From IMG/VR virus record IMGVR_UViG_3300025890_000019: a DNA stretch of 64,000 bases; one strand, given 5' to 3'. Positions within the stretch are counted from its first letter, which is position 1. Every line of letters starts with the position of its first letter. This document shows positions 1-64,000 of this stretch, one piece after another. The translations under genes were made by a program, and so were the position numbers. This DNA comes from a virus. The notes below the pieces were generated by a model, which did not search any database, was not told the origin of the DNA, and saw only the letters and a program-made list of their open reading frames with translations.

Positions 1-15
1 TATAAAATACAGTTT

Positions 16-35
16 AGGGAGTGGCAACACTCCCT
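16..35 (+). promoter_or_regulatory. GNRA (GCAA)-capped hairpin in the leader of the first gene, just after a late-promoter-like TATAAAATA at 1-9
   Basis: AGGGAGTG-GCAA-CACTCCCT perfect 8-bp stem, 15 nt upstream of ATG at 51. Confidence 0.55.
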
Positions 36-50
36 GAATTATAAAAAACT

Positions 51-1082
51 ATGGCAAAAACAGTTTATTTAGAAACAGGTAATTACAAAATTAAAGTAGC
101 AGATGCCACGAACATAATCGAATTAGATTCGTCGGCAACTTTAGTTAAAGGTAATTTAACAGTACAAGGTACTATGACCACAGTTGAATCAACTGTGACC
201 ACAATCACAGACAATATTATCACACTTAATTCGGGAGAAGCAGGCAGTGGTGTTAATGCAGTCAATAATTATCAAGCAGGTATTGAAGTAGACAGAGGAA
301 CACAAAATGATGTTCATATGGTTTACGATGAATCAATTGCTTGGAACAATCCAAGCACACAAACAATTTCACAAGGTCCAAGTGCAGGCGGACCTCAAGG
401 TCCAGGTTACGGATCTTTCAAAGTTTCTTCATCAGACGGCAATGACATAATGGCATTGAGAGTGTCCAACATCAACAACAACAATGCAATTTATTTTGAG
501 CCAGGCGGAACAGGCACATTGAGATTGGGTTCAAGTATCGCTCCTGCAACATACATCACTAGAATGAATGATGACAATGATATTCCAAATAAAAAATATG
601 TTGATGACGAAATCAACGCAGTTGTGATTGGCGCGGCATTTCCTAGAATTGTAGACGGTGACACAGAAGTTAAAATCACAGACAACAGTTCATCAGGCAA
701 CACATCAAAAATTGAAATCAAAATTGATAACAATTTATTAGGATTATGGGAACCAACTAGATTAGAATTGTATCAACAAACCACAGATATTGGTAGCATA
801 AGAATCGAAGGTGACACCATCAGCAGTCTTAATTCAAATGAAGATTTAGAGCTGGTTGCACCGGGAACGGGGTCAGTAAGGGCAAATGATTCATTTGTGA
901 TTGGCAACAGACCAAGTGTGCAAGATTCAGCAATAGACCCGTTGTATGACGCCAATGGCGTTAAATTGTATGCAAAAACACCATCTGGTGGAGATACAGG
1001 ATTATATTTTGTAAATACTAATGACACAAGAGGAGAAGTGATCAGCAAGAACAGAGCACTACTTTTTGGATTAATTTTTTAA
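51..1082 (+). CDS. Virion structural protein (tail/baseplate appendage)
   Basis: 343 aa, Thr/Asn/Gly-rich beta-type sequence (DNIITLNSGE..GIEVDRG); hydrophobic C-terminus ALLFGLIF; heads the fibre cluster. Confidence 0.65.
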   Translation: MAKTVYLETGNYKIKVADATNIIELDSSATLVKGNLTVQGTMTTVESTVTTITDNIITLNSGEAGSGVNAVNNYQAGIEVDRGTQNDVHMVYDESIAWNNPSTQTISQGPSAGGPQGPGYGSFKVSSSDGNDIMALRVSNINNNNAIYFEPGGTGTLRLGSSIAPATYITRMNDDNDIPNKKYVDDEINAVVIGAAFPRIVDGDTEVKITDNSSSGNTSKIEIKIDNNLLGLWEPTRLELYQQTTDIGSIRIEGDTISSLNSNEDLELVAPGTGSVRANDSFVIGNRPSVQDSAIDPLYDANGVKLYAKTPSGGDTGLYFVNTNDTRGEVISKNRALLFGLIF

Positions 1083-1092
1083 AGGAGAAACA

Positions 1093-1419
1093 ATGGCAAT
1101 AACAAACGCAAACGTAAATGGAACACAAGATGTTCTCACAGTACCTGCAGGTAAAAGTTATGCTGTTACATCTATATTGATCACAAATGTTGGTCCAGAA
1201 GATGCTACAGGAGGTGAAGACAGTAACTTTACTCTGTATGCTGTAACTGGAGCCTACGTTGCAAACCAATCAATGATAGTGAACAACGCATTACTACCAG
1301 GAGCAGAAACATTCACACTAGATTCAGAAAAAATAGTGTTGGGTGCTGGTGACGTTATTAAAGTTGCTCAATCAGGTGCTAACAACTTATCAGTTGTGGT
1401 CAGTTACTTGGAGGTGTAA
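1093..1419 (+). CDS. Small ~108-aa virion protein (paralog set with 10302 and 23384)
   Basis: RBS AAGGAG; pattern TVPAG..YAVTSILITN...ETF.LDSEKIVL..GD.I....S....SVVVSYLEV similar to the other two small genes. Confidence 0.7.
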   Translation: MAITNANVNGTQDVLTVPAGKSYAVTSILITNVGPEDATGGEDSNFTLYAVTGAYVANQSMIVNNALLPGAETFTLDSEKIVLGAGDVIKVAQSGANNLSVVVSYLEV

Positions 1420-2216
1420 TGAGATATCTAAAACGTCAATCCACTAATAAAAGATTATTAAACGGTAAAGGTTTAATATACACTCAGTACGAAACAATTG
1501 AAGCATCTTCAACAGGTGCATTTTTAGTTCCTAAAGGAACTCAAGCAGAACGTCCTGTTGCACCAATTGAAGGACAATTAAGATTCAACACAACATTGAG
1601 ACAACTTGAAGTTTATGAATCATTAGGCGGCGGTGCTCCAGTATGGAAACAGTTTAGATTATCTGAGCCACAAAATATTGTGATACAAAATTTAAGTAAT
1701 GGTGATGACACAGAAGTTAATTTTGGATTGCTTGACGATGGATTTGGATCAGGATTAGGATATCCACAAGCACCAGAAAATATTTTAGTGATGGTGGAAA
1801 ATGTTTTACAGATTCCAAACACCAACTACACATTGACACAAAATCCATGTGATGTGAACAGCAACATCATAAGTGCAGTGAGAGATTACAATTCAACAGG
1901 TGTTGGTGCTTTTGTAAGTGCTAATGCGGCATTGATTGATTGGCAATCAAAAGGTTATCATATTGGACAAGAAATTGTTGTTACAGGTTCACAAACCAAC
2001 AACGGAACATACACAGTAACAGCAGTAACACCAAGTCATTTAAGTGTTGATCAATTGTTGTTTACAGAAGCCAATTCAGTTGGTGGAAACACATTCAATG
2101 TGGATGGAAAAAGTTCAATCACAAACGCATCGTATCCATCAGGTCAGTACATAACATTTGGAACAGCAGTTCCTACAGGAAAACCAGTCACTGTTTTACA
2201 CAACTTTGACAAATAA
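1419..2216 (+). CDS. Virion structural protein
   Basis: 265 aa; TAATG coupling; VPKGTQAERP..PIEGQLRFNT..QLEVY motif typical of phage fibre proteins and also found at the C-termini of the next two genes. Confidence 0.65.
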   Translation: MRYLKRQSTNKRLLNGKGLIYTQYETIEASSTGAFLVPKGTQAERPVAPIEGQLRFNTTLRQLEVYESLGGGAPVWKQFRLSEPQNIVIQNLSNGDDTEVNFGLLDDGFGSGLGYPQAPENILVMVENVLQIPNTNYTLTQNPCDVNSNIISAVRDYNSTGVGAFVSANAALIDWQSKGYHIGQEIVVTGSQTNNGTYTVTAVTPSHLSVDQLLFTEANSVGGNTFNVDGKSSITNASYPSGQYITFGTAVPTGKPVTVLHNFDK

Positions 2217-2257
2217 TTCCTTTACCAAAAATCAATAAATACTAAAAAAGGAGTCAC

Positions 2258-5200
2258 ATGGCAGTAACCAATGTAGGTAGAATATCGGGACCATTATTGA
2301 AGGCAAATCTTACGAGAACATCAGATTTGGCTTTTGAAACCAATCTATTGTACATTGACGTTATCAACAACAGAATAGGTGTCAAAAATGATGCTCCTAC
2401 AAGAGAATTTCTAGTATCCGGTGATGCAATTTACAGAGGCAATTTAATTGCCACAAACTCAGCCTCAATTGGAAACATCAACATAGACGGACCAACAGAC
2501 ACATTTTCCACATTGACTGGTCCAATCAATATGGTTGCGACAACAAATTTCCAAATGACGGAATTGCGTACAGGAAATTTAGCATTCACCAACAGTGGAA
2601 TTAGAGCATACAATGGTGGAGATATCAGAATCGAACCAGGTCCTGGTGCAGGCGGTGGAGTAGCAGATGCAGAATATAACAATGGCACAATCATTAATGT
2701 CACAGGTGATGGTAGCGATTTCTTTAAACGCGAAGTTACTGTTAATGGTGTAAGAGTTATGGGTGCTGGCACAGTAGGTGGACAAACAGCAGTTCCAGAT
2801 GCGTGGTTAGAAAAAGTAGCACGTATGTTTGAATTGTTTACAGACTCAACTGGTGCAGGCATTAACCAATCATATCAAAGAGCGTTAATTAAAACATTAA
2901 GTGGTGACACAGGAACTTATCACGCAGGCCAGCCAACTATACAAAGAGTAGCCAGAGGTGCAGGAGCAGATTATACTCCAAACTTCTTAACTGACGCAGG
3001 TGTTATTAGTTGGAACCTAACCAACTTGTTTGATACTCACGTACAAAATGATATGGTGTGGTATTTAAACTCAACTGGTGACGGCTATGGCGACGGTGAT
3101 ATAGACGCACAAGAAGTTATTGAACACGTATTCCACACACTACACATGCATGGTTTACCTGCAGATGATATAAAACTATATCAGTTCTTAGCCGCTGATT
3201 GGCAGACAGGTGATTTGTATGCCGCAATGGAAGAAGCATACGATGCCGGCAAGTGGGATCCATCAGGTTATCAAGTAAATCCAGATGATTGGAAAACAGA
3301 TGCAGATGCATTTGAAGTAGCCGCAAAAGAATATTTGTTCCTACTAAACTTTGCTATGTTTGAATACACAGAATTATGGGACGGTGGAAGTCTTGCTCCG
3401 GAATGGACAGACGATATGCGTACACAAGCAGGCATTCAAACAAACAATCCGTTAGGTTATGCATTTCATAACACATACATTGCTCCGGTTATTAGTAAAC
3501 CGTCACTTGCAACAATTAGAAGCATATTCCAAGATGGTAACACACCAGCACAAGACGATCCAAGTCTAGCAGGTGCATCGGGATATGTTCCAACTTCTGT
3601 TGGTGGAGCAACAACAGGTAAAGTAATAATTCCATCGGACCTAAACACCACAGGAAATATTCATGCCACAGGAGATATTTCTTTTGATGGAAATATTTTT
3701 ATAGGCGGTGATGGTCCAGAAGATACTTTAAGTTTCAATGGTGACATAGAATCTGATTTGATTCCAGATGTTACTAGCACATATGACATAGGTTCCGACG
3801 GTCAACGTTGGGGAGATATGCACGTACAAACCATGACAGGTTTGAATGATATCACAATCGATAACACAATTTCTTTATCAGGTGTTGCTGTTAACTTGGG
3901 TATTGCAAACAAATGGTATGTGAGTACAAATGGTACAGATCAACTGGCAGGTAATCACCCTAACTTTGCGTTTGGAACAATACGTCATGCATTGTCATAC
4001 ATTGAAGAAAGCACAGCAGGTCCACATGAACTACACATTTTACCTGGCACATACACAGAACAATTTCCATTAGAAGTACCAGCAAATGTCACAGTTAAAG
4101 GTGCAGGCATCAGATCAGTTACAATCAAACCAGATGTGCCTAATAGATATCAAGATGCATTTTTAATGAATGATGCATCAGTTGTAACGGATTTAACTGT
4201 TAAAGATTTCCATTACGATGCAAACACTGATCGTGGTTACGGTTTTAGATTTTCAGACAATGCCGGCATTGTAACAAAATCACCATACGTACAAAATGTT
4301 TCAGTGGTAACACAAGGAGACACACGAACAGCAACTGACCCAAGAGGATTTGATTCAGGAGATGCAGGTAGAGGCGCATTGGTAGATAGCGATGTTTTAG
4401 ATACAGCGTCACCAAGAACATCAATGTTATTCAATATGGTTACATTTATTACTCCGGGTGCAGATGCAGTAACAGTTAAAAACGGATCAAAAATAGAGTT
4501 TATCAATTGCTTTACTTACTTTGCAAATAGAGGTTTGTATCTACAACACACATTAAATCAATACACTCCAACAGCGGGAAGTTATAATCCTGCAACTGGT
4601 GTAATGACTTTAACTATCGGCAACCACGCAATAAGAGTTAACGAAACAATTACTATTGCAGACAACAGTTTAACTTTCACGTGTGCTATGGATGGTCATG
4701 CAACAGATCACACTTACCCAAGACCATCAGATCCTTATTCAGGTAAAAAAATTACAATCACAGAAACAACTGCTACATCTATTACTTGTAACGTTGGTAT
4801 ATCAAGCAACGTAACAGCACATCTATTTAAAAGTGCAACTGCAAATGCTGTAACAGAAGGCACAATGACCGAAGCAAGAGTAATTGCAAGTGCAACAATC
4901 TATGGTAATCAGGGTGTTGTAGCAGATGGTAATGGAAGTTTAGCATATCTGATCAGTCATAACTTTGCTTATGTTGGTTCAGGAAAAAATGTAGAAAATG
5001 ATGTAGACACTATTGATCAAACAAATGAAGTTGTAACAACAAATAATGCAAGAGTTCATTTTGTAAGTCAAGACCAAGGCGGAGATTTTAGAGTTGGCGA
5101 TAATTTTATTGTAGATTTAGGAAAAGGTACAACTTCAATAGCAGTGAATGATGGAGAATTAGGTGCGTCAACATTGACAGTTGGTGTACAAGGTAAAGAA

Positions 5201-6388
5201 ACTCTTGTTGATGCTACAAAAATAGATGTACCAAATTTTAGAATTTCTAACAACACAATTCAAACATTAAACAACAGTTTCTCGATAGGTGCTGTTGGAT
5301 CATCCAATGCTGTAAATTTAACTGCAAATGTTTTAATGCCTAAAGTTGATATCACAGGAAATGCCACAATAGGTGGATCAGGATTAAATTTTGGAAATGA
5401 TGCTGGAGACACTGTAAATTTTGCAATGGATTTTGAACAAGATTTACTACCAAGTCAAGATACTCAAAGCAATATAGGTAGTGCAACAAAAAATTGGAAA
5501 GAAACAAATTCATCAAGAATAACTTTAGACAATATTGATATTCACAATAATACTATTCAAACCACAGACACAAATTCACAATTAGAATTGAGAGCAAGTG
5601 GTATAGGTAAAGTTAATTTAGGCACTGTTGGATTCAAAACAAATATAACATCTGCATCAGGAGATGTTGCATTTAGTGGAGGAACAACCAACACAATAAT
5701 TAACTCCACAAGTCATCTATCTCTACCATCAGGAACCTCAGCACAAAATCCTAATCAAGGAAATGCTGTAAGGTTTGATTCAAGTATAAATGAATTTGAA
5801 TTATTTTCAACAGGTAAAATAGCACTGAATGGAATAAAAGATGGTGACCGAGACACTAATATTGATTTAAGCAGTAACAAATTTACTTTTTACACAGCCA
5901 ATGGATATGCTGGTGAAATAGACGGTGCAGGTAACTTAATTGTGCCTAGTTTTGCTAGTCAAGATCAGGTTGCTATTAATGGCAACACAATAGGTGTGGG
6001 CAGTGCCTCAAATCCACAAGCAGGTTTCACAGCAAACGGAACTGGTAAAGTGGTGCTAGACACTGCTAATCTTGAAATTTCTGGGGCAACTATTGAGAAC
6101 AAATTAGTCAACCAAGATATCACATTCACAGGAACAGGGTTAAAACAAAATAGAACAATATCATTTGATTCAACCAACGGATATATAGGACCATTTGGAA
6201 CAACTGTACAACGTGATGCCATAACTGCTAGACTAGGAGCAATATGGTGGAACTCAGACAGTGGTCTTTTAGAAGTGTATGCTGGAGCAGTGGATGGTTG
6301 GGTTTCTTCAATTGGTGTGCAATCTGTCACAGTTACAGACGAAATTGCGGCTGAACTCAATGTGGTTTACAACCTCATATTAAACTAG
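2258..6388 (+). CDS. Large tail fibre/spike-like protein with beta-helix (pectin-lyase-like) region and an inserted metallopeptidase-like domain
   Basis: 1376 aa; WYVSTNGTD..G.....F.TIRHAL....GPHELHILPGTYTE beta-helix entry motif; paralog of 6563-10294; ~320-aa insert with EVIEHVFHTLH. Confidence 0.75.
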   Translation: MAVTNVGRISGPLLKANLTRTSDLAFETNLLYIDVINNRIGVKNDAPTREFLVSGDAIYRGNLIATNSASIGNINIDGPTDTFSTLTGPINMVATTNFQMTELRTGNLAFTNSGIRAYNGGDIRIEPGPGAGGGVADAEYNNGTIINVTGDGSDFFKREVTVNGVRVMGAGTVGGQTAVPDAWLEKVARMFELFTDSTGAGINQSYQRALIKTLSGDTGTYHAGQPTIQRVARGAGADYTPNFLTDAGVISWNLTNLFDTHVQNDMVWYLNSTGDGYGDGDIDAQEVIEHVFHTLHMHGLPADDIKLYQFLAADWQTGDLYAAMEEAYDAGKWDPSGYQVNPDDWKTDADAFEVAAKEYLFLLNFAMFEYTELWDGGSLAPEWTDDMRTQAGIQTNNPLGYAFHNTYIAPVISKPSLATIRSIFQDGNTPAQDDPSLAGASGYVPTSVGGATTGKVIIPSDLNTTGNIHATGDISFDGNIFIGGDGPEDTLSFNGDIESDLIPDVTSTYDIGSDGQRWGDMHVQTMTGLNDITIDNTISLSGVAVNLGIANKWYVSTNGTDQLAGNHPNFAFGTIRHALSYIEESTAGPHELHILPGTYTEQFPLEVPANVTVKGAGIRSVTIKPDVPNRYQDAFLMNDASVVTDLTVKDFHYDANTDRGYGFRFSDNAGIVTKSPYVQNVSVVTQGDTRTATDPRGFDSGDAGRGALVDSDVLDTASPRTSMLFNMVTFITPGADAVTVKNGSKIEFINCFTYFANRGLYLQHTLNQYTPTAGSYNPATGVMTLTIGNHAIRVNETITIADNSLTFTCAMDGHATDHTYPRPSDPYSGKKITITETTATSITCNVGISSNVTAHLFKSATANAVTEGTMTEARVIASATIYGNQGVVADGNGSLAYLISHNFAYVGSGKNVENDVDTIDQTNEVVTTNNARVHFVSQDQGGDFRVGDNFIVDLGKGTTSIAVNDGELGASTLTVGVQGKETLVDATKIDVPNFRISNNTIQTLNNSFSIGAVGSSNAVNLTANVLMPKVDITGNATIGGSGLNFGNDAGDTVNFAMDFEQDLLPSQDTQSNIGSATKNWKETNSSRITLDNIDIHNNTIQTTDTNSQLELRASGIGKVNLGTVGFKTNITSASGDVAFSGGTTNTIINSTSHLSLPSGTSAQNPNQGNAVRFDSSINEFELFSTGKIALNGIKDGDRDTNIDLSSNKFTFYTANGYAGEIDGAGNLIVPSFASQDQVAINGNTIGVGSASNPQAGFTANGTGKVVLDTANLEISGATIENKLVNQDITFTGTGLKQNRTISFDSTNGYIGPFGTTVQRDAITARLGAIWWNSDSGLLEVYAGAVDGWVSSIGVQSVTVTDEIAAELNVVYNLILN

Positions 6389-6426
6389 TATAAATTAACC
6401 TTGTACAATATAATACCAAAAGACCG

Positions 6427-6562
6427 ATAAATAATACTAATGCAGAATCTGACCAGATTCAGCAGGACAAACCGTGGTCAACCGACGAAGAACTTATGAA
6501 TAATGTAAGGTGAAAATCAGGTTGGTGGGACAAGATCCCCGTGCTATAAAGGAGCAAAAACA
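6427..6562 (+). ncRNA. Candidate structured 5' leader / cis-regulatory RNA after a late promoter; also contains a 19-codon uORF (6440-6499)
   Basis: ATAAATA at 6427-6433; GC-richer spacer with stems GAATCT/AGATTC (6445-6460), CAACC/GGTTG (6479-6483/6520-6524), GGGA/TCCC (6527-6539); RBS AAAGGAG before 6563. Confidence 0.4.
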
Positions 6563-9500
6563 ATGGCTGTAGGTCGAATATCAGGTCAGCTCTTGAAGTC
6601 CAATCTTCTGCGTAATGGAGCAGATTTGGCTTTTGAGACTAACTTGTTATACATTGATGTTAATAACAACAGGATTGGTGTTAAGACCAGCACTCCTCAA
6701 TATCCGCTAGATATAAACGGAACAGCACGTACAACAAATGCAGAAGTTACTGGACAAGTAGACGTAGGCAATATCACAGTAACTGGCAACACAATTTCAA
6801 CCACATCATCACAATTAAATTTTTCAGCCGTAGACGGCATTGTGTACAACAATGAAATTCATGTAGATGATCTTGTGATCACTAACAACACTATCAGAGC
6901 AACTGATACCAACCAAAACTTTGAGATTATAACCAGCGGAACAGGTGTTGTAGATATTATAGGTAACACAGAAGTACAAGGAAATATTCACGCAACAGGA
7001 AACATTAGAGCAGATGGTAACATCACTATTGGTGATAATGACACAGATTCAATCACAATCAATGCTGACATCACATCAAACATAATACCTGATGCCAGTG
7101 ACACATACAATTTAGGAACTGCGGCAAAACGTTGGAATGAAGCATATGCCAACAATTTAACAGTGGACAACCTGGCACTATCAGGAAACATCACTGTACA
7201 AGGACTAAACTTAACAGCACGTCCAGGTAAAGTAATATACGTAGCAACCAACGGTGATGACTCTAAATCAGGAACTCACCAAAATGATCCATATGCTACA
7301 ATTGAACAAGCATTATCAGTGGCTATTGCTGGAGATCATGTTTACATTTATCCAGGCACATACACAGAAGATTTTCCTTTAACAATTCCAACTGGAGTTA
7401 GTATAAGAGGTGATGGTATTAGAGCAGTAAAGGTACAACCAAGTGTTCTTACAAACAGCAATGACGCTTTTATATTGAACGGTGAAACCACTGTTGAAGA
7501 TATGACAATCACTGGATTCTATTACAATGCTGTTGCCAACACAGGACACGCATTTAGATTTAATCCAACAGGTGCAGATGATTCAACTGGATTTCAAGTT
7601 ACATCAAGATCACCTTACATAAGAAACGTAACTGTCATTACACAAGGAACAGTGACAACAGCACAAGATCCTAGAGGATTTGGATCTGCTGATGCTGGAA
7701 AAGGTGCATTGTTAGATGGTTCAGTGGCAACTCCTGCATCCAATGAAGCAAGTTGTTTGTTTCAAAATGCAACATTTATTACTCCAGGTGTTGATGCAGT
7801 CACACTTACAAATGGTGTAAGAATAGAATGGTTAAACTCATTTACATATTTTGCGGCAAGAAGTATCTATGCTGTTGACGGCACAACTGGTTTGGCTGAA
7901 GATGGTAAAACACAATTAAAAGTTTCAGGTTTATTGGGTACGGCAATCCAAGCAGGACACGTTGTATCATACTACGACACAGACAATGTAACTCTATTGG
8001 CATCAGGCACAGTTGAATCTGTAGATGGAGATAAAATTATAATTGATGGGAAATCAACAGGATTTGCAATGCCACCAGAAACAACAGGCAAACAAATCAC
8101 TGCCAACGGTGATGCAAAATTATCAACATCATTGAAAAAATTTGGACAATCCAGTTTACTCTTAGATGGTGTTGGAGACAGTGCATCTATTTCAACAACA
8201 GCAGACTTTGGATTTGGCACTGGAGATTTTACAATAGAATTTTGGGCATACCCAACACAATTACAATCAACGACATTATTTGATTTTAGAAACAACGCAT
8301 CAATAGAATATTCTTTAATGCTGTACATGACAAACAATGGTCCTAAACTTTATGTTAACGGAGCAAATGTAATCATTGGTAGTCAAGGATTTAACTTGAA
8401 TGCTTGGACTCACTTCTCGTTGGTAAGAAGCAGTAACACTGTAACGATGTATGTTGCAGGACAAAATGTTGGATCGGCAACAGTTGCAAATGATTTAGGT
8501 GCGGCAAAACCATTGGTGATGGGTAACAACTATGATGCCAATAATGGATTTATTGGAAACATGGACGACTTTATAATTTATAAAGGTTCAGCAATACGTT
8601 CAGGAAACTTTACTCCACCAACAACAGAAGCAATTGGAAATCCAAACACAGTATTAGTAGGCAGATTTAATGGACCAAATTTATCAACTTCATTTTTAGA
8701 TACTAACATACCAATTCAAGACATTAGAACATCAGCAGGAGCAACAGCAACAAACTTTACTCTAGTTGATTACACAGACTTTGGAGCAGAAGTAAGATCA
8801 ATTGCATCTGCATCTATCTACGGAACATTTGGTGCTGTGGGTGACGGTGTTGGTGTAAAAATGTATTTGATTTCACACAACTTTGCTTACATTGGAAACG
8901 ATTACGAAGTCGATAACGATGCAACAACAGTGGTTCAAGCCAACGAAGTTGTTACAAATAATAATGCAAAAATTTATTATTCATCAGTTGACCATAAAGG
9001 TGATTTTAGAGTTGGTGATCAATTTTATGTTAATCAAGAAACAGGACAAGTTGCGTTTACATCAGCGTCACTTAATATAGATGTTGATCAAGCATTAACA
9101 TTTACATCAGGACCTAACGTTACAGTTATATCAGGAGATAAAATTGAAACAGGAAATGTTCAAATATCTGGAAATAATATTACAACAACATCAGGAGATT
9201 TGAACATTGATTCATTTAATAATCAAATTAATTTTGTTGACGATGTAAACATTACTGGAAATTTAGATATTACAGGAGATATCACAATAGGTGGAAATGT
9301 TACAATAGGTGACGAAACAACAGATTCAATTAATATTACAGCAGGTATTGGTTCTGATATTATTCCTGCACTAGACAATACTTACAATGTCGGTTCATCT
9401 ACAAAAAGATGGAACACAATATTTGCCAATGAAGCACAGATAGACAGTGTAAACATTAAAGGAAATTTAATTCAAAGTAATAATACAAATGCTGATTTAG

Positions 9501-10294
9501 ATTTAAGATCAAATGGAACTGGTGGAGTAAGAGTTGAAAATTTCACAGTGTCAGGAGATACAATAACAAACGATTCAGGAGACTTCACAATTAATCCTGC
9601 TTCAGGTGTGTTCAGAGTTGACGGTACTGGATCTGTTAGAATTCCAACAGGTACAACTGCTCAGAGACCAGGTTCTGCATCAGCAGGTATGATGAGATAC
9701 AACACTGATGATTCAGTGTTTGAAGGATACAACGGAACAAATTGGTTGGCATTGTCTGGTGTGTATGATTTAGACAAAGACACCTACATCACTGCTGAAG
9801 CCACACCTGGTGCAGATGATGACACAATTAGATTTTATGCTGGCAATACTTTGGTAGCAAATGTAAATGCAACAAGGTTTGATGTCACATCTTTACAGGT
9901 GGATGACATTACAATCAGTGGAAATACAGTCACAACCACAGGAACTGACCAAGATTTGATCCTGAATGCTCAAGGAAACGGTAGTATCAGAATTGAAGAC
10001 TTCAAGTTTGAAGGAAATGCGATAACTAATATTATATCTAGTCCGTTTGTATTAAAAACAACTGGAACGGGATATATTGATGTGTCAGATTCTGGTGGGT
10101 TTGTACTTCCGGTTGGAACAACAGCAAACAGACCGATTACGCCTATATTAGGTATGATACGTTACAACACCGCAGATCAACGTGTTGAACTGTATGATGG
10201 TAATGCTTGGGGTTCAATCGCAGGTTCATCAGGTGCTGTAAGTATTATTGACGCAACAGAAATAGCAGTGGAATACGCACTGGCATTAGGATAG
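6563..10294 (+). CDS. Large tail fibre/spike-like protein with beta-helix region and LamG/concanavalin-A-like domain
   Basis: 1243 aa; YVATNGDD..SG..QNDPYATIEQAL...AGDHVYIYPGTY; KFGQSSLLLDG...FGTGDFTIEFW LamG-like segment (~8080-8705); ends YALALG. Confidence 0.75.
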   Translation: MAVGRISGQLLKSNLLRNGADLAFETNLLYIDVNNNRIGVKTSTPQYPLDINGTARTTNAEVTGQVDVGNITVTGNTISTTSSQLNFSAVDGIVYNNEIHVDDLVITNNTIRATDTNQNFEIITSGTGVVDIIGNTEVQGNIHATGNIRADGNITIGDNDTDSITINADITSNIIPDASDTYNLGTAAKRWNEAYANNLTVDNLALSGNITVQGLNLTARPGKVIYVATNGDDSKSGTHQNDPYATIEQALSVAIAGDHVYIYPGTYTEDFPLTIPTGVSIRGDGIRAVKVQPSVLTNSNDAFILNGETTVEDMTITGFYYNAVANTGHAFRFNPTGADDSTGFQVTSRSPYIRNVTVITQGTVTTAQDPRGFGSADAGKGALLDGSVATPASNEASCLFQNATFITPGVDAVTLTNGVRIEWLNSFTYFAARSIYAVDGTTGLAEDGKTQLKVSGLLGTAIQAGHVVSYYDTDNVTLLASGTVESVDGDKIIIDGKSTGFAMPPETTGKQITANGDAKLSTSLKKFGQSSLLLDGVGDSASISTTADFGFGTGDFTIEFWAYPTQLQSTTLFDFRNNASIEYSLMLYMTNNGPKLYVNGANVIIGSQGFNLNAWTHFSLVRSSNTVTMYVAGQNVGSATVANDLGAAKPLVMGNNYDANNGFIGNMDDFIIYKGSAIRSGNFTPPTTEAIGNPNTVLVGRFNGPNLSTSFLDTNIPIQDIRTSAGATATNFTLVDYTDFGAEVRSIASASIYGTFGAVGDGVGVKMYLISHNFAYIGNDYEVDNDATTVVQANEVVTNNNAKIYYSSVDHKGDFRVGDQFYVNQETGQVAFTSASLNIDVDQALTFTSGPNVTVISGDKIETGNVQISGNNITTTSGDLNIDSFNNQINFVDDVNITGNLDITGDITIGGNVTIGDETTDSINITAGIGSDIIPALDNTYNVGSSTKRWNTIFANEAQIDSVNIKGNLIQSNNTNADLDLRSNGTGGVRVENFTVSGDTITNDSGDFTINPASGVFRVDGTGSVRIPTGTTAQRPGSASAGMMRYNTDDSVFEGYNGTNWLALSGVYDLDKDTYITAEATPGADDDTIRFYAGNTLVANVNATRFDVTSLQVDDITISGNTVTTTGTDQDLILNAQGNGSIRIEDFKFEGNAITNIISSPFVLKTTGTGYIDVSDSGGFVLPVGTTANRPITPILGMIRYNTADQRVELYDGNAWGSIAGSSGAVSIIDATEIAVEYALALG

Positions 10295-10301
10295 GAAAAA
10301 T

Positions 10302-10634
10302 ATGGCAACAAATTTTAGAAACTCTGTAACAAAAAGTGTAGGAACTGTAACAACGGCTGTGTACGAAGCGGCACCAGGATCATACACAACAATCATTGGA
10401 ATGGTTTTAGCAAACTTGACAGAATCAGTTGTAGAAGCCAGTGTAACATTGACAGCAACTCCAGATTCAGTTACAGGATTTATTGTAAAAGATGTTTTAA
10501 TTGCACCAAACTCTAGTTTACGTGTGTTGAACTCAGGAGAAAAATTAATTGTGGCAAGTCAAAACAGTTTAAATGTAAAATCAAACATCAACGACTCATT
10601 AGATTGTGTGTTGAGTTACGTGGAGATAACATAA
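10302..10634 (+). CDS. Small ~110-aa virion protein
   Basis: MATNF...TTAVYEA..GSYTTIIGMVLAN...EKLIV..SYVEIT; paralog of 1093 and 23384. Confidence 0.7.
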   Translation: MATNFRNSVTKSVGTVTTAVYEAAPGSYTTIIGMVLANLTESVVEASVTLTATPDSVTGFIVKDVLIAPNSSLRVLNSGEKLIVASQNSLNVKSNINDSLDCVLSYVEIT

Positions 10635-10635
10635 G

Positions 10636-11097
10636 ATGTCAAACACAGTTGGTCAGGATACTTCCGTATATCTTCAAAATGGTATCAAAGACAGATACTT
10701 TTATGGATTACGAAGAACCGACGAAGGAACTTTATTCATCGGTAAGGTTGACCAATTATCTGCCAACGATCCTGTATCAATAAACAATCCAGGAAACATT
10801 GACGACAACTTTAAAGAATTTGATCAAGGTTATGATTTCTTTGAAGGTAGAGATTTAAATCATGCTAAACCATTTAAAAATTTAAGATACGAACAATTTA
10901 GATGGGACGATGTAAATTTAAATTATTATATTAATTCCGAAGGAGAATTGGTTGTAAGAATTAACAGTAACGTAGGTGATGGAGCAATTACATATCCACA
11001 AACAGACGAAACTGTGATTGTAGAACAAACAGTATTCACTTTGGATAGAACAAATTACTTAATGGACAGTAATGAAATAACATTCGATAGAGGATAA
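10636..11097 (+). CDS. Hypothetical virion protein (paralog of 12412)
   Basis: Shares RYFYGLRRTD.G.L, PGNID.N, DFFEGRD, YEQ..WD..NL.YY.NSEGELV with 12412-12786. Confidence 0.7.
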   Translation: MSNTVGQDTSVYLQNGIKDRYFYGLRRTDEGTLFIGKVDQLSANDPVSINNPGNIDDNFKEFDQGYDFFEGRDLNHAKPFKNLRYEQFRWDDVNLNYYINSEGELVVRINSNVGDGAITYPQTDETVIVEQTVFTLDRTNYLMDSNEITFDRG

Positions 11098-11115
11098 AGT
11101 AGGAGGAAAAAACGA

Positions 11116-12405
11116 ATGACACGACAACTTATAAACACTGGTATTATTCCAAATGACGGTCAAGGAGACTCGTTAAGGGACGCTGGTGGAAAAATGAACA
11201 ACAATTTTCAAGAATTGTACACAGCTCTTGGAAACGGAACAGCATTGACAATAGTCAATAACAATTTGATTACTGCCACTGGTGCAAACAAAATTACTTT
11301 TTTATATTCAACTCTAGCAGATTTACCAAGTGCGGCAACGTATCATGGTATGTTTGCTCACGTACACGGTGAGAATGCTTCCTACTATGCTCACGCAGGT
11401 GCTTGGGTAAAAATTGCAGATGCGAATAAATCTATCGGAATGTTTTCAGATGTTGATCTGACAGCAACAGCAACCAACGGACAAGCATTGATTTATGATG
11501 CAGGTTCACAAACTTGGAAACCAGGTGATGTTGCCGCAGGTGGCGGTGGTGGTGGCGGTGGTGCAACTGCATTCACTGGATTGACTGACACTCCAGCAAC
11601 TTTCTCAGGACTAGCAGGAGGTTTCTTACAAGTAAACGGCACTGCAGATGCGTTAGAAATTGTTGCGGCGTTTTCAATTGATAAACTTTCAGATGTTGAC
11701 ACAACAACAACTTCGCCTACTTCAGGACAAGTTCTAAAATGGAATGGTACAGCATGGGTACCTGGTGATGATGCAACAACAGGTGGCGGTGGTACAGATG
11801 CTGACACTCTTGATGGATTAGACAGCACATATTATTTGAACTACAACAACTTGAACAACAAACCAACTGTTCCAACTTCAATATTAACATTGACAGATAC
11901 TCCTTCAACTTTTTCAGGTTCGGCAGGAAGAACAGTTAAAGTAAACGCAGGTGGAACAGCATTAGAATTTGTTGCAGATGCAGGCGGTGGAGCAAGTACT
12001 CTTAATGATTTAACTGATGTAACAATATCAACACCAGAACAAGGTGATGTATTGTACTACAACGGAACAAACTGGGTGAAACAAAACGGTCCAACAATGA
12101 GATGGAATGTTGGAGCCGCAGGTTCATCTAATTACACTTTTACAGGTCCAGGATTTTCGGCTTCAACCAATGATCCTGTTTTATACTTGATGAGAGGACA
12201 CACTTATGTTTTTGTAAATTCGACAGGTGCTAGTCACCCATTCGAATTTAGAGTATCAAACGGTGGTGCAGAATACACATCAGGTGTAAGTGGAAGCAAA
12301 ACAGGAACACAGGTTTTAGAAGTTCCTATGGATGCTCCAAGTTCACTGTATTACCAATGTACAATTCACTCAGCAATGGGTAACACAATCAACATAGTGA
12401 GTTAA
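11116..12405 (+). CDS. Baseplate-attached fibre protein with T4 gp9/gp10-like N-terminus and C-terminal cupredoxin-like domain
   Basis: N-term INTG..PNDGQGDSLR.AGGK.N.NF.ELY; L.DV....GQ.L.W.G..W and F..LTDTP repeats; C-term HPF...YYQCTIHSAMG. Confidence 0.7.
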   Translation: MTRQLINTGIIPNDGQGDSLRDAGGKMNNNFQELYTALGNGTALTIVNNNLITATGANKITFLYSTLADLPSAATYHGMFAHVHGENASYYAHAGAWVKIADANKSIGMFSDVDLTATATNGQALIYDAGSQTWKPGDVAAGGGGGGGGATAFTGLTDTPATFSGLAGGFLQVNGTADALEIVAAFSIDKLSDVDTTTTSPTSGQVLKWNGTAWVPGDDATTGGGGTDADTLDGLDSTYYLNYNNLNNKPTVPTSILTLTDTPSTFSGSAGRTVKVNAGGTALEFVADAGGGASTLNDLTDVTISTPEQGDVLYYNGTNWVKQNGPTMRWNVGAAGSSNYTFTGPGFSASTNDPVLYLMRGHTYVFVNSTGASHPFEFRVSNGGAEYTSGVSGSKTGTQVLEVPMDAPSSLYYQCTIHSAMGNTINIVS

Positions 12406-12411
12406 TAGATA

Positions 12412-12786
12412 ATGGCACAAGTATTTGGCGTAGGCATAGACGAATTACAAAAGACACTGGCGAACAATAGATATTTCTATGGTTTGCGTAGAACAGATGC
12501 TGGCGAATTATACATGGTGAAATCAGATTTATTAAGACTAGAAGATGGAGTACAATTGAATAGACCAGGCAATATTGATGAAAACTACAATAATTGGAGT
12601 AGAGGAGAAGACTTTTTTGAAGGTAGGGATCAGCAACACAGAAAAAACTTTCCAAATTTAGTGTACGAACAGTACAAATGGGATGGTAGAAACCTGTTTT
12701 ATTACGTGAATAGTGAAGGCGAATTAGTATTAAAAGTTAACGAGGCTCACACATATCCAGGATATGTGGAACCTTATAGTACATAA
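12412..12786 (+). CDS. Hypothetical virion protein (paralog of 10636)
   Basis: 124 aa, motifs shared with 10636-11097. Confidence 0.7.
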   Translation: MAQVFGVGIDELQKTLANNRYFYGLRRTDAGELYMVKSDLLRLEDGVQLNRPGNIDENYNNWSRGEDFFEGRDQQHRKNFPNLVYEQYKWDGRNLFYYVNSEGELVLKVNEAHTYPGYVEPYST

Positions 12787-12814
12787 GGAAATAAATACAT
12801 ATAGGAATTAATCA

Positions 12815-15800
12815 ATGGCAGATTTTCGAATAGATAGAATTAGATTTAGATGGAGAGGTGATTGGTCAGCCAACACTCTTTATGTAAAAGATGATGTATT
12901 AAGATACGGTGCAAAAGTATTTGTATGTGTTGAAGTACACACATCAGACACAAACTTTTACAACGACTTAAACAACGCAACTCCAAGATGGTCTCAAATG
13001 ATGGACGGTCAAAGTTGGACTGGCGAATGGACACCTTCAACATTTTATAAAATTGGCGAACTGGTTAAAGTTGGTGGTTTAATTTACAAATGTATTGAAG
13101 GACATATTTCAAATTCATCTGCATCAAATGGTGTACTAGGAGATGAATTAAAATGGGTGTACTTTGCTCGTGGAGAAGATTGGCAAAGTGTTTGGACACC
13201 TGCTACACTTTACAACGTTGACCAAACAGTAATTTACGGTGGATCAATTTGGAAATGTAACACAGCACACACTTCAGGAACTGCTGATGACGGTTTACAA
13301 TTCAATGCAGACTACTGGGATCAATATTCTAGATCAGACAATTTTAGAAGTGATTGGACTTCCAACACATTATACTATCCAGATGATATTGTGTATTATG
13401 GTGGTACAGTGTTTAGATGTCTAACAGGACACAGATCAGCCGCTTCTAATAAATTTGTAAATCCTACTGCCACATACGGCGGTGCAGAAGGAACAGGATT
13501 TCAATTTTTTATTTTTAAAGTTGGAGCAACTTACAATATCAAAATCACAAACGGTGGTTCAACTTATCTTGCTTCAGAAACTTTTACAATTTTAGGATCA
13601 GCAGTGGGCGGAGCAACACCGGCCAATGATATCACAATCACAATCAACACAGTCGACAATGGTGCTATAACCACAGTCGGAGTAAATGGTGTTGCCAATG
13701 ATGCCGCTGATGGACTAGAGGCAAACAGTGCCCAATGGGAAACTGTTTTCACAGGAATTAAATATAGAGGCGATTATGCTCATGGAGAAAGATATGCAGT
13801 AGGAGAACTTGTAAGATGGTCTCCAGGTATGTGGCAAGTGACCACAGGTCATTGGGCTACTGATGTCAACATGGTTGAAAGCAATTTCAATCTATGGATA
13901 CCAGGTTACGAATTTGAAGACGAATGGACAATTTCTCAATACTATCAACAAGGTGATGTTGTACTGTATGGAGGTTACACATATGTTGCGTTACAAAGTA
14001 ACATTGGTGTTGAACCTGCTGTTACAGATGCCACTGCAACTTGGGAATTACAAGTGGCTGGTTACACATTCAAAGGTGAGTGGGTAGCAACTTACATTGT
14101 TAACGATCAAGCAGAACCATTTCCATACAAAACTGGTGATGTGGTAAGAGCTGGTGGTGATTTATATATTGCAACACGAGACAATGAAAGTGTAGATCCT
14201 TCAACAAGAAGTGCATATGATCCAGGATCTGATGATCCATGGCCTTGGCAATTATTGGTAACAGGTAATGCATTCAAAGGACCTTGGAAAGAACAAGATT
14301 TAAATGGTCTCACAGGCGAATCAACGTACTTCCCGGGTGATGTTGTCACAGTGGCAGGCACACTCTACAAATGTATTTTAAAACATGAAGCAAATTCATC
14401 AGATGCAAAACCGCCACTGGATTTTGAATCTGAAAATGTTGGACCTTACTGGCAACTGTTAGCAACAGGACACACACCAAACGTGTTGGAATATCCTGGA
14501 GATATCAAAACTCAAAACGATGATTCAACAAGATTAAGAATTGGTGTAGGTGAATCAGGACAATTATTAAAAGTTGGATCAAATGACATTCCTTTCTGGG
14601 AAGACTTTGACGTAACTCCAAAAGTTTATTATGTATCGCCAGAAGGTAAAGACCTTGAAACACAAGGAGGTCAATTGGCGGCTCCTTTCAAAACAATTAA
14701 ATTTGCATGTGATTACATCAATGGCGACTTAGCCACTAGATCACCTGCAACAATTTTTATAAAAACAGGATTATATCAAGAAATTTTACCCATCACTGTG
14801 CCAAGAGACACAGCATTAGTTGGAGATGAACTGAGAAGCACAGAAGTAAAACCAGCGGCGGGTTACGAAACATCAAATATGTTTTATGTTAACAACGGTT
14901 CAGGCATTAGAAACATGTCATTGAGCGGATTAACAGGAACATTAGGAGCAATCAATCAATACGGAACAAAAAGACCATCAGGTGGAGCGTTTGTTTCACT
15001 AAACCCTGGGTCAGGTGCGTCAGATGCCGCGGCTTGGATCACAACACGTTCTTGTTATGTACAAAACGTATCAACGTTTGGAACAGGTTGTGTAGGTTTA
15101 AAAGTTGACGGAGATTTACACAATGGTGGTAATAAATCAATTGTTGCCAATGACTTTACACAGGTTATTGATAACGGTATTGGTTTCTGGGTTAACGGTG
15201 AAGGTAAAGCAGAACTTGTATCTGTGTTCACTTACTACTGTCACATAGGATATCTTGCTACTGACGGTGGTAAAGCAAGAGCAACAAATGGAAACAACTC
15301 TTATGGAGATTGGGGATCAGTTGCAGAAGGAGTTACTCCTACGGAAACGGCTATCACAGGAAAATTTAATAACAGAACACAAGAAGCTCAAGTAGATGCA
15401 GTTTACAACGATGAAAATGAAATATTTGCTTTTGCTTATGACCATGCAGGACAAGATTATACTTCTGCTACAATTGCCATAGCAGGTTCAGGAGAAGGTG
15501 CGGCGGCAACAATTAATTATGAAAACACAAGAGATGGTGCTGTAAACAAAGTAAGAATTTTAGGTCCAGGTGATTCAACACCAGCAGGGGGATCTGCATA
15601 TACAAGTAAATCAGGACCTGCAATCACAGGTACTGCAACAACAATTCAATTGAACCAACAGTTTCAAGGAACATCAGCACAAACAGTTGGACAAAGAATT
15701 TATATTTGGGAAGGTACAGGAAGAGGACAATACGGAATCATTGATGCATTCGATGAAGTAACAAAAACTTGTACAGTCAAAAAAGAATTTGATAACACAC

Positions 15801-17965
15801 CCGGTTTCCAACACTTTTTAGGTGGATTTAAAATTGAAGAAGAATTAGATCCGTCAACAAAATATTTTATTGAACCAAGAATATCATTCAGTGAACCACC
15901 ATACAGTAATTCTACAGCATCTATTTCATTAAGTGGAGAATATTTAATAGGCGCTTCAAGAAGAGTAGGAAGCACAAATGTAACTGCATTGTTAGGTAAT
16001 GGAAGAGGATTAAGATCAGTTGATTCTAGTTCTTGGACAGTAGGAAATGGTGTGCCAACACAAAACTGGAACAGTTTAGTGGGTGGTGCTAATAACTTTA
16101 TGGCAACTTCTGCCACAGGTGCTCTTGCAAGATCACAAGACGGTGCCAATTGGAGTGATCTTTCAGGCAACATTGGAGCAGACATATTCAGAGGTTGTGC
16201 ATGGGAAAATGTATCTGCACAATGGGTTGTAGTTTCAGAAACAGGTGTTGTGTACATATCGGGCGATGAAGGTCAATCATGGACTTCTAGTCAAGTAGAA
16301 CCATACGATGGATCAACGCCAGTGTTTACACACATTGCGGCAGGTAATGGTTTAATTATAATTGCAAACGACTTTGGACAAACTTGGGAATCAGTAGACG
16401 GCGGTTCAACTTTTGAATTAGCGGCTGATGTAGGTGGCGATAAATTTTTAATGCAACATCTAACATTCACTGGAGACAAATTTATAGCATCAGTACAAGA
16501 TTCACCGTTTGATGATTCAACATCAGGAAATAAATTCTTTGTATCAAATGCTAACGCGGCACAGAGTTCGACAAGTGCTGTCACAGTTTGGACAGAATCT
16601 GAAACTCCTCCACACACAGGACCATATTTAAAAGTTACAAGTTCTCAAGGAACTTTTATAGCAATCACATCCAATGGTGAGGTTGCTTATTCATATGATG
16701 CAGTGAGTTGGAAACAGTTGACAACACTGTCAGGAACTTACACAGGCATTGTGGGTGGAAGACAAACTGGTGGATATTTTGTTCCGTTAAAACAAGGAAC
16801 AATGACAGATTTAACAATACTTAAAAAAGGTGCTCCACCTTTGGCAAGAGTTATCACAAATGCAGGTAAAGTTTCTAGAATACAACTGTTAGACACAGGA
16901 TCAGGATACTCAACGTCACCGACAGTGACAATTCAAGACAATGTAAATGTTTTAGATGTGGCTGTTGAAGCAAGAATTGCCAGCGGTGTATTGAGTCAAC
17001 CAACATTCACAAACAGAGGTACAGGATTTATTAATGTAAGTGCCACAGTGGATGGAGACGGTTTTGCAGACGAATACCAAATTGGAAAAGTTATGCAAAT
17101 GAAAGAATTATCAAGAGAACCTGGACCAGGTGACTTGTTGTACATCAATGGAATTGCTGATCAAATTTACAGAGTGACACAAATTACAAAAGTTACAGGA
17201 GTTGCTCCAAATCTAACAGCACAATTTAGAATTTCACCAAGTCTAAAAGAAAATGAATCTCCGGATCATGACACATCAGTAACAATTAGACAACAGTATT
17301 CACAAGTTAGATTAACAGGACATGACTTCTTAGATATTGGTACAGGTGGCGTGACAACCACAAACTATCCAGAACTTTATACTAATGCAGGATTTACAGA
17401 AGGATACGAATCTCAACCAAACAGAGAAACTGCCAACAACGGCGGTGGTAGAGTGTTCTATACATCAACTGACCAAGATGGTAACTTCCGTGTTGGTGAA
17501 TTGTTTGAAGTAGAACAGGCAACTGGTATTGTAACACTTAACGCAGACTTATTCAATCTTCAAGGACTATCAGAATTAGCACTAGGTGGTGTTGTACTAG
17601 GTGGAACAGAAGTTGTTATTAGAGAATTTTCAACTGATCCTACAATGTCAGCAAATTCAGACAATGTTGTACCAACACAAAAAGCGATTGTAACTTATAT
17701 TGGTTCAAGAGTGTCAGGTGGTGGTGCTAACTTGAATGTTTCAGGTTTTAGAGCAGGTCAAATTAAGGTAAGAAATAAAGAGATATTTAATGAAGCATTT
17801 CCGGAAACAGGACAAATTGTTATTGATAGAGTTGCGAAATTAAATGGTGGAATTGACGGTTACTTGATGGCATTGAATTTTTTCACTGGTGGAACAGCAA
17901 GTACGGAACTAAATGAAGGAGATCCAATCAGTGCTATTGATAGTTCTAATGGATATGGCGAATAA
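12815..17965 (+). CDS. Large tail fibre protein: 8 N-terminal Trp-rich repeats (CBM5/12-like), beta-helix region, inserted Asp-box beta-propeller
   Basis: 1716 aa; repeats W.G.W...T.Y...D.V.YGG..Y.C...H.S; YYVSPEGKD..GG....PFKTI..AC; S.DG..W Asp-boxes at ~15900-16830; paralog of 18001. Confidence 0.75.
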   Translation: MADFRIDRIRFRWRGDWSANTLYVKDDVLRYGAKVFVCVEVHTSDTNFYNDLNNATPRWSQMMDGQSWTGEWTPSTFYKIGELVKVGGLIYKCIEGHISNSSASNGVLGDELKWVYFARGEDWQSVWTPATLYNVDQTVIYGGSIWKCNTAHTSGTADDGLQFNADYWDQYSRSDNFRSDWTSNTLYYPDDIVYYGGTVFRCLTGHRSAASNKFVNPTATYGGAEGTGFQFFIFKVGATYNIKITNGGSTYLASETFTILGSAVGGATPANDITITINTVDNGAITTVGVNGVANDAADGLEANSAQWETVFTGIKYRGDYAHGERYAVGELVRWSPGMWQVTTGHWATDVNMVESNFNLWIPGYEFEDEWTISQYYQQGDVVLYGGYTYVALQSNIGVEPAVTDATATWELQVAGYTFKGEWVATYIVNDQAEPFPYKTGDVVRAGGDLYIATRDNESVDPSTRSAYDPGSDDPWPWQLLVTGNAFKGPWKEQDLNGLTGESTYFPGDVVTVAGTLYKCILKHEANSSDAKPPLDFESENVGPYWQLLATGHTPNVLEYPGDIKTQNDDSTRLRIGVGESGQLLKVGSNDIPFWEDFDVTPKVYYVSPEGKDLETQGGQLAAPFKTIKFACDYINGDLATRSPATIFIKTGLYQEILPITVPRDTALVGDELRSTEVKPAAGYETSNMFYVNNGSGIRNMSLSGLTGTLGAINQYGTKRPSGGAFVSLNPGSGASDAAAWITTRSCYVQNVSTFGTGCVGLKVDGDLHNGGNKSIVANDFTQVIDNGIGFWVNGEGKAELVSVFTYYCHIGYLATDGGKARATNGNNSYGDWGSVAEGVTPTETAITGKFNNRTQEAQVDAVYNDENEIFAFAYDHAGQDYTSATIAIAGSGEGAAATINYENTRDGAVNKVRILGPGDSTPAGGSAYTSKSGPAITGTATTIQLNQQFQGTSAQTVGQRIYIWEGTGRGQYGIIDAFDEVTKTCTVKKEFDNTPGFQHFLGGFKIEEELDPSTKYFIEPRISFSEPPYSNSTASISLSGEYLIGASRRVGSTNVTALLGNGRGLRSVDSSSWTVGNGVPTQNWNSLVGGANNFMATSATGALARSQDGANWSDLSGNIGADIFRGCAWENVSAQWVVVSETGVVYISGDEGQSWTSSQVEPYDGSTPVFTHIAAGNGLIIIANDFGQTWESVDGGSTFELAADVGGDKFLMQHLTFTGDKFIASVQDSPFDDSTSGNKFFVSNANAAQSSTSAVTVWTESETPPHTGPYLKVTSSQGTFIAITSNGEVAYSYDAVSWKQLTTLSGTYTGIVGGRQTGGYFVPLKQGTMTDLTILKKGAPPLARVITNAGKVSRIQLLDTGSGYSTSPTVTIQDNVNVLDVAVEARIASGVLSQPTFTNRGTGFINVSATVDGDGFADEYQIGKVMQMKELSREPGPGDLLYINGIADQIYRVTQITKVTGVAPNLTAQFRISPSLKENESPDHDTSVTIRQQYSQVRLTGHDFLDIGTGGVTTTNYPELYTNAGFTEGYESQPNRETANNGGGRVFYTSTDQDGNFRVGELFEVEQATGIVTLNADLFNLQGLSELALGGVVLGGTEVVIREFSTDPTMSANSDNVVPTQKAIVTYIGSRVSGGGANLNVSGFRAGQIKVRNKEIFNEAFPETGQIVIDRVAKLNGGIDGYLMALNFFTGGTASTELNEGDPISAIDSSNGYGE

Positions 17966-18000
17966 TGATAAATAACTTTAATAAGAGGATATATTAACCC

Positions 18001-21000
18001 ATGGCTGAGTTTAAATTAGGTAGAATACGTTTTGTTTGGAAAGGTGCTTGGTATACAAGTGCCCTTTATTCTGTAGATGATGTTGTAAGATATGGTGGTA
18101 GAACTTACATCTGTATAGTAAACCACACTTCTGCGGCAGAATTCCAAGATGATTTAACAGCGGCAAACTGGGCATTGATGTCCGATGGTCAAGAATGGAA
18201 AGGCGATTGGGGAGTCAACACAACTTACAAACCAAATGACGTTGTAAAATACGGTGGTTACATTTATATTTGTAACACAGGTCATGCCTCAAACGCAGAT
18301 GTTAACATTGGACTAGAAGGTGATCTTTCAAAATGGGATCTTTTCATTGAAGGTTTTGATTACAAAACAGACTGGGCAATCAGCACAAGATACAAAGTAA
18401 ACGATTTAGTAAGATACGGTGCAACCGTATACCTTTGTGTAACTGAACACACATCAGCATCAACTTTATCTGATGGATTAGAATTAGACCTTGCAAAATG
18501 GGAAGTGTTTGCAAAAGGATTTAACTGGTTAAACACTTGGGCTATCAACACAAGATACAAACCAAATGACACAGTAAGATATGGTGGACAACTTTACGTT
18601 TGTATCACTGGACACACTTCAGCGGCGACAGTTGCATTAGGATTAGAAAACGATCAAGCAAAATGGCAATACCTACACAAAGGTATTGAATATCTAGGCG
18701 ATTGGGTAACAGCAACAAGATACAAAGTAAATGACGTTGCAAAATATGGTGCTAACTTATGGATTGCAACAGCGGCTCACACAGCAGGCGCATCATTGGC
18801 GGCTGACGAAGCCAACTGGGACATTTTTATTCCAGGTTTAGAATTTGAAGATTCATGGGATTCCTCAACGCAGTACCAACCAGGTGACATTGTTACTTAC
18901 GGAGGTTACCAATACGTTGGATTAAGAAATAACTTAAACAAAGTTCCATCAACTGAAACGGCTGATTGGGATATATTTGTTACAGGTTTCAGTTTAAAAG
19001 GTGACTACAACAACGCAACTGCTTACAAAACAGGTGACGTAGTTAGAGTTGGTGGTACAACTTATATTGCTATTGCTGACACAACAGGAAACAGACCACC
19101 AAGTGTACTACACTGGGATAAATTAAACGAGGGTTTATACTGGAGAGGCACGTGGGCTAACGCAAATGTTTACGACAAAGGTGATATTGTAAGAGGATCT
19201 GTAAACACAGACACATCTTATATTTGTATAACATCACACACAGCAAACAATGTTGGACCAGCAACAATCAACCAACCAGATTATGCACCAGGAGTTGGTG
19301 TTGATACATCTGTTTGGCAATTGTTATCAGGTGGTCCAGAAAATGATGTTTTAGAATCAGAAGGTGACATTTTAATTTACGGTGCTTCAGGACCAGCAAG
19401 ATTACCAATTGGTGCTTCAGGACAAGCACTTGTTGTAAACTCTGCAGGTACTTTACCTGAATGGGGATTTGTTGGACAAGTAGATCAAGTTTACTATGTA
19501 GGACCAAATGGAACTGATGAACCGGCGCCTAACGCAGGTGTAACATTGGACAGACCATTCAGAAACATTAGATATGCACTACACCAAATTGATTTAGGAC
19601 CAAGAAATCCACAAGGTGTAAATCTATTAACCAGAAACAAAGCATTCATACAAGACGAAGTAATTGCATGGATCAATGATCAAATTACAGGAAATATTTC
19701 ACCATTCACAAATGCGTTCACTTATGACGCTGTGAAATGTAGAAGAGATATAGGAATTATTATTGATGCAACAATTAATGATCTGAAAAAAGGCGGAAAT
19801 GTCAAATCAAGAGAAGCGGCACTTTCTTATTTTACAGATTTAGGTGCTAGTTATGTTGCAGGACAAGAAGCAGAAACTGCCGCGGCAATTGTAAGAGCGG
19901 CATACATTGCTCAACAAGTGGTTGTAAATTCTACAGGTTACACGCCAGATCAAGCAACAACATTACAAGTATCAGATTTAACAAAAGTTGCAGAAGCAAC
20001 AGTGGTAGCAGACATAGAAACATTGATGACACTTTCATCAGATGCTATAACGGCTGGAGTTATCACAGGCATTCCTGCAAAATCACAACCTCAAATCACA
20101 CTGAATGTGAAAACAGGTATATACAACGAAATTTTACCAATGAGTGTTGCGGCAAATTGTGCTGTGGTTGGAGATGAATTGAGATCAACCAACATCAGAC
20201 CGGCGGCTTCAGTAGTTGCAAACGGTGATGTTCAATATTCTTTACAAGGTATTCAACGTATGGAAGCAATTATTTCAGATGTAATTCAAAACAATGCTGT
20301 TACAGTAACACCATCAGGTGGTATCATCACAGTGCCAACTGGTGCAAGTTTAGGTTACCAAGGTGCTGGTTTAATTGAAGGTACAGGCACAGTTAACACA
20401 ACAGCATCAGGATCAGGAACAGGTGCTACATTTACATTGACAACCAACGCATTTGGTTTTGTTACAGGATTAACTGTGTTAACTCCAGGACAAAATTATG
20501 TTGTAGGTGAAACAATCACTATTCCTTCAACAGAAACAATCAACAATCCGGGTACTGGTGACACAGCAATTGGTGAAACAATCACATTCCAAGTGTTAAC
20601 AGTGACAACAGGAAACACAGTCACACAAAACTTGGCAGTGCCAGCAGGTTCAAGTGCGGCAGGTACAGCGGCGGCGGCGATTGCTGATAATATTGAAAAA
20701 TACATTGACTTCAAAATCAATGACAATGGCACTGAACCAGCATTGACTGGTTCAAACACAGCAGAAGTCAGTGCTGGATACACAGATGCACGTCTAAGAT
20801 TGTTAGCCAACAGAGATTTTATTGCTAAAGAGTGTGCTGAATTTGTGAAAAGAGCAAATCCAGGTTACTCATTTGGTCAAAATGACTGTGAAGACGATAT
20901 TAAAGATTATGTAGACGGAATTATTTACGATTTACAGTACACAGGAAACTATATGTCACTGAAAGGTGCTAAATGGTATGTGAATGCTGTAGAAGGTTCA

Positions 21001-23370
21001 ACACTTTCAGACATGTTCTACATGAGAAACGCAACAGGTTTAAGAAACTGTACTGTACAAGGTTTATCAGGAGCATTAGGAGCCGCAAACAGTTATGGTA
21101 CAAAACGTCCAACAGCGGGTGCTTTTGTTTCTCTTGATCCAGGATATGGCACAGCAGATGAAAGCGTATGGATTGGTGCACTGAACGGTGCAGGTGGAAG
21201 ATCACCTTACATTCAAAACGTTACAACATTTGGAACAGGTGCTGTGGGACAAAAAATTGACGGAGATTTACACGCAGGTGGAAATGACTCCATGGTATCA
21301 AATGACTTTACTCAAGTAATATCAGATGGTATTGGTGCATGGATTACAAATTTAGGAAGAGCAGAACTTGTATCTGTGTTCTCATACTACGGACACATTG
21401 GATACCTTGCAGAAACAGGTGGAAAAATACGTGCAACAAACGGTAACTCATCATATGGTGATTTTGGTTGTGTGGCAGAAGGTGTTGACCCAACTGAAAT
21501 TCCTGTAACAGGTCTTGTTAACAACAGATCAACTGATGCTACAATTGACAGTGTGTTCACTGATGGTGAACAAATACTTGCACTTGAATTTGGAAATGCA
21601 GGTAGAGAATATTCAAACGCAACTATAACTATCACAGGTGATGGGTTTGGATTAAACACAGTCACAGCAACTTACAACACAGGTGGAGTTTACAGAATTA
21701 GATTAACAGAAACTCCTGCTTCAGATCCATCAGATTTAGGTGGTGACGGATATGTTACAACAACAAACTCAGGACAAACAGGTACAACAACACAAATCAC
21801 TTTGGCGGCGGCAGATTCGGCGGCAAGTGCAGTTTATGTTGGAATGGCATTGTTTGTTACAGAAGGTAAAGGTGCTGGACAGTACGGTTACATTGACACT
21901 TATACTTCTTCAAGCAAAGTTGCAACAATTAAAAAATTCTCAGATGATTCAGCAGGTTGGGACACACTAGGTGGCAAAGCAGTTGAGGCAACATTGGATT
22001 CAACAACAATTTACGAAATCACTCCAAGAGTGGTTATAGGTGCTCCAGATAACGATGGTTCAACAACTCCTAGACAGGCAGTTGCTAGAGCAGTGGTTAC
22101 AGGAGATGTTATTTCAAGTGTTAAAATACTAGATTGTGGTGCTTCTTATACAAGTGCACCAACTGTAACATTTGTAGATCCAAACAACTCTGTTGACGCA
22201 CCTGTACAAGCATACATTGGAGATGGTGTATTAGGTCAACCAACATACGTTGCAAGAGGATCAGATTATGTAACTGCTTCAGCAACAGTCACAGAACAAG
22301 GTGTACAAGCAACTGTAAATGCAATTACTCAGGCATCGCCAGCAGTGATTACAACCACAGCGGCACACAACTTTAACACCAATGACAAAGTTAAATTTAG
22401 CGGCATTATTGGAATGACTGATTTAAACTCTGGAGTATTTTATTATGTTAAAGTTTTAACAACAGATACATTTGAAATTTATGCAGACTATGATTTAACA
22501 GTAGCAATTGATTCAACTGCCTACACAGCATATACAAGTGGCGGAACAGCAGAAACATTTGGTGGTTTTAGAGACGACTATCAAACTGGCAAATACATTG
22601 CTGTTGAAAATTTAACATCGATTCCAAGAGCAGGTTCAAACATTGAGTTCGGTCATCTACCGGGACAATATTTCAAACTGGTTGTTGTAAATCAACAACT
22701 TGGAACGAAAACTCCTTTCACAGGATTGTTACAAGTTTCACCAGACATTAAATCTTATGAAGCACCAGAACACGGCGAAACTGTAGAAATGAGAATTAGA
22801 TATTCACAAGTTAGATTAACAGGACATGACTTCTTAGATATTGGTACAGGTAATATTACTAGCACCAATTATCCAGGTCTACCTGCTAAAAATCCAATAC
22901 CAGCAAACGAAGTTGTTGAAGGTGGCGGAGGAAGAGTGTTCTTTACTTCTACAGACCAAGATGGTAACTTTAGAGTAGGAGATTTATTCTCAGTAGAACA
23001 AGCAACTGGTATTGCTTCATTGAATGCAGATGCATTTAACATATCAGGACTACAAGAATTACAGTTGGGCGATTTGGCATTAGGTGGAACAAGTGCTTCT
23101 ATCAATGAATTCTCAACTGATGGTACAATGGCGGCTAATTCAGACGCAATTGTTCCGACACAAAGAGCAATAAGAACTTATATCGCTTCTCAAATTGGTG
23201 GTGGTGCTAGTTCGCTCAATGTTAACTTGATTACTGCGGGATTAGTGGTAATTACTGGTAATACGATAAGTACAAGTAACAACGTAGGGATCAATTTCCA
23301 AAGCGTCACTAACTTCAAAAAAGGAGTTACTGGTGTGCCGATTGCGATGAACTACTTAATACATAGTTAA
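18001..23370 (+). CDS. Large tail fibre protein: 8 Trp-rich repeats, beta-helix region, helical repeats, FCCH-like insert
   Basis: 1789 aa; same N-terminal repeats; YYVGPNGTD..G.TLDRPFRNIRYAL; shares NDFTQV..GIG.W, LVSVF.YY.HIGYLA, YSQVRLTGHDFLDIGTG and GGGRVF.TSTDQDGNFRVG with 12815. Confidence 0.75.
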   Translation: MAEFKLGRIRFVWKGAWYTSALYSVDDVVRYGGRTYICIVNHTSAAEFQDDLTAANWALMSDGQEWKGDWGVNTTYKPNDVVKYGGYIYICNTGHASNADVNIGLEGDLSKWDLFIEGFDYKTDWAISTRYKVNDLVRYGATVYLCVTEHTSASTLSDGLELDLAKWEVFAKGFNWLNTWAINTRYKPNDTVRYGGQLYVCITGHTSAATVALGLENDQAKWQYLHKGIEYLGDWVTATRYKVNDVAKYGANLWIATAAHTAGASLAADEANWDIFIPGLEFEDSWDSSTQYQPGDIVTYGGYQYVGLRNNLNKVPSTETADWDIFVTGFSLKGDYNNATAYKTGDVVRVGGTTYIAIADTTGNRPPSVLHWDKLNEGLYWRGTWANANVYDKGDIVRGSVNTDTSYICITSHTANNVGPATINQPDYAPGVGVDTSVWQLLSGGPENDVLESEGDILIYGASGPARLPIGASGQALVVNSAGTLPEWGFVGQVDQVYYVGPNGTDEPAPNAGVTLDRPFRNIRYALHQIDLGPRNPQGVNLLTRNKAFIQDEVIAWINDQITGNISPFTNAFTYDAVKCRRDIGIIIDATINDLKKGGNVKSREAALSYFTDLGASYVAGQEAETAAAIVRAAYIAQQVVVNSTGYTPDQATTLQVSDLTKVAEATVVADIETLMTLSSDAITAGVITGIPAKSQPQITLNVKTGIYNEILPMSVAANCAVVGDELRSTNIRPAASVVANGDVQYSLQGIQRMEAIISDVIQNNAVTVTPSGGIITVPTGASLGYQGAGLIEGTGTVNTTASGSGTGATFTLTTNAFGFVTGLTVLTPGQNYVVGETITIPSTETINNPGTGDTAIGETITFQVLTVTTGNTVTQNLAVPAGSSAAGTAAAAIADNIEKYIDFKINDNGTEPALTGSNTAEVSAGYTDARLRLLANRDFIAKECAEFVKRANPGYSFGQNDCEDDIKDYVDGIIYDLQYTGNYMSLKGAKWYVNAVEGSTLSDMFYMRNATGLRNCTVQGLSGALGAANSYGTKRPTAGAFVSLDPGYGTADESVWIGALNGAGGRSPYIQNVTTFGTGAVGQKIDGDLHAGGNDSMVSNDFTQVISDGIGAWITNLGRAELVSVFSYYGHIGYLAETGGKIRATNGNSSYGDFGCVAEGVDPTEIPVTGLVNNRSTDATIDSVFTDGEQILALEFGNAGREYSNATITITGDGFGLNTVTATYNTGGVYRIRLTETPASDPSDLGGDGYVTTTNSGQTGTTTQITLAAADSAASAVYVGMALFVTEGKGAGQYGYIDTYTSSSKVATIKKFSDDSAGWDTLGGKAVEATLDSTTIYEITPRVVIGAPDNDGSTTPRQAVARAVVTGDVISSVKILDCGASYTSAPTVTFVDPNNSVDAPVQAYIGDGVLGQPTYVARGSDYVTASATVTEQGVQATVNAITQASPAVITTTAAHNFNTNDKVKFSGIIGMTDLNSGVFYYVKVLTTDTFEIYADYDLTVAIDSTAYTAYTSGGTAETFGGFRDDYQTGKYIAVENLTSIPRAGSNIEFGHLPGQYFKLVVVNQQLGTKTPFTGLLQVSPDIKSYEAPEHGETVEMRIRYSQVRLTGHDFLDIGTGNITSTNYPGLPAKNPIPANEVVEGGGGRVFFTSTDQDGNFRVGDLFSVEQATGIASLNADAFNISGLQELQLGDLALGGTSASINEFSTDGTMAANSDAIVPTQRAIRTYIASQIGGGASSLNVNLITAGLVVITGNTISTSNNVGINFQSVTNFKKGVTGVPIAMNYLIHS

Positions 23371-23383
23371 AGGAGAAAATACG

Positions 23384-23704
23384 ATGGCTTCAGGAAGAAT
23401 AGGAAAAGCAGATCTTTTAGCCGCTACTAATACGACTGTATATACAACGCCTGCTGACACTTTTACGGTGGCAACGGTCTCGTTTTGTAACAGAGGTAAC
23501 CAAGCGGTTACAGTTAGACTAGCGGTAGCGGATACATCTACACCGGATAACTCAGAATATGTTGAATATGAAACAGAAATTATGAGTCATGGTGTGTTGG
23601 AAAGAACTGGTTTAGTACTGTCTGCAACGCAGTTATTGGTAGCACGTTCAAGTGCCGCTAATGTAAGTGCAGTTGTGAGTGGTATTGAAACAAGTACAGC
23701 ATAA
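23384..23704 (+). CDS. Small ~106-aa virion protein
   Basis: RBS AAGGAG; TTVYTTPA..TVATVSFCN...VLERTGLVL; paralog set with 1093 and 10302. Confidence 0.7.
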   Translation: MASGRIGKADLLAATNTTVYTTPADTFTVATVSFCNRGNQAVTVRLAVADTSTPDNSEYVEYETEIMSHGVLERTGLVLSATQLLVARSSAANVSAVVSGIETSTA

Positions 23705-23719
23705 TTTTAAGGTAAATAG

Positions 23720-23727
23720 TATAAATA
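23720..23727 (+). promoter_or_regulatory. T4-type late promoter (exact TATAAATA)
   Basis: Exact T4 late consensus in the intergenic gap before 23762. Confidence 0.7.
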
Positions 23728-23761
23728 GTATAAAAGAGTACTAATAAAGGAAACAAAGACA

Positions 23762-24094
23762 ATGGGAAGATACATATCAACAACTGGAACTGCTGGCGTA
23801 GTCACTAGACAAGTGGCAACAACTTACCAAGCAGTGGTAAATGATAGAATCTTAGCAGATAGTGCCTCAGGCACTTTCACAATCACGTTACCTCTAAATG
23901 CTTCTTTGTTGATCAATGACACAATTCAAATCATTGATGCAACTTCGAACTTTGGAACTAACGCGGTTACAGTTGCTAGGAACGGTTCACTAATTCAAGG
24001 TTCAGCAGACGACTTAACAATGGACTTAAATGGTGCAATCGCAACTTTGATTTACACTGGTCCGACTTATGGTTGGATAATTGGTGCTGTATAA
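23762..24094 (+). CDS. Small virion/tail fibre protein
   Basis: 110 aa; ADS.SG.FTITLP.......D.I.IID...NF.TN.VTVARNG..I.G...DL.........LIY....YGW pattern of phage fibre beta-domains. Confidence 0.65.
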   Translation: MGRYISTTGTAGVVTRQVATTYQAVVNDRILADSASGTFTITLPLNASLLINDTIQIIDATSNFGTNAVTVARNGSLIQGSADDLTMDLNGAIATLIYTGPTYGWIIGAV

Positions 24095-24152
24095 TTTTTT
24101 ATAATTATTATATTAAATTTACAACATTTAAATACTTGGAGAAACAAAAACA

Positions 24153-25115
24153 ATGGCTAGTTTAAAATCATTACTCGGAACAAAACAGGACGCTTTCGTA
24201 TCGGTTGAAGAAAACAACCTAGAGAAAGGGCGTATCTACGTTTACACAAACGGAGCAAACTATTCTAGATTATGGTGTGGATTTTGTTTCCATCCAGCCG
24301 TGGCAGGGACTGCAATAGTTGAAACTTGGGGTTCAGGTGGATCAGGTGCAGAGATGTGTTGTTGTGGATTTGGAACACCAGGTAACGCAGGTGCTTATGT
24401 TAAAAAAGAAATTTCAATGTCTCCAGGAGACTACATCTGCGGATGTACAGGTTTAAGTTGTGGTAACTCAGACACACTTTGTTTTAGAGGTTGCTCAGAA
24501 CCAGCTCAAGTAAGATTTTGTATATCAGGCGCAGAGACTTGTGCTTGTGCAGAAGGCGGAAAAGGTGGAGTAACTTATTGTTCATCTCAAGCCAGTTTTT
24601 ATTGTTGTTACAGAGCAAACGGTTTCTGTGTAACAAGAACAAACAACGACAACTGCGGAATTGTTTGTAACCAATGCGATGGTTCATGGTGTGCTCAAGC
24701 ATACGGTGGTCAAACTAACGTGTGTGGAAGAATTTCATGTGTATCAGCATTTGGTTGTTATCCATCATGTATTTGTATGTTCCATCATCACATACCTACT
24801 CCAGCAGGAATGGGTTCTAAACTTGGTAGAATGATCACTTACACAAATGATGACAATAATGGAACACAGAATTGGTCAGGTATGGGACACTATCACCATT
24901 TAGCAAATTTAGGTTCAGGAAGATTTCCAACAGGCGGTGTGCCTTGGGCAAGTTGTTGGGACGGTGGAAGAACTTGTGGATGTTATCAAAACGATGGTTG
25001 TATACCTCAGATGCCGATTGGTACAGGAGGAAGAGGACCTAACCCATGTCCAGGTGTTAGAGATCACGCAATCAGAGGTGGACACGGAGGAGTACGAATC
25101 AAATTCGTAAGTTAA
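24153..25115 (+). CDS. Cysteine-rich glycine-rich-domain protein 1 (putative fibre tip)
   Basis: 320 aa, 31 Cys by hand count; ETWGSGGSG.EMCCC, PGNAGAYVKK, C-term GG.GGVRIKF. Confidence 0.75.
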   Translation: MASLKSLLGTKQDAFVSVEENNLEKGRIYVYTNGANYSRLWCGFCFHPAVAGTAIVETWGSGGSGAEMCCCGFGTPGNAGAYVKKEISMSPGDYICGCTGLSCGNSDTLCFRGCSEPAQVRFCISGAETCACAEGGKGGVTYCSSQASFYCCYRANGFCVTRTNNDNCGIVCNQCDGSWCAQAYGGQTNVCGRISCVSAFGCYPSCICMFHHHIPTPAGMGSKLGRMITYTNDDNNGTQNWSGMGHYHHLANLGSGRFPTGGVPWASCWDGGRTCGCYQNDGCIPQMPIGTGGRGPNPCPGVRDHAIRGGHGGVRIKFVS

Positions 25116-25119
25116 TTTT

Positions 25120-26136
25120 ATGGCTAGTTTAACAACATTACTTCAAACCAAATACGATTTTTCAGTAGGAAATGAGACTAACCTTGAAAAAGGTAGAATT
25201 TATCAATATTATCCAGGTACATCAAGAGGAACAAACTTTAGATGTCACGTGTGTTTCGTTGCACCATCAGATGGTACAGCAACCATAGAAATATGGGGAG
25301 CAGGTGGAAGTGGCGGAAAAATGTGTTGTTGCGGTGGAGGAATTCCAGGTAACCCAGGTGGTTATGCTAAGAAAACAATCGCAATGGCTGAAGGTTGTTA
25401 CGTTTGTGCAATTATTGGACTGTCATGTGGTAACTCAGACACACTTTGTTTTAGAGGTTGCTCAGAACCAACTCAAGTGTGTTGGTTTGGTGACGCAGGT
25501 GGTGATGGTTGTATATGTGCCCAAGGTGGTATAGGTGGAAGAACTTGGTGTTCAACTGGTAGTTCAATCTACTGTTGTGCAGTGGCGGCTAACTTCTGTA
25601 ACACACAGGGTGGCGGAACTTATTGCGGAATTGTTTGTAACTTTATGGATTCAGCATCATGTCCTCAATTCTGTGCTTTTGCATATGGTGGAGACACAAA
25701 CTGTTATGGTGGATTTAGTTGTCATTACTTTAGAGGATGTCAACCAAACTGTAACTGTAGACAGGTTCCAGTTAATAAATTTCCTCCAGGAATGATTTCA
25801 ACAGAGGGTGGTGAAGTACACTACACAATGGATTCAGACAACGGAAGATCACAATGGTCAGGAATGGGCGGTTGGATGAATGCTTCACATGGTTTCAACC
25901 TAGCAACACGTAACCCTACAACAGGCGGTCCTTACACTGGTTGTTGGGAAGGTAACAGAAGTTGTGGTTGTTACGATATGCAAGGTTGTAACACTTTTTA
26001 TCCAGCAGGTATTGGAGGACAAGGACCAACACCGTGTGATGGAGTAAGAGATCACGCACACAGAGGTGGTCACGGATTAATGAGAATTAAATTTATTTCA
26101 CCAACAGATGAATACGATCTACCAGCAGTACCGTAG
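25120..26136 (+). CDS. Cysteine-rich glycine-rich-domain protein 2
   Basis: 338 aa, 31 Cys; EIWGAGGSGGKMCCC; colinear with its neighbours. Confidence 0.75.
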   Translation: MASLTTLLQTKYDFSVGNETNLEKGRIYQYYPGTSRGTNFRCHVCFVAPSDGTATIEIWGAGGSGGKMCCCGGGIPGNPGGYAKKTIAMAEGCYVCAIIGLSCGNSDTLCFRGCSEPTQVCWFGDAGGDGCICAQGGIGGRTWCSTGSSIYCCAVAANFCNTQGGGTYCGIVCNFMDSASCPQFCAFAYGGDTNCYGGFSCHYFRGCQPNCNCRQVPVNKFPPGMISTEGGEVHYTMDSDNGRSQWSGMGGWMNASHGFNLATRNPTTGGPYTGCWEGNRSCGCYDMQGCNTFYPAGIGGQGPTPCDGVRDHAHRGGHGLMRIKFISPTDEYDLPAVP

Positions 26137-26163
26137 GTCACAGGAGATAGGATAAATATTATT

Positions 26164-27135
26164 ATGGCAAGTTTAAAAGGATTATTAACTACTAGAAACC
26201 CAGCAGAGATGATTGAAGACAATCTCGAAACTGGTTACATTTATTCATATACATCAGGCACAAACTACACAAAATTCTGTAATGGTATTTGTTGGACAGC
26301 AAGAGTTGACGGTACAGCAGAAATAGAAGTTTGGGGAGCAGGTGGATCAGGTTCAAGAATGTGTTGTTGTGGTGACGGATTACCAGGTAACGCAGGAGCC
26401 TATGTTAAAAAATCAATCACAGTAGAAGCAGGTGACACAATGACAGGTCAAACAGGACACAGTTGTTATGCTCACCCACTATGTCACTCAGGATGTTCAG
26501 AACAATCAGAAATTTGTTGGATCACAGCCGCAAATGGAAACGGATGTGTCTGTTCAAGAGGTGGATTTGGTGGTAAATCAATGTGTACAACAGGATCATC
26601 TTTATTCTGTTGTTTCAGAGCACAAGGTTTTTGTTATACAAAATGTAACAACGACAACTGTGGATTAGTATGTAACGTGTGTAACGGACACTGGTGTTCA
26701 TTAGGATACGGCGGAGACACTGGCAAAAACTGTTGCGGACAGTTTTCATGTGCTAGTTTCTTTGGATGTTGTCCACACTGTAAGTGTAGATTCCAACAAC
26801 ACGTGGCTACACCAGCAGGATTATTTGCAGACGAAGGTGCATTGATCACGTTCCAAAAAGAATCAGATGGAACTCCAATGTCACAATGGTCAGGAAACCA
26901 ATTATTTCAGTGGTATGCGGCACTTAACTTGGCAACAAAAACACCAAGACAAGGTACGCCAGATGCACACTGTTGGAGATCAACTAGATCTTGCGGATGT
27001 TATGAGATGCAAGGTTGTAACAATTACCTACCTGTGGGAGCAGGAGGACTATCACCAAACCCATGTCCGGATGTTAGAGATCACGGAATTAGAGGTGGAT
27101 TTGGTGGAGTAAGAATCAAGTTTGTTGCTAGTTAA
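26164..27135 (+). CDS. Cysteine-rich glycine-rich-domain protein 3
   Basis: 323 aa, 32 Cys; EVWGAGGSGSRMCCC; own ATAAATA at 26152-26158. Confidence 0.75.
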   Translation: MASLKGLLTTRNPAEMIEDNLETGYIYSYTSGTNYTKFCNGICWTARVDGTAEIEVWGAGGSGSRMCCCGDGLPGNAGAYVKKSITVEAGDTMTGQTGHSCYAHPLCHSGCSEQSEICWITAANGNGCVCSRGGFGGKSMCTTGSSLFCCFRAQGFCYTKCNNDNCGLVCNVCNGHWCSLGYGGDTGKNCCGQFSCASFFGCCPHCKCRFQQHVATPAGLFADEGALITFQKESDGTPMSQWSGNQLFQWYAALNLATKTPRQGTPDAHCWRSTRSCGCYEMQGCNNYLPVGAGGLSPNPCPDVRDHGIRGGFGGVRIKFVAS

Positions 27136-27177
27136 TAGTAACAGAATGATAAATAAAAGTATAAGAGGATATAAACA

Positions 27178-27834
27178 ATGGCAATAGCACAAGCATTTAC
27201 AATAGCAGTACCAAATGAACCATTCGTGAATGATTTTTCAGATGGTATCGAACAAGCGGCAACCTACAACGGTGAAAGATGGATCAAGTTCCAATACGAT
27301 GCAACTACAGGCGTAATTAAAAACGTGATTGGAAACGGTGACACTCAAGAAGAAATGACTGAAAATGAAGGTCCTTGTATGGAAGGTCATCTTCCAGGAA
27401 TAATTGATGCACAAGCACATCCACTACATGCGGCAATGATCACAAAATGGTATGATTCAGGCGAAAAAGCAGATTATTCAGAAGATTTAGGTACAACAGA
27501 CGCTGACGGCAATGCTGAAACTTGGGGATTTGTTTGGATAGACGGTCAAGGTCTTCTTGGACAAATTTGGGATCTAGAAACAATAAAATACGTAGACAAT
27601 GCCATTGTAGCACCAACGTTCAAAGAACATGGAACTACAGAAGAAATGTTTACTGAAAGTGTAACCAACATGATAGCAAACTGCACAACAGAGTTGGCTA
27701 GAACTGGTGTTTATACTACAGACGAAGCGGCGGCAATCACAGCACACAAAACAATGTTGGAAGGTATATCAACAAAGTATGATGGTGTGTCTTTTTGGAA
27801 AATTCCTTTTCCAGCATCACCTGACTTCAAGTAA
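27178..27834 (+). CDS. Hypothetical protein, possible fibre assembly chaperone (paralog of 27883)
   Basis: 218 aa, acidic; N-term VPNEPFVNDFS and C-term helix + WKIPFP..P reminiscent of tail-assembly chaperones; follows the fibre-tip genes. Confidence 0.55.
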   Translation: MAIAQAFTIAVPNEPFVNDFSDGIEQAATYNGERWIKFQYDATTGVIKNVIGNGDTQEEMTENEGPCMEGHLPGIIDAQAHPLHAAMITKWYDSGEKADYSEDLGTTDADGNAETWGFVWIDGQGLLGQIWDLETIKYVDNAIVAPTFKEHGTTEEMFTESVTNMIANCTTELARTGVYTTDEAAAITAHKTMLEGISTKYDGVSFWKIPFPASPDFK

Positions 27835-27882
27835 TCACTTTTAACAGTCATCAACTTTAACTAGCAATAAATATTTCTAGTT

Positions 27883-28551
27883 ATGAGTTTAGCCACCAGC
27901 AATCTTAATCACATTACATTCCAAATGGAAATTCCTGACGAACCCTATGTGGATAATTTTAGTCAAGGACGTACACATACAGCCCACTACACCGGAGAAA
28001 CATTTTTAAAAATGGCTGTTGAAGACAGTACTGGTTTGATTGGAGAATGTTTGTGGGCGGCAGAATCACTAGAACTGCTTGAACAAAGAATCTGTCATCC
28101 CGAGCCAGGGCATTCTACTTTAGTAATAGATGCTAGAAATAATCCATGGGAAGCGGCATATATTAGAAACACATACTCACACGACGAAGTGCCTAACTAC
28201 GAAGAAGATGTAGGGCAAGTGGACAGTGATGGCAATCCTATAATATGGGATTATTCTTGGGGTCATGTGTTGAATCAGATTTATTACATAAACGATTTAA
28301 AATACATCAATGGTGAATTTGTAAAACCTAGATTCAGACTGCATCAACACACAAATGAAGAAGTACACAGAGATGTTGTCAAGCATATTGAAATGTGTGA
28401 CAGAGAATTGGCAAGAGATTTAGTTTACCGTGACAATGAAAGAACAGCCATTGAAAATTGTAAAGCACAATGGATAGTTATACGAGACAATTTTAGTCAT
28501 GTGCTTCATTGGAAGTTAAAATATCCTGACATGCCATTAATCAAACCATAG
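27883..28551 (+). CDS. Hypothetical protein, possible fibre assembly chaperone (paralog of 27178)
   Basis: 222 aa; IPDEPYVDNFS ... C..ELAR..VY..E..AI ... WKLKYP..P. Confidence 0.55.
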   Translation: MSLATSNLNHITFQMEIPDEPYVDNFSQGRTHTAHYTGETFLKMAVEDSTGLIGECLWAAESLELLEQRICHPEPGHSTLVIDARNNPWEAAYIRNTYSHDEVPNYEEDVGQVDSDGNPIIWDYSWGHVLNQIYYINDLKYINGEFVKPRFRLHQHTNEEVHRDVVKHIEMCDRELARDLVYRDNERTAIENCKAQWIVIRDNFSHVLHWKLKYPDMPLIKP

Positions 28552-28600
28552 AGTCATTATTACATTCATACAAAATATTAATCTATAAGTAATTGTACAA

Positions 28601-29554
28601 ATGAATACACAACAAAAAAGACCCAAAGCATTTTTACTCAATGGTGGAATAGGAAGAATTATATCTGCTATACCTGCCTTAGAAAAATATCAAGAAGAAG
28701 GAAACGATCCAGATTTTATCATTGTGATAGAAGGTGAATGTGATATCCTAAAAGGACATCCAACATTGGATTCAAAAACTTATGACATGTATCATAAAAA
28801 TTTATTCCACACAAAACTAGTCAACATGGATATTGTAAGTCCTGAACCATACAGAGTGCATGATTATTTTAATCAAAAATGTAATATTGCACAGGCATTC
28901 GATATGTTGATAAACAAAAAAGGTATTAGAGAATTACCTAAATCAACATTAGTGTTAAACAAAGAAGAATTAATTGCAGGACAAAAAGCAATAATCGAAG
29001 TAAAAGAAAAATTAAAAAAAGAAAAAGTTGTTGTGATTCAACCCTTTGGAAGAGCAATACAACAAATTGATGGCTCTTTTGTTGATAAAACAAACAGAAG
29101 TATTGAATTTTTTAATTTAAAAAATTTAATCAAAAAATTACAGGAAAAAGATTTTGCAGTTATGCTGATGAGTGAGTTTGGTATAGACTTTAAAGATGCA
29201 GGATTCCCTGACGAAGTAGCAATGCCTGAAAAAGTATCAATAAGACAATGGGCCGCAATTATAAAACATGCTGATCATTTTTTAGGGTGTGATTCTTTAG
29301 GACAGCACCTTGCTTACAGTTTAGATGTACCATCAAGTGTGATATTTGGTGCAACATATCCTGAAAATACTTCATATAAAAAATCAGAAAACTTTAATCA
29401 TATTGATCTAGGACAAATGGAACGTGAATATGATCCAATTAGAATCACAATGGATGAAAGAATCAGCAGAAAAAATGAAAAAATAATGGCAATGTCGCCT
29501 GAAATAGAAGATTATGTAATTGCCGCAGTCAATGGTGAACCAATAGAGGAATAA
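28601..29554 (+). CDS. GT9-like (heptosyltransferase-fold) glycosyltransferase A
   Basis: FLLNGGIGRIISAIPAL; VVVIQPFG; ADHFLGCDSLGQHLAYSLDVPSSVIFGAT matches the GT9 pattern F.G.DSG..HLA.A...P...FG.T. Confidence 0.7.
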   Translation: MNTQQKRPKAFLLNGGIGRIISAIPALEKYQEEGNDPDFIIVIEGECDILKGHPTLDSKTYDMYHKNLFHTKLVNMDIVSPEPYRVHDYFNQKCNIAQAFDMLINKKGIRELPKSTLVLNKEELIAGQKAIIEVKEKLKKEKVVVIQPFGRAIQQIDGSFVDKTNRSIEFFNLKNLIKKLQEKDFAVMLMSEFGIDFKDAGFPDEVAMPEKVSIRQWAAIIKHADHFLGCDSLGQHLAYSLDVPSSVIFGATYPENTSYKKSENFNHIDLGQMEREYDPIRITMDERISRKNEKIMAMSPEIEDYVIAAVNGEPIEE

Positions 29555-29556
29555 CA

Positions 29557-31386
29557 ATGGATGATATAGAAAAATATAACAAAACGGGATATATTGCCGC
29601 AATAGCCAGAGGACACAACGCAGGTGTTTGTCTTTTAAAAGACGGTGAAGTGGTTTTTTCAATTGAAGAAGAACGTTTATCTAGAAGAAAATATGATGGT
29701 GGGCCGTATGCATCCATGGTGGAGATATTAAAATACACAGACAAGATTGATTATCTTGTTGTTGCTCACACACAAGGTTTAGATGATAGATCAACAGGTA
29801 GAGTTGATTATTCAGGTGACGATGTGTACACAGGGATAGCAAGAAAATTAGGATTAATTGATAGACACGTGCAAGACACAAAACATCCTCAGGTGATAGA
29901 TTTAGCACACATTCATCACAAACTACATGCCGCATGTGCGTTTTATAGATCAGGATTTGACAAAGCAGTTGCAGTTATAGTTGACGGTGCTGGAACTTTT
30001 ATTCCAATTAAAAACAGTATTTCTGGAGAAATCACAGTGTTTGAAGTTGAAAGTATTTTCAGTTGTGATTATCCAAATGATATTTTTGCATTGTATAAAC
30101 ATTATGGTACGGGAGAAGCAAGTCCAGGAGCATTTTATCCAGACTTTGCTTCTGATTCCATAGGCGAGCCAGGCAAAACACACCAAGCATTGTTCACAGA
30201 CCATGCTGGTATTGTAAAAGTTTATGAAGCAGTTACACAGTATTGTGGATTCTCGGCAATCGAAGCAGGTAAAACAATGGGATTATTTCCTTATGGAAAA
30301 CCAAATGACATGGTTCCTAAACTTTTTAAGAAGGAAGGGTATTATTCTTTATCAGATAGGAATTTTATTATACCAACATATCCAAATGCTTCCATAGTGA
30401 ACAGTGGACTTTATCCTTATATTGATGAAAACCCTCAATCAGATGCCAAAGACGATTGGACAACATTACAAAATAGGAGAGATCTAGCATATGCAGTACA
30501 AACTGAATCACAAAAAGAATGTTTAGACTTAATTTACAAAGCAGTAAAATTAAGTGGTTGTAAAAACGTTGTATTTTCAGGAGGATACGGATTGAACTGT
30601 GTTGCTAATTATTATTATCTAGAACAATTAAGAAAAGATGGCATAAACTTTTATGCTGAACCAGTATCAAATGATGCAGGAACGGCAATGGGTGCGGCGA
30701 TGTTGTTTTATTACAGTCTCACTCAATCAAAAGAAAAGAAAGTTGATGAACCTACATTATACCTTGGACCAAAAAGAACATACACATCAGATCAAATTGA
30801 AAAAGTGTGTGAACAAGACGGTGTAGAATTATCAGATGCAACCAATGAAGAAGTAGTAAAAATTATCACTGATAAAAATATTGTTTCAGTGTTCCAAGGA
30901 GCCAGTGAAAACGGTCCTAGAGCATTGGGTAACAGATCAATATTATACGATCCAAGAGATCCAAACGGTAAAGATCATGTAAACAAAGTGAAACATAGAG
31001 AATATTTCAGACCTTTTGCTGGAACCATATTGCATGAATACGTGCATGAATGGTTCGATTTAAGAGGCATGGACGAAACCCCTCACATGATGTATGCAGT
31101 AAATTGTCAGCCAGGAATTGAAGAAAAAATACCTAGCATCATACACGTTGACGGAACTTGCAGAATACAATCTGTGAAAAGAGAACAAAATCCGTTGTAT
31201 TATGACTTGATTAAAGAGTTTCATAAGCAAACAGAATGTCCGATAATTTTCAACACATCATTTAATTTAGGCGGAGAGCCATTAGTAGAAACATTAGAAG
31301 ATGCTGTGAGAACATTAGTACACAGTGAAATAGAATATTTGTTTTTGCCTGAATACAATAAATTAATAAAGGTAGCAAACAAATGA
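29557..31386 (+). CDS. O-carbamoyltransferase (TobZ/NodU/CmcH family)
   Basis: 609 aa; LLKDGEV..IEEERLSRRK, HHKLHAACAFY, VDGAG, GK.MGL.PYG, SGG.GLNCVAN, DAGTA.GAA, E.GPRALGNRS, K.RE.FRPFA, HVDGT.RIQ, NTSFN..GEPLV. Confidence 0.92.
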   Translation: MDDIEKYNKTGYIAAIARGHNAGVCLLKDGEVVFSIEEERLSRRKYDGGPYASMVEILKYTDKIDYLVVAHTQGLDDRSTGRVDYSGDDVYTGIARKLGLIDRHVQDTKHPQVIDLAHIHHKLHAACAFYRSGFDKAVAVIVDGAGTFIPIKNSISGEITVFEVESIFSCDYPNDIFALYKHYGTGEASPGAFYPDFASDSIGEPGKTHQALFTDHAGIVKVYEAVTQYCGFSAIEAGKTMGLFPYGKPNDMVPKLFKKEGYYSLSDRNFIIPTYPNASIVNSGLYPYIDENPQSDAKDDWTTLQNRRDLAYAVQTESQKECLDLIYKAVKLSGCKNVVFSGGYGLNCVANYYYLEQLRKDGINFYAEPVSNDAGTAMGAAMLFYYSLTQSKEKKVDEPTLYLGPKRTYTSDQIEKVCEQDGVELSDATNEEVVKIITDKNIVSVFQGASENGPRALGNRSILYDPRDPNGKDHVNKVKHREYFRPFAGTILHEYVHEWFDLRGMDETPHMMYAVNCQPGIEEKIPSIIHVDGTCRIQSVKREQNPLYYDLIKEFHKQTECPIIFNTSFNLGGEPLVETLEDAVRTLVHSEIEYLFLPEYNKLIKVANK

Positions 31387-32363
31387 GCAAAAAAACAGCG
31401 ATATTTTTAAATGGTGGTGCTGGTAGAATGATAAGTTCTATCCCAGCAGTAGAAAAATATCTTGAAGAAAATCCTGAAAAGGATCCAATACTAGTGTGCG
31501 AAGGTGGAACAGATGCTTTCAAAGGACACCCTAAATTGTATTTTAGAGCCTACGACAGTTGGCATAAAAATTTATTTCAAGAACTGCTTAAAGATAGAGA
31601 ATTAATCAGTCCTGAGCCATACAGAATTTGGGAATATTACAATCAAAAATGTAGCCTTGCTCAAGCATACGACATTGCCATCAATGACAAAGGTATTAGA
31701 GATTTGCCAGCACCAACTATTAGACTGAGCAAAGAAGAGATACTAATGGCAAGAAAAATGATTGCTGAAGTAAAGGAAAAAACAGGCAAAAACAAAATTG
31801 TTGTGGTTCAACCATTTGGACGAGGTGCTCAGCCTGAAAACATTACTGAAAAACAAATGAAAGACGGCAAACAGCCAGACATCACAGACGTCACTGGCAG
31901 AAGTATTGAACTAAAAAATATTTGGAGCATTGTAAAAAAACTATCTAAAAAATATGGAGTTATGATGATGAGTGAATTCCCACTAGAATTTAAACATCAC
32001 ATGTCGGCTCCTGTGGCAACACCAATGAATGTACACATAAGAATATGGATGGCTGTGATTAAACAAGCCAATCATTTTGTTGGTTGCGACTCTGTTGGAC
32101 AACACCTTGCATACGCATTTAATGGAACTGCTACGGTGTTGATAGGTTCTACATATCCCATAAACACATCATTTCCTGACTCAGATAATTTCGATATTAT
32201 TGATCTTGGATCTGAAGATAGAGTGTATTCTCCCATAAGAATCACTTCAGACGAATTGAGTGACAGATTGAATGAAGGTATCATGGCTATGGATGATCGA
32301 GCAGAAGATGATGTTATTAGATCTGTTGAAAAGATGCTTAAACACAGTAAAAACAAGCAGTAA
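31383..32363 (+). CDS. GT9-like glycosyltransferase B
   Basis: FLNGGAGRMISSIPA; VVVQPFGR; ANHFVGCDSVGQHLAYA; paralog of 28601; ATGA overlap with the carbamoyltransferase. Confidence 0.7.
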   Translation: MSKKTAIFLNGGAGRMISSIPAVEKYLEENPEKDPILVCEGGTDAFKGHPKLYFRAYDSWHKNLFQELLKDRELISPEPYRIWEYYNQKCSLAQAYDIAINDKGIRDLPAPTIRLSKEEILMARKMIAEVKEKTGKNKIVVVQPFGRGAQPENITEKQMKDGKQPDITDVTGRSIELKNIWSIVKKLSKKYGVMMMSEFPLEFKHHMSAPVATPMNVHIRIWMAVIKQANHFVGCDSVGQHLAYAFNGTATVLIGSTYPINTSFPDSDNFDIIDLGSEDRVYSPIRITSDELSDRLNEGIMAMDDRAEDDVIRSVEKMLKHSKNKQ

Positions 32364-32432
32364 TACCCAAAATACAGTAGTAATACAATAGTTCCAAATT
32401 AGGTAAATACACTATAATAAGGATTATTCTAT

Positions 32433-32867
32433 ATGTTTGATGTATCAAGATTTTTTGGAAAAGGTGACAGAAATACTCTGTTGATGAAGAATGGGTTAAA
32501 CCTATCTTACAACGGTCCATATTCTGTGGTCGAAGAAGGCATGATTTTAGACCAATGGCATGTGAACACATTCAGTACAGCAGAATACACAATCAGTGTA
32601 GATTATGACACAAACAATAAAGAAATTTTAAAAGTACTTGTATCAGCAAGTCCAAATCAAAGCAGTCTATCAATATATGGTAGATCAAATCTAGGTAATA
32701 AATTAATCAAGATTGCAAGTGAAGTTAACAATTCATATGTTAGAATTAAGATAAATCCAGAAGATAAATCAGGAACAGAAAAATACACTGGTTCTAAGAT
32801 TATCTTTGGTGCAACATATTTTGCCACATTGAATGCTTTGGTTGGAGGTACGCAAGTAACAGAATAA
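32433..32867 (+). CDS. Hypothetical (probable virion) protein
   Basis: 144-aa beta-rich ORF within the structural cluster. Confidence 0.55.
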   Translation: MFDVSRFFGKGDRNTLLMKNGLNLSYNGPYSVVEEGMILDQWHVNTFSTAEYTISVDYDTNNKEILKVLVSASPNQSSLSIYGRSNLGNKLIKIASEVNNSYVRIKINPEDKSGTEKYTGSKIIFGATYFATLNALVGGTQVTE

Positions 32868-32886
32868 TAAATATGGATATAGCACA

Positions 32887-34749
32887 ATGGCAGTAGTTTT
32901 TAAACCTTTCGAAACAGATTACGGATACAAATCACCCGGATTCACCGTTGACGTTGACGGAAATGTTACAGTACGTACTATTACGAATACATACACACCG
33001 CCAGTTATTCCACCTTCACCAGATTTCAACATCAATGAAACTGCAGGTGCATTTACAATTTTAAACAAAGGCACAGCAGTGGTTGGTAACAATCCAACTA
33101 TCTCAGTTGAACGAGGAACAACATACACATTCGTATTAGACACATCCAGTCTTGCTTTCAATATTTTTAAACCAGATGTTGCAACTCCAAGTGTTCCAGG
33201 TAATTTGTACAACGAAGGATTATCTCATGCCAACACAGTTACAGGATTAGATTTAGCATCAGGAATTTTAAATTTTTCTCAGACTTGGCAACAACAACAG
33301 TCGGGCTACAACAGAACAGCTCAAGTGGTAGTTCCTGACACAACTGATACAGACTTAGCACAAAAGAAAATACCTGTTGTGATTTCATTACACGACAAAG
33401 GTTTTGATCAAGCAAACGGAATTGCAAATGTAAACTTTATTTCAGATAAAATTTTAATTGCTCCACAAGGTTATGGCAATGAATGGAACGTAGGATACAA
33501 CACATCAAAAGCAGATGATATTGCTTTGATTGATTCTATAATTTCCAGTTTTAGTTTATATGATAATGTGGATACCAGAGACATCACAATAATAGGTTAC
33601 GGTAATGGTGCACAGTTGGCATTACAATATTCAAACTACACACAAAATGCATCAATAAAAAATATTATTACATTTAATGGTTTATTAAATGTTGATCAAT
33701 ATCTTTCAACTGATCATAGTTTTTACAATTACTCACTAGAAGCACAGAATCAAGATGAATCGACAATTATAAATTGGACACCAATTACACCTTTGGGAAA
33801 TAAAAAAGTTTTAATGTTCAATGGTAAAGACGATTTACAATATCTTTTCAATGGTGGAACAATTGCTGGACAAGAATTTTACAGTGCAGAAGACACTGTG
33901 TACGGAATGGCTAGAGCTGATTCATCAATAGAAATTAAATTAGTTTCAGGAACCACAGAAGCAGATGGCAGTGAAAGTTATTCTTATGATAATGATGCTG
34001 TAAGAATGTATGCATTCACTGGAATTGCAAATAATTTTACAACATATCAAAACAGTATTAGAACAAGAATTAATTCTCAAATTGCCACAAGCACGTATCT
34101 TGACATACCAGTTGCGACAACATTAACAGAAGCAGAAGCACAAGGAAAACAATCAGGAACTTTAACTTATGCAGTTCCAGTTGATGCTCCTGATTCACTG
34201 TTTTATGGAGATACAGATGGTAATCCTTATGGCACACTAACAGTTAATCAACCAAGTATCATTGGAGCAGGTGTTTTCAGTTCAATATTAGACACTGGTG
34301 ATTTACTAGCAGAAGGAGTTGATGCACAAATTAGATTACAACCTACAGGAACAGGCACAGTTACAATTAATCCTGCCACATTAGGAACAATCAACAACAT
34401 GAACATCAATGCACAAAATTTATCAACCAGTGGACAAGTAACTTTAACACCCAATGCAGACGTAACATTGAGCCCACAAGCAGGTGGAACGCTCACAGTA
34501 AGACCCACAGACATAGGTGTGGTCGATAATGTTACAATAGGTTCAGTAATACCAAGAAATGGAACCTTTTCAACATTGAATTCTTCGCAAGGAACGTTAA
34601 ATAACACTACAATAGGATTAACATCAGCGGCGTCGGCGGCATTTACAGGAGCAACTGTAACCAGTGACCCAACCAATGCTAACGATGTAACTAAAAAGCA
34701 GTATGTCGATAACACAGCCACAGTGTTAGCGATAGCATTAGGAGTATAA
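32887..34749 (+). CDS. Virion fibre protein carrying an inserted, apparently inactive alpha/beta-hydrolase domain
   Basis: 620 aa; split domain GLSH...//..AQGK.SGTLT..VP.DAP..L.Y interrupted by an esterase-like segment (VVISLHDKG, APQG....WN, IIGYGNGA); ends LAIALGV. Confidence 0.7.
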   Translation: MAVVFKPFETDYGYKSPGFTVDVDGNVTVRTITNTYTPPVIPPSPDFNINETAGAFTILNKGTAVVGNNPTISVERGTTYTFVLDTSSLAFNIFKPDVATPSVPGNLYNEGLSHANTVTGLDLASGILNFSQTWQQQQSGYNRTAQVVVPDTTDTDLAQKKIPVVISLHDKGFDQANGIANVNFISDKILIAPQGYGNEWNVGYNTSKADDIALIDSIISSFSLYDNVDTRDITIIGYGNGAQLALQYSNYTQNASIKNIITFNGLLNVDQYLSTDHSFYNYSLEAQNQDESTIINWTPITPLGNKKVLMFNGKDDLQYLFNGGTIAGQEFYSAEDTVYGMARADSSIEIKLVSGTTEADGSESYSYDNDAVRMYAFTGIANNFTTYQNSIRTRINSQIATSTYLDIPVATTLTEAEAQGKQSGTLTYAVPVDAPDSLFYGDTDGNPYGTLTVNQPSIIGAGVFSSILDTGDLLAEGVDAQIRLQPTGTGTVTINPATLGTINNMNINAQNLSTSGQVTLTPNADVTLSPQAGGTLTVRPTDIGVVDNVTIGSVIPRNGTFSTLNSSQGTLNNTTIGLTSAASAAFTGATVTSDPTNANDVTKKQYVDNTATVLAIALGV

Positions 34750-34756
34750 AAAAAGC

Positions 34757-37700
34757 ATGGCAAAAAAACGTATACAAACATACAAATTTACACCAGGAAT
34801 ACCAGAAAGCGGAAATCTTTATCCTAATGCATGGGCTCAAATTAATGCCAACAAAGAATGGTTAAAAGACGAATCCACCGCTTTTATAGATGCAAAAATT
34901 GTTACAGACACAGCGGCAGATTTATATCCAAACTCATCATTAAGATATCTTAACAACAGAGAATATGTTAAAGCAGAAGTGGCGGCATGGGTTGCTGTAC
35001 AAGTTGCTGGAAACATTTCACCATTTGCTGGTTATACAAAAACTGCTACACAAATCAAAACTGACGTAGAAGCAGTTATACAAGCGGCATATCTTGATAT
35101 GAGATATGGCGGTAATGAAAATATTAGAAAACAATCGCAAACTTATTATGTTGACGGAGTACTTCAATTGGCATCTGCTGGAGAACCTGAATTAGCATAT
35201 TGGACAAAAGCGAAACAAATTATAGATTTATACATCTTTACAGGTTTAGCATACAGCAGTATCAACACAGATGGACTGTCACAAAACACATCAGGTTCAA
35301 ATGCAGAACCGGCTGGTAAGACAGGATTCGCGGCAAACATGGCTGTAATTGATAATGTTGTGGACAATGGTATTTTAAATTTACCAGCATTACAAAGTTC
35401 CGCTTATGTGTTTGCCAATTTTGTATATGATTCTTACCTTTGTGAAAGAGACATGGGGTACAATATTGATGGTCTTTTAAAAGATATCAGATATGGTGGA
35501 AATGAGCAATCAAGATACAATGCTTCAACTTACTGGGTCGGCACAGTTTCTGTACTAGATGGTGATAGACAACCTGAGATAGCAACTAAAAATGAAATTA
35601 GAAACATCATCAACAATTACGTAATACCTGGCACTGCATACGCTTCAAGACAGTCACCAGTTGTTACACAACAAACAATTTTAGGTACACCAGGAGAGTC
35701 AGGAGCAACTGCAAGAGTAACTTCTTTAGTTGGAATCATCACAGATGTGATCACAAACGGACTGGACAATCTACCAGCACTTGTAACCAACGGAATTTCA
35801 AGTGTTAAAATTCCTGAAAGAGTAGAATTATCAGAAATATTACTGATCACAAACACTTCATCAAATGCAGTGTTGTACACATTCAACGATCCTGCAAAAG
35901 GTGCCACAGTAACATATAAAAGAGAGTATCCAGAAGACACATCAAATCCAACAGCATTTGTTGATCCAGATTTTCCTAAAGCATTTCATGGCAATGACAC
36001 AATCACAACCATATTTTTAAATGCTGACACATCAACAGACGACGCAACAGATCAATTACAAATTTTTATTGAAGACGATGAAATAAGAACACGTCCATAT
36101 GATTTTGGAACAGATGCCATTGAAAGATTAAGAGTAGCACAACCAGAATCAATGCTGGATGCTGACTTTGAATACGGACTTCAGCCAACGAAGTGGCAAG
36201 CGATTGCAACACAAAGAGGTTATCCATCAATTTATGAAGTTCCAGGCACAGACTTTGATATTCAAACAGTAACATCAGATGCTTCAGCAGGAACACAAGG
36301 AATTGGTTCATCACTAATCACAGTGACAACAATTGGACCACACAATTTTGAAGCAGGACAACCATTTACAATCACAGGGTTTGATAATTCTGTGGCAGGC
36401 GCAAGTAGAGCCGCAGGATCATTTGTGGTAAACACAGTGCCAAATTCACTGTCATTTACCTATTATGGAAAAGCAAAAGTGGGATCAGTAAATCCTACAA
36501 CAATTTCCACAAACTTTACACAATTAAGAGAAGGTGATTTTTACACAGGTGCGGCAATTGGATTTCCGTCATTCAGTATTGATTCAAATGGATCTTCAGG
36601 AAACTTTGTAACCAGCCTAGCAACATTATCAGGTGCTACAATTTTACCATACACAGGTGTACAGCCAGAAATAGGAGCACCACTTACAGGAACAGGAATT
36701 CAAACAGGTACACAAATTACAGCAGTTAACGGATCTGGTGGAGCACTAGCATCACCGACAGTAACAGGAGATTATGTTGCAGGTGCAACAGCAATCACTG
36801 TGCAAGATTCTGCGGGCATAATTCAAAACTCTGTGATTGACAGAGGTGACGGATTTGCTGTAACAATTATCAGTGTGGCAGGAAACGATTTGACATTGAG
36901 TGCACCTTTGACACAAGATTTAATTGGAGACATCACACAGTATCCAGGTCTAGCAGGAACAAATTATACACCACAAGGACAGTTAGGAAGATTTGACATT
37001 TTCAGAGTGGGCGGATCATATTCTGTGTCGCTAGTTACAAATGGACAAGTGGGTTCAGGACAAGATTATGCAGTAGGAGATGCAATAGTTGTAAGCGGAA
37101 CTGATTTAGGTGGAGCAACACCAGCCAATGACGCTATTGTTACTGTGGAATCAGTTGACACTGGCGGAGAAATTTTAACAGCATCTGTCACAGGAACAGC
37201 ATTCACAGGCACAGGCACAGCATCAGCAGTTGCCACACAATTGCAAGGCAATAACGGAACAGGTGCTCAGATTAATGTAACAAAAAATGCAGGCTCATAC
37301 ACAGTGGCATTGAACAGTCCTTCATACACAGGTGTTGGTCTTGCCTCTTATGCAGGATCACAAGGTGCAGGAGCAATTTTTGATATAGATGTAGATGCTG
37401 GTGTATACACAGCGACAGTGGACACAGCAGGAACAGGATACATTGTGAATGATGTGGTAAGATTAGGCGGTTCTACATTTGGTGGAACAGGCGCAAATGA
37501 TTTAGACATAAGAGTAACTGCTGTGGGCGGTTCAGGTGAAATACAAACAATCAGTGTGGCAGGTACAGCACCGAATCAAACTGTAAATTACACATCACCA
37601 GTATACACAACTCCAAGTGCTGGAGGAGTTACAGCGGCATTCACTGTGACAAGAACAGGAACAGTATACTCTGCAGTGGTAACAACAATTGGAGCAGGTT

Positions 37701-40700
37701 ATTCAGCAACAGATGTGCTTACAATATTAGGAACACAACTTGGTGGTGCAACCACAGCCAACGATGCAACAATCACTGTTGATTCAGTTGATGGTAATGG
37801 TGGAATTTTAACATTCACAGTAGCAGGTACGGCTGTTAATACTCAAACATATCCAAATCAAAACACAGGCACTAACATATCAGGAACCAACGCTACTTTT
37901 GATGTGGCAATTTCTGGAACTGGTTACACAGTAACTTTAAACAATGCAGGTGACGATTATGGTGTTGGACAAACACATACAATCGAAGGAACAAGTTTAG
38001 GTGGAGAAACACCAGCCAATGACGTAACAATAGTAATTGACACAGTGACAGGCACAGGTGCAAGTGGAATTGCAACAATTACGCCAACAGGTACAGCGGC
38101 ATTAGAAGGAACATCAGGTTACACAGTTGGTGATCAATTCTTTGTAAGTGGAACAGACTTGGGTGCGGCAACACCAACCAACGATGCATATGTATCCGTA
38201 AGCACAGTGAACGGCAATGGTGGTATCACAGCATTAACAATCAGCGGAACAGGCACAGATGCCAATGTAGATTATACCAGTGCTACTTGGACAACTAGTG
38301 GTTCAGGTACTGGTGCAGTTGTAGACATTAACAGAACAGGAACTGTGTACACAGCGACTTTCACAAACACAGGTGCTTCATTTGCCGCGGCAGACACTAT
38401 CACAATTTTAGGAACAGCAGTAGGCGGATTGACACCAGCCAATGATGTCACAATCACAGTTGACACAGTGACAGCAGGTGCAATAGCCACGTACACTGTG
38501 GCAGGCACAGCAGTGAACACACAAACATTCACAGATGTAAACAAATCAGCAAGAACACCGTCAGGATTAACAATGGATGTAACATTGTCTGGTGGATCAT
38601 ACACATTGGCAATTGCAAATGGTGGTAGCGGATATGGTTTAAATCAAACATACAAAATTGAAGGTACATCAGTGTTTGGTGCATCACCAACAAATGATTT
38701 AACATTCACAATTGCAGGTATAAATTCTGTAGTAGGAGGTCAAGTTACATCAGTGTCAGCGGCAACTGGAACTGCAAACACAGGCACAGGTAATGCATTG
38801 AATGTGGCAGGTTCAAACAGAGCTCCAATAGGTGTTGGTGCTCAATTCAGTATTACTAGAACCAATGACACAGATTCATCAACGGATTACACAGAAGTCA
38901 CTGTGGTTCAAGATGGATCAAACTATGCAGTTGGAGACAAAGTTGTAATTAGTGGAGCAAGTCTGGGTGGATCAACACCAGCCAATGATATAACTGTTCG
39001 TGTACAATCGATCACTTCATTCGGTGGTGTGGTTAACAACACACATTCAGGAACAGCAATTGGAGGAACTGGTATCAGTGTATACTCTTCAGTAACAATT
39101 TCAGATCCAGTTTCACAAGCAATTCCATTATCTGCAACAATATCATATTCTGCATTGGCAACAATGAGAGTTAATTTCACAACACCACATGGACTTGTGC
39201 CAGGTAATGCATTTTTAGTTGTGATACAATCAGATGACGGATCAAACAATCACATATTGGCTTCAGGACCATTCTTAGCAACATCAATTCCATCACCAAC
39301 AAGTTTAACATATCAAGTGAGATCACCAGGTGCTATCACAGATGCTGGTTGGCAAGGATCTATATATGGTAGACCAGATTCATTCTTTATACACAGACCA
39401 TTTGATGGTGGTGTACAATTAGGAACAGGTGGACCGGCTCACGGTGCTCAAGCAATACGTCAATCTAAAAAATATATCAGATATCAATCAGGTAAAGGTT
39501 GTATGTATACCACTGGTGCTCTATTTGCTCCAAGTTATGACATACTTGATTTATCAGCAGATGGCACAGCATCAGGTTCTACAATCACTGTAACAACAGA
39601 TGATGTTGACCACAATTTACAGGTAGGTGCTATTATTAGATTAGTAGGTATTGCAACATCAGGTTATGATGGAACATACACTATCACATCAATAACAAAT
39701 GAAAGAACATTCACAGTGATTGCACAAATCACTTTGGGAGGAACTACTCCAGAATTTACAGATCAACCTCAAGTGTCATTGTATCAATGGAATGGTGCCA
39801 CTGTAAGATCAGGTATATTTGATGATCAAAACGGAATTTTCTGGGAGTATGATGGACAAAACACAAATGCTGTGCAAAGAACTGCAACAAGACAATTGGC
39901 AGGCACAATCACAGTTACACCAGATTCAAATAATGTGACAGGTGTGGGTACAAGATTCAGAGAACAAATTAAAGCAGGTGACAGAGTTGTAATCAGAGGT
40001 ATGACACACGTGGTATCAGGAATTACAGACAACACAACAATGAGTGTTACTCCAGATTATAGAGGTGTTAACACATCATCAGGTGTGAAGATGTGTGCTG
40101 TGGTAGACAAAAAAGCAAAACAATCAGAATTTAACAAAGATGTATTAGACGGAACAGGACCAAGTGGATACAAATGGGACGTGTCTAAGATGCAGATGAT
40201 TGGGATACAGTTTTCATGGTACGGGGCTGGATTCATCGATTGGATGACTAGAGGTCAAACAGGTAACTTTATTTTTGTACACAGAATGAGAAATTCAAAC
40301 GTTAACACAGAAGCATTTATGAGAACAGGTAACCAACCTGTACGTTATGAAGTAACCAACGAAGGTCCTGGTGCAAAATTATTTGAAAATATGGATGCAA
40401 CACAAACCACACTTACAGTGGAAGACGCTTCATTCTTCCCAACAACAGGTGGTACTGTGTACATTGATAACGAAATTATAACATTTACAGGTATCACAGG
40501 TGACACATTGACAGGTTGTACTAGAGCGGCACAACTTACAAACTTTGCGGCAGGTGCCACAAGAAACTATTCAGCGGGTGCGGCGGCGGCACACTTTAGA
40601 AACACTGGAGTTGTGTTGATATCAAACACAGCATCTCCAATCATATCACACTGGGGATCAGCATATCTAACAGATGGTAACTTTGACGAAGATAGAGGAT

Positions 40701-41791
40701 ATCTATTCAGTTACTCAGGTCAAGGATTACGACTATCAACAATTAGACAAACTGTATTCTTAATGAGATTGGCTCCTTCAGTATCCAATGCCTTAACAGG
40801 TGACTTGGGAGACAGAGATCTATTGAACAGAGCCCAGTTGCTACTGGATGGTATTGAGATTACCACAGAGCCAGTTGCGGCAGGTGGTGTACAAGGTCAG
40901 TTGGTGATTCAAGGAATTATTAATCCACAAAACTATCCAATTGATCCAGCAGACATAGGTTGGACAGGACTACAAGGAACAGCACAAGGTGGACAACCAA
41001 GTTTTGCGGAGATTGCTCCGGGTGGTTCAGTTAACTGGAACGGTGGTGCATCAATCACAACTGCGACAGCAGACACGATAGCAGAAATGACATCTTCATC
41101 TACTCACTGGTTTAACTTGGGTGGTAACAGAAACTATATGTATTTCTTGGAAGCACAATGGGAAGGCAAAGGACACGTGGTAGGTATGCGTGTAACCTCA
41201 GCACAATTCCCTAGCAACACAGTGGTTACACAGATTAGTGATAATGGTTCATATTACTTTGTAAGATTTTCAAACAGACACACAGGTGTATCGGGCGGTG
41301 ATGCTGTGAACTTTGCATTTGGTGGTGACTTTGCAAGTACTAACTACTTGTTCTTTGATCCAACATCATGGGAAGCCTCAAACGCTGTTGCAGGTACTGA
41401 AGTGGATACAGCAACAACAACTGAATTTCCACCAGGCACAACTGTACAAAGTGTACAGGCTAAAACTGTGTTTGGGACAACAGAATACTACAGAGTTGAC
41501 TTTAACCAAACATTCAATGGAACGATTGCCGCGGCAAGCAGTATATCATTTAACTTTGGTCAACCTCCTTATGCACAACCAGGTGAAACTATTTTCTCTT
41601 TTGTTGCACAACCGGGTGAAAGAGCAACACTTGCCTTAGACAAGATCAAAGCATTAACTAACACTACCTTGGGAGGTAGAGGTACGTTCCCGAATGGTCC
41701 TGACGTGTTAGCGATCAATGTATTTAGAACTGCTGGTACAGGCGATGTATCCGCAACAGTTACACTGCGTTGGTCAGAAGCACAGGCTTAA
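34757..41791 (+). CDS. Giant virion structural protein (2344 aa) with 8 tandem Ig-like modules
   Basis: Modules containing G..LGG.TP.ND..I.V..V at ~37.1-39.0 kb; LRV..P.S..DADFEYG.Q.TKW and FIHRPFDGGV, RQSK.Y.RYQSGKG lectin-like segments. Confidence 0.75.
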   Translation: MAKKRIQTYKFTPGIPESGNLYPNAWAQINANKEWLKDESTAFIDAKIVTDTAADLYPNSSLRYLNNREYVKAEVAAWVAVQVAGNISPFAGYTKTATQIKTDVEAVIQAAYLDMRYGGNENIRKQSQTYYVDGVLQLASAGEPELAYWTKAKQIIDLYIFTGLAYSSINTDGLSQNTSGSNAEPAGKTGFAANMAVIDNVVDNGILNLPALQSSAYVFANFVYDSYLCERDMGYNIDGLLKDIRYGGNEQSRYNASTYWVGTVSVLDGDRQPEIATKNEIRNIINNYVIPGTAYASRQSPVVTQQTILGTPGESGATARVTSLVGIITDVITNGLDNLPALVTNGISSVKIPERVELSEILLITNTSSNAVLYTFNDPAKGATVTYKREYPEDTSNPTAFVDPDFPKAFHGNDTITTIFLNADTSTDDATDQLQIFIEDDEIRTRPYDFGTDAIERLRVAQPESMLDADFEYGLQPTKWQAIATQRGYPSIYEVPGTDFDIQTVTSDASAGTQGIGSSLITVTTIGPHNFEAGQPFTITGFDNSVAGASRAAGSFVVNTVPNSLSFTYYGKAKVGSVNPTTISTNFTQLREGDFYTGAAIGFPSFSIDSNGSSGNFVTSLATLSGATILPYTGVQPEIGAPLTGTGIQTGTQITAVNGSGGALASPTVTGDYVAGATAITVQDSAGIIQNSVIDRGDGFAVTIISVAGNDLTLSAPLTQDLIGDITQYPGLAGTNYTPQGQLGRFDIFRVGGSYSVSLVTNGQVGSGQDYAVGDAIVVSGTDLGGATPANDAIVTVESVDTGGEILTASVTGTAFTGTGTASAVATQLQGNNGTGAQINVTKNAGSYTVALNSPSYTGVGLASYAGSQGAGAIFDIDVDAGVYTATVDTAGTGYIVNDVVRLGGSTFGGTGANDLDIRVTAVGGSGEIQTISVAGTAPNQTVNYTSPVYTTPSAGGVTAAFTVTRTGTVYSAVVTTIGAGYSATDVLTILGTQLGGATTANDATITVDSVDGNGGILTFTVAGTAVNTQTYPNQNTGTNISGTNATFDVAISGTGYTVTLNNAGDDYGVGQTHTIEGTSLGGETPANDVTIVIDTVTGTGASGIATITPTGTAALEGTSGYTVGDQFFVSGTDLGAATPTNDAYVSVSTVNGNGGITALTISGTGTDANVDYTSATWTTSGSGTGAVVDINRTGTVYTATFTNTGASFAAADTITILGTAVGGLTPANDVTITVDTVTAGAIATYTVAGTAVNTQTFTDVNKSARTPSGLTMDVTLSGGSYTLAIANGGSGYGLNQTYKIEGTSVFGASPTNDLTFTIAGINSVVGGQVTSVSAATGTANTGTGNALNVAGSNRAPIGVGAQFSITRTNDTDSSTDYTEVTVVQDGSNYAVGDKVVISGASLGGSTPANDITVRVQSITSFGGVVNNTHSGTAIGGTGISVYSSVTISDPVSQAIPLSATISYSALATMRVNFTTPHGLVPGNAFLVVIQSDDGSNNHILASGPFLATSIPSPTSLTYQVRSPGAITDAGWQGSIYGRPDSFFIHRPFDGGVQLGTGGPAHGAQAIRQSKKYIRYQSGKGCMYTTGALFAPSYDILDLSADGTASGSTITVTTDDVDHNLQVGAIIRLVGIATSGYDGTYTITSITNERTFTVIAQITLGGTTPEFTDQPQVSLYQWNGATVRSGIFDDQNGIFWEYDGQNTNAVQRTATRQLAGTITVTPDSNNVTGVGTRFREQIKAGDRVVIRGMTHVVSGITDNTTMSVTPDYRGVNTSSGVKMCAVVDKKAKQSEFNKDVLDGTGPSGYKWDVSKMQMIGIQFSWYGAGFIDWMTRGQTGNFIFVHRMRNSNVNTEAFMRTGNQPVRYEVTNEGPGAKLFENMDATQTTLTVEDASFFPTTGGTVYIDNEIITFTGITGDTLTGCTRAAQLTNFAAGATRNYSAGAAAAHFRNTGVVLISNTASPIISHWGSAYLTDGNFDEDRGYLFSYSGQGLRLSTIRQTVFLMRLAPSVSNALTGDLGDRDLLNRAQLLLDGIEITTEPVAAGGVQGQLVIQGIINPQNYPIDPADIGWTGLQGTAQGGQPSFAEIAPGGSVNWNGGASITTATADTIAEMTSSSTHWFNLGGNRNYMYFLEAQWEGKGHVVGMRVTSAQFPSNTVVTQISDNGSYYFVRFSNRHTGVSGGDAVNFAFGGDFASTNYLFFDPTSWEASNAVAGTEVDTATTTEFPPGTTVQSVQAKTVFGTTEYYRVDFNQTFNGTIAAASSISFNFGQPPYAQPGETIFSFVAQPGERATLALDKIKALTNTTLGGRGTFPNGPDVLAINVFRTAGTGDVSATVTLRWSEAQA

Positions 41792-41913
41792 TGCTCCAAC
41801 TCATCAAACATATATGCGAGACGTGTGGGTGTGAACAACACTGCAAAAAATCGTGTGGAGAATGTCTAGATTGTCCAGACTGTGTTTGTAAGGAATGTAT
41901 TAACAAAGACTGA
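41791..41913 (+). CDS. 40-aa metallothionein-like Cys-rich peptide (not in the supplied ORF track)
   Basis: MLQLIKHICETCGCEQHCKKSCGECLDCPDCVCKECINKD: 10 Cys + 2 His; TAATG coupling to the giant gene; next ATG 4 nt downstream. Confidence 0.7.
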   Translation: MLQLIKHICETCGCEQHCKKSCGECLDCPDCVCKECINKD

Positions 41914-41917
41914 TAAG

Positions 41918-42505
41918 ATGAATTATAATAGGCTTCGTGTACTGGAAAGAGAAAACCCACACAAAGAACCTGAACGATGTTTTGTTTTACAAAAATTAAT
42001 TAAAAAACACAATTTAAAAAAAGGCGCTGAACTAGGAGTTAGAAGCGGCGAACTTTATTATTTTTTGTTATCTCATTGTCCTGAACTTACCCTGATTGGT
42101 GTAGATTTGTACGAAAGTCAACCAAATGGAAGTACTGATCCTCAACGAAAAAGAACATATGATCAACCTCATATGGGGTTTAGTTATGATCACTCACTGT
42201 ATTACAATTTCATAAAAGAGTTACAAAATGAATTTGGAACAAGAGCTCAATTTATAAAAGATTGGACTTCAAATGCGTCTTTATTAATTGAAGATAATTC
42301 ATTAGATTTTGTGTTTTTAGATGCTGATCATGGATTTGATGGATGTTCGCAAGATATTGAAAAATGGACACCAAAAGTTAAATCTGGTGGATTTATAACA
42401 GGACACGACTTCTGGTTGTCAGGAGTAAAAAAAGCAGTACAAAAATATTTTGGCAACGATTATAAGAAACACCCAGATCACGTCTGGATACATCAAAAAA
42501 AATAA
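41918..42505 (+). CDS. Class I SAM-dependent methyltransferase (Methyltransf_24-like)
   Basis: GAELGVRSG, LIGVD.Y, LDFVFLDADH.F.G...DI..W..KVK.GG.I.GHD; start moved from 41882 to 41918 to fit the upstream small ORF. Confidence 0.82.
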   Translation: MNYNRLRVLERENPHKEPERCFVLQKLIKKHNLKKGAELGVRSGELYYFLLSHCPELTLIGVDLYESQPNGSTDPQRKRTYDQPHMGFSYDHSLYYNFIKELQNEFGTRAQFIKDWTSNASLLIEDNSLDFVFLDADHGFDGCSQDIEKWTPKVKSGGFITGHDFWLSGVKKAVQKYFGNDYKKHPDHVWIHQKK

Positions 42506-42506
42506 A

Positions 42507-42884
42507 TTATTTTTCTTCTATTTTTTGTGAATCGCCAGGAATGATTCTATAATTGTCTTCTGGATCGTCAGCAGTGCTCACTTCAGTGATGCTACCTCGA
42601 TCAGTTAAACATTGAACTTGATGTGGCATTAGAGGTAAATTTCTCCATGTTTCGCCTTCTTTAAGTTCTTTTGTAAGTAACGTTGCAGTTTGAGTATCAA
42701 TCCAACTTAACAAAAATTTACCCTCATTTACAAACCAAGTTTCATCTTTGGTTTTATGAAAATGCATTGAAAATTTAGCACCTTTTCTTTCAAACACCAT
42801 TATTTTACCACAGTATTTGTCGTTGGAAGCCCAAATTAATTCGTATCCCCAACCTTTGTCTACTTTACCTTCTTTATTAATCAT
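42507..42884 (-). CDS. Cupin, mannose-6-phosphate-isomerase/ketol-isomerase-like
   Basis: KGWGYE.IW...KYCGKI....G.KFSMHFH..KDETW.V; PL.PH; EVST. Confidence 0.75.
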   Translation of the reverse strand: MINKEGKVDKGWGYELIWASNDKYCGKIMVFERKGAKFSMHFHKTKDETWFVNEGKFLLSWIDTQTATLLTKELKEGETWRNLPLMPHQVQCLTDRGSITEVSTADDPEDNYRIIPGDSQKIEEK

Positions 42885-43692
42885 TTAGATATTGCTCAAC
42901 TGTTTTATAATTTATTGTAACATTTTTATTTAATTCTGTCAAATCTGCACAGGTGTAAGACTGATATTGCCCTTTTAATTTTTCTGGCATAGGAATTGTT
43001 TCTATTTTGGCATTGTATTTTTTAGCCACAGATTCTGCTACTGATTGAAATGACGTTGCTGTACCTGTACCAACATTGTAGATACCACTGATGTCTTTTT
43101 GTAGCATTTGACACTGCACATTGCACACATCATCTACACACACAAAATCTCTAAGATATTGGTCACTATTTTCGAATAACTTGATCACACCACTTTCTTT
43201 TGCTTGTTTTGAAAATTTAGTTACTGGAGATGCTTGATCACCTTTGTGTTCTTCATGTTGTCCATACACATTAAAATATCTAAACCCCTGTACTAATATT
43301 TTAAATTCTCCCATGGCTTGTTGAATGAATCTATCAAACAAATATTTGCTCCAAGCATATGGTGATTGAGGATAAACAGGACCATTTTCTACAAAACTGT
43401 TTGTGTTGCCATACACACTAGCAGAACTGGCATATTGAAAGTTTACTCCCATGGTGTCACACATCTGTAACAATTTCATACTGTATTCATAATTCTGATC
43501 CATGATTAATTCTACATTTCTTTCTGTTGTAGAACTGATTGCTCCAAGATGAATTACCCAATCATACAGGCTGGGATCAGGAAAAGTGTTAGAAGCATAT
43601 TCAAACATGGTCACTTCATAATTCATATCATTTAAATGCTTACACAAATTTTTTCCTATAAATCCTTCCGCTCCTGTTACGCAAATTTTCAT
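42877..43692 (-). CDS. hldD: ADP-L-glycero-D-manno-heptose 6-epimerase
   Basis: VTGAEGFIG, HLGAISSTTE, YASSASVYG, P.SPYAWSK, RYFNVYG.HE.HKG.QAS, RDFVCVDD, YNVGTG, YQSYT.ADL; start at ATGA overlap with upstream gene. Confidence 0.88.
   Translation of the reverse strand: MKICVTGAEGFIGKNLCKHLNDMNYEVTMFEYASNTFPDPSLYDWVIHLGAISSTTERNVELIMDQNYEYSMKLLQMCDTMGVNFQYASSASVYGNTNSFVENGPVYPQSPYAWSKYLFDRFIQQAMGEFKILVQGFRYFNVYGQHEEHKGDQASPVTKFSKQAKESGVIKLFENSDQYLRDFVCVDDVCNVQCQMLQKDISGIYNVGTGTATSFQSVAESVAKKYNAKIETIPMPEKLKGQYQSYTCADLTELNKNVTINYKTVEQYLND
42914..42942 (-). promoter_or_regulatory. Sigma70-type promoter inside the 3' end of hldD, reading into the cupin gene
   Basis: Minus strand TTGACA-N17-TACAAT with extended -10 TG. 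Confidence 0.6.
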
Positions 43693-44291
43693 TCGTGATT
43701 TCTCCAAAGTTTAATTGTATCATGTGCTTCATTGGGCACAATGGGTTTTATAAATTCGCTTCTATGATCAGCAACGAAATTTATGTTTATGTTGATTCTG
43801 CTCCTAGCATCTGTACAAGTAGATCCTGTGTGTTTCATGTAACTAGGAAACACAACCATTGAATTAGCAACACTGTCGATTTTGTCATCTTCAAACTCTG
43901 TAAAACCATTGTTTGTGTTCACATAATAGATTGCTGTGTAACTCAATGGTATTCCAGTATCAGTATGCATTCCATGAGTGATAATTTTTTCTTTACTTGG
44001 AATATTATTTGCTTTTACTCTGATAAAGGTGTGAGGCTGAAGCACTTCAAATATAGGAAACAACATTTGCCAATATTCTGGTGTAGTCAAAATTTGACTG
44101 ACTTCGTGAAACTTATGAACAAACTGCAATTGATGTTTTTCTTCTGTATCAAATTCTGATTTCTTAACCACGTGATCATTGTAATTCCAAGTAAATGTAT
44201 CATTGGTCATGGTTTTAAAAATATATTCATAGTGCTCTTTTGCCAGTACATCTGTGCATAACATTCTATTATTTCTTATTTCAATTTTCAT
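43689..44291 (-). CDS. 2OG-Fe(II) oxygenase-like protein
   Basis: RVKAN...HGMHTD...TAIYYVNTNNG.T.F....SVANSMVVF....HTGS.CTD..RININ.N (HxD...H..S...R). Confidence 0.75.
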   Translation of the reverse strand: MKIEIRNNRMLCTDVLAKEHYEYIFKTMTNDTFTWNYNDHVVKKSEFDTEEKHQLQFVHKFHEVSQILTTPEYWQMLFPIFEVLQPHTFIRVKANNIPSKEKIITHGMHTDTGIPLSYTAIYYVNTNNGFTEFEDDKIDSVANSMVVFPSYMKHTGSTCTDARSRINININFVADHRSEFIKPIVPNEAHDTIKLWRNHE

Positions 44292-45531
44292 TTTTAACTT
44301 TCTCTAAAATATTTGTGGTTGAAAAACCGTCTACAGTTGGAAATATCACAACTTCAGCCATCTCATTTCCCACTGTGGTTGCCACTGTGTAATCACCACC
44401 TTTCACAATCACATTAGGTTTGATTGTTTGCAATGCTTCTATAGGTGTGTCTTCATGGAACACAACCACTTGATCTACCCAAGGCAATTCCATCAATTGT
44501 TTTTTTCTAATCAATGTATTGTTCAATGGTCTATCATTTCCTTTTAATCTTTTTACACTTTCATCTGCATTTATTCCAACAATCAATTTGTCTCCATGGC
44601 TTTTAGCAAATTTTAATAATTCTAAATGTCCTTGATGTAAAATATCAAACACACCGTTGGTCCAAACCACTGTGTCTTCTATATCGCTGATCTGTACCAC
44701 TGTAACGCCTCGATGTTGTACCACTTTACTGGCACCTTTTAATGCCAACGTACAAGCATCTGTCATGCTGTATCCTTGTTCAACGTATTTTACAATAATT
44801 GCCAACACAGTATCTCCTGCACCACTAACATCTGCTAATTCTACAGCATCACCAGTGATATGTTGATATTCATCTTGACCAACAACATGAATACCGTTGC
44901 CGCCATCTGTCACAATTAACCAATCCCAATTAAATTTTATTCTGAATTGATCAGCAGTTTTAGAATCAAATTTTCCAAACCATTGTTCATATTCTTTCAT
45001 GTTGGGTTTAACCAAATATGCACCTGTATACGATTCAGGATTTTGTTTTGGATCCACATAAACTCTTTTGACAAGATGCACAACGTCATTAACCAACGAT
45101 TGGTTGATTACTCCTTTGTTGTAATCGCTGATCAAAATTACATCATCTTTTTGTAAATTTTTTACCAAATTAATCATGGGCTCAGATTGAGTGTATTGTT
45201 CTTCACGATCCAGCCTCAACAGGTGTTGTCCGTCTGCACCAATCATGCGTGTTTTCACAGTGCTGGTTACAGCATCATTGCTTATGAATGTTTTGATGTT
45301 GTTTTTAAGCAGTATTTCTTGTATTCTATGACCCGGGGCGTCGTTGCCCACGGCACTGTAAAGATGCGTGTCTACGCCGAGATTTGATAGGTTTAAAGCG
45401 AGGTTTCCTGCCCCTCCTATGTTGTAATTGCGGTCATTTTCTTTTAATACCAATGCTGATGCTTCCGGTGATACTTTGGTACAATCACCTTGTACCCACA
45501 CATCCAGCATTACATCTCCAATTATTTTCAT
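44281..45531 (-). CDS. hldE: Bifunctional heptose-7-phosphate kinase / heptose-1-phosphate nucleotidyltransferase
   Basis: IGDVMLD.W.G...SPEA, GGAGN.A.N, SDYNKG, VDPK, KPN..E, DVSGAGDT (PfkB) fused to TNGVFDILH.GH..LL..AK..GD.LIVG.N.D.SVKRLKG..RP, KGGDY, GFSTT. Confidence 0.92.
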   Translation of the reverse strand: MKIIGDVMLDVWVQGDCTKVSPEASALVLKENDRNYNIGGAGNLALNLSNLGVDTHLYSAVGNDAPGHRIQEILLKNNIKTFISNDAVTSTVKTRMIGADGQHLLRLDREEQYTQSEPMINLVKNLQKDDVILISDYNKGVINQSLVNDVVHLVKRVYVDPKQNPESYTGAYLVKPNMKEYEQWFGKFDSKTADQFRIKFNWDWLIVTDGGNGIHVVGQDEYQHITGDAVELADVSGAGDTVLAIIVKYVEQGYSMTDACTLALKGASKVVQHRGVTVVQISDIEDTVVWTNGVFDILHQGHLELLKFAKSHGDKLIVGINADESVKRLKGNDRPLNNTLIRKKQLMELPWVDQVVVFHEDTPIEALQTIKPNVIVKGGDYTVATTVGNEMAEVVIFPTVDGFSTTNILEKVKNEN

Positions 45532-45962
45532 TTGATTAATTTAAGCATTTTAAACACAGTGTCTAATTTAATTTGGTTTGTTTTGTTTTGGAATGTCTTA
45601 CGCAATCCTTGGTGTAATGGTTTGGGCCAGTTACCAAAAGTAACCCAAGCATAGCCATCATGTTCTGTGTTTAGTGTTGGAATAAATTCTTTTTCTACCA
45701 CACACAAATAGGTGTGGTATAAAAAATTTTCATCATTACTGATAAACGTTTCCATTGGAATAGTTTTCTTAATTTGTTGAGTGCCTATTTCTTCTTGAAT
45801 CTCTCTTTGAAGACCTTCCCACAAATTTTTATCTGAAGTTGTAGTACCACCAACCAATCCCCAAACATTATTTTGTTTGCTTTGAGTTCTGTGTAGTAAT
45901 AAAAATCTTTTTGTATCTAGTGTATAGAAGAGTGCTCCACACCCTACAATCTTACTGTTCAT
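45528..45962 (-). CDS. NUDIX hydrolase
   Basis: WGLVGG......E GLQREIQEEIG Nudix box; EH.GYAW; start taken at MNSKIVG. Confidence 0.8.
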   Translation of the reverse strand: MNSKIVGCGALFYTLDTKRFLLLHRTQSKQNNVWGLVGGTTTSDKNLWEGLQREIQEEIGTQQIKKTIPMETFISNDENFLYHTYLCVVEKEFIPTLNTEHDGYAWVTFGNWPKPLHQGLRKTFQNKTNQIKLDTVFKMLKLIK

Positions 45963-45978
45963 ACAATTAATTATGTGA

Positions 45979-47433
45979 CTACTGGATCTTCCAAGTGCCT
46001 TTACGATATTCACCTTCGAAAGACAATAACCATTCTGTACCATTCCATTTGTACTGCACACCAGTATTTAAATTGGTAATAAATGATTCTGAGAAATTGG
46101 TATTGGTGCTTGGATTAGCACTTGCATCAAAAATATTTTCCCAATTTGTGCCATTCCATTCTATAATGTCATTTGCACCTGCAACTAAATCTATGTTGCT
46201 GTCACCTTTCCATGCATCTGCTCCATCTTCATTATCGGAATCACCTATTGATTTAAGTAACAACAATCTTTTTCCATTTTGTTTTACATTGGATGGATTG
46301 AATGTGGTAGGATCCACTATGAAATCTACAGAACCACTTGTTGTTACTGGTCCAACAATTACAGTGTCAGTTGGGATTGTATCTTCGTCCCACTCAACTA
46401 AAAGTTGGAATGGATTTGCTTCGTTTACTGCAACAGTACCTACCACAGGAGCATCTATGCCTTCTCTGTTTAGATAAATTTTGCTCAATCCATCTTTATA
46501 ATTAGGAATAGTTTGCACATTACCTGTCCAAACCACACTGCCTATAACACCTTTTTCAATTATTTGAGCAACACTGTTTAAAACGTAAACATCATAATTT
46601 ATACCTGTTGTACCTAACACAGCGTCAGTGTCTTTTCTTGTGGCAACACTTGTGTCTACAGAACCATCTGCATTGGTAGTGATACTTGCTTTGATATCAA
46701 AATCATTTCCGTCTTGATATGCATTAAGTTCAGGCATTGTTTGACTCAAATCTACATTGCCTGTTTTTTCGTTGAAAATACTTGTGATAATATGAGTAAT
46801 CACTCCTAGTTTTTTAACTTTTGTTGGTGGTGATATGTATATAGGTGTTGTAAATCCTAATGTTGCAACATCAACTTCTGTTTCTGTGCCTAGTGGAATT
46901 GTTCTTGATGAAAAACCAATATTTGCTAATTCAACAACACTCAAACTGGTCCAGTCAACATAATTGTCTGTGGTTTGAATCTCAAGTGATGGATTAAACA
47001 ACATCATTATCTGTTCCATTATTTGCAATTTTTGTTCTGTGTTGGATGTCCAAATATCTGCATTCAATGATAATGTGTAAGGAGTAGGCATCAATCTTTC
47101 AACAGTAACATTTTTACCTTGTTCGTTCAAGTATTCATTGTTGTTGCTGTCAAATGCTCTTTCTCTAATATGAATTTTACTCACAAAACTTGCATCTGCT
47201 AAACGTGTTCTGTCCATTTCTAATGCAGTAACATATATTCCCATTCTTGGAACAGACGGTAATTTGTTTTCTGAGTTGTCTCTTATGATGTGACTCACCT
47301 GTCTAGAAATATCTCCATACATAACAGGTATAGTTTTCAATCCACCATCACCATCTTTGTAAGAAAAATTACTCATCAATCTAATTATTTGTGTGATATA
47401 TCTTCTAATTTGTCCGTCGTAAAAAAATTGCAT
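45979..47433 (-). CDS. gp15: Tail sheath stabiliser / tail completion protein (T4 gp15-like), extended
   Basis: FFYD.QIRRYI, IPVMYGD, PRMG, P.PY.L....IW....QK.QI.EQI...FNP. Confidence 0.65.
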   Translation of the reverse strand: MQFFYDGQIRRYITQIIRLMSNFSYKDGDGGLKTIPVMYGDISRQVSHIIRDNSENKLPSVPRMGIYVTALEMDRTRLADASFVSKIHIRERAFDSNNNEYLNEQGKNVTVERLMPTPYTLSLNADIWTSNTEQKLQIMEQIMMLFNPSLEIQTTDNYVDWTSLSVVELANIGFSSRTIPLGTETEVDVATLGFTTPIYISPPTKVKKLGVITHIITSIFNEKTGNVDLSQTMPELNAYQDGNDFDIKASITTNADGSVDTSVATRKDTDAVLGTTGINYDVYVLNSVAQIIEKGVIGSVVWTGNVQTIPNYKDGLSKIYLNREGIDAPVVGTVAVNEANPFQLLVEWDEDTIPTDTVIVGPVTTSGSVDFIVDPTTFNPSNVKQNGKRLLLLKSIGDSDNEDGADAWKGDSNIDLVAGANDIIEWNGTNWENIFDASANPSTNTNFSESFITNLNTGVQYKWNGTEWLLSFEGEYRKGTWKIQ

Positions 47434-48590
47434 TAATTATCCGCCTTTGGTTTTAGTGCTTTTGATAAACTCTGTCTTTCAGTAACTGATTCACCAGCAA
47501 TTGTTGAAGTTTTAGTATTGTTAACAAACGTACCTTTTTGTGTGTTTCTTGTATCAGTGTTAGTCAATGTCATGCGTACATTATCTTCCATTTTTACCCA
47601 ACGTCCACCGTTGTATCTAAACAGTCTGTTTGGTAAAAAATCTGTACGTAAAAAATAATCTCCTGTGTCCGATGTGCCTGGAAAACTGATACCAAATCCA
47701 AACTGTTCTCCATTGGGTGGAATGCCATCACCTAACAAATATCCATCATAACCTTCTTTGCTAGGAGTTTGATTTACTCTGTCCGCCAATGTGTTTTGAG
47801 TAGATGTGTCTAGTGTTGATGTATCAGTTGTGACCAATTCTGGTTTTCCTTTATCATCCACTTGCAGTGTATAAAAATGTGCTATGTCATATCCTGACTT
47901 AGGTGCATCTGCTTCTGCTTGTTGAGTGACTGCATTATTGATTTGCATTTCTTGTTCGTATGTAGATAATACATCTCGCAATGTCTTACCATCACCTGCA
48001 CCTGCATCTTTGTTTAATATTTCTTTAAATTCTTGTGAGTCATATATTTGTTTCAGTTTAACTCTGTATAGGTGTGGATACCAAGTTTGTGAAAATCCTT
48101 CTGCCGCTCTGCTGACATCTTCCACAACATAAAATCTTTTAAGTGCCACACTGAAATCATTCAGTGCATATTCATCTTTCAAATGAGGTAATTCAAACAC
48201 ATCACCTGGCATAACTTTTCTACCCAATGTTTTAACACTGCTGGTGATTGGAATGGTCATAAACAATGTGTCATTCTGTAAAAATAGTCCAAATTGACTC
48301 ATGTCAAAATCAATATCTTGCACATTGTATATGCCTCTTAAACTGTACACATCTTGACTGTATTTTCTGTCTCTGTTTTCAAGGAACAACATGTCTTGTA
48401 TGTTGGTTTCTTTGACAGCATCATATCTAGGCTCTGCTGGAGTGGCATCTGCTTCATCAGGATTTTTAGGTCCTAGGTATTTGTGTACAAATACATCGGT
48501 TCCACCCACAGTGAACATTTCCACCACTGTTTTGTCTAAGAATGTGTAGTCGTTCCCTTTTTCTGGTTTATAAAGACTTAATCTCGGCAT
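47433..48590 (-). CDS. gp14: Neck protein (T4 gp14-like)
   Basis: GTDVFVHKY, D.LFLENRDRKY, SQFGLF; divergent from the gp13-like gene; start taken at MPRLS. Confidence 0.55.
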   Translation of the reverse strand: MPRLSLYKPEKGNDYTFLDKTVVEMFTVGGTDVFVHKYLGPKNPDEADATPAEPRYDAVKETNIQDMLFLENRDRKYSQDVYSLRGIYNVQDIDFDMSQFGLFLQNDTLFMTIPITSSVKTLGRKVMPGDVFELPHLKDEYALNDFSVALKRFYVVEDVSRAAEGFSQTWYPHLYRVKLKQIYDSQEFKEILNKDAGAGDGKTLRDVLSTYEQEMQINNAVTQQAEADAPKSGYDIAHFYTLQVDDKGKPELVTTDTSTLDTSTQNTLADRVNQTPSKEGYDGYLLGDGIPPNGEQFGFGISFPGTSDTGDYFLRTDFLPNRLFRYNGGRWVKMEDNVRMTLTNTDTRNTQKGTFVNNTKTSTIAGESVTERQSLSKALKPKADN

Positions 48591-48595
48591 ATACA

Positions 48596-48619
48596 TATAT
48601 TTATCGGACGATAAATATG
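48596..48619. promoter_or_regulatory. Back-to-back late promoters forming an inverted repeat
   Basis: ATATTTATC-GGAC-GATAAATAT: ATAAATA on minus (48598-48604) and plus (48611-48617) strands between divergent neck genes. Confidence 0.65.
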
Positions 48620-48634
48620 TATGAGGAAAACTGT

Positions 48635-49393
48635 ATGAGTGATTTAAGCACACAAAAACAAGAAGTATTTGACTACGTTCACACTAGCCTAGGTGGCGGT
48701 ATGGTAGACGTAGAATTAGACCCTGTACACTATGAAACAGCATTAACTGATGCATTAGACAGATTTCGCCAGAGATCTGATAATTCTGTTGAAGAAAGTT
48801 ATATGTTTCTGCCTTTAGTGAAGGATCAAAACGATTATACACTTCCAAACGAGGTGATAGAAGTTAGACAAATCTACAGAAGATCAATAGGTTCAAGATC
48901 AGGCGGTGGAGATGGTGGTACATTGTTCGAACCATTCAATATGGCATACACAAACACATACCTATTAGCAAGTTCTAACATGGGTGGTGTAGCAACATAC
49001 AATATGTTTGCTCAATATCAAGAATTGGTTGGAAGAATGTTTGGTTCTTTCATAGAATTTAAATGGAACACAACAACCAAAAATTTAACAATACTTCAAA
49101 GACCAAGACAAGGTGAAGAAGTATTACTAGAGGCTTACAATTACAGACCAGATTCAGAATTGCTTAAAGATTATTTGGCAAAAAAATGGTTAAAGGATTA
49201 TACACTTGCCAAATGCAAATACATGCTGGGTGAAGCCAGAAGCAAATTCAACACAATAGCAGGTCCACAAGGTGGAACATCACTAAATGGTGATGCATTA
49301 AAACAAGAAGCCATAGCAGAAATGGAAAGACTCGAAATAGAAGTCAAAACACAAACTGGTGGTGGTCAAGGATATTCCTTCGCAATTGGTTAA
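48635..49393 (+). CDS. gp13: Neck protein (T4 gp13-like)
   Basis: LGGGMVDVEL, WLKDYTLA.CK..LGEARSKF.....GG.SLNG..LK.EA..E; GAGGA RBS supports start at 48635. Confidence 0.72.
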   Translation: MSDLSTQKQEVFDYVHTSLGGGMVDVELDPVHYETALTDALDRFRQRSDNSVEESYMFLPLVKDQNDYTLPNEVIEVRQIYRRSIGSRSGGGDGGTLFEPFNMAYTNTYLLASSNMGGVATYNMFAQYQELVGRMFGSFIEFKWNTTTKNLTILQRPRQGEEVLLEAYNYRPDSELLKDYLAKKWLKDYTLAKCKYMLGEARSKFNTIAGPQGGTSLNGDALKQEAIAEMERLEIEVKTQTGGGQGYSFAIG

Positions 49394-49396
49394 ATC

Positions 49397-49429
49397 TTAG
49401 TTGACAATCAACTAAACATATAGTAATAT
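49397..49429 (+). promoter_or_regulatory. Sigma70-type promoter with an inverted repeat over the -35 box
   Basis: TTGACA(49401)-N17-TAATAT(49424); TTAGTTGA-CAA-TCAACTAA at 49397-49415. Confidence 0.6.
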
Positions 49430-49436
49430 ACACTAT

Positions 49437-50075
49437 ATGAAACATCAAGTTACTCCATTATTTTCAGTACCATTATACAAAACTGTTCTGGATCCTTTGG
49501 ATCCTATGGAAGAATCTTGGATAAAAAATTTAAAATTTCCTCCACAAAGTGTTGGTTTATATGACGCCAAAAATGAAGAACCAAAAAATGCAGGAATGCA
49601 GGTATTAAATCAGCCTCAATTAAAAAATCTTAGACAACAGATATTGAAAGTGATGAATCATTTTGTAAGCGATGTATTAGATATTGAACAAGATTTTGAA
49701 TTAACAACAAGTTGGGTAAACAAAAATGGAAAGGGTGATCATATTGTTCAACATTCACATCCAAATGCAATGATCAGTGGAGTATATTATGTTGAAAGTG
49801 ATGACACATCAGCCCCTATAATATTTAACAAGCCTTATTTTTACACAAATCTTTTTCACGAAACAATTAAACCAACTTTTAGAAATAAAAATCAAAATCA
49901 ATACAATGTAGATTATTACGGCATGAAGCCTAAAAAAAATGATCTGTATATGTTTCCATCTTGGTTAGAACACACAGTGCCTCCGCAAGATGCAGACAAA
50001 GATAGATTAAGTTTAGCATTTAATTTTTTTGTTAAAGGTAAGGTAGGAGTAGGCACAACACAATTACAATTATGA
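49437..50075 (+). CDS. 2OG-Fe(II) oxygenase-like protein (TIGR02466-type)
   Basis: LFS.P.Y, SWVN.N..G....HSHPNA.ISGVYY, L..FPSWL.H.V, R.SLAFN. Confidence 0.82.
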   Translation: MKHQVTPLFSVPLYKTVLDPLDPMEESWIKNLKFPPQSVGLYDAKNEEPKNAGMQVLNQPQLKNLRQQILKVMNHFVSDVLDIEQDFELTTSWVNKNGKGDHIVQHSHPNAMISGVYYVESDDTSAPIIFNKPYFYTNLFHETIKPTFRNKNQNQYNVDYYGMKPKKNDLYMFPSWLEHTVPPQDADKDRLSLAFNFFVKGKVGVGTTQLQL

Positions 50076-50698
50076 TTATAGGAATATGCGGACTGATAGG
50101 TTCGGGCAAAGACACCATCGCTGACTTTTTAGTAAAAGAAAACAACTTTGAAAAATTGTCATTTGCTGACAAATTGAAAGACAGTGTGGCTGAAATGTTT
50201 GATTGGGACAGACAACTGTTGGACGGAAAAACAGATGAAAGCAGAGCCTGGAGAGAACAAGCAGACAAATTCTGGAGCAAAGAAATGGGCAAAGATATCA
50301 CACCCAGACATGTGCTTCAAGTGTTTGGCACAGAATGTATGCGTGATGGATTTTATGATGGCGTATGGGTGAGCCTGGCAAAAAAGAAAATTTTAGACAA
50401 TCCAGGCACCAATTGGGTAATACCAGATGTGCGGTTTGACAATGAAGCCAACATGATTAAAGAAATTGATGGAGAAGTGTGGTGGGTAAAAAGAGGTCAA
50501 ATTCCTGTATGGTTCAGAATGTATCAAGATATTGGAAAAACTCCCAAAGATGTACATCCATCTGAATGGGCATGGGCGAACACAGATTTTGATGCAGAAT
50601 TATCCAACAACAGCACCATTGCTGAACTTAAAAATCAGGTACAAGATCGCCTTGTTGCCAACGGATCCCTTCAAGGTGCAAAGATCTTTGGCAGTTAG
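50072..50698 (+). CDS. Deoxynucleoside monophosphate kinase (T4 gp1-like)
   Basis: IIGICGLIGSGKDT.AD, SFAD.LKD, PR.VLQ.FGTE.MR, IPDVRF.NE, H.SEW. Confidence 0.88.
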   Translation: MIIGICGLIGSGKDTIADFLVKENNFEKLSFADKLKDSVAEMFDWDRQLLDGKTDESRAWREQADKFWSKEMGKDITPRHVLQVFGTECMRDGFYDGVWVSLAKKKILDNPGTNWVIPDVRFDNEANMIKEIDGEVWWVKRGQIPVWFRMYQDIGKTPKDVHPSEWAWANTDFDAELSNNSTIAELKNQVQDRLVANGSLQGAKIFGS

Positions 50699-50969
50699 CA
50701 CACACTGTTTTTAGATTGTTAAATTTGCAATTATTAAGATTGCTGTCCACATGAAACACATTGAAATGCTGTTTATACTTGCTTGAATGTCCACATTTGT
50801 CACATTTTGTTTTAACTCTATATCCGGCAACATACCACTTGGGATGATATCCACTAGGACCTCCATACTTCAAACACATTTCACACTGCTTTCTATAATA
50901 GGTCTTGTTGCCTTTTTTATAGTTCACAGCGGAAGGTCTTTGACTACATTTAGTACATAACGGTCTCAT
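50628..50969 (-). CDS. HNH-like endonuclease / Zn-finger protein
   Basis: CxxC pairs; C.KCG...FNVFHVD.NLNN...NNL.TVCANC. Confidence 0.72.
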   Translation of the reverse strand: MRPLCTKCSQRPSAVNYKKGNKTYYRKQCEMCLKYGGPSGYHPKWYVAGYRVKTKCDKCGHSSKYKQHFNVFHVDSNLNNCKFNNLKTVCANCQRSLHLEGIRWQQGDLVPDF

Positions 50970-51091
50970 ACAACTGTATTTACCTGCCCTTTTCAACCCC
51001 TTTTTTATAAACCTTAATACGGCTTGATTTGACATATTGTCATAAATACTAGCAATAATAAAGTTTTACACTTTAATAGGAGATAAAAAAG

Positions 51092-54000
51092 ATGGCATTA
51101 GTTTCACCAGGAGTACAGGTTAGTGTAATAGACGAAAGTTTCTACACACCAGCAGAACCGGGCACAGTCCCAATGATATTTGTTGCTTCGGCACAAGACA
51201 AAACAAACAGTTCAGGAACAGGAACAGCATTAGGTACAACAGCCGCTAACGCAGGCAAAGTATTCTTAATGACTTCACAAAGAGAATTAGCAGAAACATT
51301 TGGTGATCCAGTTTTTAAAACTGATGCTAACAATAATCCTATCAATGGTGGTGAAACAAATGAATACGGATTACAAGCGGCATACAGTTATTTAGGTGTT
51401 GCCAACAGAGCATACGTTGTAAGAGCAGATGTTGACCTAGGTCAATTAGAAGCAACAGCAACAGCACCAGCGGCAAATCCAGAATCAGGAACTTACTGGT
51501 TTGACACAGCAGTTTCAAAATTTGGAATATTTGAATGGAATGGTGCAAGTGCATCAACAACTGGTGGACAAACATTCACAAACAAAATTCCTAGCGTTAT
51601 AACAGATACTACACTTTTAAGTGCTGGTGTTCCAAAGACTTCTTTCGGACAAGCAGGCGATTACGCAATCGTGGCAACAACAGATGCCAACGAAATGTAC
51701 TACAAAAAATATGATGGTACTTGGGTAGGTGTAGGCACACAGGATTGGACAGGTTCAAATCCAACTGTGGTAGGTTCTACAACAGGCACAATCGCAAGTG
51801 GTACAACATTTACAATCACTATTAATGGTGGCGACACTACAATCACAACATCAGGTACAACAGTTACTGACGTGGCGTCAGATATTACAGGAGCAGGTGT
51901 TTCAGGTTTATCAGCAAGAGTAATAGGCAACAGATTAGCAATCTATTACAATGGTGCTAATGATGATGATATTCAAATTGCAAGTGGTACATTAAACACA
52001 GAAACAGTATTAGGTATTGCACCAGCAACATATTACGTTCCAAAATTAACAACTGCCCCACACACTTCTGTACCAGCATACAAAACTGCTGACACAGAAT
52101 CAAGACCAACAGGTTCTTTATGGGTGAAAACAACAACACCTAACGCAGGTGCAAAATGGTCAGTTAAAAAATTCAATGGTACAACTAAACTTTGGGAAGA
52201 TGTAACAGCACCAATTTACGAAAATGCCGAAACTGCTCTATACAATTTAGACAGAACAGGTGGTGGAGTAAATCTTGCTGTAGGCACTTTGTATGTTGAC
52301 CATGACAACGGAACAAATGCTCTAGAGCAAACAATTCATAGAAGAGAATCTACAGGTTCAACAAAAGTTACAGGTACAGCAATCACAACAGGTATCACAG
52401 CAGGTAGTAAATCATTCACTATTGCAGAATCAATTGTTGGTCAATTAGCATTAAACTCAGCAATAACGGTAAGTGTCACTCCAACAGGTGCGGCAACTGA
52501 TGCAGATTTAATAGCAGGTGCTATTAACGGTTCAGGTTTTACCAACATTGTTGCAAGTGTTGATTCACAGAACAGAGTTTCAATCGAACACAACGACGGT
52601 GGAGAATTTGACATTGTTGACACAGATGGTACTTTGGGTGAAGCAGGTTTCACTGGTTACAACTACACAACCAAGGCAGGTACAGCAAACTTGTACACAA
52701 CAACTGCTGGATTCAGAGCAAGTAACTGGAAAATTTTAACTTACACAGCAAGTGCAACAGCAGTAACAACAACTGCGGTAGATGGACAATTATGGTACTC
52801 ATCAATAGTTGATGAAGTGGATATTTTATACCACAACGGTACAAACTGGAAAGGTTATTCAGCAGTATCTGGTACAGACTCAGAAGGTCCTCAAGTTTCA
52901 GCAACTGCTCCAACTACACAATCCACAGCGTCAGGCGGTGGTGCATTGGTTGAAGGCGACATATGGATTTCAACAGCAGACTTAGAAAATTATCCAATTG
53001 TTTACAAATGGAATGCAACTTCATTAAAATGGATTCAAGTTGATTCAGGTGACCAAACAACGGAAAATGGAATCGTATTTGCAGATGCAAGATACGGAAC
53101 AACAGGTGGAACAGCATCTGTGGCTCCTAAAGGAACAATAAAAGAATTACTAGCAAGTGACTTCTTAGACACTGATGCTCCAGATCCAGCACTATATCCA
53201 AAAGGTATGTTGTTGTGGAACACAAGACGTTCTGGATTCAATGTTAAGAAATTTGTAAGAAATTATGTTGATGTTACAGCAGATAACCAAAGAGGTTCAG
53301 ATGTAGATTCATCAATGGCGGCTTACTATCCACACAGATGGGTAACAGAATCAGCGAACCAGGCAGACGGTTCAGGATCATTTGGTAGAAAAGCACAAAG
53401 AAAAGTTATTGTGCAAAAACTACAAGCAATGGTTAATGGCAATCAAGAAATCAGAGATGATGAATCTAGATTGTTTAACATCATGGCAACACCAGGATAT
53501 CCAGAATTAATCGGCGAAATGATTTCATTAAACAATGACAGAGGATTGTCAGCGTTTATAATTGGTGACTCACCAATGAGATTAACACCAGATGCAACAA
53601 GTTTACAAAACTGGGCAACAAACGTTAACCTAGCAGTTGAAGACAACGACAATGGACTTGTAAGCACAGACGAATATCTTGGAGTATTTTATCCATCAGG
53701 ATTCACAAGTGATAACTTCGGTAACAATGTAGTTGTTCCAGCAAGTCACATGATGTTAAGAACAATTGCATTAAGCGATCAAGTTTCTTTCCCATGGTTT
53801 GCTCCAGCAGGTACAAGAAGAGGTGGAATTACAAATGCTACTTCAACAGGTTACATCAGCAATGAAGGCGAATTTGTTTCAACTTCATTAAATGAAGGTC
53901 AAAGAGACACATTGTATTCAAACAATGTTAACCCAATTACTTTCATAACAGGTGCTGGCTTAGTCAACTACGGACAAAAAACAAGATTTGCTGGTAGTTC

Positions 54001-54325
54001 TGCACTAGACAGAATCAATGTTGCTAGATTAGTAATCTACCTAAGAAGCCAATTAAACAAATTAGCGAGACCTTATGTATTTGAGCCAAATGATAAAATC
54101 ACAAGAGATGAAATCAAAGCTCAAGCAGAAAGTTTATTACTAGAACTAGTTGGTAACAGAGCGATTTTTGATTTCTTAGTAGTGTGTGATGAATCAAACA
54201 ACACATCAACAAGAATAGACAGAAACGAGTTGTACTTAGATATTGCGATTGAACCAGTCAAAGCAGTAGAGTTCATCTACGTACCATTAAGATTGAAAAA
54301 TACTGGCGAAATAGCAGGTTTATAA
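51092..54325 (+). CDS. gp18: Tail sheath protein
   Basis: MAL.SPGVQVSVIDES; C-term PAS..LRT, PWFAPAG..RG, RD.LY...VNPI, .GQKT, SALDRINV.RL, VFEPND..TR, DI.I.P.KAVEFI. Confidence 0.93.
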   Translation: MALVSPGVQVSVIDESFYTPAEPGTVPMIFVASAQDKTNSSGTGTALGTTAANAGKVFLMTSQRELAETFGDPVFKTDANNNPINGGETNEYGLQAAYSYLGVANRAYVVRADVDLGQLEATATAPAANPESGTYWFDTAVSKFGIFEWNGASASTTGGQTFTNKIPSVITDTTLLSAGVPKTSFGQAGDYAIVATTDANEMYYKKYDGTWVGVGTQDWTGSNPTVVGSTTGTIASGTTFTITINGGDTTITTSGTTVTDVASDITGAGVSGLSARVIGNRLAIYYNGANDDDIQIASGTLNTETVLGIAPATYYVPKLTTAPHTSVPAYKTADTESRPTGSLWVKTTTPNAGAKWSVKKFNGTTKLWEDVTAPIYENAETALYNLDRTGGGVNLAVGTLYVDHDNGTNALEQTIHRRESTGSTKVTGTAITTGITAGSKSFTIAESIVGQLALNSAITVSVTPTGAATDADLIAGAINGSGFTNIVASVDSQNRVSIEHNDGGEFDIVDTDGTLGEAGFTGYNYTTKAGTANLYTTTAGFRASNWKILTYTASATAVTTTAVDGQLWYSSIVDEVDILYHNGTNWKGYSAVSGTDSEGPQVSATAPTTQSTASGGGALVEGDIWISTADLENYPIVYKWNATSLKWIQVDSGDQTTENGIVFADARYGTTGGTASVAPKGTIKELLASDFLDTDAPDPALYPKGMLLWNTRRSGFNVKKFVRNYVDVTADNQRGSDVDSSMAAYYPHRWVTESANQADGSGSFGRKAQRKVIVQKLQAMVNGNQEIRDDESRLFNIMATPGYPELIGEMISLNNDRGLSAFIIGDSPMRLTPDATSLQNWATNVNLAVEDNDNGLVSTDEYLGVFYPSGFTSDNFGNNVVVPASHMMLRTIALSDQVSFPWFAPAGTRRGGITNATSTGYISNEGEFVSTSLNEGQRDTLYSNNVNPITFITGAGLVNYGQKTRFAGSSALDRINVARLVIYLRSQLNKLARPYVFEPNDKITRDEIKAQAESLLLELVGNRAIFDFLVVCDESNNTSTRIDRNELYLDIAIEPVKAVEFIYVPLRLKNTGEIAGL

Positions 54326-54350
54326 TAGATAAATATTATAGGAGAAACAA

Positions 54351-54977
54351 ATGAGTATATCTACACTATCAAAAATTACAGTACCTTTAGACAGTAACCA
54401 ATCTGCTTCTAACCAAGGTCTGTTAATGCCAAAGTTACAGTATCGTTTTAGAGTATCACTAGAAAACTTTGGTGTATCTACACCAACTACTGAACTTACA
54501 AAGCAAGTTGTAGATATTACAAGACCTAATTTAAGTTTTGAAACAACAACCATTGACGTTTATAACTCTAAAGTATATCTAGCAGGTAAACACACATGGG
54601 AAACTGTTACACTAACATTAAGAGAAGATGTCAGCAACAACGTACAAAAACTTGTTGGTGAACAATTACAGAAACAATTTGACTTCTTTGAAATGAGTGC
54701 GGCGGCTTCAGGTTCAGACTACAAATTCGTAACAAGAATAGAAATTACAGACGGTGCAAATGGTGCCAACACAGTAAATGTTTTAGAAACATTTGAACTG
54801 TATGGTTGCTACATTGAATCAGCAAACTACAATCAATTAGCATATCAAACATCAGAGCCTGTTACTGTAACGTTAGCATTAAGATACGACAATGCTATCC
54901 AGACTCCACAAGGAACAGGAGTAGGTACTGCTGTAGGCAGAACCACAAACACGCTAATTACGGGCGGCGGTGCGTAA
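54351..54977 (+). CDS. gp19: Tail tube protein
   Basis: Follows the sheath gene; RP..SF, AGK..WE..T.T.R.D, ETFEL.GC..S..Y..L.Y, V.L.YD. Confidence 0.82.
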   Translation: MSISTLSKITVPLDSNQSASNQGLLMPKLQYRFRVSLENFGVSTPTTELTKQVVDITRPNLSFETTTIDVYNSKVYLAGKHTWETVTLTLREDVSNNVQKLVGEQLQKQFDFFEMSAAASGSDYKFVTRIEITDGANGANTVNVLETFELYGCYIESANYNQLAYQTSEPVTVTLALRYDNAIQTPQGTGVGTAVGRTTNTLITGGGA

Positions 54978-55000
54978 TTTTCGTAAGCATTTATAAATTG

Positions 55001-55030
55001 AAAAGGGGGCTTAGGCCCCTTTTTTGTTTT
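55001..55030 (+). terminator. Rho-independent terminator after the sheath-tube operon (possibly bidirectional)
   Basis: AAAAG-GGGGC-TTAG-GCCCC-TTTTTT. Confidence 0.85.
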
Positions 55031-55067
55031 TAAAACATCACATTTTTCCCTTACATAAATACTGTAT

Positions 55068-56198
55068 ATGGCAAATTTACTAAAAGGTTTTTTAGACAAT
55101 GTTCTTAAAGGGACACTTAATCCCAAAGGAAATCTAGCAGATTTCAGCCATGCTTCTAGACTGTATGTAGATGACAGTTTTAGATTAGCACCCAAACAAA
55201 AGTTTTTATATCATGTGGTTTTCAATATTAATCCACAAGCGGCTATTACTGATCCGCCATTAAGCAATCATCAACGAGAACTTAACATGTTGGTTAAAGC
55301 CGTGGACTTGCCACAATACACTGTGGACATGATCACAGCACAACAGTACAACGTAAAAAGAAAAGTACAAACTAAAATTTCGTATGATCCAATCAACATA
55401 ACTTTTCATGACGACAACTATGGTGTAACCACAGCACTATGGGAAACTTATTATAGATATTATTTCAATGATGGAAATTATGCCAGTAAAGATACACAAG
55501 GAAATCAGTCCACAAGTACTGAAAGACCTTACAGCAAATCAGGTGGATTGACAAATAATAAAAACACTAAAAATAGATTTGGATTAGACAACAATGCAAA
55601 TATTCCTTTTTTCACAAGTATTCAAATTTATCAGATGGCAAGAAAAACTTACACTTGTTACACATTGGTTAATCCTATAATCCAAAGATGGCAACATGAT
55701 TCAATGAATAATCAAGAATCAGCACCTGTACAAAATCAGATGTCAGTGGAATATGAAGCAGTGTTTTATTCTAGAGGCAGAGTACAAGCCAACGGTGCTC
55801 CTGCTGGATTTGGCAAAGAACATTACGACAAAACACCATCACCTAATTCATTATCGGGTGGAGGATCTACAAGTTTACTTGGCACTGGCGGAGTGTTATC
55901 AGGATTGTTTGGTGCTAATGATGGACCATACACATACATCGGCAGTCAACTGGGTGCAAGTAGACAAGGTATCACATTGGGTTCTATAATAAGAACAGCC
56001 AACAGATTAAAAAATGCAAAAAATTTATCTAAAGAAGGATTAAAACAAGAAGGGTTTAACATATTAACAGGAGCAATTGGAAGAATAGGCAACACAGCAG
56101 ATCAGTCTTATGGTGTGCCAAACACTTTCATCGGAAGAAGTGCATCTAACATAGGCTCTGGTGCAAAACAAATTGTTAAAGCACTTATAAAAAAGTAA
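55068..56198 (+). CDS. Tail-tube-fold protein (gp54/gp48-like baseplate tube initiator)
   Basis: LVK.VDLP.Y....QYN.KR.VQTKI.YDP..ITFHDD, ..V.YE tube-like motifs. Confidence 0.55.
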   Translation: MANLLKGFLDNVLKGTLNPKGNLADFSHASRLYVDDSFRLAPKQKFLYHVVFNINPQAAITDPPLSNHQRELNMLVKAVDLPQYTVDMITAQQYNVKRKVQTKISYDPINITFHDDNYGVTTALWETYYRYYFNDGNYASKDTQGNQSTSTERPYSKSGGLTNNKNTKNRFGLDNNANIPFFTSIQIYQMARKTYTCYTLVNPIIQRWQHDSMNNQESAPVQNQMSVEYEAVFYSRGRVQANGAPAGFGKEHYDKTPSPNSLSGGGSTSLLGTGGVLSGLFGANDGPYTYIGSQLGASRQGITLGSIIRTANRLKNAKNLSKEGLKQEGFNILTGAIGRIGNTADQSYGVPNTFIGRSASNIGSGAKQIVKALIKK

Positions 56199-56208
56199 AG
56201 GAAATAAA

Positions 56209-56571
56209 ATGTCAAACATACCTAAACAAAACAACGACAGTAGTGGACCAGTAAAAGAATTTTTTAATAATTATTTCAATGATACTATATCGTTTCCCAG
56301 CAATGATGTTGATGCTGTTGTAGGATATTTTGAATCTAGAGGATTTGAAAGAACTGCAAGTATATCAACAGCAACAGTGATACTACAACAAGCAAAGATA
56401 GACGGTGTAAAAGTTTTTGAATTGTTGGATACATTAAAAGGTATGGACACAGTGCAGTTGAGTTATATTGTTACAGAGATTTTAAATCACAACAGATCAA
56501 ACACATCATCACTTGGTTATAAAGTTAAAACTGAAAAAAATCTTTCAGAAAAACGTAACATAGTAGTATAG
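56209..56571 (+). CDS. Hypothetical protein
   Basis: 120-aa ORF with AAGGA RBS, tightly packed. Confidence 0.6.
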   Translation: MSNIPKQNNDSSGPVKEFFNNYFNDTISFPSNDVDAVVGYFESRGFERTASISTATVILQQAKIDGVKVFELLDTLKGMDTVQLSYIVTEILNHNRSNTSSLGYKVKTEKNLSEKRNIVV

Positions 56572-56575
56572 TCCA

Positions 56576-57013
56576 ATGGCGAAGTTCGCTCAAGGTAAGT
56601 ATCAAATAAAAAATCCAGACAAGTACGTGGGTGGTCGAACTCCTTTGTATAGAAGCAGTTGGGAATTTGCTTTTATGAAGTTTTGTGATGAAAGTCCCAG
56701 CATACAAAAATGGGCAAACGAATCTATAAGAATTCCTTACAAACATCCTATGACAGGAAAATACACCATATACGTTCCGGATTTTTTCATCGCATACACA
56801 GATAAAAATGGAAGACCGCATGCTGAAATTATAGAAATAAAACCAGAAAATCAAACATTGATAGAAAAAGTAGGAAAGAATAGATACAATCAAGCACAAC
56901 TGATCATCAATAAAGCCAAATGGAGCAGTGCTCAGGCGTGGTGCAAGAACAAAGGATTTCGTTTCAGAGTGATAAATGAAAAAGACATTTTTCATGGTGC
57001 CAAAAAAGGTTAA
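56576..57013 (+). CDS. gp4: Head completion nuclease (T4 gp4 / TnsA-like)
   Basis: G.Y..KNP.KY.G....YRSSWE..FM..CD..P.I..W..E...IPY, Y.PDF, IEIKP, N.AKW. Confidence 0.8.
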   Translation: MAKFAQGKYQIKNPDKYVGGRTPLYRSSWEFAFMKFCDESPSIQKWANESIRIPYKHPMTGKYTIYVPDFFIAYTDKNGRPHAEIIEIKPENQTLIEKVGKNRYNQAQLIINKAKWSSAQAWCKNKGFRFRVINEKDIFHGAKKG

Positions 57014-57034
57014 CACTAAATAAAAATATAACTT

Positions 57035-57586
57035 ATGACCAAAAAATTAGAAGAACTGCTTAATCTTCCAGAATCTCAAGAGATTGTGAAAGAAGAACAA
57101 GAAAAATCACAAGCAGAAGATAAAAAAACAGAAAACAAAAGCAAAAGCATAGAACAGCAACAATCCACAATGCGAGACATTGCAGAGTTTGATAAAATTG
57201 CGGCGGCACTACCAAAAGTTGACGGTTTAGGAGAACTAGGAGATTCAGAATTGGATGATGTTAGTACACGTGCCATTACTGCTTACGAAGATTTAATGGA
57301 TTTGGGTATGAATGTGGAAAGTAGATACTCGGCTCGTATATTTGAAGTGGCAGGCAATATGTTGAAAACAACTCTAGATGCCAAAGTGGCAAAGATGGAT
57401 AAAAAGTTAAAGATGGTTGATTTACAACTTAAAAAACAAAAACAAGACCAAAAAACAGGCGATTCCGACACAAACGTGGTGCAAGGAGAAGGATATGTGA
57501 TATCAGACCGTAACAGTTTATTGGAAAAACTTAAAAAGATGGATAAATACAACAAAGAAGATAGAGATGACAAAAATGACAAGTAA
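57035..57586 (+). CDS. Probable terminase small subunit
   Basis: Helical; DLGMNVESRYSARIFEVA reminiscent of gp16 PRAFEV; upstream of terL. Confidence 0.5.
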   Translation: MTKKLEELLNLPESQEIVKEEQEKSQAEDKKTENKSKSIEQQQSTMRDIAEFDKIAAALPKVDGLGELGDSELDDVSTRAITAYEDLMDLGMNVESRYSARIFEVAGNMLKTTLDAKVAKMDKKLKMVDLQLKKQKQDQKTGDSDTNVVQGEGYVISDRNSLLEKLKKMDKYNKEDRDDKNDK

Positions 57587-58160
57587 ATTACAACAGTACC
57601 TAGCAGAAAGCACAAAAACATACCCTTTTAAAATAGGTGTAGCAGGCGATTTGCCAGAAGGTTTCGCTGACAGTTTAGAATCAGCATTAGAAAAATTTGT
57701 AGTTGTTAAAATGAGCAACGGTAAAAAGACTCCAATAACAAAAAGACCATTGGATTTTCCTGCTCTTGAAAATGAAAGAACAACATACTTTGAAACAGAA
57801 TTACAATATCCAACAACAGCAACAGTGTTACAACAGTACATAAAAAACTATTGCAATGTGCCAGAAAGTCATGTTATAGTGAGAACTCCAGGTGAAGCTC
57901 AAGAAGAATATCAAGAAGAAAAATCAGATGCACCGTATGAAGCAAAACTTAACACGCCTTATGAAGACAGCAAAGACGAACAAAAAACAGTAGGCACTTC
58001 AAGAGTTATGGAATTATTAAAAGAATTAGAAAAAGCTCGTAAAGAAAGATCGGCTCCAGATGCCGCAAGCGAAATTAAACCAGGTGGCGGATCCACAGAA
58101 AACGCAGAAGATTCAAAAGGTACAACTTCACCTATTTCAGGTAAGTCGAAAGGTAAATAG
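57567..58160 (+). CDS. Hypothetical protein
   Basis: 197-aa ORF overlapping the previous gene; phage-like codon usage. Confidence 0.6.
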   Translation: MTKMTSKLQQYLAESTKTYPFKIGVAGDLPEGFADSLESALEKFVVVKMSNGKKTPITKRPLDFPALENERTTYFETELQYPTTATVLQQYIKNYCNVPESHVIVRTPGEAQEEYQEEKSDAPYEAKLNTPYEDSKDEQKTVGTSRVMELLKELEKARKERSAPDAASEIKPGGGSTENAEDSKGTTSPISGKSKGK

Positions 58161-58164
58161 TAAT

Positions 58165-58623
58165 ATGGACATTAGAGATTTTTTAACAAAAATAGATGCT
58201 ATTCAAAGCAAAGAGCAAATGAAAGAAGATGTGAAAAAAATACATCTTAAAGAAGCATCACAGGTTATGCTGTACGGAGATACTCCAGAAGATATGGCGG
58301 CAATTGCACAAATTTTCAAAAGTGCAGGCGTACCAGAACCAAAAGAAAAAGAAATGACAATTCCATTACCAACACCTAAACCAGAAGAATCTGTAGAAGA
58401 AGAAATTCCAGGCAAAGCATCAACAACACCTGAACCTGAATACAAAGACACACAATACATGACAAAAGATTTGTCAGGCGGTATAAACAAGATCAAAAAA
58501 ACATACCCTAAAGTTGCAGGCGGCGATAATCCAATGGCACTTGAAAAAACTGAAGAAGAAGTTCAATCTTCTATCAAAGAAACTTTGCTACAAGCCTACC
58601 AAGACTTTAAGAAAAACGCATAG
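58165..58623 (+). CDS. Hypothetical protein
   Basis: Start taken at MDIRDF, 5 nt after GTAAATA; acidic/Pro-rich. Confidence 0.6.
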   Translation: MDIRDFLTKIDAIQSKEQMKEDVKKIHLKEASQVMLYGDTPEDMAAIAQIFKSAGVPEPKEKEMTIPLPTPKPEESVEEEIPGKASTTPEPEYKDTQYMTKDLSGGINKIKKTYPKVAGGDNPMALEKTEEEVQSSIKETLLQAYQDFKKNA

Positions 58624-58666
58624 TCAAAAAGCAATACACCACCAATTTTCAGCATAAGTATTATAT

Positions 58667-60250
58667 ATGAGTAATAAAAGTTTAGATGGTGTCCTTACCA
58701 AAAAAGCACACACAAGGGAAAAATTTACAGAAGAACAAATAGCAGATTTAGTGCATTGTTCAGATCCTGTAAAAGGATACGATTATTTTGCAAAAAAATT
58801 CTTTTTTATACAGCACCCTGTAAGAGGAAAATGTATATTTGAACCTTTTCAATATCAAACAAAATTATTATCAAGTTATCACGATTTCAGATTCAATATT
58901 AATATGCTACCAAGACAAAGTGGTAAAACTACAACTGCCGCTTGTTATCTTTTATGGTATGCAATGTTTCATCCAGATCAAACTATACTAATTGCCGCAC
59001 ACAAATATACAGGTGCACAAGAAATTATGCAACGTATAAGATATGGATATGAACTGTGTCCCGATTATATAAGAGCTGGTGTAACAAACTACAACAAAGG
59101 ATCTATGGAATTTGAAAATGGATCAAGAATTGTATCAGCAACTACAACAGGAAATACTGGTAGAGGTATGTCAATATCTTTACTGTACTGTGATGAGTTT
59201 GCATTTGTCAACCCTGGCATAGCACAAGAGTTTTGGACTTCCATATCACCCACACTGGCAACAGGTGGACGTGCAATTATCACATCAACGCCAAACTCAG
59301 ATGAAGATGTATTTGCAACAATTTGGCGTGAGAGTCAAAACAAATTTGATGAGCATGGTAACGAACAAGAATTAGGAATCAATGGATTTCATGGATACAC
59401 AGCATCATGGGACGAACATCCAGACAGAGACGAAGAATGGAAAAAACAAGAACTAGGACGTATTGGTGAAGAAAGATTTAGACGTGAATATGGTTGTGAG
59501 TTTTTGGTTTTCGATGAAACACTAGTAAACAGTCTCGTGTTGACCACATTGGAAGGAAAAGAACCCACACTCAATATGGGACAAACACGCTGGTATAAAA
59601 AATTAGATGCTCATGCAACATATGTTGTGGCACTGGATCCAGCAATGGGAACAGGCGGCGATAATGCGGCAATTCAAGTGTTTGAATTACCTTCATACAC
59701 ACAGGTAGCAGAATGGAAACACAACACAACTCCTATCCCACAACAAATAAGAATTATGCGTGATATTTGCAACTACATAAAAGATGAAACAAAATCATCA
59801 GGCTCAAACATATATTGGAGCGTGGAAAACAATACCATAGGCGAATCTGCATTGTTGGTTATAAATGATTTTGGAGAAGATTCTATTCCTGGCTTGTTTG
59901 TTTCAGAACCAATCAGAAAAGGTCATATAAGAAAGTTTAGAAAAGGATTTAATACCACACACAAAACAAAAATCACTGCATGTTCTAGATTAAAGAACAT
60001 GATTGAAAAAGAAAAACTGAAAATATACAGTAAACCTTTGATAAGTGAATTGAAGAGTTTTATTGCTTCGGGTTCATCATTCAAAGCAAAATCTGGTCAA
60101 ACAGACGACCTAGTGAGTGCTACTTTGTTGATTATGCGTATAATAAGTGTGCTAAAAGATTGGGATCCAAAAATTTACACATCATTCAGTCAAGCAGACG
60201 AAGACACAGCAGATAAGGTTATGCCAATGCCTATATTTGTAAGCCACTAA
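58667..60250 (+). CDS. gp17: Terminase large subunit
   Basis: Walker A LPRQSGKTT, Walker B LLYCDEFAF, IITSTPN, F.REY.CEF, RNase H ALDPA.G.G.D, DDLV. Confidence 0.95.
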   Translation: MSNKSLDGVLTKKAHTREKFTEEQIADLVHCSDPVKGYDYFAKKFFFIQHPVRGKCIFEPFQYQTKLLSSYHDFRFNINMLPRQSGKTTTAACYLLWYAMFHPDQTILIAAHKYTGAQEIMQRIRYGYELCPDYIRAGVTNYNKGSMEFENGSRIVSATTTGNTGRGMSISLLYCDEFAFVNPGIAQEFWTSISPTLATGGRAIITSTPNSDEDVFATIWRESQNKFDEHGNEQELGINGFHGYTASWDEHPDRDEEWKKQELGRIGEERFRREYGCEFLVFDETLVNSLVLTTLEGKEPTLNMGQTRWYKKLDAHATYVVALDPAMGTGGDNAAIQVFELPSYTQVAEWKHNTTPIPQQIRIMRDICNYIKDETKSSGSNIYWSVENNTIGESALLVINDFGEDSIPGLFVSEPIRKGHIRKFRKGFNTTHKTKITACSRLKNMIEKEKLKIYSKPLISELKSFIASGSSFKAKSGQTDDLVSATLLIMRIISVLKDWDPKIYTSFSQADEDTADKVMPMPIFVSH

Positions 60251-60266
60251 CAGATAAATACACTGT

Positions 60267-62540
60267 ATGAACTTAAATGTTATAGCAAAAGACCTTTTTA
60301 ACAAGATCAGAGGGCAATTTCCACAGGTTACACTGGGTGATTCAGGAGGACAAGCAACCACTGAACCCACTGAAGCAAGGTTTTTTGACTTCGATTTCAA
60401 CGAGGGCGGAAACGCACTAGGAAAGGTAAGTATTAGCATTAGTGAAGAAGATGGCTTGGTTGTAATGCACAGCAAAGACTTTGTTGAACAATCAGATGAA
60501 CCATTAAAACACAGTTGGTACAACTTTTTAAAAGAATTAAGAGGTTTTGCCAAAGCAAGAGTGCTTGGTTTTGACACAAGAGACATAACAAAAAGCAATC
60601 TTGAAAAAAGAGATTATGACTTTTTAGGACAAGGGAAAGAGGTAGAAACAGTGAGCGAATCAAATTTATACGGTACAACAAAGACAAGTTTTCAAACTGT
60701 AGGTGAAGCGAGATTAGTAATCAAACATTCGGCACCTGTAAATCCAGCAGTAGCCGGTGGACGTACTCACAGAATAGAATCTCTTTTTATAGAAAGCAAT
60801 GCAGGCGAAAGATTCAAATATCCGTTTAAACATTTAAACGGTGCAAGAGCAATGGCTCGTCACGTATCAGAAGGTGGAAATCCATTTGATGACTTTGGCA
60901 AACACATTGCAGAAATGAGTTCAGAATTAAATCAATTAAGAAAATTCAAAACTTACATGAACAGATCAAACGTTATGGCAGAAGGCCTAAAACAATATCA
61001 GTCTGTTGTGGATGAAAGAATAGAAGAAATTAAAACAAGTTGTTTAAAATTACAAAAACAAAATGCTTACAAAGAAACATTTGAAACTTATAGCAAATCA
61101 GAATTAGCAGAAGTTCCTGAAGATGTTAAAAAATCATGGATAGATGAATTAACGATCAAATCATTCAATGAAGAACTACAAGATGTATTTCCTTACATCT
61201 ACAAACTGGTTTCAGAAAGAACAGCAATAGAAGAATTAGGACCAACATCATTTGAAGCACATGGATATCAAGGCGGCATTGAACCAAGAACTTTAAAATA
61301 TGATTTGATTGGAGACTTTAATCCTGAAAAACCAATCAGCGACATGGATATAGACAATGTTCAAAACATGTTATCCAAAGCAGGAATTTCGGCAGATGTT
61401 CAACCTGATCCATCTAACTTCCAAGGTGTTGTTGTACACACAGATACAAATCCAGAAGAAATTGAAAAAGTATTAGGTGGTATGATTGAAACTGTGGATA
61501 ACTTTCATGAGTTTGAATCAGCAATGGACGATATTGTAAGAGAAGACAACGGATTGTTTTCACAAGATGCAGACGAACAAAATTTAGCACTAGAAAAATT
61601 AAACACACTGATGGCAAAACATTTTCCTGTAGGTGTTAATGGTACAAACGGAATTGAAAGTCTAGCAGGTATAATTGATGATCAAGAATTAAATGCTCAA
61701 ATTGAAAAAGCGGCAAATGAAGATTCAGATGCTTGTATGCGTCCAATGATTTTAGATTATATTTCACAAAAAGATCCCACACTGGTTTCAAAAATTGAAA
61801 CAGGTGACATGAAACAAGATCCAGGAATAAACAAAAAAGAAGAAATTACATTCGAAGATATCAAACCTTATGTGTCTATGTACAAGGGTGATGATGGTAA
61901 GATGGTGTATGATATTTTAAACAAAGATGAAAAATCTGTAACAAAATTTAATAATGCCAAAGACGCAATGGAATATCTAAGAAAAAATTTCGACAAATTA
62001 AAATCAAGTGATTCAGAAATTAAAAACGAAAACGAAACAGATTACGAAGGTTCAATGGATTATGAATTATCAGGTGATGATGGTGAAACGGCTTATGGTA
62101 CAATTCATTATAAAGCAATCAACGGCAAAGTTGACCCTAACAGTTTAAAAGGTGAATACACATACGATGGCAATCATAAAATTGACGACGATACAGCAGA
62201 TGAAATGATTAAGCCAGGTGGTGCAGAACACGAAGAAGCACTAAAAGCCGCACAAGAAGATTACGACTTTGAATCAGATCGCATGAAATCAAAGATGGGT
62301 GCAGAAGACCAAGACGAGAAAGCATTTACAGACAAAGAATCAACTGTAGAAGAGTTCGTTAAGAGTTTCTTTGACTACACATCAAATCAATTTCCTAAAG
62401 GTGAAACAGCAGTATTAACGTCAGTAGAAAAGAAATTTGGCGACGGTGCTGTGAGCACTGCTCAGGAAACAATTCAAAACTTAATGGCAAACAAAGATCC
62501 AGAAATTGCCAAAATCAAAAAATTAGCAGGCGTTCAATAA
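60267..62540 (+). CDS. Large acidic hypothetical protein
   Basis: 757-aa ORF between terL and gp32; no family recognised. Confidence 0.7.
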   Translation: MNLNVIAKDLFNKIRGQFPQVTLGDSGGQATTEPTEARFFDFDFNEGGNALGKVSISISEEDGLVVMHSKDFVEQSDEPLKHSWYNFLKELRGFAKARVLGFDTRDITKSNLEKRDYDFLGQGKEVETVSESNLYGTTKTSFQTVGEARLVIKHSAPVNPAVAGGRTHRIESLFIESNAGERFKYPFKHLNGARAMARHVSEGGNPFDDFGKHIAEMSSELNQLRKFKTYMNRSNVMAEGLKQYQSVVDERIEEIKTSCLKLQKQNAYKETFETYSKSELAEVPEDVKKSWIDELTIKSFNEELQDVFPYIYKLVSERTAIEELGPTSFEAHGYQGGIEPRTLKYDLIGDFNPEKPISDMDIDNVQNMLSKAGISADVQPDPSNFQGVVVHTDTNPEEIEKVLGGMIETVDNFHEFESAMDDIVREDNGLFSQDADEQNLALEKLNTLMAKHFPVGVNGTNGIESLAGIIDDQELNAQIEKAANEDSDACMRPMILDYISQKDPTLVSKIETGDMKQDPGINKKEEITFEDIKPYVSMYKGDDGKMVYDILNKDEKSVTKFNNAKDAMEYLRKNFDKLKSSDSEIKNENETDYEGSMDYELSGDDGETAYGTIHYKAINGKVDPNSLKGEYTYDGNHKIDDDTADEMIKPGGAEHEEALKAAQEDYDFESDRMKSKMGAEDQDEKAFTDKESTVEEFVKSFFDYTSNQFPKGETAVLTSVEKKFGDGAVSTAQETIQNLMANKDPEIAKIKKLAGVQ

Positions 62541-62559
62541 TTAACTTTACCATTTCCGG

Positions 62560-62616
62560 TTGACTAAATAGTAATATTAGTATATATTTGACATTATGTT
62601 TGTCTTGTGCTATACT
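62560..62616 (+). promoter_or_regulatory. Tandem sigma70-type promoters for the ssb-uvsX operon
   Basis: TTGACA(62588)-N17-TATACT(62611) with extended -10 TG; weaker TTGACT(62560)-N17-TATATT(62583). Confidence 0.75.
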
Positions 62617-62671
62617 AATATTTTAAAGGCACATAATATAATAACAACAGGCAATAAAGGAGGCTTAAATT

Positions 62672-63634
62672 ATGGCAACACTACAAGAGATCAGAGCAAA
62701 ACTGAAAGAACAAGAATCTAAATCAGGAGGCTCTAATTCAAGAACAGGCGGAGACAACGCCATTTACCCATTTTGGAATCTAAAAGAAGGAGAGCAGGCA
62801 ACTGTTCGTTTCTTGCCAGATGGCGATAAAGAAAACACTTTTTTCTGGAAAGAAAGGTTAATGATTAAATTACCTTTTGCAGGAATCAAAGGTGAAACAG
62901 ATTCAAGACCAGTGCAAGTACAAGTTCCATGTATGGAAATGTACGGCGAGTCTTGTTCAATCTTATCCGAAGTAAGAGGATGGTTCAAAGATCCTAAATT
63001 AGAAGATTTAGGAAGAAAATATTGGAAGAAAAGAAGTTATATTTTCCAAGGTTTTGTGAAAGACGATCCAATCGGAGAAGAATCAACTCCAGAGAATCCA
63101 ATTAGAAGATTCATAATTGGTCCACAAATATTCCAAATAATTAAAGGAGCATTGATGGATCCAGATATGGAAGATCTTCCAACTGATTCAACAAGTGGTG
63201 TTGATTTTAGAATTATCAAAACATCCAAAGGTGGATATGCTGATTATTCAACATCAACATGGTCTAGAAAATCAAGACCTTTAACAGAAGATGAAAACAA
63301 AGCGATTGAAAGCAACACTCTTTTCAATCTTAATGATTTCCTTCCGAAAAAACCTAGCGAAGTTGAAGTTAAGGTTATGAAGGAGATGTTTGAAGCATCT
63401 GTTGACGGTGAAGCATATGATCAAGATAAATTTGGTCAATACTTTAGACCCGCAGGCTTGTCATCAAGAACTGGTGATCCAGTAACTCCGAAAGCAGAAA
63501 CTCCAGCACCAGCGGCTGAAGTGAAAGCAGAACCAGTTGCTGAAACAACGCAAGAAGCACCAAAGCCAACTGCTGAATCAAGCGGAAAAGCAGAGGACAT
63601 CTTAGCAATGATCAGAGCAAGACAACAAAAATAA
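62672..63634 (+). CDS. gp32: Single-stranded DNA-binding protein (T4 gp32-like)
   Basis: VRFLP, C.EMYG..C.I, ..YWKKRSY, FIIG..IF..I, D...G.DF.I.K...GG.YA.Y..S; AAGGAGG RBS. Confidence 0.88.
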   Translation: MATLQEIRAKLKEQESKSGGSNSRTGGDNAIYPFWNLKEGEQATVRFLPDGDKENTFFWKERLMIKLPFAGIKGETDSRPVQVQVPCMEMYGESCSILSEVRGWFKDPKLEDLGRKYWKKRSYIFQGFVKDDPIGEESTPENPIRRFIIGPQIFQIIKGALMDPDMEDLPTDSTSGVDFRIIKTSKGGYADYSTSTWSRKSRPLTEDENKAIESNTLFNLNDFLPKKPSEVEVKVMKEMFEASVDGEAYDQDKFGQYFRPAGLSSRTGDPVTPKAETPAPAAEVKAEPVAETTQEAPKPTAESSGKAEDILAMIRARQQK

Positions 63635-63646
63635 TAATAAGCACAT

Positions 63647-63668
63647 TGTGGGGAGGCAACTCCCCACA
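63647..63668 (+). promoter_or_regulatory. GCAA-tetraloop hairpin between gp32 and uvsX
   Basis: TGTGGGGAG-GCAA-CTCCCCACA, 9-bp stem, no U-tract. Confidence 0.6.
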
Positions 63669-63688
63669 CAACTTAAAGGTAAAAAATT

Positions 63689-64000
63689 ATGGTAAAAGCA
63701 TTTGACGTTAGTAAGTTTAGAAAAACTTTAACAAAATCCATTACAGGAATGAGCAGTGGATTTAATGATCCAACAGATTGGATCTCTACAGGTAACTTCG
63801 CACTGAACTATTTGGTCAGTGGTGATTTTAATAAAGGTATTCCATTAGGAAAAGTAACTGTGTTTGCAGGCGAATCAGGAGCAGGCAAGTCATACATTTG
63901 TGCAGGTAACATTGTAAAACACGCACAAGAACAAGGCATATTTGTTGTGTTGATTGATTCAGAGAACGCACTTGACGAAACATGGTTAAAAGCATTAGAA
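63689..64000 (+). CDS. uvsX: RecA-like recombinase UvsX, truncated by the window end
   Basis: MVKAFDVSKFRK...ISTGNFALNYLVSG....GIPLGK.TVFAGESGAGKS...IDSENALD. Confidence 0.9.
   Translation, partial: MVKAFDVSKFRKTLTKSITGMSSGFNDPTDWISTGNFALNYLVSGDFNKGIPLGKVTVFAGESGAGKSYICAGNIVKHAQEQGIFVVLIDSENALDETWLKALE

Follow-up and report, generated by a model that had tools for sequence, protein, structure and literature searches.

Two heptosyltransferase-like genes and a sugar carbamoyltransferase gene among the tail-fibre genes of a marine cyanophage

INTRODUCTION

Mycobacteriophages carry glycosyltransferases in their structural modules and these glycosylate capsid and tail-tube proteins. The locus described here also has putative phage glycosyltransferases among structural genes, but these belong to other transferase families and would use other sugars and targets. 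Additionally, the mycobacteriophages, which modify their own virion proteins, are not known to have a dedicated donor-synthesis cassette or carbamoylation; the cyanophage enzymes are predicted from their genes.

In the TibC/AAH systems, which act on the adjacently encoded TibA/AIDA-I, the GT9-like TibC works in the cytoplasm and takes heptose from ADP-heptose to modify the protein encoded next to it, a surface adhesin (PMC4358343). In the Pseudomonas LPS inner core, WaaC, WaaF and the putative carbamoyltransferase WapO/PA5005 lead to 7-O-carbamoyl-HepII, so carbamoyl-heptose chemistry has a precedent (PMC8005017). A phage-encoded enzyme of the carbamoyltransferase superfamily, from metavirome phages, modifies 5-hydroxymethylcytosine in DNA (PMC8670742).

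In cyanomyoviruses, the gene cluster T4-GC 302-308 (P-SSM2, S-SSM7, S-CAM1 and S-CAM3) follows tail fibre and Cys-rich genes. Its members have been labelled 'LPS genes' since 2005 and the cluster has been read as host LPS alteration or stuffer DNA, with T4-GC 302 annotated only as 'hypothetical protein' (PMC1079782, PMC3037559). Heptose and Kdo are reportedly absent from cyanobacterial LPS (PMC4515613).

RESULTS AND DISCUSSION

Transferase genes in the fibre block

The window is the whole stretch of 64,000 nt that was analysed, from the marine cyanophage record IMGVR_UViG_3300025890_000019. Two unusual heptosyltransferase-like (GT9-like) genes and a sugar carbamoyltransferase gene are embedded among its tail-fibre genes:

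24153-25115, plus strand: CysA, 320 aa, phrog_4205
25120-26136, plus strand: CysB, 338 aa, phrog_4205
26164-27135, plus strand: CysC, 323 aa, phrog_4205
27178-28551, plus strand: two paralogous genes, 218 and 222 aa; the first only matches phrog_9740 (unknown function)
28601-29554, plus strand: GT9-like A, 317 aa, PF01075 28 bits
29557-31386, plus strand: O-carbamoyltransferase of the NodU/TobZ/GdmN/NovN family, 609 aa, PF16861 199 bits, PF02543 81 bits
31383-32363, plus strand: GT9-like B, 326 aa, paralog of A, phrog_8954 E 1.4e-132

The gaps in the run GT9-like A/carbamoyltransferase/GT9-like B are 49, 2 and -4 nt. The original prediction joined these genes with heptose-supply and methyltransferase genes into one pathway that decorates virion appendages, and all the genes it named are present where it placed them.

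The profile searches it proposed bore out the carbamoyltransferase, for which both families were matched (scores above). The closest PDB matches of this protein are 7xb6, GdmN, NovN and TobZ (E 2e-51 to 1e-43). For the GT9 family the outcome was divided: GT9-like A matches PF01075 above the cut-off of 22 bits, over its C-terminal part only, and GT9-like B has no Pfam match of its own and is placed by its 52% identity to A. Both proteins match phrog_8954 with E 1e-125 or better and both score far under the WaaC, WaaF and WaaQ equivalog cut-offs.

The AF2 model of GT9-like A (pLDDT 95.6) has a GT-B heptosyltransferase fold, as judged from the model, and the aligned sequences indicate that the donor-binding motif is kept. 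All of the top 30 Foldseek PDB matches are GT9 enzymes (TibC, WaaF, WaaC, 3tov) and the best is TibC (E 4.5e-11). Among 62 diverged sequences the donor-binding residues D231, S232, H236, R166 and Q147-P148 do not vary. When the motifs are aligned with WaaC and WaaF, Arg19 falls at the position of the catalytic Asp of WaaC and TibC (the base Asp110 in TibC), and 59 of the 62 family members share this Arg, so transferase activity itself is only putative. Unlike TibC/AAH, the phage proteins have no N-terminal beta-barrel and no four-Cys iron finger; they have three Cys, none of them conserved. The net charge of the acceptor domain is also different from that of the LPS enzymes (family median -1.5, in comparison with +8 and +6 for WaaC and WaaF).

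The heptose supply genes

The remaining genes of the predicted pathway lie 9.5 kb downstream of the transferases, and all but the methyltransferase gene are in one minus-strand run:

41882-42505, plus strand: class I SAM methyltransferase, PF13578 E 1.3e-11
42507-42884, minus strand: small cupin (T4-GC 307), 125 aa, weak Cupin_2 and Lyx_isomer matches
42877-43707, minus strand: HldD-like ADP-heptose 6-epimerase (T4-GC 308), 276 aa, TIGR02197 255 bits
43689-44291, minus strand: denV-like endonuclease V, 200 aa, phrog_274 E 4e-40
44281-45531, minus strand: HldE-like heptose-7-P kinase/heptose-1-P adenylyltransferase, 416 aa, PF00294 and PF01467
45528-48653, minus strand: NUDIX, gp15 and gp14 neck genes, PF00293 and PF16724, the head of the same run and given for context only

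As predicted, hldE, hldD and the cupin gene follow gp14-gp15-NUDIX. All frames of the run overlap or abut, with a 4-nt overlap between the end of the NUDIX frame and the start of the HldE-like one. The denV-like gene between hldE and hldD, absent from the original prediction, has 32% identity to P-SSM2 denV; it is interposed in the heptose run and stands outside the pathway.

The best PDB matches of the HldD-like protein are four ADP-L-glycero-D-manno-heptose 6-epimerases, among them E. coli 1eq2 (E 6e-57), with which the Ser and Y-x-x-x-K regions align. The HldE-like protein scores 311 bits with NF008454, 223 bits with TIGR02198 and 147 bits with TIGR02199, all under the NCBIfam equivalog cut-offs; the cut-off is 521 bits where it scored 311, and 274.6 bits where the HldD-like protein scored 255. 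There is no gmhA or gmhB in the window. Given these scores and the missing genes, the sugar may differ from canonical L,D-heptose. The cupin is 37-39% identical to its P-SSM2 and S-SSM7 counterparts and accompanies the kinase, nucleotidyltransferase and epimerase genes wherever they are present among the loci compared (see below), and likewise in G016 and G031. It belongs to every heptose cassette compared and may act as a sugar-phosphate isomerase.

Among 151 genomes of the host family, just four encode a strong HldE-type adenylyltransferase; a gmhA-like gene is found in 27 and a GT9 gene in 28. Most of the genomes sampled appear from their gene content to be without an ADP-heptose pathway, and the phage would need its own supply.

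Placement suggests when the genes are expressed. ATAAATA motifs lie 5-34 nt upstream of six structural genes neighbouring the transferases, no plus-strand terminator was found near the fibre-block pair, and a minus-strand ATAAATA late-promoter-like motif lies at 48598, at the gp14-gp15-NUDIX run. Position behind such motifs is consistent with late expression, in line with the predicted expression during assembly.

Comparison with other phages

The gene set of the window is a member of the known T4-GC 302-308 set, with the same families at 37-62% identity. In P-SSM2-type phages the heptose genes directly follow the GT9-like and carbamoyltransferase genes; in P-SSM2, S-SSM7 and about nine loci the genes for GT9-like protein, carbamoyltransferase, nucleotidyltransferase, kinase, small HAD, cupin and epimerase are contiguous. 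In contrast, about 9.5 kb of structural genes stand between the transferases and the supply genes of the window, which are encoded on the opposite strand after gp14-gp15-NUDIX. This split layout recurs in at least eight loci. The window also has a fused HldE, whose two parts are separate genes in other cyanophages (T4-GC 305 and 304), and a duplicated GT9-like gene; the second copy is limited to the nearest relatives, which make up about 15 of 80 loci.

The GT9-like gene adjoins the carbamoyltransferase gene in 80/80 related viral contigs (IMG/VR loci). A heptose kinase and a nucleotidyltransferase are present in all seven isolate phage species with a GT9-like gene (S-CAM1, S-CAM3, S-SSM7, S-SSM6a, Sf-FS3, P-SSM2 and P-SSM5), and both 98-100% complete metagenomic genomes with this gene carry the heptose cassette, 85 kb away in one of them. 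A GT9-like gene without the cassette was never seen in a complete genome. The cassette does occur without the GT9-like gene, in P-TIM68, S-T4, S-SM2 and Sf-CH8, where it is found with other glycosyltransferases in non-structural clusters near hli genes. Independent occurrence of the modules, named in advance as evidence against a single pathway, was therefore found in one direction only, and the co-occurrence expected of such a pathway was observed.

The methyltransferase did not hold up as a pathway member. It is present in one of five relatives with the same layout and in none of the 80 loci, and the comparison indicates that it is probably a sporadic insert outside the module. Donor supply, transfer and carbamoylation do behave as one genetic unit across relatives, and what is seen in other phages largely bears out the pathway idea.

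CysA, CysB and CysC are tandem Cys/Gly-rich paralogs with 31, 31 and 32 Cys respectively (9.2-9.9%) and 15-18% Gly. In structure, a Cys-rich AF2 model (pLDDT 83) best matches the fibre of cyanophage Pam3, the tail tip of Bxb1 and the glycine-rich domain of ALK/LTK. The model suggests that these proteins have a glycine-rich-domain fold as in phage fibre tips and are probably fibre-tip or adhesin proteins. Most of the 80 loci, as well as S-SSM7 and P-SSM2, have Cys-rich equivalents upstream of the GT9-like gene. Cys/Gly-rich proteins with the fibre-tip fold were present in 3/3 examined phages with the GT9-like/carbamoyltransferase pair and in 0/6 complete genomes without it.

In about 50 of the 80 loci the Cys-rich genes are followed by the pair of 218 and 222 aa genes and then by the GT9-like gene. 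Both members of this pair, predicted to be chaperone-like, are present; the label itself is a weak lead, from the phrog_9740 match of the first gene and from its protein-atlas neighbours, which carry PF16778 at 0.88. They are possibly fibre assembly chaperones.

Proposed pathway and its acceptor

We tentatively propose a phage-encoded glycan-tailoring module that combines ADP-heptose supply, transfer and O-carbamoylation, its most likely acceptor being a virion appendage protein. The HldE-like kinase/adenylyltransferase and HldD-like epimerase would convert the host sedoheptulose-7-phosphate pool to an ADP-heptose donor, with the small cupin possibly acting as the missing isomerase. Both GT9-fold paralogs would move the heptose onto the acceptor, and the NodU/TobZ-type enzyme encoded between them would O-carbamoylate the transferred sugar. 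This last step is modelled on WapO, thought to act on HepII of the Pseudomonas LPS core, where the chemical logic is the same (heptose, then O-carbamoylation) and where two GT9-fold transferases and a NodU-type carbamoyltransferase likewise form one ADP-heptose-fed cluster. In contrast with that system, the phage enzymes have Arg for the catalytic Asp and no basic acceptor domain, their genes lie among tail-fibre genes and the hosts are mostly without a heptose/Kdo core. What we infer here from gene content and its comparison is exactly which donor is used, that heptose is carbamoylated and, most of all, what the acceptor is. The acceptor would most likely come from the same late fibre operon, and the Cys/Gly-rich fibre-tip proteins would be the first candidates.

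Strict co-inheritance with the enzymes and the predicted fibre-tip fold fit the Cys-rich proteins as substrates, but suit receptor masking at the host surface equally well. The same enzymes could build carbamoyl-heptose on an envelope glycan of the host (LPS-like or another lipid-linked glycan) late in infection, masking the receptor of the co-inherited Cys-rich adhesins; pairing of an adhesin with a receptor-modifying enzyme would also account for the co-inheritance. Superinfection would then be blocked or progeny kept off cell debris. This agrees with the published reading as 'LPS genes' (PMC1079782, PMC3037559) and with WaaF and WaaC, which match structurally as well as TibC. The non-structural heptose clusters of other cyanophages look like host-surface glycan synthesis, which counts against a virion acceptor, as does a search of the literature, which yielded no cyanophage virion protein that is glycosylated. 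GT9 and heptose-like genes are present in roughly a sixth of the host-family genomes, so host glycans with heptose do exist. Against a host acceptor, the GT9-like/carbamoyltransferase pair has fibre genes on both sides in every locus, for the most part on the same strand, and never lies in LPS-like clusters. Likewise, fibre, tail or sheath genes adjoin distant family members in unrelated phages of Vibrio and Aeromonas and in a metagenomic contig. The acceptor domain is less basic than in the LPS heptosyltransferases, the catalytic Asp is missing, and the Kdo/heptose core that GT9 enzymes target is generally absent from cyanobacterial LPS (PMC4515613). Together with the ATAAATA motifs of the neighbouring structural genes, these points incline us, at somewhat less than even odds, to the virion rather than the host envelope glycan as acceptor; modification of the host surface we regard as unlikely.

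The Asp-to-Arg change raises the alternative that the GT9-fold proteins are inactive and serve as nucleotide-sugar-binding scaffolds or chaperones in fibre-tip maturation, the carbamoyltransferase acting on protein, for example on Cys thiols, as HypF acts on HypE. GT9-fold subunits with no known enzymatic role do occur in chloroplast NDH-PSI complexes (structural matches at ranks 31, 36 and 42), the enzymes are strictly tied to proteins of about 10% Cys, and the carbamoyltransferase weakly matches the HypF C-terminal domain (E 0.005). However, it is far nearer to the sugar/hydroxyl O-carbamoyltransferases, the invariant donor-binding residues argue that nucleotide-sugar binding and catalysis are retained, a protein is known in which GT8 is fused to a GT9-like part and the genome-level tie to ADP-heptose supply would be left unexplained. 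Maturation of this kind is improbable. Hypermodification of DNA, in which the carbamoyltransferase and GT-B enzymes would decorate hydroxymethylated bases to give, for example, 5-carbamoyloxymethylcytosine or the glucosyl-hmC of T4, can be drawn from the denV and NUDIX genes nearby, and the T4 DNA glucosyltransferases are themselves GT-B enzymes. The known phage enzyme for 5hmC also belongs to this superfamily, but DNA-modifying carbamoyltransferases accompany thymidylate-synthase homologues and dCMP deaminases (PMC8670742), whereas that of the window is flanked by GT9-like genes within a late structural operon of fibre genes. The ThyX neighbour in S-RIM44 is of a different cyanophage carbamoyltransferase subfamily (37-40% identity) and no hydroxymethylase was found in the window, which makes DNA a very improbable target.

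The analysis shows what the genes are, the folds of their products, the donor-binding motif and how the genes are co-inherited. It adds three points on the cyanophage 'LPS genes': the GT9-like family, with its heptosyltransferase fold and donor-binding motif, has Arg for the catalytic Asp, the Cys-rich proteins have a predicted fibre-tip fold and are inherited with the enzymes, and the methyltransferase probably lies outside the module. Our tentative reading is that the module adds carbamoylated heptose, most likely to a host-recognition protein of the virion.

Phage identity and layout of the module

The window is a structural region of a T4-like cyanomyovirus of Kyanoviridae-like type; its genes include those for baseplate, fibres, sheath and terminase, besides gp14/gp15 and a gp32-like gene. 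At the protein level S-SSM7/S-SSM6a and Sf-FS3 are its nearest cultured relatives, with a carbamoyltransferase identity of 62%; S-CAM3, S-CAM1 and P-SSM2/P-SSM5 follow. A nucleotide-level search of cultured phages with the transferase and heptose regions gave no match, and these relatives are visible only by protein search; a 38.5-kb IMG/VR fragment is near-identical to the window. The IMG/VR records behind loci L023 (364 kb) and L049 (353 kb) are from relatives whose completeness is put at 98-100% for a length of about 350-364 kb, whereas fragments of 90-190 kb are given as 26-51% complete. The lineage may be one of jumbo cyanomyoviruses.

Every gene listed in the original prediction was present at its expected position. 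The genes of concern here are:

24153-27135 (+), three tandem Cys/Gly-rich paralogues (CysA, CysB, CysC)
27178-28551 (+), two chaperone-like genes (218 and 222 aa)
28601-29554 (+), GT9-like A
29557-31386 (+), carbamoyltransferase
31383-32363 (+), GT9-like B
41882-42505 (+), class I methyltransferase
42507-42884 (-), small cupin
42877-43707 (-), HldD-like gene
43689-44291 (-), denV-like gene
44281-45531 (-), HldE-like gene

The gaps from the second chaperone-like gene through GT9-like A and the carbamoyltransferase to GT9-like B are 49, 2 and -4 nt. Genes p144, p620 and that for a 2344-aa structural protein lie 3' of GT9-like B, before the methyltransferase. On the opposite strand the cupin, HldD-like, denV-like and HldE-like genes overlap each other, and the run extends upstream into NUDIX, gp15 and gp14. 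The denV-like gene was absent from the original list; a 2OG oxygenase label for it was overturned by matches to phrog_274 (E 4e-40) and to P-SSM2 denV. A denV-like endonuclease V also lies within the equivalent heptose cluster of S-SSM7 (L001:15370-15924), and a Pyr_excise gene adjoins a distant GT9-like gene (locus L157). Elsewhere in the window, an ORF at 56576-57013 (+), amid structural and packaging genes, encodes a TnsA-like endonuclease N-terminal domain (PF08722, E 4e-19).

The methyltransferase had been proposed as a step of the same pathway. It is found in none of 80 IMG/VR loci with a GT9-like gene and in one of the five relatives that share the window's layout, and we therefore dropped it from the module. 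In the sole same-layout carrier (genome G007) the methyltransferase is 100% identical and GT9-like A only 90% identical, which suggests that the window's copy is a recently moved gene. The S-SSM7 heptose cassette contains a methyltransferase unrelated to it.

The core of the T4-type late promoter is ATAAATA. Between 17 and 48 kb the plus strand has six copies of this motif (17968, 23721, 26152, 27149, 27867 and 32867), and 5-34 nt downstream of each a structural gene begins (the fibre gene, s110, CysC, the two chaperone-like genes and p620). The minus strand has a single copy (48598), heading the run from gp14 to the cupin. The exception to placement upstream of a gene is an overlapping plus/minus pair at 48598-48617, whose minus-strand copy lies within gp14 as called, at its 5' end (start codon GTG, 48653); the true start of gp14 is probably further downstream. 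From 23 to 35 kb the plus strand is free of terminator-like sites. From these promoter-motif and terminator patterns we infer that the module would be co-expressed late.

The GT9-like proteins

GT9-like A and B are 52% identical and both match phrog_8954 (function unknown) at E 1e-125 or better. The GT9 profile PF01075 scores 28 bits on GT9-like A (cut-off 22), over residues 208-262 of the C-terminal stretch only, and GT9-like B has no Pfam match. With the NCBIfam equivalogs the two proteins reach at most 31 bits (cut-off 467). A phmmer search of PDB sequences with GT9-like A found no match, and a family profile and a fold search were required. The AF2 model of GT9-like A has a pLDDT of 95.6, and the top 30 Foldseek matches in the PDB are all GT9 enzymes, namely TibC, WaaF, WaaC and Veillonella GT9 3tov (E 4.5e-11 to 2.8e-08). 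The predicted fold is thus a two-domain GT-B fold nearest to solved GT9 enzymes.

Conservation was assessed in an alignment of 62 diverse family members, drawn from an exhaustive profile-free search that yielded 390 clusters at E<=0.001. The donor-binding motif D-(S/T)-G-x-x-H is retained, in that the family's GiDSvgqH (G-x-D-S-x-G-Q-H) aligns with SVDTGLSH of WaaC and NDSGLMH of WaaF. The basic residue of the K/R-x-W region is also present, the surroundings of R166-S167 aligning with PAKRW of WaaF. Residues D231, H236, R166, Q147 and P148 are invariant in all 62 sequences, and S232 is found in 61. When the family profile was compared with E. coli WaaC and WaaF by hhalign, the C-terminal domain only was aligned (probability 37% and 62%, respectively).

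The N-terminal domain appears to differ at the active site. The family motif GGxGR-x5-PAL is in register with SSMGD-x5-PAL of WaaC (WVGD in WaaF), placing an Arg in 59 of the 62 members where WaaC and WaaF each have the catalytic Asp13; the call was made from a low-scoring hmmsearch local motif alignment, which gives the exact register, together with the secondary-structure register. By position, Arg19 lies at the place equivalent to Asp110 of TibC, in the first beta-alpha turn of the catalytic domain. On these alignments, the family has neither the catalytic Asp of WaaC/WaaF nor the catalytic base of TibC. The net charge of the N-domain has a family median of -1.5 (pI 6.2) and is +2 in the window copies, compared with +8 in WaaC and +6 in WaaF; by this crude measure there is no strongly basic acceptor domain of the kind that serves Kdo2-lipid A.

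TibC is the closest precedent, with AAH, for the mechanism on protein, and is characterized by an N-terminal beta-barrel, a beta-hairpin thumb, a four-Cys iron finger (Cys339, 342, 358 and 370) and Asp110 (PMC4358343). GT9-like A has 317 aa with its catalytic domain starting at residue 9, and the beta-barrel is absent. The iron finger is also absent: the three Cys residues (47, 94 and 230) are all outside conserved columns. The predicted fold and donor site are those of GT9, but the proteins depart from the LPS enzymes and from the TibC family in two features by which these are defined. The GT9-like proteins were therefore placed in neither the LPS-heptosyltransferase nor the TibC family, although they probably work like them. 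On one metagenomic contig a 558-aa GT8 and GT9-like fusion (L153:5270-6946) directly follows three Collar-domain tail-fibre genes.

The Cys-rich proteins

CysA, CysB and CysC contain 31, 31 and 32 Cys residues, respectively (9.2-9.9%), and 15-18% Gly. The AF2 model of CysC (pLDDT 83) matches the fibre of cyanophage Pam3, the tail tip of mycobacteriophage Bxb1 and the ALK/LTK glycine-rich domain. The viral models that it matches include proteins of S-CAM3 and P-SSM2, Syn9 gp38, minor tail proteins and many proteins labelled 'glycine-rich domain'. Because of these fibre and tail-tip matches, the Cys-rich proteins are most likely virion components, namely distal fibre or adhesin proteins. A complex prediction for GT9-like A with CysC scored 0.01, which counts neither for nor against binding.

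Searching the phage collection by tblastn with CysC gave no match, probably because of low-complexity masking. A profile of the family found P-SSM2 weakly and missed S-SSM7 despite the three such genes there, so sequence search was replaced by a whole-genome composition scan; these proteins are so diverged that sequence profiles hardly connect them. Among all ORFs of at least 150 aa in six complete cyanomyovirus genomes without a GT9-like gene, no protein was both Cys-rich and Gly-rich. In phages with a GT9-like gene there are three such proteins in the window, three in S-SSM7 and two in P-SSM2, and each set lies beside a GT9-like gene.

The carbamoyltransferase

The carbamoyltransferase (609 aa) bears out its original profile assignment, PF02543 scoring 81 bits (cut-off 24) and PF16861 199 bits (cut-off 27). 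It matches 7xb6, GdmN, NovN and TobZ in the PDB (E 2e-51 to 1e-43) with the H-H-x-x-x-H region aligned, and its predicted architecture, Kae1-like at the N terminus and YrdC-like at the C terminus, is that of NodU/TobZ/NovN/GdmN enzymes. At 125 bits against the NF041651 cut-off of 1000 it does not score as an orthologue of the characterized NodU equivalog, and the substrate cannot be read from its sequence.

Carbamoyltransferases also act in a phage 5hmC system, where thymidylate-synthase homologues or dCMP deaminases accompany them (PMC8670742). That co-occurrence was not found here: the neighbours are GT9-like and fibre genes in all 80 loci, and DNA modification was rejected as a less likely reading of the module. 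A second cyanophage subfamily (37-40% identity; S-CAM8, P-RSM4, S-SSM5 and S-RIM44, loci L086-L089) may be of the DNA-modifying type. Its neighbours are 2OG-Fe(II) oxygenases and a ferrochelatase-like gene or, in S-RIM44, where the carbamoyltransferase is split in two, ThyX.

The heptose supply genes

The HldE-like protein has PF00294 fused to PF01467, the RfaE-type architecture of a PfkB kinase joined to a cytidylyltransferase-like domain. Its best NCBIfam matches are the RfaE models NF008454, TIGR02198 and TIGR02199, all below the equivalog cut-offs (311 vs 521, 223 vs 345 and 147 vs 181.5 bits). The four best PDB matches of the HldD-like protein are all ADP-L-glycero-D-manno-heptose 6-epimerases (AGME; E. 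coli 1eq2, E 6e-57). ASSAS and Y-x-x-S-K are aligned, as in an SDR fold with Ser and Y-x-x-x-K closest to AGME; the N-terminal region is shortened, and TIGR02197 scores 255 bits, slightly below its cut-off of 274.6. By sequence the two proteins clearly belong to the HldE and HldD families, as originally identified, though at scores beneath the equivalog thresholds.

No SIS or HAD domain, as expected of the isomerase GmhA and the phosphatase GmhB, was found in any sizeable ORF within the window, and the record nearest to the window gave no SIS match. Relatives encode a small DxDxT-motif protein, T4-GC 306 (111-114 aa; L001:19465-19800 in S-SSM7, L002:12903-13247 in P-SSM2), which has the HAD-phosphatase motif at its N terminus and a weak LNS2 match. 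Its RefSeq name is 'phosphoheptose isomerase'; it is probably a GmhB-like small HAD phosphatase and not GmhA. No true gmhA was seen in the heptose cassettes examined. The small cupin always travels with the kinase, adenylyltransferase and epimerase. Compared with solved structures its sequence found no informative homologue, and it is a candidate non-orthologous sedoheptulose-7-P isomerase replacing the missing GmhA.

A host genome was found via a phage psbA gene, and 151 genomes of that host's family were surveyed. A strong HldE-type adenylyltransferase is present in four, a gmhA-like gene in 27 and a GT9 gene in 28. Cyanobacterial LPS reportedly lacks heptose and Kdo (PMC4515613). Most hosts are therefore predicted to supply neither the heptose donor nor heptose-7-phosphate, which would explain why the phage carries its own cassette and makes the cupin the evident candidate for the isomerase that is missing. 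In roughly one picocyanobacterial genome in six, a gmhA-like gene lies beside an ORF of some 500 aa whose adenylyltransferase domain is weak, and GT9 genes are present as well (e.g. host loci G169:C1:156950-157736 and G087:C1:91190-92224); these probably specify strain-specific heptose-bearing surface glycans.

Co-inheritance of the transferase pair and the supply cassette

In P-SSM2 and S-SSM7 the orthologues form one run immediately 3' of the tail fibre and Cys-rich genes.

Cyanophage gene clusters T4-GC 302-308
T4-GC 302, GT9-like ('hypothetical')
T4-GC 303, carbamoyltransferase
T4-GC 304, adenylyltransferase
T4-GC 305, kinase
T4-GC 306, small protein
T4-GC 307, cupin
T4-GC 308, epimerase

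The carbamoyltransferase adjoins the GT9-like gene in 80 of 80 IMG/VR loci. In most of them the order is fibre, s106, s110, two to four Cys-rich genes, chaperone-like, GT9-like, carbamoyltransferase, p144, p620 and giant protein. Given the co-occurrence with Cys-rich proteins, the tightly co-inherited core therefore consists of these, the GT9-like proteins and the carbamoyltransferase subfamily of the window.

The heptose genes lie directly 3' of the carbamoyltransferase in about nine of the 80 loci, and at least eight have them behind the giant gene, as the window does. A strong HldE-type adenylyltransferase was found in 23 of the 44 records of at least 40 kb. The two records with a completeness of 98-100% each contain adenylyltransferase, cupin and epimerase as a set, which in one record is 85 kb away from the GT9-like gene. 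The absence of heptose genes from many GT9-bearing contigs was set aside as counter-evidence, because those contigs are 12-60% complete and the complete relative of one group has the cassette 85 kb away. In cultured phages a GT9-like gene is always accompanied by the heptose kinase and adenylyltransferase. The cassette occurs without a GT9-like gene in P-TIM68, S-T4, S-SM2 and Sf-CH8, in hli-proximal clusters with other glycosyltransferases. As a genetic unit, the single pathway of the original prediction is supported for the transferases and carbamoyltransferase, and for the presence of the cassette with the GT9-like genes, but not in the reverse direction: from its distribution, the cassette is a required but separable supply module.

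The acceptor

Is the sugar placed on the virion or on the host? We put a virion protein as acceptor at close to an even chance. The transferase pair is invariably placed inside the fibre block, it is linked to fibre-tip proteins, and its acceptor domain is non-basic. In Vibrio phage D505, in Aeromonas phage HJ05 and on a metagenomic contig (L153), distant family members likewise have fibre, tail or sheath genes as neighbours. As for a protein target of the TibC/AAH kind beside the GT9-like genes, what is seen is adjacency to the fibre and Cys-rich genes only. The enzymes might instead act on a glycan of the host envelope, which is the published reading of these genes (PMC1079782, PMC3037559) and which we regard as possible but rather unlikely. 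Other cyanophages use the same heptose cassette in LPS-like clusters, and an adhesin paired with a receptor-masking enzyme would equally account for the co-inheritance. Chemically, the nearest precedent lies in the inner core of Pseudomonas, where 7-O-carbamoyl-heptose results from WaaC, WaaF and WapO, the last a putative carbamoyltransferase (PMC8005017). A maturation role that involves no glycosylation is less likely.

In one form of the virion reading, fibre-tip adhesins would be heptosylated in the cytoplasm, possibly at a nucleophile that is unusual (a Cys thiol or carboxylate, for example), and the dedicated carbamoyltransferase would cap the transferred heptose. The donor would come from Calvin-cycle sedoheptulose-7-P via the phage cassette, with the small cupin in GmhA's place, and the modified adhesin would be shielded or its recognition of hosts tuned. 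It is doubtful, taken as a whole, that a GT9-fold family with Asp changed to Arg heptosylates Cys-rich, polyglycine-type fibre-tip adhesins with a capping carbamoyltransferase and a cupin-for-GmhA cassette; such a system would be the first for protein heptosylation in a virus.

The gene set itself is already known, having been in GenBank since P-SSM2 (2005) and discussed as 'LPS genes' of unknown function. In the literature searched we found no proposal of virion glycosylation for T4-GC 302-308. What appears to be new is that T4-GC 302 is, from model and alignment, a GT9-fold enzyme with Arg replacing Asp, and that its coupling is strict, both to a single carbamoyltransferase subfamily and to Cys-rich fibre proteins with a glycine-rich domain. 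Also apparently new are that the heptose cassette is obligatory at the genome level yet separable, and that the hosts are mostly without a heptose pathway.

These observations raise three questions of enzymology: whether sugar transfer persists in a GT9 fold with Arg for the catalytic Asp, whether a cupin can take GmhA's part and what the carbamoyltransferase acts on. Cultured carriers of the module exist (P-SSM2, S-SSM7, S-CAM1 and S-CAM3). A large share of marine picocyanobacteria dies through T4-like cyanophages, whose fibre tips determine which strains are infected. If the adhesins are indeed given carbamoylated heptose made from host Calvin-cycle sugar, this would be a new layer of host-range control, and it would provide a concrete function for genes that have been called 'LPS genes' or 'stuffer DNA' for twenty years.

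Follow-up and report, generated by a model that had tools for sequence, protein, structure and literature searches.

Glycine-rich fibre tips serve widely as modules for receptor binding, and a polyglycine lattice is considered to be the basis of their stability. The fibre protein gp24 of cyanophage Pam3 (PDB 7YPX, 7YFW) combines a TNF-like β-sandwich with a glycine-rich domain of 39% Gly at the distal end (PMC9608196). It is encoded by one gene, carries a long N-terminal helical bundle, forms a homotrimer and is co-assembled with a dedicated chaperone, gp25 (PMC9608196). For gp24, its authors discuss a single cysteine, Cys28, that forms a bridge to the wedge (PMC9942802), and functional disulphides in phage tails have been described for Pam3 (PMC9942802) and Milano (PMC10811340). 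The same fold occurs in the tail-tip protein of mycobacteriophage Bxb1 (PDB 9D93, chain Qa), and the same supradomain in the extracellular TNF-like and glycine-rich (TG) domain of ALK/LTK, the protein-ligand-binding ectodomain of an animal receptor, with a context unrelated to the proteins studied here. Syn9 gp38, encoded after fibre genes, is one of the canonical glycine-rich tips (PF21722) and contains 22% Gly and 0.8% Cys.

Here we describe three consecutive genes in a 64-kb stretch of viral DNA (the window). Their products, termed A, B and C, represent a variant of this known fibre-tip fold that is unusual, conserved and not described in the literature searched. Glycine is down to about half its usual content, and each chain contains about 30 cysteines.

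A tandem triad of cysteine-rich proteins

An exact recount of the three tandem open reading frames (ORFs) reproduced the coordinates, lengths and cysteine numbers (Table 1) given in an earlier, sequence-only reading of this DNA. Cys makes up 9.7%, 9.2% and 9.9% of A, B and C, respectively, compared to 0–1.8% in the 32 other plus-strand ORFs of at least 120 aa in the window, which places the cysteine richness of the triad far beyond chance. The three proteins share 48–54% pairwise identity and 25 Cys columns identical in A, B and C, as expected from the claim of aligned cysteine positions, and all of the motifs quoted in support of that claim (MCCC, F/YCC, C-x3-C-x-C, CW..R.CGCY...GC, PCP/PCD, WG.GGSG and RGG.G.(V/M)RIKF) were found. 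The 2-kb block 24001–26000 displays a GC-skew peak and a loss of AT skew, a pattern expected from TGY and GGN codons.

Table 1 Features of the fibre cassette in the window
Feature	Position	Strand	Remarks
Fibre protein, 1789 aa	18001..23370	+	Opens the cassette; segments 39–50% identical to the S-CAM1 protein annotated as tail fiber protein
Conserved small protein, 106 aa, candidate fibre adaptor	23384..23704	+	PHROG tail-fibre families phrog_11338, phrog_1276, phrog_693
Conserved small protein, 110 aa, candidate fibre adaptor	23762..24094	+	PHROG matches; syntenic in all lineages examined
Paralog A, Cys-rich TNF-like and glycine-rich domain protein (predicted)	24153..25115	+	320 aa, 31 Cys; orthogroup A; chain 1 of trimer model
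Paralog B, Cys-rich protein	25120..26136	+	338 aa, 31 Cys; orthogroup B; chain 2 of trimer model
Paralog C, Cys-rich protein	26164..27135	+	323 aa, 32 Cys; modelled by AlphaFold2
X218, 218 aa, candidate assembly chaperone	27178..27834	+	Conserved, directly after tips
X222, paralog of X218	27883..28551	+	32% identity to X218; second copy in some lineages only
GT9-like glycosyltransferase	28601..29554	+	Pfam Glyco_transf_9, E 1.7e-6; 51% identity to S-CAM1 gene
Carbamoyltransferase (NodU/CmcH type)	29557..31386	+	Pfam Carbam_trans_C 4e-59, Carbam_trans_N 1e-22; syntenic in all lineages
Second GT9-like paralog	31383..32363	+	51% identity to the first; in many, not all loci

Marine metagenomes contain 267 homologs of the same length as the triad proteins, indicating that the genes are real, and Cys amounts to 7.9–11.2% in all 120 homologs listed of the 267; even where identity falls to about 31%, the homologs contain 5.6–12.3%. 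Across 158 homologs, 17 Cys columns are invariant and six are near-invariant. The cysteine positions are therefore conserved in the family, so the lack of conservation that the sequence-only reading had named as evidence against itself does not occur. A tblastn search of GenBank phages with paralog A gave no match at E 1e-5, and with paralog C, relaxed to E 1, matched S-CAM1 only. Counterparts in the same cassette are present as hypothetical proteins in S-CAM1 (SXBG_00224-226), S-CAM3, S-SSM7 (114-116) and P-SSM2 (304, 306), which contain 8–12% Cys and for which no description was found in the literature searched. These share CCC, CxC-type and CC motifs (all three types in S-CAM1, CCC/CCCG in S-SSM7 and P-SSM2) with the triad, but only about 25% identity, and many of their Cys positions are lineage-specific.

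Fold of the triad proteins

No Pfam family was matched by A, B or C at E ≤ 0.1, including Gly_rich_2 (PF21722), and a profile of the family alignment gave no match to PDB sequences. An AlphaFold2 model of paralog C (mean pLDDT 76.5) was compared with known structures using VIA-align, which placed Pam3 gp24 first with Z 15.6 (203 aligned residues, rmsd 5.1) and 14.9 (194 aligned residues, rmsd 3.1), followed by the Bxb1 tail tip (Z 12.2, 179 aligned residues) and ALK/LTK (Z 8–9.3), with the next rows at Z <5. Foldseek matched the same model to the Pam3 fibre (E 7e-5) and to 154 viral models at E ≤ 0.001; many among the matches listed are named glycine-rich domain proteins. Of 100 ESM Atlas feature matches, 84 belong to the cluster set carrying PF21722, a family carried by 47% of the cluster members. 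PDB 6F45, an S16/T2 gp38-type adhesin with a polyglycine sandwich, was not among the fold matches listed, an absence that does not amount to exclusion. Modelling thus showed each triad protein as a predicted TNF-like β-sandwich plus glycine-rich fold, as in Pam3 gp24 and the tail-tip protein of Bxb1, and the earlier proposal that the scaffold is of the type found in phage fibre tips is supported by the Pam3 gp24 matches of both programs.

The triad shares about 15% sequence identity with Pam3 gp24, also a fibre tip, and contains 15–18% Gly and about 10% Cys, compared to the 39% Gly of the gp24 domain; the Cys-rich tips begin with a short N-terminal peptide rather than a helical bundle, and occur as two or three paralogs rather than one. 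The Bxb1 protein occupies the tail tip but is 16% identical over the structural alignment, and differs in host and phage type. The triad, also encoded after fibre genes, shares with Syn9 gp38 and the canonical tips the N-terminal strand with the first glycine motif and the C-terminal G.G..I strand; the hhalign match to Syn9 gp38 is local (residues 37–94, E 0.005) with a probability of only 7%. Short glycine motifs, namely WGAGGSG, G.G.PGN.G, GG.GG, YGGD and RGG.G, are kept in the Cys-rich proteins. No obvious hypervariable receptor loop was seen, the column entropy being fairly even outside the glycine motifs.

A conserved fibre cassette

The triad lies in a cassette with the order fibre, two proteins of about 110 aa, Cys-rich tips, protein X, GT9-like enzyme and carbamoyltransferase. 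This cassette is shared by the cyanophages S-CAM1, S-CAM3, S-SSM7 and P-SSM2, as well as by a marine virus from a single cell. Its order is kept in every related locus that reaches far enough, and also in S-CAM1, S-SSM7, P-SSM2 and AG-345-O18. Related loci likewise have the fibre gene upstream of the triad. The 106-aa protein, 49% identical to its S-CAM1 counterpart, precedes the triad wherever the locus extends enough upstream, and the 110-aa protein matches approximately positions 99–175 of several tail-spike or tail-protein PHROGs of about 1000 aa, as well as the last 100 or so positions of two families without an assigned function. The triad is thus encoded among tail-fibre or baseplate genes, as indicated by PHROG matches, synteny with S-CAM1 and, in one lineage, a copy adjacent to a wedge gene. 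This gene context suggests that the tip proteins are part of the virion; the virion proteomes of Sullivan 2010 cover S-SM1, S-PM2 and Syn9 only and no cassette-bearing phage (PMC3037559). The tips would sit as a trimer on the long fibre via the two small proteins.

All loci that continue beyond the tips, and S-CAM1, have one or two genes for protein X immediately downstream of the tips, an arrangement comparable to the use of a dedicated chaperone by Pam3, and protein X would aid assembly. The model of X218 (pLDDT 96.5) displays an N-terminal β domain and a C-terminal three-helix domain; neither Foldseek nor VIA-align matched its fold in the PDB, the best Z of 7.2 reflecting the generic three-helix end only. 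A role of protein X as a thiol oxidase was ruled out because it has no conserved Cys.

Cross-links or metal as the probable role of the cysteines

Among the chemistries put forward in the sequence-only reading, namely metal loading, disulphide locking after lysis and thiol modification, structural cross-links by disulphides and/or metal are most likely to be the role of the cysteines. The conserved Cys motifs (CxC, CC, Cx3C and CCC) would brace the fold region that is held by the polyglycine lattice in ordinary members; disulphides would form once the virion meets oxic seawater, possibly with bound metal too, and the outcome would be a very stable tip. Covariation of Cys presence revealed two convincing pairs only, other perfect correlations being due to single clades: C157 and C202 are lost jointly, with mostly Tyr and Ala instead, and C161 and C203 are mostly gained jointly. 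Against disulphides stands the fact that the proteins must first fold in the reducing cytoplasm. Furthermore, the Cys total is even in only 46% of the sequences (per triad in 31 of 47, the rows being strongly related); there is thus no even-number rule and not every Cys can be in a disulphide. An Erv1/ALR sulfhydryl oxidase was found in none of five related phage records, a search that is weakly informative as it also gave no match in any of 14 control genomes, and a thioredoxin is present in one of the five.

Metallothioneins, about 30% of whose residues are Cys, typically carry CxC and CC motifs. In an alternative reading, the cysteines mainly hold metal (Zn, Cu, Fe or small clusters) in metallothionein style, which would agree with the lack of an even-number rule and of a detected phage thiol oxidase; with metal taken up in the cytoplasm already, the fold need not wait for oxidation. 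A peptide of 40 aa, rich in CxxC pairs and containing 10 Cys, is also encoded in the window (41791–41913). The triad, however, is only 10% Cys, no CxxC pair is conserved in all three paralogs, and His is absent from the invariant and near-invariant columns of a 38-sequence alignment. In addition, the 157/202 pair behaves like a replaced disulphide, a large and a small residue being substituted in most cases. Predominant metal binding is thus unlikely, and the preferred reading is that of cross-links in which metal may take part alongside disulphides.

Copy number and assembly of the paralogs

In the family tree, A, B and C form three old orthogroups that follow gene position, with a fixed gene order; orthogroup B branches first when the tree is midpoint-rooted. 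Exactly three copies are present in eight of nine related metagenomic records, these being all eight that are sufficiently large, two of them CheckV-complete, and neither losses nor gains of a copy were observed among 64 triad loci and these eight records. Modelling of A, B and C together gave an ipSAE of 0.85, compared to 0.01 for the best control, although close cousins pass this test as well, the solved Pam3 trimer may have influenced it, and it does not separate hetero- from homotrimers. Of 80 solved complexes, 58 reach that mark, as do two of 110 mismatched pairs. Trimer runs had at least 82% of the contacts in common, with a partner pLDDT of at least 74. The idea of a heterotrimer put forward from the sequence therefore holds as far as a trimer of the paralogs is plausible, given the three copies, the old orthogroups and the model; its heteromeric part is not distinguished from a homomeric one. 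A, B and C would join by N-terminal strand exchange in one TNF-like trimer, most simply in a 1:1:1 ratio.

Alternatively, the paralogs may form three separate homotrimers, serving as alternative tips with different receptor specificities, a reading that concerns the assembly and not the Cys chemistry. Solved relatives such as Pam3 gp24 are homotrimeric (PMC9608196), and the N-terminal docking strand NLExGxIY is near-identical in A, B and C, leaving no obvious pairing specificity. The window also holds five giant fibre-like proteins, one copy has been relocated beside the baseplate wedge gene in one lineage, and P-SSM2 has only two Cys-rich paralogs, compared to three in the triad. However, the number of tips should vary if they were alternatives for host range, and the copy number and order of the three orthogroups are kept in the 64 loci and the eight records. 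Separate homotrimers are therefore a tentative and somewhat less probable arrangement. Taken together, we lean towards the triad being the distal, host-facing fibre tip of an uncultured marine myophage, Cys-braced, trimeric and fibre-mounted.

Co-occurrence with glycosyltransferase and carbamoyltransferase genes

The GT9-like enzyme, the carbamoyltransferase and the ADP-heptose genes present in the window probably decorate this fibre module. All Cys-rich tip sets found come from genomes that also encode the GT9-like enzyme and the carbamoyltransferase, mostly directly adjacent, and searches from the tips and from the enzyme alike revealed no Cys-rich homolog in a genome without the two; Syn9, with its Cys-poor tips, has neither. 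Loci with a single tip gene were considered as a Cys-rich lineage without glycosyltransferase neighbours, but this was ruled out, as four of the five records checked have, at a distance of about 23 kb, the canonical cassette with two further copies and both enzymes.

This association raises the possibility that many of the cysteines are S-glycosylation acceptors, on which the GT9-like enzymes would place an ADP-heptose-derived sugar that is later carbamoylated. The NGGxGR motif is invariant in 76 homologs of the GT9-like enzyme, an invariant Arg would take the putative position of the GT9 catalytic Asp, and variable Cys sites exchange with R, W, Y and T, like surface sites; comparison of the enzyme with PDB sequences, as a single sequence and as a profile, gave nothing usable. 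However, the cassettes are homologous, so the co-occurrence may be due to common descent and not to functional coupling, and the invariant Cys are in core-like motifs beside glycine motifs, unlike surface glycosites. We know of no description of protein S-heptosylation, and the enzymes could act on Ser/Thr or on host LPS instead, the latter being the target assumed for such enzymes in Sullivan 2010 (PMC3037559). Thiol glycosylation is thus quite improbable, as is its outcome, an oxidation-protected receptor-binding tip with a sugar capped by the carbamoyltransferase, which would be a new protein modification.

Implications

In the Cys-rich variant, part of the polyglycine lattice would be replaced by about 30 conserved Cys per chain. 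Its paralogs, two or three in a fixed set, lie in a cassette of abundant ocean cyanophages and of a large uncultured phage group. A framework of disulphides or metal, if true, would be a new route to a very stable adhesin made in a reducing cytoplasm. Should the triad be a true heterotrimer, we are not aware of any phage fibre tip described as heterotrimeric with which it could be compared. If the link to the enzymes is functional, the cyanophage 'LPS gene clusters' (Sullivan 2010) may decorate virions and not host cells. As the cassette is carried by the cultured phages S-CAM1, S-SSM7 and P-SSM2, these ideas are directly testable.

A tandem triad of cysteine-rich proteins with abundant marine homologs

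The three tandem paralogs, A, B and C, contain 9.2–9.9% Cys and 15–18% Gly and share 48–54% pairwise identity, with 25 Cys columns identical across all three; the remaining 32 plus-strand ORFs of at least 120 aa in the window contain 0–1.8% Cys. The lengths and Cys counts were exactly those described in the sequence-only reading, and each of the motifs that it quoted was recovered in the triad of tandem plus-strand ORFs. The Cys counts, common columns and motifs therefore confirm the observation exactly and make chance impossible. Judged by sequence, the genes are real, because same-length homologs that are likewise Cys-rich are abundant among public proteins. A public protein search gave 267 of these, nearly all of marine metagenome origin, with 7.9–11.2% Cys in 120 of 120 among the matches listed. 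An exhaustive search of cluster representatives added 169 homologs, with identity down to ~31%, and those of at least 280 aa still contain 5.6–12.3% Cys. Separately, the region 24153-27135 recurs nearly unchanged, with 98–99% of sampled words found, in marine metagenomes from at least eight studies (2014–2025) as well as in two metatranscriptome runs.

Features of the window and of related phages (coordinates refer to the window unless a phage is named)
Feature	Coordinates	Strand	Remarks
1789-aa fibre	18001-23370	+	
106-aa protein	23384-23704	+	
110-aa protein	23762-24094	+	
Paralog A	24153-25115	+	320 aa, 31 Cys
Paralog B	25120-26136	+	338 aa, 31 Cys
Paralog C	26164-27135	+	323 aa, 32 Cys
Protein X, two copies	27178-27834; 27883-28551	+	
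GT9-like enzymes	28601-29554; 31383-32363	+	
Carbamoyltransferase	29557-31386	+	
40-aa Cys ORF	41791-41913	+	10 Cys, many as CxxC pairs
Small cupin	42507-42884	-	inside heptose cassette
Large terminase	58667-60250	+	nearest isolate PA5oct, 52% identity
Syn9 gp36	13856-14806 (Syn9)		35% Gly
AG-345-O18 758-aa protein	5021-7297 (AG-345-O18)		9.6% Cys
S-CAM1 tail fibre			39–50% identical, in segments, to window
S-CAM1 small proteins			49% and 34% identical to window's
S-CAM1 three tip proteins			11.6, 11.2, 8.4% Cys
S-CAM1 X-like protein			24% identical to window's
S-CAM1 GT9-like enzyme			51% identical to window's
S-CAM1 carbamoyltransferase			48% identical to window's
S-CAM1 downstream of cassette			heptose pathway genes

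Predicted fold and assembly

None of the three proteins matched a Pfam family, and their sole PHROG match, to a family without an assigned function, was weak. Modelled with AlphaFold2 (38 homologs as input, mean pLDDT 76.5), paralog C matched the cyanophage Pam3 fibre in a Foldseek search of the PDB (E 7e-5) and gave 154 matches (E≤0.001) among viral models, where glycine-rich domain proteins, collagen-like proteins, minor tail proteins and tail fibres were frequent names among the matches listed. VIA-align placed it closest to Pam3 gp24 (Z 15.6 with 203 aligned residues, rmsd 5.1; Z 14.9 with 194, rmsd 3.1), followed by the Bxb1 tail tip (Z 12.2) and the TNF-like plus glycine-rich domain of ALK/LTK (Z 8–9.3), all later rows having Z <5. 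The majority of ESM Atlas feature matches lay in clusters carrying PF21722 (Gly_rich_2). On these matches the scaffold is the TNF-like plus glycine-rich fold, bearing out the proposed glycine-rich fibre tip; in work on Pam3 this fold is described as the part of the trimeric fibre that recognises the receptor, at its end (PMC9608196, PMC9942802). Whereas the canonical relative Syn9 gp38 contains 0.8% Cys and 22% Gly, the triad is rich in Cys and lower in Gly, and the family has exchanged a good part of its glycine for cysteine. Syn9 carries three glycine-rich proteins behind its fibre genes (gp36, gp38 and, at 23% Gly, gp39), so multiple tip paralogs are not confined to the Cys-rich variant.

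The tandem triad was seen in 64 of 83 scanned sequences, which comprised the window, 79 contigs and a near-identical record in three overlapping pieces. In the tree, first, second and third gene positions form three separate clades, which points to an old triplication with a fixed gene order. At single-copy loci the copy adjoins a baseplate wedge gene, downstream of capsid genes, and four of the five such records checked hold two further copies ~23 kb away, inside the canonical cassette. Exactly three copies were found in eight of nine large related metagenomic records, two of them CheckV-complete (364 kb and 161 kb), the exception being a 19% fragment.

A complex model of A, B and C reached an ipSAE of 0.85, the best control scoring 0.01. 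Of 80 solved complexes, 58 attained the mark set by the model, as did two of 110 mismatched pairs. Runs had at least 82% of contacts in common with partner pLDDT of at least 74, and the N-terminal strand (~22–30) of each chain packs onto residues 220–235 and 255–270 of the next. The score supports a TNF-like trimer, hetero- and homotrimers being alike compatible with it, since close cousins also pass and a solved structure of the Pam3 trimer exists. The suggested heterotrimer is thus plausible as a trimer, while its mixed composition is not discriminated by this model. Three homotrimers instead of one heterotrimer are a sizeable possibility, though we lean away from it; the choice bears on assembly alone and is separate from the question of Cys chemistry.

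Conservation and likely role of the cysteines

The proposed conservation of Cys positions was evident in an alignment of 158 non-identical family members from 79 viral contigs. Seventeen columns are invariant (43, 67–69, 128, 130, 141, 149, 150, 166, 170, 206, 208, 270, 277, 279 and 301 in paralog C numbering), residues 141 and 270 among them being Cys in 99% of sequences; six are near-invariant (101, 107, 157, 196, 202 and 285), and in another ~16 Cys is restricted to some paralogs. C157 and C202 are lost jointly in seven sequences, mostly replaced by Tyr and Ala, and C161 and C203 are for the most part gained together, covariation of the kind expected of residues in contact. The Cys count is even in only 46% of proteins and the total in only 31 of 47 triads; therefore, not all cysteines can sit in disulfides. 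Cys spacings kept in the family are CCC, CxC, CC and Cx3C, and a CxxC shared by all paralogs is absent from the alignment. A search of five related records for an Erv1-type oxidase gave no match, but it was also silent in all 14 control genomes; thioredoxin was found in one of the five.

On balance, we favour reading the proteins as a Cys-rich form of glycine-rich fibre tip, in which the paralogs would assemble into a trimeric tip and the conserved cysteines would form structural cross-links (disulfide and/or metal), standing in for much of the polyglycine lattice. That the cysteines chiefly bind metal seems unlikely to us. The 40-aa Cys ORF, immediately after a 2344-aa structural gene and before a methyltransferase, may be relevant if fibre tips bind metal. 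Solely from gene context, we infer that the Cys-rich tips are present in virions.

A conserved cassette and its spread

The order 1789-aa fibre, 106-aa protein, 110-aa protein, Cys-rich tips, protein X (one or two copies), GT9-like enzyme and carbamoyltransferase, often followed by a second GT9-like enzyme, is the same in all loci extending far enough, down to ~50% identity. The cassette recurs in S-CAM1, a cyanophage of the Kyanoviridae. Of its parts, the tips diverge fastest (~25% identity between S-CAM1 and the window) and retain the Cys content and the CCC, CxC-type and CC motifs despite this divergence. GenBank phages were searched with the GT9-like enzyme alone and the neighbourhoods of its homologs inspected, revealing three Cys-rich tips in S-SSM7 (10.6–11.5% Cys), two in P-SSM2 (10.1% each, with no further copies in the whole genome) and two in the single-cell marine virus AG-345-O18 (9.6% and 10.7%). 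The 758-aa protein of the latter begins like the 106-aa protein of the window (MASGR.G.) and appears to be an adaptor fused to a Cys-rich tip.

The NGGxGR motif of the GT9-like enzymes is invariant in 76 homologs, including that of S-CAM1; Vibrio phage D505 encodes a shorter, distantly related protein that reads DGGLGR. Neither this enzyme nor the carbamoyltransferase was found in Syn9, whose glycine-rich tips are Cys-poor. As the cassettes are homologous, co-occurrence of tips and enzymes may reflect common descent and is no proof of functional coupling; glycosylation of tip thiols by the neighbouring enzymes is, in our view, quite improbable. The small cupin is 37% identical to a protein annotated as 'cysteine dioxygenase' in S-CAM1, S-SSM7 and P-SSM2, whose gene lies at the end of the same cassette; the substrate of the cupin may be a sugar or cysteine.

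Protein X was modelled very confidently (pLDDT 96.5) with an N-terminal beta domain (~150 aa) and a C-terminal three-helix domain, for which no solved structural relative was found; two His and no Cys are conserved. Its position and its two domains recall gp25, the fibre chaperone of Pam3 (PMC9608196), a likeness by analogy only.

The TNF-like plus glycine-rich fold and its fibre-tip role are already known. No description of the Cys-rich subfamily was found in the literature searched, nor of its fixed paralog set or of its association with a GT9-like enzyme and a carbamoyltransferase. In cyanophages the members carry no annotation beyond hypothetical protein, and these regions were described as clusters of LPS genes with no known role, the Cys-rich proteins going unmentioned (Sullivan et al. 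2010, PMC3037559). The large terminase shares at most 52% identity with that of any isolate, the nearest being a Pseudomonas jumbo phage; the phage is therefore a member of an uncultured marine group. Combined with a fibre cassette common to Kyanoviridae, this affinity suggests that a host-recognition module may have been transferred between unrelated marine phages.

Follow-up and report, generated by a model that had tools for sequence, protein, structure and literature searches.

An undescribed family of ten-cysteine mini-proteins, likely metal-binding, in marine T4-like phages

The reading frame at positions 41791..41913 (plus strand, stop codon included) of the 64,000-nucleotide stretch of viral DNA analysed here, referred to as the window, is a real gene under purifying selection, as indicated by its translation, its in-frame substitution pattern and its homologues. 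It encodes a 40-aa mini-protein with ten cysteines, and the family to which this product belongs is, on the evidence of the database comparisons below, undescribed and unnamed, with no catalogue entry. Sequence comparison also indicates that the family is almost confined to marine T4-like phages and essentially absent from cells. Metal binding by the family is likely, because 11 conserved ligand positions lie within 28 residues, a density like that of metallothioneins. The reading that we prefer, and to which we give about an even chance, is that the gene specifies an autonomous accessory mini-protein, expressed by a T4-like marine cyanophage, that would serve as a metal-thiolate-folded binding module rather than as a metal store.

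The gene is tightly fitted between its neighbours. Its ATG (41791-41793) shares the A with the TAA stop (41789-41791) of a gene for a 2344-aa virion structural protein (34757..41791, plus strand; phrog_5838, E 1e-229), so that the sequence reads TAATG at 41789..41793 (plus strand). Its own TGA stop (41911-41913) is followed by TAAG, a 4-nt gap, and then by the ATG at 41918 of a Methyltransf_24 gene (41918..42505, plus strand; PF13578, E 1e-11) that is variably present among relatives. The cupin gene that comes next (42507..42884, minus strand), assigned by database profile matches, is convergent and the first of a minus-strand sugar cassette, and the genes next to the mini-protein gene in the window are methyltransferase, cupin, epimerase and HldE-like, the mini-protein gene itself forming the end of a late structural gene run. 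The cysteines (25% of the product) occupy positions 9, 12, 14, 18, 22, 25, 28, 31, 33 and 36, histidines stand at 7 and 17, the window copy has no Phe, Tyr or Trp, and neither a signal peptide nor a hydrophobic stretch was found in the 40-aa product. The coordinates, the ten Cys and two His, the lack of aromatic residues, the TAATG overlap and the 4-nt gap given in the initial annotation all agree with the window as read.

A high cysteine content alone is no proof of a gene, because cysteine makes up 4.6% of the six-frame translation of the window, and an off-frame antisense stretch, at 25456, has as many as 13 Cys in 40 residues. It is conservation that identifies the mini-protein frame as genuine. 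Across 14 diverged syntenic copies, pN/pS is 0.22 in this frame versus 1.06 and 1.10 in the other two, and synonymous TGC/TGT changes occur at Cys 9, 18, 22, 33 and 36; an unconstrained profile search retrieved relatives at 45-50% identity in which the spacing is unchanged. The proposal that an unannotated but real gene lies here was therefore borne out by the syntenic copies and the frame-specific pN/pS, the gene having been missed or left unnamed. A chance open reading frame is ruled out by the same frame-specific ratio together with the distant homologues. A C-terminal extension of the giant protein by frameshifting was likewise rejected, given that the frame is open for just 21 nt before the ATG, no slippery heptamer precedes the giant-gene stop, and the family is found behind unrelated genes elsewhere. 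Within the mini-protein stretch no RNA element, promoter or terminator rose above background; promoter-like sites in the region occur at background level, none is placed to drive the mini-protein frame, and no promoter or metal-regulator box of its own was seen. RNA-library contigs from one study span the stretch, weak evidence that cannot show transcription, strand or translation; of the RNA runs, X17 yielded nothing and X19 covers just parts of the methyltransferase gene.

The exact DNA pattern of the family was found in at least 117 IMG/VR viral contigs, and in prokaryotes in one contig among 185,579 species genomes, this being an 8-kb MAG contig with phage synteny. Each gene-bearing phage record among those searched by profile holds one copy, and the profile search found the family absent from the complete isolate genomes of S-CAM1, S-CAM3 and HTVC008M. 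No relatives of three family members were returned by tblastn against 50,697 GenBank phage records, a search in which the low-complexity filter may hide some, and just 25 protein clusters had been called for the family among 5.8 billion proteins. The absence from cellular genomes argues that this is not a host-derived metabolic gene.

Members are 35-62 aa long and share the core C-x2-C-x-C-E-x-H-C-x3-C-x2-C-x2-C-x-D-C-x-C-x2-C, which in the window comprises the 28 codons from Cys9 to Cys36 (41815..41898, plus strand; invariant alignment columns) and contains no insertions or deletions in 90 unique sequences. The 11 conserved ligand positions are ten Cys and one His, accompanied by a CPDC turn; in the set derived from the pattern, the invariance of the cysteines, E15, H17 and D30 follows from the way that set was built. 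Conservation extends to residues other than ligands (P29 in 88/90, S21 in 87/90 and E24 in 86/90), counts that are not independent because about 90 of the 132 loci come from a single lineage. Position 7 is Tyr or Phe in 72 of the 90 unique sequences, and some relatives have Trp or Tyr elsewhere, from which it follows that His7 is not a conserved ligand and that the family is not free of aromatic residues, so that the earlier remark on their absence applies to the window copy but not to the family. Among the relatives, P0027 has Asp in place of Cys at position 14, which could still be a metal ligand, and P0028 has a Cys9-Cys12 spacing of x1; His17 and Cys22 are invariant in all of them. The net charge of the core is acidic. 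Five to eight residues precede the first Cys across the family (eight in the window copy), and subfamilies carry their own tails on the shared core, YMDDYGAY at the N terminus and TADVRD or PYPTGDD at the C terminus. The search found no longer fused forms, which is weak evidence.

In the reading that we prefer, the mini-protein would be synthesised late, through re-initiation at TAATG after translation of the giant virion gene, and would fold, under the reducing conditions of the host cytoplasm, around a compact centre of metal and thiolates in which the metal is most likely zinc. Two ions could be bound by the four CxxC knuckles and one more by Cys14, His17 and Cys18 with Asp30; another possibility is a cluster of three or four metals joined by bridging thiolates. 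The folded product would act as a small, stand-alone, metal-stabilised binding module and not as a metal store, which is the least certain step, and its variable N- and C-terminal tails would address a host or phage target. The ligand density exceeds that of ordinary zinc fingers and equals that of metallothionein domains, an observation that goes against such a module and fits a storage or buffer role.

The position of the gene bears on two rival explanations that tie the mini-protein to its neighbours. Small genes downstream of fibre genes often have assembly or chaperone roles, and the product may belong to the virion or assist in the assembly of the giant protein; coupled translation would then fix its ratio to that protein, and it would be either incorporated into particles, possibly in disulfide-bonded form once outside the cell, or used as a chaperone. 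The TAATG overlap (offset 0) recurs in every peptide-bearing relative of the window clade, the gene is the last of the late structural run, and the same phage has other Cys-rich virion proteins, all of which would suit such a factor. However, three relatives whose giant C-terminus is 85% identical (L036-L038) are missing the mini-protein gene, as are all relatives in which that C-terminus is at most 77% identical, together with S-CAM1 and S-CAM3. At about 90 other loci, moreover, it lies behind unrelated non-structural genes, in a block starting with DUF6267 (in HTVC008M the DUF6267 protein is encoded beside UvsX and a primase-helicase), and a profile HMM of the 186-aa protein encoded upstream in the main lineage detected nothing related among the neighbours in other contexts. 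Flanking genes vary by lineage, among them the giant virion gene, the 186-aa unknown, GH19 and a post-desaturase-cluster gene; family-wide, most starts share 1 or 4 nt with the stop of the preceding gene, and the mini-protein gene is kept where either main-lineage neighbour has been lost. In relatives without it, the cupin gene abuts the giant-gene stop. Because the family stands behind unrelated genes, and because the window clade shows a single gain and a single loss, its connection with the giant gene appears positional: one insertion at a convergent gene junction put it there, with no conserved partnership of the kind that the initial annotation had implied by describing the peptide as coupled to the structural gene. 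We regard an assembly factor as distinctly unlikely. The gene on the other side suggests instead that the product may be modified by an enzyme or act as its partner, whether as a RiPP-like precursor, a zinc-thiolate methyl acceptor or a small subunit working with a methyltransferase or radical SAM enzyme. In each of two unrelated contexts the next gene downstream codes for a SAM methyltransferase (Methyltransf_24 in the window; an FkbM-type enzyme at 82 main-lineage loci, where the frames mostly appear to overlap by 17 nt). Radical SAM genes occupy position -3 at 18 loci and are found some 5 kb from the mini-protein gene in L178, a main-lineage record in which that gene lies at 7070-7180 on the minus strand. 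Yet the two methyltransferase types are not detectably related in pairwise comparison, and the mini-protein gene persists without a methyltransferase at many loci in both lineages. The methyltransferase noted directly downstream is present in the window but missing from many close relatives (L020, L024, L026, L028, L033, L039 and L040), where the mini-protein gene is convergent against the cupin gene. With so few residues ahead of the first Cys there is no leader peptide, no SCIFF or other NCBIfam model matched, and close relatives gave no radical SAM family match within 5 kb downstream; this explanation is very unlikely.

The composition of the product favours other alternatives. It may be a phage metallothionein or metal chaperone, in which a labile thiolate cluster would hold several Zn, Cu(I) or Cd ions for buffering or delivery during infection. 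The low mass, the 25% Cys, which falls inside the 15-30% range of metallothioneins, and the 11 ligands in 28 residues speak for this, four-metal metallothionein clusters having the same ligand count of 11 (Zn4Cys9His2 in SmtA and M4Cys11 in the mammalian alpha-domain), and the hosts would be marine picocyanobacteria, for which Zn and Cu are limiting or toxic. The label metallothionein-like, used when the peptide was first noticed, thus holds for ligand density and cysteine fraction but finds no counterpart among metallothionein models or solved structures. In a Pfam hmmscan the window peptide (P0001) had no match at E<=0.1 and 13 members had none at E<=10; PHROG and NCBIfam models, those for metallothionein and SCIFF included, did not match the family; and no metallothionein came up in profile searches covering every PDB chain at E<=10, where the matches were limited to CCHC knuckles, Gag proteins and a single meiotic chromosome segregation protein and the best were CCHC knuckles (HIV-1 NC, Air2) at a non-significant E of 0.12-0.4. 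The best matches in the ESM Atlas were unnamed clusters (0.86-0.88), under the useful threshold. AlphaFold2 models were poor (pLDDT 61 from 13 sequences and 66 from 39), gave no fold match against the PDB in Foldseek and were excluded from interpretation. Further points against a metallothionein are that the family is missing from cellular genomes, that it lacks a visible promoter or metal-regulator box of its own, that the core is acidic, unlike the Lys-rich classical metallothioneins, and that the aromatic residue at position 7, the conserved non-ligand residues and the lineage-specific tails resemble a specific fold with partners. Relatives without the mini-protein still hold all three Cys-rich fibre-tip genes, and the suggestion that it supplies metal to Cys-rich virion proteins is for that reason unsupported. 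Taken together, a metallothionein or metal chaperone is unlikely. Hardly probable at all is an iron-sulfur or redox-active thiol protein, with a bound Fe-S cluster or alternating between dithiol and disulfide forms: the C-x2-C-x2-C-x2-C run and the CPDC turn resemble cluster-binding and redox motifs, but the spacing differs from the C-x2-C-x2-C-x3-C-P of ferredoxins, a thioredoxin fold is impossible in 40 residues, and no family match was found.

Whatever its role, the mini-protein gene has been missed by gene finders and family databases despite its commonness in uncultured marine T4-like phages, and its 11 ligand positions in 28 residues are, to our knowledge, among the densest metal-site arrays in any free-standing protein. 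If three or four metals are bound, the family would be either a metallothionein counterpart specific to viruses or a minimal binding module folded by its cluster, and both outcomes have consequences for how trace metals are used and hosts taken over when ocean picoplankton are infected. More speculatively, and with a low probability of being right, marine T4-like phages may possess their own cell-independent class of polynuclear metal-thiolate proteins, which would capture or redistribute host Zn, Cu or Cd in infection or would build a host-takeover or anti-defence binder on a cluster of three to four metals, the smallest scaffold known for such a binder. The mini-protein is short enough for chemical synthesis, and hence directly testable.

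Parallels with known systems are partial. The segment from Cys9 to Cys22 (41815..41856, plus strand), singled out by the weak PDB profile matches, has the C-x2-C-x4-H-x4-C spacing of the CCHC zinc knuckle (PF00098; HIV-1 NCp7, 1A1T; yeast Air2, 3NYB), with Cys9, Cys12, His17 and Cys22 as the ligands and a Gly after the second Cys here too. Unlike those knuckles, however, it contains two extra Cys and is followed by five more, its PDB matches are not significant and it has no Pfam match; the base-contact positions of NCp7 are E/P and Cys in the mini-protein, and the acidic core makes nucleic-acid binding, the usual activity of CCHC knuckles, less likely. SCIFF/ranthipeptide precursors (TIGR03973) are similar in size, about 45 residues, and in having closely spaced Cys in series at the C-terminal end, but the mini-protein matches no such model and has neither a leader region nor an adjacent radical SAM maturase in the window. 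With SmtA/BmtA (PF02069; 1JJD) it shares small size, 11 Cys/His ligands and a picocyanobacterial setting. SmtA binds four Zn through 9 Cys and 2 His; the mini-protein differs in lacking sequence or profile similarity to it, in its Cys pattern, in its restriction to phages and in showing no evident metal-responsive regulation. The dense Cys arrays of fixed spacing in the Zn2Cys6 domain of Gal4 and in the CXC and pre-SET Zn3Cys9 domains are alike in kind. No sequence relation to these zinc-thiolate domains was found, the spacing differs, and they are eukaryotic domains of larger proteins whereas the phage mini-protein is free-standing; in all three, bridging thiolates fold a very small domain for binding and not for metal storage.

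The ten-Cys peptide gene lies at 41791-41913 on the plus strand, and translation confirms the 40-residue product of the initial annotation, with Cys at positions 9, 12, 14, 18, 22, 25, 28, 31, 33 and 36 and His at 7 and 17. Its described borders are also borne out on the sequence: the peptide ATG and the TAA stop of the giant gene (34757-41791, plus strand; 2344 aa; phrog_5838 'virion structural protein', E 1e-229) have one base in common in a TAATG overlap, and the ATG of the Methyltransf_24 gene (41918-42505, plus strand) is four bases past the peptide TGA stop. DNA matches to the Synechococcus T4-like phages S-CAM1, S-CAM3 and Syn30 indicate that the window derives from a T4-like marine cyanophage. 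The stretch 41300-42500 occurs at full word share in marine metagenome runs from about nine studies (2014-2025), which makes this phage type widespread and recurrent.

Composition by itself is insufficient to call this ORF a gene. The Cys fraction of the window over six frames is 4.6%, and an off-frame minus-strand stretch at 25456, antisense to the Cys-rich fibre-tip genes, encodes 13 Cys in 40 residues, so Cys-rich composition alone yields false positives here. The evidence comes instead from relatives. With the giant protein's C-terminal 300 residues as query, 79 syntenic loci were retrieved; 26 of these keep the same small frame with the same TAATG start, all of them at least 87% identical in that C-terminus. 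Over 14 different copies pN/pS is 0.22 in the peptide frame (0.11/0.50), against 1.06 and 1.10 in the other two frames. Codons 9, 18, 22, 33 and 36 vary synonymously, as TGC or TGT, so that Cys is retained; in this peptide-bearing clade His17 and all ten Cys are invariant and His7 is replaced by Y or F. Gene callers have called the gene in several metagenome assemblies and never named it, and RNA-library contigs from one study span the stretch, a faint hint of transcription. Judged by conservation and selection, the ORF is a real mini-protein gene.

In relatives that lack it, the giant stop and the end of the convergent cupin gene (42507-42884, minus strand) lie a few bases apart at most, and at this junction the peptide gene forms an insert of about 125 nt. 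A tree of the giant C-terminus places all peptide-bearing loci in one clade (support 100/100), inside which L036-L038, themselves lacking the gene, branch as sister group to L039/L040; this pattern requires a single gain and a single loss. The Methyltransf_24 gene is a further indel among near-identical relatives, absent in L020, L024, L026, L028, L033, L039 and L040. Peptides encoded next to it end in INKD; in its absence the tail is GKSKKSK, VPTKSK or VEKSK and the end of the peptide gene overlaps that of the cupin gene by 8 nt, a swap that places the insertion boundary within the final peptide codons.

The ten-Cys family is undescribed. A clade-profile search of 1.84 billion representative proteins returned eight clusters and a word-indexed search 25, of metagenome origin throughout and none named. 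Members are 35-62 aa long and share, at 45-50% identity, the core C-x2-C-x-C-E-x-H-C-x3-C-x2-C-x2-C-x-D-C-x-C-x2-C, read without any indel in 91 unique peptides from 132 loci. In the profile-found relatives, which no pattern constrained, there is no variation at His17, at nine of the Cys or in the CPDC turn; position 15 is not always Glu, one member carries Asp in place of Cys14, and the spacing of the first Cys pair is reduced to x1 in one. Exact matches to the back-translated pattern lie in at least 117 viral contigs of IMG/VR and, among 185,579 prokaryotic species genomes, in one contig only (NHCU01000032.1, 8 kb, from MAG Betaproteobacteria TMED41), whose order of unknown protein, peptide and FkbM methyltransferase (5427-6924) is that of phage contigs and which probably comes from a phage and entered the MAG through binning. 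Profile searches found one copy each in three gene-bearing phage records and none in the complete genomes of S-CAM1, S-CAM3 and HTVC008M; tblastn with three family members found no relatives in GenBank phage records. The 44-aa form of one database protein (P0007, loci L101-L103) needs TGA read as Trp, with a code 11 stop six codons earlier, and is probably a gene-caller artefact.

About 90 loci represent a single uncultured lineage in which a block of genes is conserved: DUF6267 (a marine T4-like phage protein that adjoins UvsX and primase-helicase in HTVC008M), a gene on the opposite strand, a gene for a 186-aa protein without family assignment, then the peptide gene and lastly a methyltransferase gene of FkbM type (PF05050, phrog_8156; L208:5834-6388, L195:9193-9804, L178:6358-7080 and about 80 more loci). 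The peptide gene overlaps both neighbours: its start and the stop before it share 1 or 4 nt, and with the first ATG taken the methyltransferase gene mostly appears to begin 17 nt inside the peptide-gene end. This methyltransferase and the window's Methyltransf_24 have no pairwise similarity; the peptide gene stands independently beside two unrelated SAM methyltransferases. Radical SAM genes also occur in this lineage, as two paralogues about 5 kb from the peptide gene in one locus (L178:422-2907) and at position -3 in 18 loci (e.g. L185:680-1957). Outside this lineage, the peptide gene comes after a GH19 gene in L111; in L108 it stands between a 106-aa gene, itself behind a fatty-acid desaturase cluster, and an SNase gene; other loci have 80-aa, 337-aa or 413-aa unknowns before it. 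No upstream protein of these contexts resembles the 186-aa protein. Within the main lineage it is kept where the 186-aa or methyltransferase gene is missing; with such varied contexts, the family has no constant neighbour. A subfamily of another T4-like lineage (L104, L112, L123, L166, L229) carries the conserved N-terminal extension YMDDYGAYMAL between a 200-400-aa unknown upstream and a 225-aa unknown downstream; L104 and L112 also have a gene for a T4 DsbA-like protein (PF11126) a few genes further on.

The proposed coupling to the giant gene stands as far as the TAATG overlap in 26 clade loci, but the placement is positional, since the family follows other genes elsewhere; an assembly or virion role, which this position might suggest, is accordingly improbable. 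Nor is the idea of metal supply to Cys-rich virion proteins supported, as the window's three Cys-rich fibre-tip paralogues are all present in four relatives without the peptide gene and thus do not depend on it. We consider an enzyme-substrate or RiPP-like role less likely than an assembly one, and an Fe-S or redox role the least credible. The metallothionein proposal survives in part, in that the gene is real and its product probably metal-binding. The core holds four CxxC knuckles (9/12, 22/25, 28/31, 33/36), which would supply eight ligands, beside Cys14, His17 and Cys18; with Asp30 there are twelve candidates in 28 residues, which would suffice for three tetrahedral sites or a bridging-thiolate cluster of three to four metals.

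Metallothionein-like metal buffering draws on this ligand density, which equals that of metallothionein domains and is above that of ordinary zinc fingers, but we regard it as unlikely. Neither Pfam, PHROG nor NCBIfam models matched, metallothionein families and SCIFF included, and the family profile reached no solved metallothionein in the PDB; by these searches the mini-protein belongs to no metallothionein family. Position 7 is aromatic in 72 of 90 sequences, and S21 (87/90), E24 (86/90) and P29 (88/90) are conserved, counts limited by the fact that a single lineage supplies about two thirds of the sequences and that in the pattern-derived set the search itself dictates Cys, E15, H17 and D30. 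Together with the net acidic core and the tail motifs conserved within subfamilies (N-terminal YMDDYGAY; C-terminal TADVRD or PYPTGDD), these features lean towards a defined fold with partners over a storage peptide. The reading that we prefer, with roughly an even chance of holding as a whole, is an autonomous accessory protein that would fold around a zinc-thiolate centre, would be made late in the window's phage through coupled translation, and may act as a small binding module. AlphaFold2 models (pLDDT 61 and 66) gave no fold match. The only PDB profile matches are CCHC zinc knuckles (HIV-1 NC and Air2, E 0.12-0.4), to which Cys9-x2-Cys12-x4-His17-x4-Cys22 of the peptide aligns, a resemblance that may serve as a lead rather than as membership.
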